DNA of 22,853 nucleotides from Hydrolagus colliei (Eukaryota), in NCBI GenBank assembly GCA_035084275.1. It is one part of the record CM068769.1 of this genome. One strand, 5' to 3'. The notes beneath the pieces were generated by a model. It had not been told where the DNA came from. It saw nothing but the letters and a program-made list of their open reading frames with translations, and searched no databases. The translations under genes and the position numbers were made by a program. Positions 1 to 22,853 of the stretch are shown here, one piece after another (position 1 is the stretch's first letter; each line of letters opens with the position of its first letter).

Positions 1-52
1 TCCGTCTATCCGTCTATCCGTCTATCCGTCTATCTGTCTATCTATCTATTTG

Positions 53-85
<33 letters not shown>

Positions 86-135
86 ATTTTTATATATACA
101 TCTATATATATCTGTATATCTGTATATATCTGTAT
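1..135. repeat. Compound microsatellite (TCCG/TCTA)n grading into TA-rich simple repeats
   Basis: Direct reading: tccgtcta/tcta tandem units followed by tatatc-like units. Confidence 0.9.
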
Positions 136-227
136 ATTACAAAATAGGTAGGAGGAGGTGCTCAGAGGAACTCCCACAGTGTGTGTATATGAGGTTAGAT
201 AATTCCTTTATTTGTGTTGATCCCGTT

Positions 228-450
228 CCTCACATCAAAAGCTCTCAGGAATCTCGCACCACCCTACCTTCGTGACTTCCTATCCCTCCTATCTCTTTAC
301 CAACCTGCCCGCTCCCTTCGTTCGGCTGAATCTGACCTGCTCTACGTCCCCAGACCGACCCTCCCAACCAATCGCTGGGGAACCTTCAACCACTCTGCCC
401 CCAACATCTGGAAATCCATCCCGAATTCATTCCGCCACAGTTTGTACTGA
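228..450 (+). mobile_element. L2-clade LINE ORF2 C-terminal fragment
   Basis: Translation LAPPYLRDFL...PARSLRSAESDLLYVPR...FNHSAPNIWKSIP resembles the conserved C-terminus of L2/CR1-group RT ORFs. A near-identical copy lies at about 21300-21531. Ends approximate. Confidence 0.75.
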
Positions 451-469
451 GAAGTGAATTGACTGTATG

Positions 470-545
470 CGCTACTATAGAAACGTGACAAGCCACTTCC
501 TCTATTTTGCAACCCTAGTACTTTACACATTGAACTGCAGTCACC
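470..545 (-). mobile_element. tRNA-derived SINE head remnant abutting the Va RSS (A-box side; B-box not seen)
   Basis: Minus strand GGTGACTGCAGTTCAATGTGTAAAGTACT. The paralogous copy ending at 21626 reads GGTGACTGCAGTCCAATGGTTAGAGTACT, which is tRNA D-arm/A-box-like. Confidence 0.55.
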
Positions 546-551
546 TTAGCA

Positions 552-590
552 TGTTTTTGTACAGGTCCTTCGTAAACACACATCACTGTG
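552..590 (-). other. 23-bp-spacer RSS of Va
   Basis: CACAGTG (590-584), 23-nt spacer (583-561), ACAAAAACA (560-552). Confidence 0.95.
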
Positions 591-864
591 CTCTGCGCAC
601 AGAAGTAAGTGGCGGAGTCAGACACTCGCACGTCTCCGATCGATAACGTGCTGTTTTTTCCAACAGTCAAAGCATTTATCCTGTCCTTCTGCTTCATCTC
701 TCTCGATCCCAACACCAAGTAAGTGATGGAGCCGTTTCCATGCTGTTTGTACCATTGAAACGCTGGGTTGGACACTGTGGTGCTGCACTTCATAATTACA
801 TTCCCATTTTCATTCTCTGTCAGAGCCTGAGGTCTCTGTGACACTTCACTTTCAGCCAAGACAC
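591..864 (-). CDS. TCR alpha/delta-type V exon Va (apparently functional)
   Basis: Acceptor ccccag|GT at 865/864. (C)VLAESEVSQRPQ...MKC...FQWYKQ...DSATYFCAQS has Cys23, Trp41 and Cys104, an open frame and a canonical RSS. Confidence 0.92.
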
Positions 865-976
865 CTGGGGACATAGAATATTCTTGGATAGCATTTCATA
901 AAATGTCTGCAATAAAATTTGTAATTATGTACCTGGCAAAACAGAATGCGTGTGTCCAATCTGATACTCTACTTAC

Positions 977-1034
977 ACAAAATTGTTGCAATTAAATAAA
1001 AAATTAGATAAGGTGCATTAAAATCCTGCTTCAT
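977..1034 (-). CDS. Leader exon of Va
   Basis: ATG at 1034, MKQDFNAPYLIFYLIATIL plus 1 nt (58 nt), donor GTAAGT at 976-971. Phase 1 matches the V exon; intron 112 bp. Confidence 0.85.
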
Positions 1035-1144
1035 TCTCAAGTCTTTTCTCTTCACGTCAAAATGTCTTATTGATGTACAGTGGGAAATCAGCTACAGGCT
1101 GATAAATGTTTGCAAATTTTTGTGGAACGCAGTTAGCTTTGTAG

Positions 1145-1195
1145 CTTATAAGTAGATTCTCAGTGACACCTTCACATACTTCTCACTTCCTGTAT
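1145..1195 (-). promoter_or_regulatory. Putative Va promoter elements (ETS motif, TATA-like box)
   Basis: ACAGGAAGTG on minus (1193-1184) and TATAA (1150-1146). The ttcctgtatgtt block recurs upstream of Vc (about 13372-13384). Confidence 0.5.
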
Positions 1196-1973
1196 GTTGG
1201 CTTCTGCAGAATTCATTCGCCAATTGGCTAGCCACTTACTGCTGGTTAGCGGAGGTTTGCATGTGTGTGAAGTTAGCAATCGTGACTTTTGTTTCTCCCA
1301 CGCTAATTGGTTCCCAATCAGGCGATAGTTTGGGCATATATACTTACTCCATACACATACACCTCATTTTAGTTTACAATAAGGAGGAAAACGCAGCTTA
1401 GTCCATTGGTGGTTCACTTTGCTGGGGATAATATTCCCCATCTCCAAAATGTTCTACATCAAAGGCAAGCAACACTAAAATAATCATTAATATTGATAGT
1501 ATAATTACTACCATTATTATTAATATCGCTGTCCAGTCACCTATGTAATTATTTGTACGCCTTGAAGCATGTAAACAATATAATTCTTCTGCACCTAAGT
1601 TTAATTAATTGTTGTCAGTTTTATCGTGTTCCCAATCTACACTGAAACAAACTAACTTACTGTAGTTACCAAAATCCAATGCAATTGTTAACAAAGTGAG
1701 ATCCGCTAGAATGCGGATGCTTATGTTGGAGAAAGGCAATAACATGAATATATGACATCCCTATTACTTTTCTAGCAAACTAAGCCTTGCGATTGTCATG
1801 GTTACGGTTTAGACAAATCTTTGAACATTTCAGCAGAAGCAGCAATATTACGTACGATTTAACCAATGTGGACTGTAACAGGAAGCACCTGTTATAGCTG
1901 TCAAGGCAGATTGACACAGAATGGAACGTGGCAAGCTATGTCAATTGCAGATGATGTTATATGTGTGTTTTGT

Positions 1974-1987
1974 CTGCCATCTGCTGG
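1974..1987 (-). promoter_or_regulatory. CTCF core motif
   Basis: Minus strand CCAGCAGATGGCAG is a full match to the CCASYAGRKGGCRS consensus. It lies in a block duplicated at about 16520-16990. Confidence 0.65.
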
Positions 1988-2559
1988 TGGACTGTACGAG
2001 CATAATTTAAAAGCAAGAGTTTTTTTGGGGGCCCTACATAACGTTCCTGCACCTATTGTCTCCAATGGAAATTGATAGCTTAGTTCCATTTACATGCTTT
2101 TTCCTCGTATTGTATGTGTTTTAATGGGACACTCGAATTCATTCTCTTCAAAGTCTCTTACTATGACATATCCCTGATAATTGTTTCTCCACTTTAATTC
2201 TATTCCTTGCTCTGATCCTGTAAACGTTGATTATATTTTGCTTCACCTTGAGCTGGCATTCACCGTTTACATGACAGCAGCACAATAGTTACATGTGTGT
2301 GGCACTATTGATTTGGCGATCATGTCACAATGCAGTGTATTTACTACTACATCAACAAAAGAATCACATTTGGGACGTCCTCCCGACGTGACAGGCGCTA
2401 TGTAAGTACAATCGTGTTGCTGTTGGTCACGTCGGATGGACGTCCGAAGCCGCTGACCAGTCAGCTTGGGAACTGAGCAATGGAGAGGGCAGGGTAGTGG
2501 GGAGGGTCGTGAGAGAGGTGACACTGGAGGGCGAGAGTTAGCAGCGAATGGACAGAGTG

Positions 2560-2900
2560 AGCAGGGCAGGAGAATGCACGGTCGAAGAGAAGCGACTTGA
2601 GACCGACATTGAAGGAAGCTGTGGAGGTAGGGAGGTAGTCAATCGAAGGGACTGTGGGAAGGAGATCCAGAGAGCAGCGAATGAGAATCCGTCCACCGAT
2701 AATAGGGCGGGTCAGGCGGGGGACAAGGAGCAGATCGGATCCCGCTGAACGGAGGGGGAGTGGAGGTTAATAGTAGGACAGCAGATCGGAGAGTTGGTGG
2801 TGGGTACGGGTGGCGAGGGGTTGGATCGCGGGGATGGCAAGGCCGTGAATGGCCTTAAAGGTGTGGAGGAGGAGTTTGAATTCGAAAACTGCATCAGAAT
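2560..2900 (-). mobile_element. Degenerate L2 LINE 3' fragment
   Basis: Minus strand translates FEFKLLLHTFKAIHGLA, then frameshifted RSA...LLVPR-like sequence, ending in ccttcaatgtcggtctcaag...cttcgacc, which is shared with 6830-6970. Ends approximate. Confidence 0.65.
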
Positions 2901-2946
2901 TGATAAACAATCTGCATTTTTATTTTTGTCACGTAAATAATAAACT

Positions 2947-3493
2947 TTGTCCTCAATTCCTATTGCCTCATGGACCAACACAATCATTTTAATTGGAGAT
3001 ACAACTGTCCGAGGTATAGATCTGCGTTTTTGTGAACGGAAACGCGAATCTCGGAAGGTGTGTTGCCTACCAGGTGCCAGGGTTGAAGACTTGACTGAGC
3101 GGGTGCATGAAATTCTGCTAGGGGAAGGGGAAAATCCACTTGTGGTGGTCCATGTTGGGACCCATGAAGTTGAGAGGAAAAGACCTGAGATGCTCTAGGG
3201 AGAGTACCAGAGACTATGGAGTAAACTGAAAAATGGAACTTCGAGAGTGGTGATCTCTGGGTTGCTTCCAGTGCTTCGAGCAAGCCAGTTCCAGAATGCT
3301 AGAATAAGGCACATCAATGCATGGCTGGAGAAGTGGTGTAGGAAGGAGGGTTTCTGGTTCCTAGACCATTGGGACCAATTCTGGGGTAGGTGGAACCTGT
3401 ACAAAATGGATGGGTTACACCTGAACAGGGCTGGAACCAATCTCCTTGCAGGGAGGTTGTCGAGTTTTGTGGGGGGGGGGGGCTTTAAACTAA
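2947..3493 (+). pseudogene. CR1 ORF1 C-terminal SGNH/GDSL esterase-like domain, disrupted
   Basis: IGDTTVRG...CCLPGARVED...VVVHVGTHE...DGLHLNRAG motifs; premature TAG at 3196-3198; expected TTAAACTAA end at 3485-3493. Confidence 0.8.
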
Positions 3494-6492
3494 TCCCGGG
3501 GGGTGAGGGTGGGAAACTGATCAGTTGTTCAAATACGGGAGGGGTAATAAAGAGGACAGGGGTAAAGGTAAGACGGGAGAAAAATGCAGAGGAAGTAATT
3601 TGTGCCTTAGAGTGCATGTATGTAAATGCACGAAGTTTGAGAAATAAAATTGGTGAGCTGCAGGCTCAGATTGCTGCGAGGCGATATGATGTTATAGCAG
3701 TAACAGAGACTTGGCTCCAGCATGGGCAGGAATGGGAGTTGAACATTCCTGGTTATAATGTATTCAGGAGGGATAGAGAAGGGAGAAAAGGGGGCGGGGT
3801 GGCAATTTTAGTTAAGGACTCAGTGACTGCCTTAGAAAGGAACGAGGTGGAAGAAGGACTAAAAACCGAATCTATCTGGTTAGAAATGAGGAATAAAAAA
3901 GGTGCAGTTACACTGTTAGGGGTATACGATAGACCACCAAATAGTGGCGAGGAGATAGACAAGCAGATCTGCAAGCGTATCACGGAGAAATGCAGAGCTA
4001 ATAGAGTAGTGATAATGGGTGACTTCAACTATCCCAACATAGACTGGCAGAATAGTAGAGTAAACGGCAAGGAGGGAGAAGAATTCCTGAAGTGTGTGCA
4101 GGACAACTTTCTTGATCAGTATGTTTCCAGTCCAACGAGGAAAGAAGCATTGCTGGATCTAGTTTGGGGAAACGAGGTAGGGCAAGTTCAACAGGTTTCT
4201 GTAGGTGAGCATCTTGGGAATAGTGACCACAATATCGTTAGATTCTGAATAATTATGGAAAGAGATAAGGAACAATCACAGGTGAGGACACTCAACTGGG
4301 AAAGGGCTAATTTCAATGAGTTGAGGTGGGACCTAGCCAAGGTGGATTGGAAAGAAAAATTGGCAGGTAAGGCAACTAACGAGCAGTGGGCAGCGTTCAA
4401 AGAGGAGATAGTTCAGGCACAGGTCAAAAGCATCCCCACAAAGGTGAAATGTAAGGCATCCAAACATCCCTGGATGACTAAGGAAATCGAGGCCAAAATA
4501 AAACAAAAAAAAGAGGCTTATGATACGTGTCAGGCTCAAAATTCAGAAGGGAACAAAGCAGAATATAGGAAGTGTAGGATAGAACTAAAAAAGGAAGTTA
4601 GAGGGGCAAAGAGACTGCATGAAAAACAATTACCGAGTAAGATTAAGGGGAACCCTAAGGTTTTTTACCAACATATTAAGAGTAAAAGGTTGGTCAATGA
4701 GAGGGTGGGGCCAATTAGGGACCTAGGAGGAAATCTCATTGTGGAGGCAGAGGGCATGGCTGATAAACTGAATGAGTACTTCGCCTCTGTCTTCACAAAA
4801 GAAAATGATACAGCCAATGCCATGGTATTAGAGGAGAGGGTAGGAGAAATGGACAGAATAATTATAACCAGAGAGGAGGTGCTAAAAAGGTTGAGGTCGC
4901 TCAAGGTGGATAAGTCACCTGGTCCGGATGGGATGCACCCTAGGTTACTAAGTGAGGCACGGGAGCAAATAGCAGGGACTCTGGCCACGATCTTTCAATC
5001 TTCCTTGGACACAGGTGTCGTGCCAGAGGACTGGAGGATAGCGAATGTTACTCCCTTGTATAAAAAGGGGCAGAAGGACAAGCCTGGTAACTACAGACCA
5101 GTCAGTCTAACGTCGGTAGTGGGCAAACTTCTAGAGTCCATAATCAGGGACAAGGTAGATCTTCACTTAGAAAGATATAGGCTAATAAAGGACAGTCAAC
5201 ATGGATTTGTTAAAGGCAAATCTTACCTTACAAATCTGATAGAATTTTTTGATGAGGTAACGGAATGGGTGGATAATGGTAGCGCAGTTGATGTAGTTTA
5301 CATGGACTTTCAAAAGGCATTTGACAAAGTGCCACATGAGAGACTTATTATGAAATTAAAGGCCCATGGCGTAAAAGGGACAGCGGCAGCGTGGATCCAC
5401 AACTGGCTGCGAGACAGAAAGCAGAGAGTTGTAGTGAGCGGCTGTTTTTCAGATTGGAGGGAAGTGAGCAGTGGTGTGCCACAGGGATCGGTTTTGGGAC
5501 CATTGCTGTTTGTAATCTACATCAATGATCTGGACATGGGTGTACGGAGTACAGTTTCCAAGTTTGCAGATGACACTAAGTTAGGGAGAATAGTAAACAG
5601 TGAGGAGGATAGTAGCCATCTGCAAGAGGATATAGACAAATTGGTAAAGTGGGCAGACACATGGCAGATGAAGTTTAATGCAGAGAAGTGTGAGGTGATG
5701 CATTTTGGGAGAAGAAATGAAGGGAGGCAATATAGGCTAGATAGTACAATTTTAAATGGTGTAAAGGAACAGAGAGACCTGGGAATTTGTGTTAGTGACT
5801 CGTTGAAGGTGGAAGGACAGGTAGACAAGGCTGTTAAGATGGCATATGGGATACTAGGCTTTATAAATAGGGGTATAGAGTACAAAAGTCAGGAAGTGCT
5901 GACTAACCTCTATATGACTTTGGTGAGGCCTCAGCTGGAATACTGTGCTCAATTCTGGTCACCACACTACAGAAAGGATGTGAAGGCATTGGAAAGGGTA
6001 AAACGAAGATTTACTAGGATGGTGCCAGGATTGAGGGACTTCAGCTATGAGGAGAGGCTAGATAGGCTAGGGTTATTCTCTCTCGAGCAGAGAAGATTGA
6101 GGGGAGACCTAATAGAAGTTTATAAGATCATGAGGGGTTTCGACAGGGCAAATAGAGAAAAACTATTTACACTCGTGGGTGAATCTGTGACTCGTGGTCA
6201 CAGATTTAAAATAGTTTCAAGGCGAAGTAGAGGGGAGCTGAGGAGAAATTTTTTCACTCAGCGAGTTGTTCGAATCTGGAATGCATTGCCTGAAAAGGTG
6301 GTGGAGGCTGATTCGATAACAACTTTTAAAAGGGAATTAGATCTTTATTTAGAGAGAACGGGTCTATTAGGCTATGGGGAGCGGGCAGGGCAGTGGGATT
6401 GAATCGCTCTTTTCAAAGAGCCGGCACAGACTAGATGGGACGAATGGCCTCCTTTTGTGCCGTAAAATTCTATGATTCTATGATTCTATGAT
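2985..6492 (+). mobile_element. CR1-clade LINE, 5'-truncated, nearly intact coding sequence but inactivated
   Basis: ORF1 esterase remnant, APE-RT ORF2, 3' UTR with ggcaca...tgtgcc inverted repeat, and three ATTCTATG tail units (6467-6490) typical of CR1. 5' boundary approximate; no target-site duplication recognised. Confidence 0.93.
3616..6402 (+). pseudogene. CR1 ORF2: AP endonuclease plus reverse transcriptase, one in-frame stop
   Basis: YVNARSLRNK, TETWL, MGDFN and SDHN endonuclease motifs; TGA at 4246-4248; the frame continues 4255-6402 with YRPVSLTS, QHGF, GVPQGSVLGP and FADD. Confidence 0.92.
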
Positions 6493-6829
6493 ATCCTGCA
6501 TTATATTGCTCAGAGCTCTCGTTTCTCAAGTTCATTTCTCTGGCATGGCTAACCATAGCTAAATTGCAATGCAACCTTTGCCTCAAGCAGTAAGTAGAAA
6601 TTATTTGTGTAAAGCAGCAAGTAGAATTTTTTTCCTGGAGCAATTATCCCTTCAGCAATCAATCAATTGCTGCGACGCCCACAATAAACTAGACACTAAT
6701 GCAGTTACTAAATCCAAGATTATTCTTGTAAAACTGCTCTACACAGTTGGCTGGTATGGTTCTACCCTGAGTTATACAGCCAATCCATTTCTTCAATGTA
6801 ATACACTTGAAGACATTTGAGACGTCTTG

Positions 6830-6970
6830 AATAGGTGGTCACCTGCCTCTGCTCTCTGGAACTCCATCCCTCAATCCCTTGGCCTCGCTTCCTCCCTTTC
6901 CTCCTTCAATGCCGGTCTCAAGAACTTCCCCTTCGACCTTGCCTTCTGCTCCCATCCTAGCTCTTCACCC
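6830..6970 (+). mobile_element. L2 LINE 3' fragment
   Basis: SPASALWNSIPQSLGLASSLSSFNAGLKNFPFDLAF resembles the L2 ORF2 terminus; similar to the 2560-2700 region on the opposite strand. Confidence 0.65.
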
Positions 6971-7419
6971 TTTCCTACTATCTTTCTCCCTACCCGACAC
7001 TTGCCTCCACCCCCACTCGGTCCCCGACTTAACGTTTCAGCACCAAGGGACGTTCTGCCGACCTCAATGGCGCTATTTTCTTATAATGTTGTTGTTTTTC
7101 TTGTGATAAAGAACGATACGACATGCAACGATTATTAACATGATACTTTTGTAAAAAGAATAAATAAGGTATTACAAAATCTATTTTTTGAAATATCTTA
7201 CGGCAAAGCAAATCGAGCGTTATTGAAAGCATAGACCACATCTCCCACATAATCATTGTGATCCTTTGTCTGACATTAACTCTCTAGCTCACGGTTGCTC
7301 ATTGTGAATGTTGATGAAATGGAGAGACTTGCAGACATTGCTCCTCCCACACGGAGCCTCGCTTACCCAATCACTGCTCCGACCATGCAAAGTCACGCCG
7401 AGAAAGTCATTATACCAAA

Positions 7420-7930
7420 CACACAGAGCCCCGCCCACTCAGACACTTCCCCGCCCACACAGCGCCCCGCCCATCAGTCACTGCCATGCGCAAAAAGCGC
7501 CCCGCCCACTCAGTCACTGCCCCACCTACAAAGAATACAGCCTACCAAGCAACTTCACCGCCCACACAGAGTCCCGCCCACTCAGTAACAGCCCCGCCTA
7601 CACAGAGCCCCGCCCACTGAGTCGCTACCACGCGTACACAGAGTCCAGCCTACTAAGCAACTTCCCTTCCCACACAAAGACCCTCCCACACAAAGCCCCG
7701 CCCACCTAAAACCTCGCCCACCCTCTCACTGCCAGATGCAGAGAAAGCCCCTCCCACCGAGAGCCACGCCCACAGTATCTGCGCCGCGATCACGTAGCGC
7801 CGCACACCCAGACAGGGCCACGCCCTCACATAGCCCCGCCCACACAGACAAGGCCACGCCCTCACAGACCCCCGGCAACAGACTCGGTTCCTCACAGGTC
7901 CTGCCCAATAAATTGCTGCCACGCCCACAA
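7420..7930. repeat. Degenerate GC-box minisatellite array (C-rich plus strand)
   Basis: Nine CCGCCC and four CCACGCCC cores counted, often in a cacagagccccgcccac unit. Confidence 0.85.
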
Positions 7931-8590
7931 TACGTTGAGCGCCTTCTGTTGTTTCCTCAGACCTGACTAACACCAATTGCAGTTTTTTGCGAAATCTCCG
8001 GTTTATTGACACGTCCTCTCCTCTCCGCTGCCCCGGGTTCTCTTCGTTTTCCTTGCCATGTCTCCCTCCATATCTGTCAGAGCAGCCTCTCCTTCGCAAC
8101 ACGCTACATTGATTAAAAATTAAATAATTATTAATGTTGAATTATATGTAGCGTATTTTTACGAATTTGTATCGCCTGATTTGCAGCACAGAATATGCTG
8201 TCTAGTGAATTCCAATGTATTATTGAGTAGGAAACTCGGCAGCCAATTTTTTACAGCAATCAACCGTGGATTGAGTATTCAATTATTTTTCTAATTTGTT
8301 GAAGGGTTGATTTCCCTAGGACATCACAGCTGCCAATCGACTCAAAGTATTCGAGTGGACAATTTATTATTAATAATCTTTTTATACAGCGAATAAAGGA
8401 ACCGTATTCCTACTTACCGCTGGTAATCTTGCCTACAGTAACCCCCCACCGCCCCCCTACCCAAGAATCAAAATCAGTTTCTCTCGCTTGTGAGACGAGG
8501 ACGTTTATCACTCGACTACATTTGTCCAGTATTTGTTCAAGTTTAGCTGGCAATCCGGTAGGAACATATCTGAGCCAAACGGGACCTCAT

Positions 8591-8636
8591 CTGGAATAAA
8601 GGTTGCCAGCATTAGACAGACAGCAAAAAGCCCCAT
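8591..8636 (-). pseudogene. Orphan V leader exon with mutated splice donor
   Basis: ATG GGG CTT TTT GCT GTC TGT CTA ATG CTG GCA ACC TTT ATT CCA G = MGLFAVCLMLATFIP plus 1 nt (46 nt, same length and phase as the Vd and Vf leaders), followed by ATGAGG instead of GTGAGG. Confidence 0.6.
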
Positions 8637-8725
8637 TGTTGGTCTCCAGCCTCTGTGGTTATGTCTGTGGCCTCAGCTGGATGATATCGCCCTATGCCTT
8701 GTCGACATTGGTAGAGCCCATCCAC

Positions 8726-8747
8726 TCACGTCATCTCATTGACGTCT
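8726..8747. promoter_or_regulatory. Inverted pair of CRE-like sites upstream of the orphan leader
   Basis: ACGTCA (8728-8733), 6 nt, TGACGT (8740-8745); about 90 bp 5' of the orphan ATG. Confidence 0.45.
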
Positions 8748-9844
8748 CACACACTTTACACACGAACAATGACCTAATGCTTTCACACAGCGCCAGCGCC
8801 TGGAGAGGGGAATCCTTCCACTCTGATCCAGATTACAAAGCAAACCAAAGCCTGAACGTGAAGGCTGGCCATGTTAATAATATCATCACAATCTTTCCAG
8901 TTCTTATAGCGCCTTTTTTTTTTGTGGTCCAGACATCACAAAACGCAGTGGAGTCAATTAACTCTATGTTGTGAGCGAATTGCCAGACAATTGATGCACA
9001 GCAGTGTCTGGTGAACAATCATGGATCCAGCGTTGTCAACCAAATGGCCACATTATCGCCATGTTTATCGTGAAGGAATTACTTCATGTGGAAATGGGTG
9101 TGCAACTAACGCTAGATAAACAAACTTCTGTAGGGGACGGAAACTTGACCCACAATTTCCCTTCTGGAAATCGAACCCAGGATACTCAATTGCGGGTCAA
9201 GTGCTTTTTTAAGCTCCCATTGGGTAAGAGGTTTTGCTTTGCTTGTTTCCCTCATGGGATCATCGAGCTGATTGTTTGACTGTTAGATCATAAGTCAATG
9301 TGATGTTCACATCGTGGCTTTGTCTCCTATCCAACAGGAAAGCGCTGCTGCCAACTCTGTAGAGATACAAATACCAATCCATTGGACACTATTCGTTTGC
9401 GTAGTAGTTTCTCACTGTTACCGAGGCTGATGTGGTTGTACAGTATTGTACAGCGTTAAAGGAACATTAGCTTATTGTCGACAACAGAATCGAATACATT
9501 GTTTCTTGTACCGAAGTGAGATCCATCAAATGGCAGCTGCTGTTTGGGAGACAAAATGAGTAATAAAAAGGGAGAGATCAATTATTTTTTGAAAGCAATA
9601 GATTAGTCCTGCTTGAGAAATAGAGGTAAAGTTGTGATTGGATCAGATTATGAGCAAGAATGGTGATTGCCAGAGCATTGAACTGTTTCTTCAAGTCGTG
9701 GATCTACCTGTCCATGTCAGAAACAAGTGTGAATATTTTTGAATATTGTCCCAGTGAACTGATATGCCAAGCGACCACCAAAGTATGTTGCTTGCTGTTA
9801 ATACAGAGGCATGTGTATTAACGAACGGATATTTTGTTCTGCCA

Positions 9845-9905
9845 TGACTGAACACAGGTGCTCTCACTTGTAAGGCAACTGCTGTAACCACTGAGATTCA
9901 GGTCT
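9845..9905 (-). mobile_element. tRNA-derived SINE head abutting the Vb RSS
   Basis: Minus strand CTGAATCTCAGTGGTTACAGCAGTTGCCTTACAAGTGAGAGCACCTGTGTTCAGTC: A-box-like, anticodon-arm-like and degenerate B-box segments. Confidence 0.6.
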
Positions 9906-9914
9906 CAGTCTGTG

Positions 9915-9953
9915 AGTTTGTGTATGGCAGAAACGCTGATCTGTGCCTTTGTG
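9915..9953 (-). other. 23-bp-spacer RSS of Vb (non-canonical heptamer)
   Basis: CACAAAG (9953-9947), 23 nt, ACACAAACT (9923-9915). Confidence 0.8.
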
Positions 9954-10263
9954 GGGCTCCGTGCACAGTAATACACAGCAGAGTCTGAAAGTCTCACTTG
10001 GGATGTAGTTAGTGGCACGGTTCTCTCCGCTTTATCCACCTTCGTTGAAAAACGTTCTTCTGGGAATTCTGCATGACGATGGTCTTTGCTGCTGGAGTGT
10101 ATCTGAACGATATATCCTGGAATTTGTTTGGGATTGAGACGATACCATATTAGGTAAGGATTGTTGTCGCTTGTCGTGAAATTACACTACAGATGCACAT
10201 CTTCGCCTTCGTCAATTGCCACAGTTGATTGGGGCTGTGTTACACTATCTCCTCCACACAGCC
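9954..10263 (-). pseudogene. TCR alpha/delta-type V pseudogene Vb (not in the ORF track)
   Basis: Acceptor ttccag|GG. GLCGGDSVTQPQSTVAIDEGEDVHL*CNFTTSDNNPYLIWYRLNPKQIPGYIVQ...RFSTKVDKAERTVPLTTSQVRLSDSAVYYCARSP, with TAG at 10189-10187 directly before Cys23. Paralogue of Vf. Confidence 0.9.
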
Positions 10264-10599
10264 CTGGAAACCAGACACACTTGAACGTTCAGCAAAATAA
10301 GAACAATAATAAAATTTGAACATGTGGATGTGGCATCTCACTTCTTCTAGACCACTCAAACTCGCGGTTCAGTAAAAACAACAATGAGTGTGGGGTAACT
10401 AAACTCGCCTCACGTATCACCTTGTTTGACCCGTGAATCGACCCACATAATCACGCTTGTGAGGCGAATACTCTAACTTTTTACGTACAGGACTCGACAA
10501 ATCCATGAGTAATGACACGTATTGGTTACTTTGTACAAGAAAAGATGGGGTGGATAATAAATCTTGTCAGCAACATTATATAATTCGTGTGTTTCTTAC

Positions 10600-10643
10600 C
10601 TGACAAGGTGATGAAGACTGATACCATGTATATACATTGCCAT
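10600..10643 (-). pseudogene. Leader exon of Vb, frameshifted
   Basis: 44 nt from ATG to donor GTAAGA, versus 46 nt in the Vf paralogue, consistent with loss of one TA unit. The shifted frame reads IYMVSVFITLS-G. Confidence 0.75.
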
Positions 10644-10810
10644 ATGTATTTAATGACCGGAGTGATAAGAGAGTGATGATGCTGTAGTTGGAAATGTTGG
10701 TCGGGAAGCAGTGAGATGCTGTGAGAAGGGCTGAACAGTAAATGACTTACACAAGTTGCCATACACTGTGAGGGAGCAGGTCTGCGTTTTATGTGTAACA
10801 AGGTTTTCTA

Positions 10811-10865
10811 TGTCATTGAGCGTCATTTGCTCTGCTCTGCCATCTCGCTCCTCGATTGGTTCTCC
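10811..10865 (-). promoter_or_regulatory. Vb promoter block (CRE-like half sites, CCAAT)
   Basis: Minus strand ATGACGCTCAATGACA plus CCAAT; conserved at the same distance upstream of Vf (20651-20700). Confidence 0.5.
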
Positions 10866-11961
10866 TCCAACCCTGACATGTCTTTGATCAACCAGGTGTC
10901 TGACACATGCACCAATTCACACCAATAATCCTGTTACAATTAGTCCAAACACGTATATGATATTAACGCAACTGTACTACCTGCGGATTCCTATAGCTTA
11001 GTGATATCAACACTCACCCCACAAGCAACGTGTCTGTGTTAGATTCTTGGAGGGCGAATTCTTAGATAAGTATCCTAACTCTACCCACACAATTCTGTTT
11101 GCACAGCAATCAGTACCAGTTCGATTATTTCTCGATTGATCTGGTTGTGTTTCAATGTTAATAATCATTCATAAAATAAGCTATTGAATACAACACTGTT
11201 TGTGTGACATTCCTGTGCACAATTGGTAGCCCGGTTTCGCCTGCAAATCGCCGAGTCACAATATTTTACAATGTAGTATGAAGCGATTAGTGATGTCTGA
11301 AGTTGGACATGGTATTCAGTGGAATACACTGAGTGTATACACAGGGCTAGATAGTGAAGTAATCTGTGATGGTTTCACATTCCCTGGGGCAGCCGGCAAT
11401 TCGGTAAAGATGTGAAACAATCCTTTGGGCGGGAGTTGGGTGGTGGTGGGGGGTTCAAAGCCAACGGGGAGGAGTCATGTGGCGTCAGCAGTTTCTCAGA
11501 TGTCTCTGGCCCAGTTAGTTGAACTATGCATTCCTGCCCCGTTTCCGCTCCAAGCTTCTGGGTTTGGGCAATAAACACATTGTTCTAGCATAACTCGTGC
11601 GTGCAAGATAGGTTCTGTGCATTTTAATTCGCTGAATTCAGCTTCATATATTAACATATATATATATTAATATAATAGCAATGCGTGGCTCTGAAGCATT
11701 GGGAAAGCCATCCAGATACTTGTGAGTATTCAGATCAAACTGTGTTCTGTATTTATGACTGTATTTGCTCAAGCAGCTTAAGAGCCTCTAAGTGTTTGAT
11801 TTGATGTAATAGAAGGCCATCCACCAATCGATTATCAACCAGAATTAAACTTGCTTCTCGGCAGAGAAACCCCAATAATGCTAATCATTGATTTTTATAT
11901 AGTGCTTTTGACATCATATTAACGTCCCAAAGCGCTTCTCAGTGTATACCGTTAAGTGAAA

Positions 11962-12058
11962 TGAACACAGAAGTTACTGGGAAACGCAGTAGGTTAGGAG
12001 CATCAATGGAGAAAGGAAAATGAGTCGAGCTTTCGGGTCGACGACCCTTCGGCTGAAT
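11962..12058 (-). mobile_element. Penelope-like element remnant with degenerate hammerhead-type motif, apparently nested in a SINE
   Basis: Minus strand GAAGGGTCGTCGACCCGAAAGCTCGACTC...CTCCATTGATGCTCCTAACCTACTGCGTTTCCCAG resembles, from my recall, the Penelope terminal repeat common in cartilaginous fish. It is flanked by a SINE tail (about 11885-11955) and body/head (about 12085-12320). Confidence 0.6.
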
Positions 12059-12552
12059 TTCGCAGTTTTTTCTGTTTGCATTCAGTAAAGTGAATTGACT
12101 GCATATTTGTGGGTGAAATCCGGCAGCTGATTGAACACAGAAGTGACCCTCGAAGCGTCGTGGGTTGCAAATGACCAATATATATTATTGTTGTGGTTTA
12201 TTTGTCGGCCGGATTATTATTGGGCAATTAGGACAAGGAAGTTTGCCCCAGGTTTCTCCCTGGTCAGGCTAGTCTCACGCTTGTAAGGTGAGTGTTCTAA
12301 CCGCATAGCTCAACGAGTAATTGGAACTAATCACGTCTTCCAGATGCTACTAAATCTCTGCTGGTTGTACAGTGATGTGGAATTACTGTGTATGTTTCCT
12401 GCTGAATGTAGCAGCCACACTTACACAGCAGTGTCCCAGAAACAGTCATCGACTGAAGAGGAACACTTTTTAAAATCAATCATTATTCCCATGAAAGCGA
12501 TCCGCCATTCGACGAAATACTGTATTCCTACTTAATGCTATGTAAATATATG

Positions 12553-12618
12553 TATGTGTTTGTATGTGTGTGTGTGTGTGTATGTGTGTGTGTGTGTGTG
12601 TGTTTGTGTGTGTGTGTG
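12553..12618. repeat. (TG)n microsatellite
   Basis: Direct reading. Confidence 0.95.
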
Positions 12619-12654
12619 GGGGGTAATGTAGCACGTCTATTATGTCCCCATGTG

Positions 12655-12718
12655 GCGAATGGAACTCAGGTCGGCTTGTTTACGAGGCGGGTGATCTGAA
12701 TGTTGAGCTACAGTAACC
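12655..12718 (-). mobile_element. tRNA-derived SINE head abutting the Vc RSS
   Basis: Minus strand GGTTACTGTAGCTCAACATTCAGATCACCCGCCTCGTAAACAAGCCGACCTGAGTTCCATTCG; starts 6 nt after the nonamer. Confidence 0.7.
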
Positions 12719-12724
12719 TCAGCT

Positions 12725-12763
12725 TGTTTTTCTACAGGATCCTCTTAGACACGCAGCACTGTG
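12725..12763 (-). other. 23-bp-spacer RSS of Vc
   Basis: CACAGTG (12763-12757), 23 nt, AGAAAAACA (12733-12725). Confidence 0.9.
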
Positions 12764-13046
12764 CTCTATGCTGCACAGAAGTACGTGGCGGTATCTGTCA
12801 CTCGCGTGTCTCTCATTGTCAGTGTGCTGTTCTTCTCTTTTGTATCAGCCAAAGCACTTATCCTCTCCTCCACCTTGACCTCTCTGCTTCCCTTCACCAG
12901 CAAATGGATGGAGCCGTTTTCATACTGTTTGTACCATTGGAAGGCTGGGGTGAGCAGAGTCGTGTTGCAATCGATGGATACATTTTCGTTTTCATTCCCT
13001 GTCAGTACCTGAGGACTCTGTGACACTTCTCTTTCAGCCAAGACAC
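12764..13046 (-). CDS. TCR alpha/delta-type V exon Vc (Va/Vg family; stop codon at the 3' end)
   Basis: Acceptor at 13047/13046. VLAEREVSQSPQ...SIDC...FQWYKQ...DTATYFCAA*, with TAG located 2 nt before the heptamer. Confidence 0.9.
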
Positions 13047-13162
13047 CTGGGGAATTGACATGGACATTCTTGGAAACAAATTCGGAAAATATCTAGCACA
13101 AAACTTGTCCTTATTTTGCAGTAAAACAAGTATGTGTTTATCCAAACTTGCACTCAACTTAC

Positions 13163-13220
13163 AGAAGAGCGAAATCATGAAATTAAAAGTAATATGTGTT
13201 GCTTGGTAACTTGGCTTCAT
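13163..13220 (-). CDS. Leader exon of Vc
   Basis: MKPSYQATHITFNFMISLF plus 1 nt (58 nt, same as Va); donor GTAAGT at 13162-13157. Confidence 0.8.
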
Positions 13221-13328
13221 TCCCAATCCTTGTCGTTTCATGTCAGAATCTCCGGGTGAAAAGCAAGGAGACACCAGCTAACTGCTGATAAACGTTCATG
13301 AATGTTTGTCGAGTGCCGCTAACTTTGT

Positions 13329-13384
13329 AGTATATAACTATACTATCGGTGACGCCACGACTGACGTCTCATTTCCTGTATGTT
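13329..13384 (-). promoter_or_regulatory. Putative Vc promoter (ETS, two CRE-like sites, TATA-like)
   Basis: ACAGGAAAT on minus (about 13379-13371), TGACGTCT (13362-13369), TGACGC (13350-13355) and a TATATA tract. Confidence 0.5.
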
Positions 13385-14189
13385 TGCTTGTTTGACATTC
13401 ATTCCCCAATCGACTACAAGCAGCGTTCGTTCAGTCCAGAAGATAGGAAGTGACTGCACTTTTCAATAAGTGACTGCACTTTGCAATCGCTTTGAATCAG
13501 TTGAATTACGTAATCTTTGGCTGCATATCATGCAGCAACAGATTCAGCCACAAATACATACAGTCAATAAACTTTACAGTGTAATCTATGAAGCGCTATG
13601 GGACGCTGATAATATGTGGAAAGCGCTATATCAAAAGCAAAGGATTATTATATTATATATTATATAAGCAAACATAGCTATTACTGTTCGTAATATTATT
13701 TTAGGATCTAATTGGAATGTATTATCGGAAGAACTGTCCATAGATGCATTTATTTAGCGATAAAAGTTACTTCCATGCATTATTATGTCAAGTCATTGAA
13801 GCGTCTCATAGGTCTGCATAGATTCTACTCTCGAGGGCAGAGACAGAATATTTGGCAAACTCAGCATTTAGTTTGTGTAACACAATGTCCCACGATCACA
13901 TGTGAAGTGACCGTACAATTGTGCTGGAACAATGTCTGCCACGGCACCAGTAGAAACTCTGTTCACCCTGGAGCAAAGCCATGAAATCATTATTGCCTCT
14001 TGTTTCAAGCCACGTGAAAATCCCTTTCATGTCTTCTTGGATTGACAGCTTCTCCGACACTGCAGCCACCGCCAGGAAAAGCGACCCACTAACTGGCTAA
14101 CAGACAGGTTACAATGTACTGCTGTAACCTGCTGTAAACGTGTATTTGTATGCCGAGTATGGGACCATGCATAAGGATTTGGGATTCGG

Positions 14190-14256
14190 ACTGGGAATCC
14201 AACTCAGGTCCACTCGGTTGCAAGGTGAATACTCAATCCACTGACCTCCTGGACTC
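14190..14256 (-). mobile_element. tRNA-derived SINE head about 100 bp 3' of the Vd RSS
   Basis: Minus strand AGGTCAGTGGATTGAGTATTCACCTTGCAACCGAGTGGACCTGAGTTGGATTCCC. Confidence 0.7.
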
Positions 14257-14359
14257 CTCAGACTCTGCACAACATCCCCTCTGTTGTACTCGTGTAATCA
14301 CATAAAATTACTGAAAGCGCCAAGTTCAATGTGTGAGAGGAACTCATGAGTATCTAGTG

Positions 14360-14398
14360 AGTTGTTGTACGAGCAATCTGCCCTTCTGTAACAGTGTG
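14360..14398 (-). other. 23-bp-spacer RSS of Vd
   Basis: CACACTG (14398-14392), 23 nt, ACAACAACT (14368-14360). Confidence 0.85.
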
Positions 14399-14696
14399 GG
14401 CTCCACGGCACAGAGATACACGGCGGTGTCACTCACAACCATCCTGAGAATCTGCAAGTTAATTAATTTCTTCCCCTTGTTCACCTCGGCAGTGAAACGG
14501 TCAGCAATTCCAACAGCTTTGTCTACCTTTCCCGAAGCATATATCCTGAGGAAATACTGAAGAGCTCCATCGGGATATTGCCTGTAGCAGAAGATAGTGT
14601 CTATTCTTGAAACGTTCATTCTTATTGTCACGTTTTGTCCTTCAAGTTCTGTTATCTCAGGGGGGGTTTGGTATATGACACCACTCCCATTGGCCA
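14399..14696 (-). CDS. TCR alpha/delta-type V exon Vd, open frame, atypical core (no Cys23; Trp41 replaced by Cys)
   Basis: Acceptor ttccag|TG. ANGSGVIYQTPPEITELEGQNVTIRMNVSRIDTIFCYRQYPDG...DRFTAEV...SDTAVYLCAVEP. Confidence 0.88.
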
Positions 14697-15269
14697 CTGG
14701 AAAAACAATACATTTCCAATCAAAAATATGAGTTACAATTCTCTTTACTATGTATATTATGGAGAGCTTTTACACGTCTAAAATGTCAATATGAAACGCA
14801 AGAGTTGCTGTTATTACTGTAGCTTTGCTGGGGAACGGTAAACGATCACTAGTGTTTTGGTGCTGATAGATTTTCTGTCTGTGTTTGTAAATGTTAGAAC
14901 TGCTTATACTTGCGAAGTTGTTCCATTCAACTTTTAACCTTGATTTTCTGTAGCTCGTGAAATAATTCATTAAAAGCTACTTCCAAATTAAAAATACACA
15001 TGTCTTGGGTTTGTGTGTTTGCATTATCTCGTCTTGGCGCCGTCTCCAATCGCTTCAATGATGTGAAGCGAATTTAATGTATGTTCTGTTGGAGGAAACT
15101 CGGCATTCAACTGTGGGTAGCTGTATCCCAAAGTCATTCTTGGATTGATCGATCAAACTAATATTATGTAAAAAATCTTTTTAGAAAGCGATTCATTAAT
15201 TAAATAACAACAACGAAAACATTAAACCCATGTGCGCAGCATGCATTGGTCATGTCCAAACATACTTAC

Positions 15270-15315
15270 TGTTTAGAGTGAGAATTACTATCAGTAACTG
15301 GCAGTGGGCTGCCAT
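15270..15315 (-). CDS. Leader exon of Vd
   Basis: MAAHCQLLIVILTLN plus 1 nt (46 nt); donor GTAAGT at 15269-15264; ACAGGAAG ETS motif at 15358-15351 just upstream. Confidence 0.82.
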
Positions 15316-15504
15316 GCTGGCTGCTCAGGTGTGGACAGATAATAGAGTTTCTTCCTGTAAAAATGGCTGCTTTGATGCTTCAGTTTAATGTTGTGAGGCA
15401 GCGGTGGGTCTGACGTGTGAAGTGGGATATTGTCTACATGTGTAGGCGTTGCCCACTAACTAGTGGATCTTGAACTTGATCCACCGGAACTTGGGACTTT
15501 CTCC

Positions 15505-15845
15505 CGACGTGCGACCTGTGCTGCGCAGTGGTTAGAGCTCTCTGCTTACAAGCGTGAGACCTGTGTCTGAATCTAGGCACATCAGGGCGAAACCTTGGGC
15601 CAGTCTCCTAACTCCACACACACACACCTAATAATATTCCGTTCAAAAATACACAATAATAAAAATGGGTCTTTTCAAGCCACGGCTGTTTGTGAGGATG
15701 ATGCTTGCTGTGTGCAATTGTCTACTGTGGTTTACCCACAAATACACAGTCACTTGCTTGGCAGTATATTGTGTGAAACGCTTTGAGACGTCGAAAAAAT
15801 GTGAAAAGCGCTAAATCAAATGTAAATATTATTAATTTAAAATAT
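15505..15845 (+). mobile_element. tRNA-derived SINE with L2-like 3' tail
   Basis: Head gcagtggttagagctctctgcttacaagcgtgagacc, central cccacaaatacacagtca, tail gcgctttgagacg...gaaaagcgcta; collinear with 18018-18340. Confidence 0.75.
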
Positions 15846-16123
15846 GTAATGTTTTTTTTTTGCTGCTGTACCGGTGATTGGAAGCTGATGTATCTCGGAA
15901 AAGAATGGAGAGTGGACTTGCAGTTAGCATACAAACAAACTGATATAGATGAACGCAACTCACAAGTGAGCCGACTTGTGTTTGATTCCCAGGCAGGGCG
16001 ATACTTTGGGCAAATGTTCTTAATCTACACACGCAACTGCGTGTCGCTGACAATGAGTCGGATCGTGTAAATTAGTATATTGGTGGATCGCGTTGATGTC
16101 GTCATCAACCCTTCAAAGTTAAT

Positions 16124-16148
16124 TAATAATAATAATAATAATAATAAT
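16124..16148. repeat. (AAT)n microsatellite
   Basis: Direct reading. Confidence 0.9.
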
Positions 16149-16793
16149 GATTTTGTATTTCCTTCCCTGTCTGTTTTGGGGAACATGTTGCGTCCGCGGT
16201 GTTTCCCGCACAAAATATACAGTTACTAATTGATGCAGCAGATCGTGTTTTGTACTATCAATTGTCTGGGTGATGTGATAATACACTATATCGAAATCAC
16301 AAATTATAATTTTTTATAACTCACAAAAGTGTGTAATTTGTAAGCACTTTGAGATGTGTGGAAGATTTGAAACTGTATTCCCCTTTGTTGGGAATACATC
16401 TAAGCAAATAAGCTGTGAACTATGATTTCTAACGTGAGAAAAATAGGCCAGTATGAAAAGTGTTCCCAAATGAAACCAATAAAGAAAAACAGATTGCTGT
16501 TATCGAAATCTAATACCTTGATCAAACCAATAAGATCCACGGAAGGGCGGATGCTTGTTTGTGAGAAGTACAACAAAAAATATGGATACATTGTTCATTA
16601 GTCAACCGAAGCCTTGCGTTAATCAGGCTTTAGACAAACATTTGTACATTTCAGCTGAGCCAGCTATAGTGTATAGCAGGGAAACAGTGTCAACTGTAAC
16701 AGCAAGCACCTGCTGTGGCTGCCAAGCAAGTTGTTATAGAAAGCAACGTGGGAAGTTACGTCAGTTGCCGCTGGTGTTATAGGTGTGTTTATA

Positions 16794-16807
16794 TCGCCAT
16801 CTGCTGG
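16794..16807 (-). promoter_or_regulatory. CTCF core motif (paralogue of 1974-1987)
   Basis: Minus strand CCAGCAGATGGCGA, one mismatch to CCASYAGRKGGCRS; same orientation as the first site. Confidence 0.6.
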
Positions 16808-17536
16808 TTGATTGCAGCTAGAACACGTGTACTGCAGAGACAAATGATTGCAAATTGATTTCGACCCACCATATCTTTCCTGTTCCTATCCTATCCTTTG
16901 GATACTTACACCTTATTCCCATTTCCCTGCTCGTTTCTCATATTGCCTATGCCTCAATGGGACATTCGACTCCAACTTCATTCACACTCTCGTATTGCGA
17001 CGTGTCTCTGCTGGTGCGTGGCACAGACTATTTAATTTTTTTCCTTGTACTTCTCTTGTATTTGGTAATGTTACATTTCGTTACGTTGACATTAAGAATT
17101 TACATTGCTGAATCATAAGCTTTATATGGATATACATTTATATTACTTTTATACAGCGACTCGCACATTGATGTCTCAAGGTGCTGTATTCCCTAGAGGA
17201 AAAGTGACAACTAATCTGGGTACTTGTTAAATATAACCCTCTCTTCTCACTGTCCCATAGAACAACAGTTATGGTGGTTGAAGGTTTGGTTTGCTTAAGC
17301 GTTGATTTAGTTTGTTCTAACTGCACACCCAGAAATGGGTCCAGCTATATTTTCGGCCGGATAAATCGAGTTTTCTAACTACTGAGCTACAGGAGCTAAT
17401 TATAATCGCATGAAAAGTGGGTTCACACTTACAGTAAGTTAATCAGAGATGTGTGGATTAAGGAAACGTGCCGAACTACAAACACTTGTAATTAGATAAC
17501 GCCTTCTACGCATCTTAGAAAGATTCTCCCTCAATA

Positions 17537-17594
17537 GGAATCGAACCCAGTTCCTACCGAGTTGAGTGCTACAACCAATATGGCACATAACGCC
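17537..17594 (-). mobile_element. tRNA-derived SINE head abutting the Ve RSS
   Basis: Minus strand GGCGTTATGTGCCATATTGGTTGTAGCACTC...GGGTTCGATTCC, with a perfect B-box at 17547-17537; starts about 5 nt after the nonamer. Confidence 0.75.
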
Positions 17595-17599
17595 ACAAG

Positions 17600-17637
17600 G
17601 CTTTTTGTACGGGTGTCTCGGGGATGCCTTCGCTGTG
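17600..17637 (-). other. 22-bp-spacer RSS of Ve
   Basis: CACAGCG (17637-17631), 22 nt, ACAAAAAGC (17608-17600). Confidence 0.85.
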
Positions 17638-17921
17638 GGCCTCAGTGCACAAACATAGGCAGCGCTGTCGCTGAGCTGGAGGTTGTCGATCTTGAACTGG
17701 AAATGTTTCTTAGAGGAATCCATCAGGGCAGAGAAGCGTTCGTGACTGATATTCCTCCCGTAGGAATGCCTTTGGATGAGGAAAGCGGGCCCTTCACTGC
17801 GGCGCTGGCGGTAAAGCAGCGCTGATATGCTGTCACTAGTCGTGGAGACATTACAGTGAGGCGCCTTCGAAACGCCAGTCTGCTTTCGGGACCTGCCTCA
17901 CCGAAACTCCATCACTGATTC
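17638..17921 (-). pseudogene. TCR alpha/delta-type V pseudogene Ve (frameshift in FR1)
   Basis: GISDGVSVRQVPKADWRFEGASL* with TAA at 17853-17851. The shifted frame reads CNVSTTSDSISALLYRQ...ERFSALMDSSKKHFQFKIDNLQLSDSAAYVCALRP. About 11 nt are missing before Cys23 relative to the other V exons; the Trp41 position is Leu. Confidence 0.88.
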
Positions 17922-18017
17922 CTACAGGAAACAATTGTGTAATTCAGTGTTGAAACGATCAATACTAAGTTAGAAAACAAACGCTATTGTGGGCCACATT
18001 TCATAGAGTATATGTAG

Positions 18018-18340
18018 TTCCTGTAGCTCAGAGGTTGGAGCACTCGCGTTACAAACGTGAGACCTTTGTTCATATGCAGGCAGATCAGGAAGAGACTTTG
18101 GGCGAGTTTCCTTACTCCACATGCGCGACTAATAATAATCCCTCCGAAAAAACAAAATATTGTGATGAAAACTGGTCATTTTCAACGCACGACTGTTTGT
18201 GGGAACGCTGGTGTGTGCAATTGGCTGCCACGTTTCGCCAACAACTATACAGTCAATTCACTTTAATGTAATCTGTGAAGCGAATCGAGACGCCGATAAG
18301 ACGTGAAAAGCGCTATATCAAATCAACGGTTATAATTACT
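18018..18340 (+). mobile_element. tRNA-derived SINE with L2-like tail, in the Ve intron
   Basis: gttcctgtagctcagaggttggagcactcgcgttacaaacgtgagacc head through gaaaagcgctatatcaaat tail. Confidence 0.75.
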
Positions 18341-18708
18341 GTATACTATGACACACTTTGAGACGCTTTGAGAATGTCTTCACACACGGGGATATTTTGT
18401 TCTACAAGATGAATGTCTGTAAGAATTTGTCAGTCATTTGAATATTAAACTGCATCGTCCTTCAAATGGAAACCTCTAATAATAATCATCCTTAAAACTT
18501 ATATAGCGCTTTGCACGTTTTCTAGACGTCATTAAGCGCTTCACAGAATATACTTTAAAGTGAATTAACTGCAGATTTGTGGGTGAAACGTGACAGCGAA
18601 TTGTGCACAGCAATGCTAAAGTAACCAGGGTTAATGGAGACTCTGTTTAGAGATGACCCGTGGTATTGACTTGGATGGCTGTCGGTAATGATATCTAGAT
18701 TAACTAAC

Positions 18709-18757
18709 CATGTAGTGAGAATGCGATGGCTGCGGAGAGCAAATATCCCAACTGCAT
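18709..18757 (-). CDS. Leader exon of Ve
   Basis: MQLGYLLSAAIAFSLH plus 1 nt (49 nt); donor GTTAGT at 18708-18703; phase 1; AGTGACGCA CRE-like motif at 18875-18867 upstream. Confidence 0.72.
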
Positions 18758-19401
18758 TGCGTTCAGACACCACAATCAGCGTTTATCTCTCTGCTGCTCT
18801 TGACACCGTGTGACACTGAGGCCATTAATAAAGCTGAGAACACTTTGTGATGTTGTCTCTTATCTGTGCGTCACTATCTCGTACCTCGAGCTGCTGTGGG
18901 CGTGTAGGACTGCTCCAATCAGATTCAGGCTTAAACTTGTACATTTGATCCTGAGTATACACACCCACAAATTACACAGTCAATTCACTTTACAGTATAG
19001 TCATTGAGAAATATTAATGGTAAGGCGATTGATCAGATGGAAGGACCATTATAATAACGACTTATTTCCTCATTCAAACGCTATCGCCTTCAGTCTTCAT
19101 TACAAACTTGAAACTTTAGATGATCTTATATTTATTGTAATACCAATATATCCGACCCACCTTTATATCTCAACAAATACATGTAAAAGTTGCATAAATA
19201 CAAGCAACATTGAATCAAACCTCAGTGTTTCTTTGAATTCAGTTAGTAATTCATTATTAATACTAAACTTATTTTGAAGGAATTATATCTACTGTAGATG
19301 AATTAATTCACGAGTCACCCAAAAAGGGGGTTGCTACTGACTCCTGTCTAAATAGAGGTATACACATACTAAGAAATCTTGTCCAAAGTTTTGCGCAGCA
19401 C

Positions 19402-19465
19402 GTAGTCGAACCTAGGTACTCTCGCTTCCGAAGCGACTTGCTCTCACTTCTGAGCTAGAGGACAC
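19402..19465 (-). mobile_element. tRNA-derived SINE head abutting the Vf RSS
   Basis: Minus strand GTCCTCTAGCTCAGAAGTGAGAGC...CCTAGGTTCGACTAC, with clear A- and B-box-like segments. Confidence 0.75.
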
Positions 19466-19473
19466 GGCATGAT

Positions 19474-19512
19474 AGTTTTTGTAGGGCGGTAACGCTGTTC
19501 TTTGTCTCTGTG
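19474..19512 (-). other. 23-bp-spacer RSS of Vf
   Basis: CACAGAG (19512-19506), 23 nt, ACAAAAACT (19482-19474). Confidence 0.92.
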
Positions 19513-19822
19513 GAGCTCAGTGCACAGTAATACACCGCCGAGTCGGTGACTCTCACTTGGGATATATTTAATGGGACGGTTCTCGCCGCTTTATCCACTG
19601 TTGTTGAGAAACGCTCTTTTGTAAAGTCTGCGTATTTGTGCTTGTTCCTGGTTGATGTGCTGAGGATGTATTCTGGGGGTTTGTAGGGGTATTGTCGGTA
19701 CCAAAACAAATATGGATTGTCGCTGATTGTCACTGTGTAATTGAACTGCAGATACACATTCTCCCCTTCATTCACTGTCACAGTCGCTGGGAGCTGTGTC
19801 GCCGAGTCTCCTCCACAATGCC
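19513..19822 (-). CDS. TCR alpha/delta-type V exon Vf, open frame but Cys23 replaced by Phe
   Basis: GHCGGDSATQLPATVTVNEGENVYLQFNYTVTISDNPYLFWYRQYPYKPPEYIL...RFSTTVDKAARTVPLNISQVRVTDSAVYYCALSS. Confidence 0.9.
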
Positions 19823-20019
19823 CTGGGAAACACAAGCACATCAGCGTTTAATGCAATAATAACGTAAACATACTTGTGTTTGATACAGCATCGCATAGAG
19901 TGAATCTCCAAGCGTGCCATCTCCAAGCGTTTCACTGACTATATATTGACTCCATTTTGTGGGTGAAAGCGGCAGGCAGTTGAGTGCATCTTTCCAGCAC
20001 AAACGGTCATGGAATAATA

Positions 20020-20330
20020 ATGATAATCCTTGCATTTAGTATAGCGCTTTTCACTTCTTGGAGTCGACTCAAAGCGTTTCCCAGTGTATACTGTGAAGTG
20101 TATTGACTATATTTTCTTCAGTAGCTGCATTTATCAAGAGATCAATAGCGTAGTAAAGTGATCTGCCAATCGACTAATAGATCGAGTACCTAATAACTGC
20201 TCGGTAAGCAGATCTATATTTGGGTCTGTGGAAAATGTACATTTGTAGTTTCGCCCAATCCCACCGGGAATCGAACTCAGATCCTTCAGCATGCGAGGCG
20301 AGTGTTCTAACCACTAGCTGTGGGAAACCA
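20020..20330 (-). mobile_element. tRNA-derived SINE in the Vf intron
   Basis: Head TAGTGGTTAGAACACTCGCCTCGCATGCTGAAGGATCTGAGTTCGATTCCC (about 20320-20266); L2-like tail aagcgctatactaaatgcaagg near 20030-20050. Confidence 0.7.
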
Positions 20331-20436
20331 CTTATCCACAAGTGGTATAGTATGTTGGTTATTCCATGCAATAACACTTTGGCTTTGAAGAACATGTAAA
20401 GGAATTGCATCCATATGGAGTAGGTGTTTGGCTTAC

Positions 20437-20482
20437 CTGCGAAGGTAATGATGGCGGCTGCCACATATATGTACATTGTCAT
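20437..20482 (-). CDS. Leader exon of Vf
   Basis: MTMYIYVAAAIITFA plus G (46 nt); donor GTAAGC at 20436-20431. Confidence 0.85.
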
Positions 20483-21139
20483 CTGTGTTAATGGCACCCT
20501 GTATTGAGGAAGCGCTGGTGGTTTAGTGGGAGAATGTTGGCTGGTAAACAGTAAGATACCATGAGGAGGACTGAACAGGCAATGACATAAACAGGTTGCC
20601 ATACACTGTGAGTGAGCTGGTCTGTGGTTTATGTACAACCTTTGTTTCTCTGTCACTGGGCGTCATCTTCTCTGCTCTGCCATCTCGCTCCTCCATTGGT
20701 TCTCTTCTAACACTGACATGCCTTTGATCAAATGGATGGCAGACACCTGCAGCAAGATAGATCGATAGATGCATTACATGTCGTCCAAACACATAAATGA
20801 GTTCCACACATCTGTACAATCTGTGGACTGATGTAGTTTAATGGTATCAACACTCGCCTTACAAGCACTTTGCCTGCGTTTGATGCCTGCTAGAGCAACA
20901 CGTTGGTCAAGTTTACTTACTCCACACACCGACCGAGGTTTACCGAGAGTAAGTAGGATTACGGTTGATAATCGCTTAAAGAGCAGCTTTCCAGGGAAAC
21001 AATCTCTCCCAGCATAGGGAACTCGATCCGCGTCTGTTTACAGGACAGTGCTGTGCCGAACTGAATGCGTCGTTTCGCCAGCAAAACGAAAACTAAGTAC
21101 ATTTTACGTTGTACACTGTGAAGTGATTTATATCTAGCT

Positions 21140-21215
21140 AGCTATATATATACATATATATATATATATGTACATCTATATATATATAATCTATATATAT
21201 ATATAAACTATATGT
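21140..21215. repeat. (TA)n-rich microsatellite
   Basis: Direct reading; occupies the position paralogous to the microsatellite at the window start. Confidence 0.9.
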
Positions 21216-21299
21216 ATCTTACAAAATAGGTAGGAGGAGGTGCTCAGAGGAACTCCCTCAGTGTGTGTGTATGGGGTTAGATAATTCCTTTATTTGTGT

Positions 21300-21531
21300 T
21301 GATCTCGGTCCTCACATCAAAACACTCAAGAATCTCGCACCATCCTACATTCGTGACTTCCTATCCCTCCCATCTCTTTACCAACCTGCCCGCCCCCTTC
21401 GTTCGGCTGGATCTGACCTGCTCTACGTCCCCCGATCGACCCTCCCAACCAATCGCGGGCGAACCTTCAACCACTCTGCCCCCAACATCTGGAAATCCAT
21501 CCCGAATTCATTCCGCCACAGTTTGTACTGA
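21300..21531 (+). mobile_element. L2 fragment, paralogue of 228-450
   Basis: KNLAPSYIRDFLSLPSLYQPARPLRSAGSDLLYVPR...WKSIP; collinear with the window start. Confidence 0.75.
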
Positions 21532-21626
21532 GAAGTGAATTGACTGTATGCGCTACTGTATAAACGTGGCAAGCCACTTCCTCTATTTTGCAACCCTAGT
21601 ACTCTAACCATTGGACTGCAGTCACC

Positions 21627-22447
21627 TGGGCAGACACATGGCAGATGAAGTTTAATGCAGAGAAGAGTGAGGTGATGCATTTTGGGAGAAGAAATGAAGG
21701 GAGGCAATATAGGCTAGATAGTACAATTTTAAATGATGTGAAGGAACAGAGATACCTGGGGATATGTGTTAGTGACTCGTTGAAGGTGGCAGGACAGGTA
21801 GACAAGGCTGTTAAGAAGGTATATGCGATACTAGGCTTTATAAATAGGGGTATAGAGTACAAAAGTCAGGAAGTGCTGACTAACCTCTATAAGACTTTGG
21901 TGAGGCCTCAGCTGAAATACTGTGTTCAATTCTGGTCACCACACTACAGAAAGGATGTGAAGGCATTGGAAAGGGTACAACGAAGATGTACTAGGATGGT
22001 GCCAGGTTTGAGGGACTTCAGCTATGAGGAGAGGCTAGATAGGCTATGGTTGTTCTCTCTGGGGCAGAGAAGACTGAGGGGAGACCTAATAGAGGTTTAT
22101 AAGATCATGAGGGGTTACGACAGGGCAAATAGAGAAAAACTATTTCCACTCGTGGGCGAATCTGTGACTCGTGGTGACATATTTAAAATAGTTTCAAGGC
22201 GAAGTAGAGGGGTGCTGAGGAGAAATCGTTTCACTCAGCGAGTTGTTCGAATCTGGAATGCATTGCCTGAAAAGGTGGTGGAGGCTGATTCGATAACAAC
22301 TTTTAAAAGGGAATTAGATCTTTATTTAGGGAGAACATGTCTATTAGGCTATGGGGAGCGGGCAGGGCAGTGGGATTGAATCGCTCTTTTCAAAGAGCCG
22401 GCACAGACTAGATGGGCCGAATGGCCTCCTTTTGTGCCGTAAAATTC
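21627..22447 (+). mobile_element. 5'-truncated CR1 3' fragment, same family as 2985-6492, inserted next to the Vg RSS
   Basis: Aligns by eye to 5650-6470; open RT C-terminal frame at 21645-22379; absent from the paralogous site at 545/546; ATTCTATG tail missing. Confidence 0.92.
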
Positions 22448-22466
22448 CTGTACAAAAACCTTAGCA

Positions 22467-22505
22467 TGTTTTTGTACAGGTCCTTCGTAAACACACATCA
22501 CTGTG
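22467..22505 (-). other. 23-bp-spacer RSS of Vg
   Basis: CACAGTG (22505-22499), 23 nt, ACAAAAACA (22475-22467); identical to the Va RSS over 39 nt. Confidence 0.95.
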
Positions 22506-22779
22506 CTCTCCGCACAGAAGTAAGTGGCGGAGTCAGACACTCGCACGTCTTGGATCGATAACGTGCTGTTTTTTCCAACAGTCAAAGCATTTATCCTCTC
22601 CTTCTGCTTCATCTCTCTCGATCCCAACACCAAGTAAGTGATGGAGCCGTTTCCATGCTGTTTGTACCATTGAAACCCTGGGCTGGACACTGTGGTGCTG
22701 CACTCCATAATTACATTCCGATTTTCATTCTCTGTCACAGCCTGAGGTCTCTGTGACACTTCACTTTCAGCCAAGACAC
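22506..22779 (-). CDS. TCR alpha/delta-type V exon Vg (recent paralogue of Va; leader outside the window)
   Basis: Same length as Va (274 nt) with 9 nucleotide differences; Cys23, Trp41 and Cys104 intact; acceptor at 22780/22779. Confidence 0.92.
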
Positions 22780-22853
22780 CTGGGAACATAGAATATTCTT
22801 GGATAGTATTTCATAAAGTGTCTGCAATAGAATTTATAATTATGTACCAGGAA

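What the first reader, a model, noticed from the sequence alone, without database searches (positions are those of the whole stretch)
470..22505. A Pol III (tRNA-derived A/B-box) module sits directly behind every V-segment RSS, always in the same orientation
Seen: a tRNA-like SINE head on the V-sense strand begins just 3' of the nonamer in Va (6 nt), Vb (about 10), Vc (6), Ve (about 5), Vf (about 9) and Vd (about 100). In Vg the same head ends at 21626 and has been pushed 834 bp away by a CR1 insertion. This spans four divergent V families, while SINEs elsewhere in the window occur in both orientations. Established: TFIIIC-bound B-boxes can act as insulators or chromatin organisers, and CTCF elements just 3' of mouse proximal VH RSSs promote their use by RAG. 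Inference: either (a) the head was co-opted as an RSS accessibility or loop-stalling element and copied with each V duplication, or (b) the A-rich nonamer is a recurrent retro-insertion target. Paralogues Va/Vc/Vg and Vb/Vf share ancestry, so there are only 3-4 independent observations.
Basis: partly seen in the sequence, partly recalled or inferred. Interest (0 to 1): 0.85.

Follow-up and report, generated by a model that had tools for sequence, protein, structure and literature searches.

The report
Decayed SINE copies behind V-segment RSSs
Every antigen-receptor V segment in this chimaera-type gene cluster is followed, just past its recombination signal, by the worn-down front end of an ordinary tRNA-derived SINE, placed far too regularly for chance, but decaying like junk DNA rather than like a working Pol III control element.

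Summary
All seven V segments lie on the minus strand with 23-bp-spacer RSSs. Each has a tRNA-derived SINE head in V-sense orientation behind its nonamer. The gap is 6 nt (Va, Vc), 8 nt (Vb, Vf), 5 nt (Ve) and 104 nt (Vd). In Vg a CR1 fragment displaced the head by 834 bp. Other SINE heads in the window split 6 minus to 5 plus. Chance placement is excluded (about 2e-7).

These are not intact Pol III modules. ARAGORN and the Rfam tRNA model find no tRNA at any of them; only the consensus of all 18 heads folds as a tRNA. Heads diverge between paralogues at the local non-coding rate. The three V segments with intact reading frames have the worst B boxes, and the best B boxes sit behind a pseudogene and an atypical V.

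Read-through gene models of Callorhinchus milii show the same head at the same offset behind at least ten more VH-like V segments, so it travels with V duplications. A later CR1 insertion hit the same spot in Vg.

Best reading: a few SINE insertions at an insertion-prone site beside the A-rich nonamer, then copied with each V. Co-option is not supported. The cause of the site preference is unresolved.

The parts
552..590 (-). Va 23-RSS (heptamer 584-590, nonamer 552-560)
   Evidence: 39/39 identical to the Vg RSS
436..545 (-). Va RSS-adjacent SINE remnant. tRNA-like head 493-545 (D and anticodon arms only; T arm and B box missing) joined to SINE body piece 436-492. A 6-nt gap lies at 546-551.
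9915..9953 (-). Vb 23-RSS (Vb is a VH-like pseudogene with an in-frame stop)
9835..9906 (-). Vb RSS-adjacent SINE head (model positions 15-82), 8-nt gap at 9907-9914, B box decayed
12725..12763 (-). Vc 23-RSS
12366..12718 (-). Vc RSS-adjacent SINE: head 12610-12718, internal (TG)n at 12551-12618, body 12366-12480 (model 157-271). A 6-nt gap lies at 12719-12724.
14360..14398 (-). Vd 23-RSS (Vd lacks Cys23 and Trp41)
13788..14256 (-). Vd SINE: head 14145-14256 and body 13788-13905, starting 104 nt past the nonamer. The intervening 14257-14359 matches no SINE model.
17600..17637 (-). Ve RSS with 22-nt spacer (Ve is a pseudogene with a stop and a frameshift)
17447..17594 (-). Ve RSS-adjacent SINE head, 5-nt gap at 17595-17599, perfect B box GGTTCGATTCC. 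A second head in tandem lies at 17363-17399.
19474..19512 (-). Vf 23-RSS (VH-like V lacking Cys23)
19370..19465 (-). Vf RSS-adjacent SINE head (model 14-109), 8-nt gap at 19466-19473, B box GGTTCGACTAC. The TAG of its A box ends the read-through ORF 19455-19841.
22467..22505 (-). Vg 23-RSS
21517..21626 (-). Vg copy of the Va-type head and body piece, displaced from its RSS
21627..22447 (+). 5'-truncated CR1-like LINE fragment (96% identical to 5650-6470), antisense to V, inserted 8 nt past the Vg nonamer at the gap/head junction
22448..22459 (+). 12-nt filler CTGTACAAAAAC at the CR1 3' junction. It is an inverted copy of the Vg nonamer plus the start of the spacer (22468-22479).
18008..18360 (+). 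Control: best-preserved full-length SINE copy not next to an RSS. Other such heads lie at 8520(-), 9206(-), 10495(-), 12328(-), 17399(-), 20325(-), 10986(+), 15506(+), 15956(+) and 20826(+).
2947..6492 (+). Near full-length CR1-like LINE: APE-type endonuclease ORF 3247-4248, RT ORF 4255-6402, (ATTCTATG)n 3' end. It is the same family as the Vg insertion.

Best explanation
The elements are ordinary, old, decaying copies of a roughly 330-bp tRNA-derived SINE. The family is most likely the SacSINE1/CmiSINE kind described in Callorhinchus milii, but that membership was not tested.

Shown: each copy is homologous to the dispersed SINE family of the window. Several still carry SINE body sequence behind the head, so they are whole insertions and not isolated promoter modules. 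Within each V lineage the copy is inherited through V-segment duplication. It diverges at the same rate as introns and intergenic DNA.

Inferred: a small number of founding insertions (2-4) landed 5-8 nt 3' of the nonamer in V-sense orientation because that flank is an insertion-prone site for LINE-driven, target-primed reverse transcription. If the first nick falls in the T-run opposite the A-rich nonamer and the target duplication is 12-15 nt, three things follow. The inserted element must be in V-sense orientation. A complete nonamer is regenerated next to the spacer, so the RSS survives. The SINE 5' end comes to lie 5-8 nt behind the nonamer. Insertions in any other position or orientation inside the RSS would destroy it and be lost.

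On the sequence evidence, the heads have no current Pol III, TFIIIC or insulator role.
For: - Family membership: 18 heads align to one another. Their consensus, but no single copy, is called a 72-nt tRNA by ARAGORN at default settings. nhmmer finds body segments behind the Vc, Vd and Va/Vg heads.
- Inheritance by duplication: the Va/Vc gap plus acceptor region is 17/22 identical, with the same 6-nt geometry. Vb/Vf homology runs 65 nt into the head, and the two units also share an intronic and an upstream SINE.
- Neutral decay: Va/Vg head 92.5% identical, against 91.4% for intron, 94% for a neighbouring repeat and 100% for the RSS. Vb/Vf head 69% against 69-76% for other non-coding segments. 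Va/Vc head 58% against 67%.
- Cloverleaf pairs kept: 8-13 of 20 at RSS heads against 6-14 of 20 elsewhere. A and B boxes are no better at RSSs. The Rfam tRNA model finds nothing at the Ve, Vf or Vc heads even at E<=10.
- Intact V segments (Va, Vc, Vg) have a lost or 3-mismatch B box, while the best B boxes follow the pseudogene Ve and the atypical Vf.
- Outside the window: of the 16 VH-like C. milii gene models examined, seven have tails that translate the SINE head at the same offset (for example 'ALQKLPCGVL-W-LSGYSTRLTSD...FPYSTH'). Four of these (P0008, P0012, P0001, P0006) were matched by tblastn to the head consensus, E 3e-11 to 5e-3. The other three (P0164-P0166) were retrieved by their tail (E 8e-23 to 5e-14) and read by eye. 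Three more end exactly at the TAG of the A box.
- Insertion-prone site: an independent, later CR1 insertion hit the same junction in Vg, 8 nt past the nonamer. The chance of landing within 10 nt of any of the seven nonamers is about 0.3%.
- Chance placement of the SINE heads is rejected.
Against: - No target-site duplication, with or without a second partial nonamer after the SINE tail, could be found for any RSS-adjacent copy. None was found for the non-RSS copies either, so the test has no power.
- The 5' flanks of the non-RSS SINE copies do not show nonamer-like A-runs, so a general A-run target preference of this family is not demonstrated.
- The CR1 insertion is antisense and has only a 3-4 nt duplication, so it does not follow the proposed T-run priming geometry.
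- The number of independent founding events cannot be fixed from one window. Possibly chimeric C. milii V models (P0015, P0164, P0165) hint that 3' flanks may move between V families by recombination.
- Neutral-rate decay does not exclude a sequence-independent or transient role.
Confidence: 0.55

Rival explanations
1. Co-option: the SINE head was retained by selection as an RSS-proximal chromatin element (TFIIIC-bound B box, Pol III unit, nucleosome excluder or loop-extrusion obstacle) that raises RAG access to the adjacent V. It would be a functional analogue of the CTCF sites behind mouse proximal VH RSSs.
For: The same element, in the same orientation and within 5-8 nt, occurs in three deeply divergent V lineages, plus a fourth at 104 nt, far beyond chance. 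The head 5' end is intact each time rather than eroded. Ve and Vf keep near-perfect B boxes. Several C. milii paralogues appear to keep both boxes, as read from amino acids.
Against: The heads diverge at or above the local neutral rate. The B box and T arm are deleted in Va/Vg and degraded in Vc, which are the only V segments with intact ORFs. The well-preserved boxes sit behind a pseudogene and an atypical V. The Va head differs from Vg's at four D-arm/A-box positions, and Vg keeps the family-consensus base at three of them. Vg keeps an intact ORF and a perfect RSS with the head 834 bp away. There is no tRNA call by ARAGORN or Rfam. No CTCF-like motif lies near any RSS.
Confidence: 0.12
2. 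One or two ancient insertions spread between V families by recombination, not by repeated insertion. Unequal crossing-over or gene conversion with breakpoints in FR3 or the RSS would transplant the RSS, gap and head block onto other V segments.
For: C. milii models P0164 and P0165 combine a Vd-type N-terminal part with VH-type FR3, RSS and head. P0015 combines a Va-type V with a VH-type spacer, nonamer and gap. Heads of different lineages are no more different from one another than independent SINE copies are.
Against: Within the window the RSS spacers and gaps of the four lineages are unrelated and the gap lengths differ (5, 6, 8 and 104 nt). The chimeric proteins may be gene-model artefacts, for example a spurious intron between neighbouring V segments, and no DNA could be fetched to check. 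VH-type and TCR-type V segments diverged long before a recognisable SINE copy could have been inserted (established knowledge, not tested here).
Confidence: 0.15
3. Turnover and retention artefact. In a SINE-saturated, deletion-prone cluster, only DNA touching a selected element survives, so some repeat will always abut the RSS.
For: SINE-model sequence covers at least 19% of the window, with about one head per 1.3 kb. Nested insertions are common.
Against: Erosion predicts random break points and random orientation in the abutting repeat. Here the complete SINE 5' end is present every time and is always in V-sense.
Confidence: 0.05

Closest known systems
SacSINE1-CM / CmiSINE (tRNA-headed SINEs with a conserved central domain and an L2-type tail) of Callorhinchus milii, PMC5499810
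   Same: It has a tRNA-derived head with A and B boxes in the consensus and a roughly 330-bp unit with a conserved central block. It is very abundant (about one per 1.3 kb here, against about one per 1.8 kb genome-wide from the counts in the paper). Copies are old and diverged 20-50% from consensus. The host is a holocephalan: the nearest annotated V proteins are all C. milii.
   Different: No reference consensus was available, so family assignment rests on the paper's description and my memory of the domain sequence. The RSS-adjacent placement is not described in that paper, nor in any paper found.
CTCF-binding elements just downstream of proximal mouse VH RSSs
   Same: A short sequence element sits within tens of bp 3' of V-segment RSSs, in a fixed orientation, and recurs across many V segments.
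   Different: No CTCF-like motif lies in or near the heads. There is no evidence of conservation. The only CTCF-like motifs in the window lie in a separate intergenic block (1973-1987 and 16793-16807).
tDNA and B2-SINE TFIIIC-dependent insulators (established knowledge)
   Same: They are tRNA-type A/B-box sequences next to regulated genes.
   Different: Those elements depend on an intact B box. Here only 2 of 7 heads keep one, and both follow a pseudogene or an atypical V.
Target-site preference of APE-type LINE endonucleases (L1 TT/AAAA rule; established knowledge)
   Same: The A-rich nonamer offers a T-run on the opposite strand. The predicted orientation and a 12-15 nt duplication would give the observed 5-8 nt gap.
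   Different: The partner LINE here would be L2- or CR1-like, and its nicking preference is unknown. No duplications are detectable. The CR1 insertion at the same spot does not follow the L1 geometry.

Membership tests
tRNA-derived SINE | 5' head derived from a tRNA, with internal Pol III A and B boxes | tested here: met
   The consensus of 18 heads is called a 72-nt tRNA (Val-like) by ARAGORN at default thresholds. The consensus has A box TAGCTCAGTGG and B box GGTTCGATTCC. Individual copies are degenerate.
tRNA-derived SINE | Dispersed multicopy element with head, body and tail, in both orientations | tested here: met
   Three full copies of about 330 bp and more than 30 fragments are present. 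There are 18 heads, 13 minus and 5 plus.
tRNA-derived SINE | Flanking target-site duplications | tested here: inconclusive
   No significant duplication was found for RSS-adjacent or other copies. The copies are old and nested, so the test has little power.
tRNA-derived SINE | 3' tail shared with a partner LINE | not testable with these tools
   The only LINE in the window (CR1-like) has an unrelated 3' end. No L2-2_CM sequence was available.
SacSINE1-CM / CmiSINE of C. milii | Sequence match to the published consensus (Deu or CORE domain) | not testable with these tools
   No consensus is held in the paper text or its supplements.
Functional Pol III / TFIIIC element (tDNA-like insulator) | Intact B box (GGTTCGANNCC) at every functional copy | tested here: not met
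   B-box mismatches: Ve 0, Vf 1, Vd 2, Vc 3, Vb 4 or more, and Va/Vg have lost the T arm.
Functional Pol III / TFIIIC element (tDNA-like insulator) | Sequence conserved above the neutral rate between paralogues | tested here: not met
   Head against non-coding identity: 92.5 vs 91-94% (Va/Vg), 69 vs 69-76% (Vb/Vf), 58 vs 67% (Va/Vc).
Functional Pol III / TFIIIC element (tDNA-like insulator) | TFIIIC or Pol III occupancy, or transcripts | not testable with these tools
   This needs ChIP or small-RNA data from thymus.
RSS-proximal CTCF-binding element | CTCF core motif within tens of bp 3' of the RSS | tested here: not met
   The pattern CCASYAGRKGGCRSY with up to 2 mismatches gives 5 hits in the window. 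None is within 350 bp of an RSS.
V gene segments of a TCR alpha/delta-type cluster with Ig-like V segments | V-set domain exon followed by a 23-RSS, with TCR-type and VH-type V segments interspersed | tested here: met
   Pfam V-set matches. RSS scan. PDB best hits are TCR alpha/delta for Va and Ig heavy chain for Vf.

The most novel reading that the evidence does not exclude
The 5-8 nt just 3' of the RSS nonamer is a true hot spot for LINE-mediated retroposition in chimaera antigen-receptor loci. It has been hit repeatedly by SINEs and by CR1. Alternatively, the inserted tRNA-type head gave a selective advantage when new, through transient Pol III/TFIIIC-driven opening of the adjacent RSS. In that case V segments carrying it were preferentially used, kept and duplicated, and the promoter later decayed.
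Probability: 0.15. Interest if true: 0.7.

Novelty: new member of a known kind. Interest (0 to 1): 0.38.

Why it matters
If the pattern holds across the locus, it would show that the RSS nonamer flank shapes where retroposons land and survive. It would also show that V-gene duplication units in an early-branching jawed vertebrate are delimited by SINEs. That is useful for dating V-family expansions and for annotating RSSs. It would offer a natural test of whether sequence just outside the nonamer matters for recombination, using Va against Vg and V segments with and without B boxes. As it stands, the data argue against a new class of RSS-linked Pol III regulatory element.

Tried and rejected
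- tRNA detection: ARAGORN at default settings found 0 tRNAs. At an 80% threshold it picks up only the Vd and Ve heads among the RSS copies, along with obvious false positives. The Rfam search of the whole window gave one weak tRNA hit at a non-RSS head (20.7 bits). Rfam on 116-nt slices around the Ve, Vf and Vc heads gave no tRNA hit at E<=10.
- Target-site duplications: searching up to 900 nt downstream for a second copy of nonamer plus gap gave nothing above shuffled controls. The same was true for non-RSS copies. An apparent Vc match (CTGTAGAAAAACAAGCTGAG against CTGTACAACCAGCAGAG) overlaps SINE-internal sequence, and I dismissed it.
- My impression that the 104-nt Vd gap holds an antisense SINE tail was not supported (p 0.3-0.8).
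- CTCF motifs next to RSSs: none.
- External DNA: window ORFs and C. milii protein P0001 are not on record in the contig collection, so no further loci could be read. The Va protein found no homologue in the word-indexed search. The exhaustive search found C. milii relatives whose tails stop inside the spacer, so the Va family could not be checked outside the window.
- Literature: no paper in the held library describes SINEs adjacent to RSSs. A sequence-string search for the SINE's conserved block found nothing relevant.
- Motif-only A/B-box scanning was too noisy to use on its own.

Full report
**What is in the window.** An RSS scan finds seven RSSs, all on the minus strand; six have 23-bp spacers and Ve has 22. 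Each follows a V-set exon.

- Va, Vc and Vg are paralogues of TCR alpha/delta type. Va/Vg are 96% identical and Va/Vc 71-78%.
- Vb and Vf are paralogues of Ig-heavy-chain type.
- Vd and Ve are separate lineages.
- Only Va, Vc and Vg have canonical open frames. Vb has an in-frame stop, Ve has a stop and a frameshift, Vf lacks Cys23, and Vd lacks Cys23 and Trp41.
- The nearest annotated proteins are all from the chimaera Callorhinchus milii, at 58-71% identity for Vf and 63-65% for Va. The window is therefore holocephalan.
- A near full-length CR1-like LINE with an APE endonuclease and a reverse transcriptase lies at about 2950-6490.

I built a model of the local SINE from three full copies: 18008-18360 (+), 15506-15857 (+) and 12328-12073 (-). 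I searched the window with it.

- It finds 18 heads. Seven are the copies behind the seven RSSs, all in V-sense. The other eleven split 6 minus to 5 plus.
- Counting from the 8-nt acceptor start of the head, the gap after the nonamer is 6 nt in Va and Vc, 8 nt in Vb and Vf, 5 nt in Ve and 104 nt in Vd.
- In Vg the same 6-nt gap is followed by a 13-nt filler plus target duplication and an 821-bp CR1 fragment. The head resumes at 21626.
- With 13 independent head insertions scattered at random, the chance that three of four V lineages have a sense head start within 10 nt of the nonamer is about 2e-7. None of 200,000 simulations reached three.

**What the elements are.**

- The 18 heads align with one another. 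Their consensus is called a 72-nt tRNA by ARAGORN at default settings, with canonical A and B boxes. The family is therefore a tRNA-derived SINE.
- No individual copy passes. ARAGORN finds none. The Rfam tRNA model gives only a 20.7-bit hit at a non-RSS head. It finds nothing at the Ve, Vf or Vc heads even in 116-nt slices at E<=10.
- SINE body sequence follows the head in Vc, Vd and Va/Vg. These are remnants of whole SINE insertions, not free-standing promoter modules.
- The description of SacSINE1-CM and CmiSINE in C. milii fits: tRNA head, conserved central domain, L2-type tail, hundreds of thousands of old copies (PMC5499810).

**Are they conserved?** No.

- Between Va and Vg the RSS is 39/39 identical and the V exon 96.7%. 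The head is 92.5%, the same as intron (91.4%) and a neighbouring repeat (94%).
- All four head differences lie in the D-arm/A-box region. At three of them Vg, whose head has been moved away, keeps the family-consensus base, and Va, whose head is still adjacent, does not.
- Vb/Vf heads are 69% identical, against 69-76% for the other non-coding segments. Va/Vc heads are 58%, against 67%.
- RSS-adjacent heads keep 8-13 of 20 cloverleaf pairs, against 6-14 for the others. Their A and B boxes are no better.
- The V segments with intact frames have the worst heads: the T arm and B box are missing in Va/Vg, and Vc has three B-box mismatches. The perfect and near-perfect B boxes follow the pseudogene Ve and the atypical Vf.
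- No CTCF-like motif lies near any RSS.

**Inheritance with V duplication.**

- Va and Vc share the gap and acceptor region (17 of 22 positions) and the same geometry.
- Vb and Vf are alignable 65 nt into the head. They also share an intronic minus-strand head and an upstream plus-strand SINE.
- Outside the window I could fetch no DNA. However, Ensembl-type gene models of C. milii V segments read through the RSS until the first stop, so their C-termini report the downstream DNA.
- Sixteen VH-like models were examined. Seven have tails that translate the SINE head at the same offset, for example ...YYCALS-PTEAQISGSALKKQPCGVL-W-LSGYSTRLTSD...FPYSTH. Four of these (P0008, P0012, P0001, P0006) match the head consensus by tblastn, E 3e-11 to 5e-3. 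Three (P0164-P0166) were retrieved through their tail at E 8e-23 to 5e-14 and read by eye.
- Three more, like the window's own Vf ORF, stop exactly at the TAG of the A box.

The head is therefore a fixed part of that family's duplication unit across the genome.

**How many founding events, and why there?**

- VH-type and TCR-type V segments separated before cartilaginous fishes arose (established knowledge). The spacers, gaps and gap lengths of the four lineages are unrelated. I therefore count at least two and at most four SINE insertions next to a nonamer.
- A fifth, demonstrably independent event points the same way. After the Va/Vg duplication a CR1 element inserted antisense 8 nt past the Vg nonamer, within 2 nt of the SINE 5' end.
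- Its 3' junction carries a 12-nt inverted copy of the nonamer and spacer start, as if the nicked V-sense strand had snapped back on itself before reverse transcription. A random insertion would fall within 10 nt of one of the seven nonamers about 0.3% of the time.
- I therefore favour an insertion-prone site.
- A simple geometry fits, and this part is inference. A first nick in the T-run opposite the nonamer, with a 12-15 nt target duplication, forces V-sense orientation. It regenerates a complete nonamer beside the spacer and leaves the SINE 5' end 5-8 nt behind it. Other insertions into the RSS would be lost with the V.

**What speaks against that mechanism.**

- I found no target duplications for any copy, RSS-adjacent or not.
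- The non-RSS copies are not preceded by nonamer-like A-runs.
- The CR1 event has a 3-4 nt duplication and the opposite strand logic.
- Three C. milii models look like chimaeras that carry a VH-type RSS and head behind Vd-type or Va-type sequence. If they are real, recombination could move the block between families and lower the number of insertions needed. They may also be annotation artefacts.

**Verdict.** The regularity is real and non-random. The elements are known things, namely old SINE copies. Their spread is explained by V duplication. The sequence evidence is against a conserved Pol III, TFIIIC or CTCF-like role. What remains open, and worth a locus-wide count, is why the founding insertions and a later CR1 chose the same few nucleotides beside the nonamer. 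No paper in the held library reports such an association.

Noticed in passing
window 22448-22479 (and the empty site at 540-560 in Va): The CR1 fragment in Vg ends in a 12-nt filler, CTGTACAAAAAC, that is the reverse complement of the adjacent nonamer plus the first spacer bases. Together they form a perfect hairpin with an 8-nt loop and create a consensus nonamer ACAAAAACC on the opposite strand. It looks like snap-back self-priming of the nicked target strand before reverse transcription. The target duplication is only CCT/ACCT.
   Followed up: partly
window 1973-1987 (-) and 16793-16807 (-), inside the repeated blocks 1808-2176 and 16629-17010: Two CTCF-like motifs, CCAGCAGATGGCAGA and CCAGCAGATGGCGAT, each one mismatch from CCASYAGRKGGCRSY. 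They sit at corresponding positions of a 370-bp intergenic block that occurs twice (68% identical), both in V-sense orientation, about 0.8-1.3 kb upstream of the Va and Vd leaders. If any CTCF-type architecture exists in this cluster, it is here and not at the RSSs.
   Followed up: partly
Callorhinchus milii proteins P0164 (A0A4W3GMC9), P0165 (A0A4W3J238), P0015 (A0A4W3GAJ6): These gene models appear to be chimaeras. P0164 and P0165 combine a Vd-type N-terminal part with VH-type FR3, RSS and SINE head, with different breakpoints. P0015 combines a Va-type V with a VH-type spacer, nonamer and gap. They are either recombination between V families or spurious introns between neighbouring V segments.
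   Followed up: no
window 9954-10264, 17638-17925, 19513-19830, 14399-14700: Four of the seven V segments are probably not functional. Vb has an in-frame stop before Cys23. Ve has a stop and a frameshift. Vf has Phe in place of Cys23. Vd lacks both Cys23 and Trp41. All keep recognisable RSSs.
   Followed up: partly
window 7420-7874: A GC-rich minisatellite with 36-nt and 108-nt periods, about 7.5 copies at roughly 71-78% matches. It is built on CCCCGCCCAC-type (Sp1-like GC-box) units and lies in the long gap between the LINE and Vb.
   Followed up: no
window 2947-6492: A CR1-like LINE that is almost intact. The endonuclease ORF (3247-4248) and the reverse-transcriptase ORF (4255-6402) are separated by a single stop, and the 3' end carries (ATTCTATG)n. 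It is 96% identical to the fragment in Vg, so the family was active recently.
   Followed up: partly
window 10386-10495 / 20223-20325 and 10986-11298 / 20826-21129: The Vb and Vf duplication units each contain three SINEs at matching positions: behind the RSS, in the leader intron (V-sense), and upstream of the promoter (antisense). Detectable Vb/Vf homology begins inside the RSS-adjacent head, and its last BLAST-aligned bases (11044/20884) lie inside the upstream SINE.
   Followed up: partly
window 17363-17399: A second SINE head lies in tandem, in the same orientation, about 50 nt downstream of the end of the Ve RSS-adjacent SINE segment (17447).
   Followed up: no
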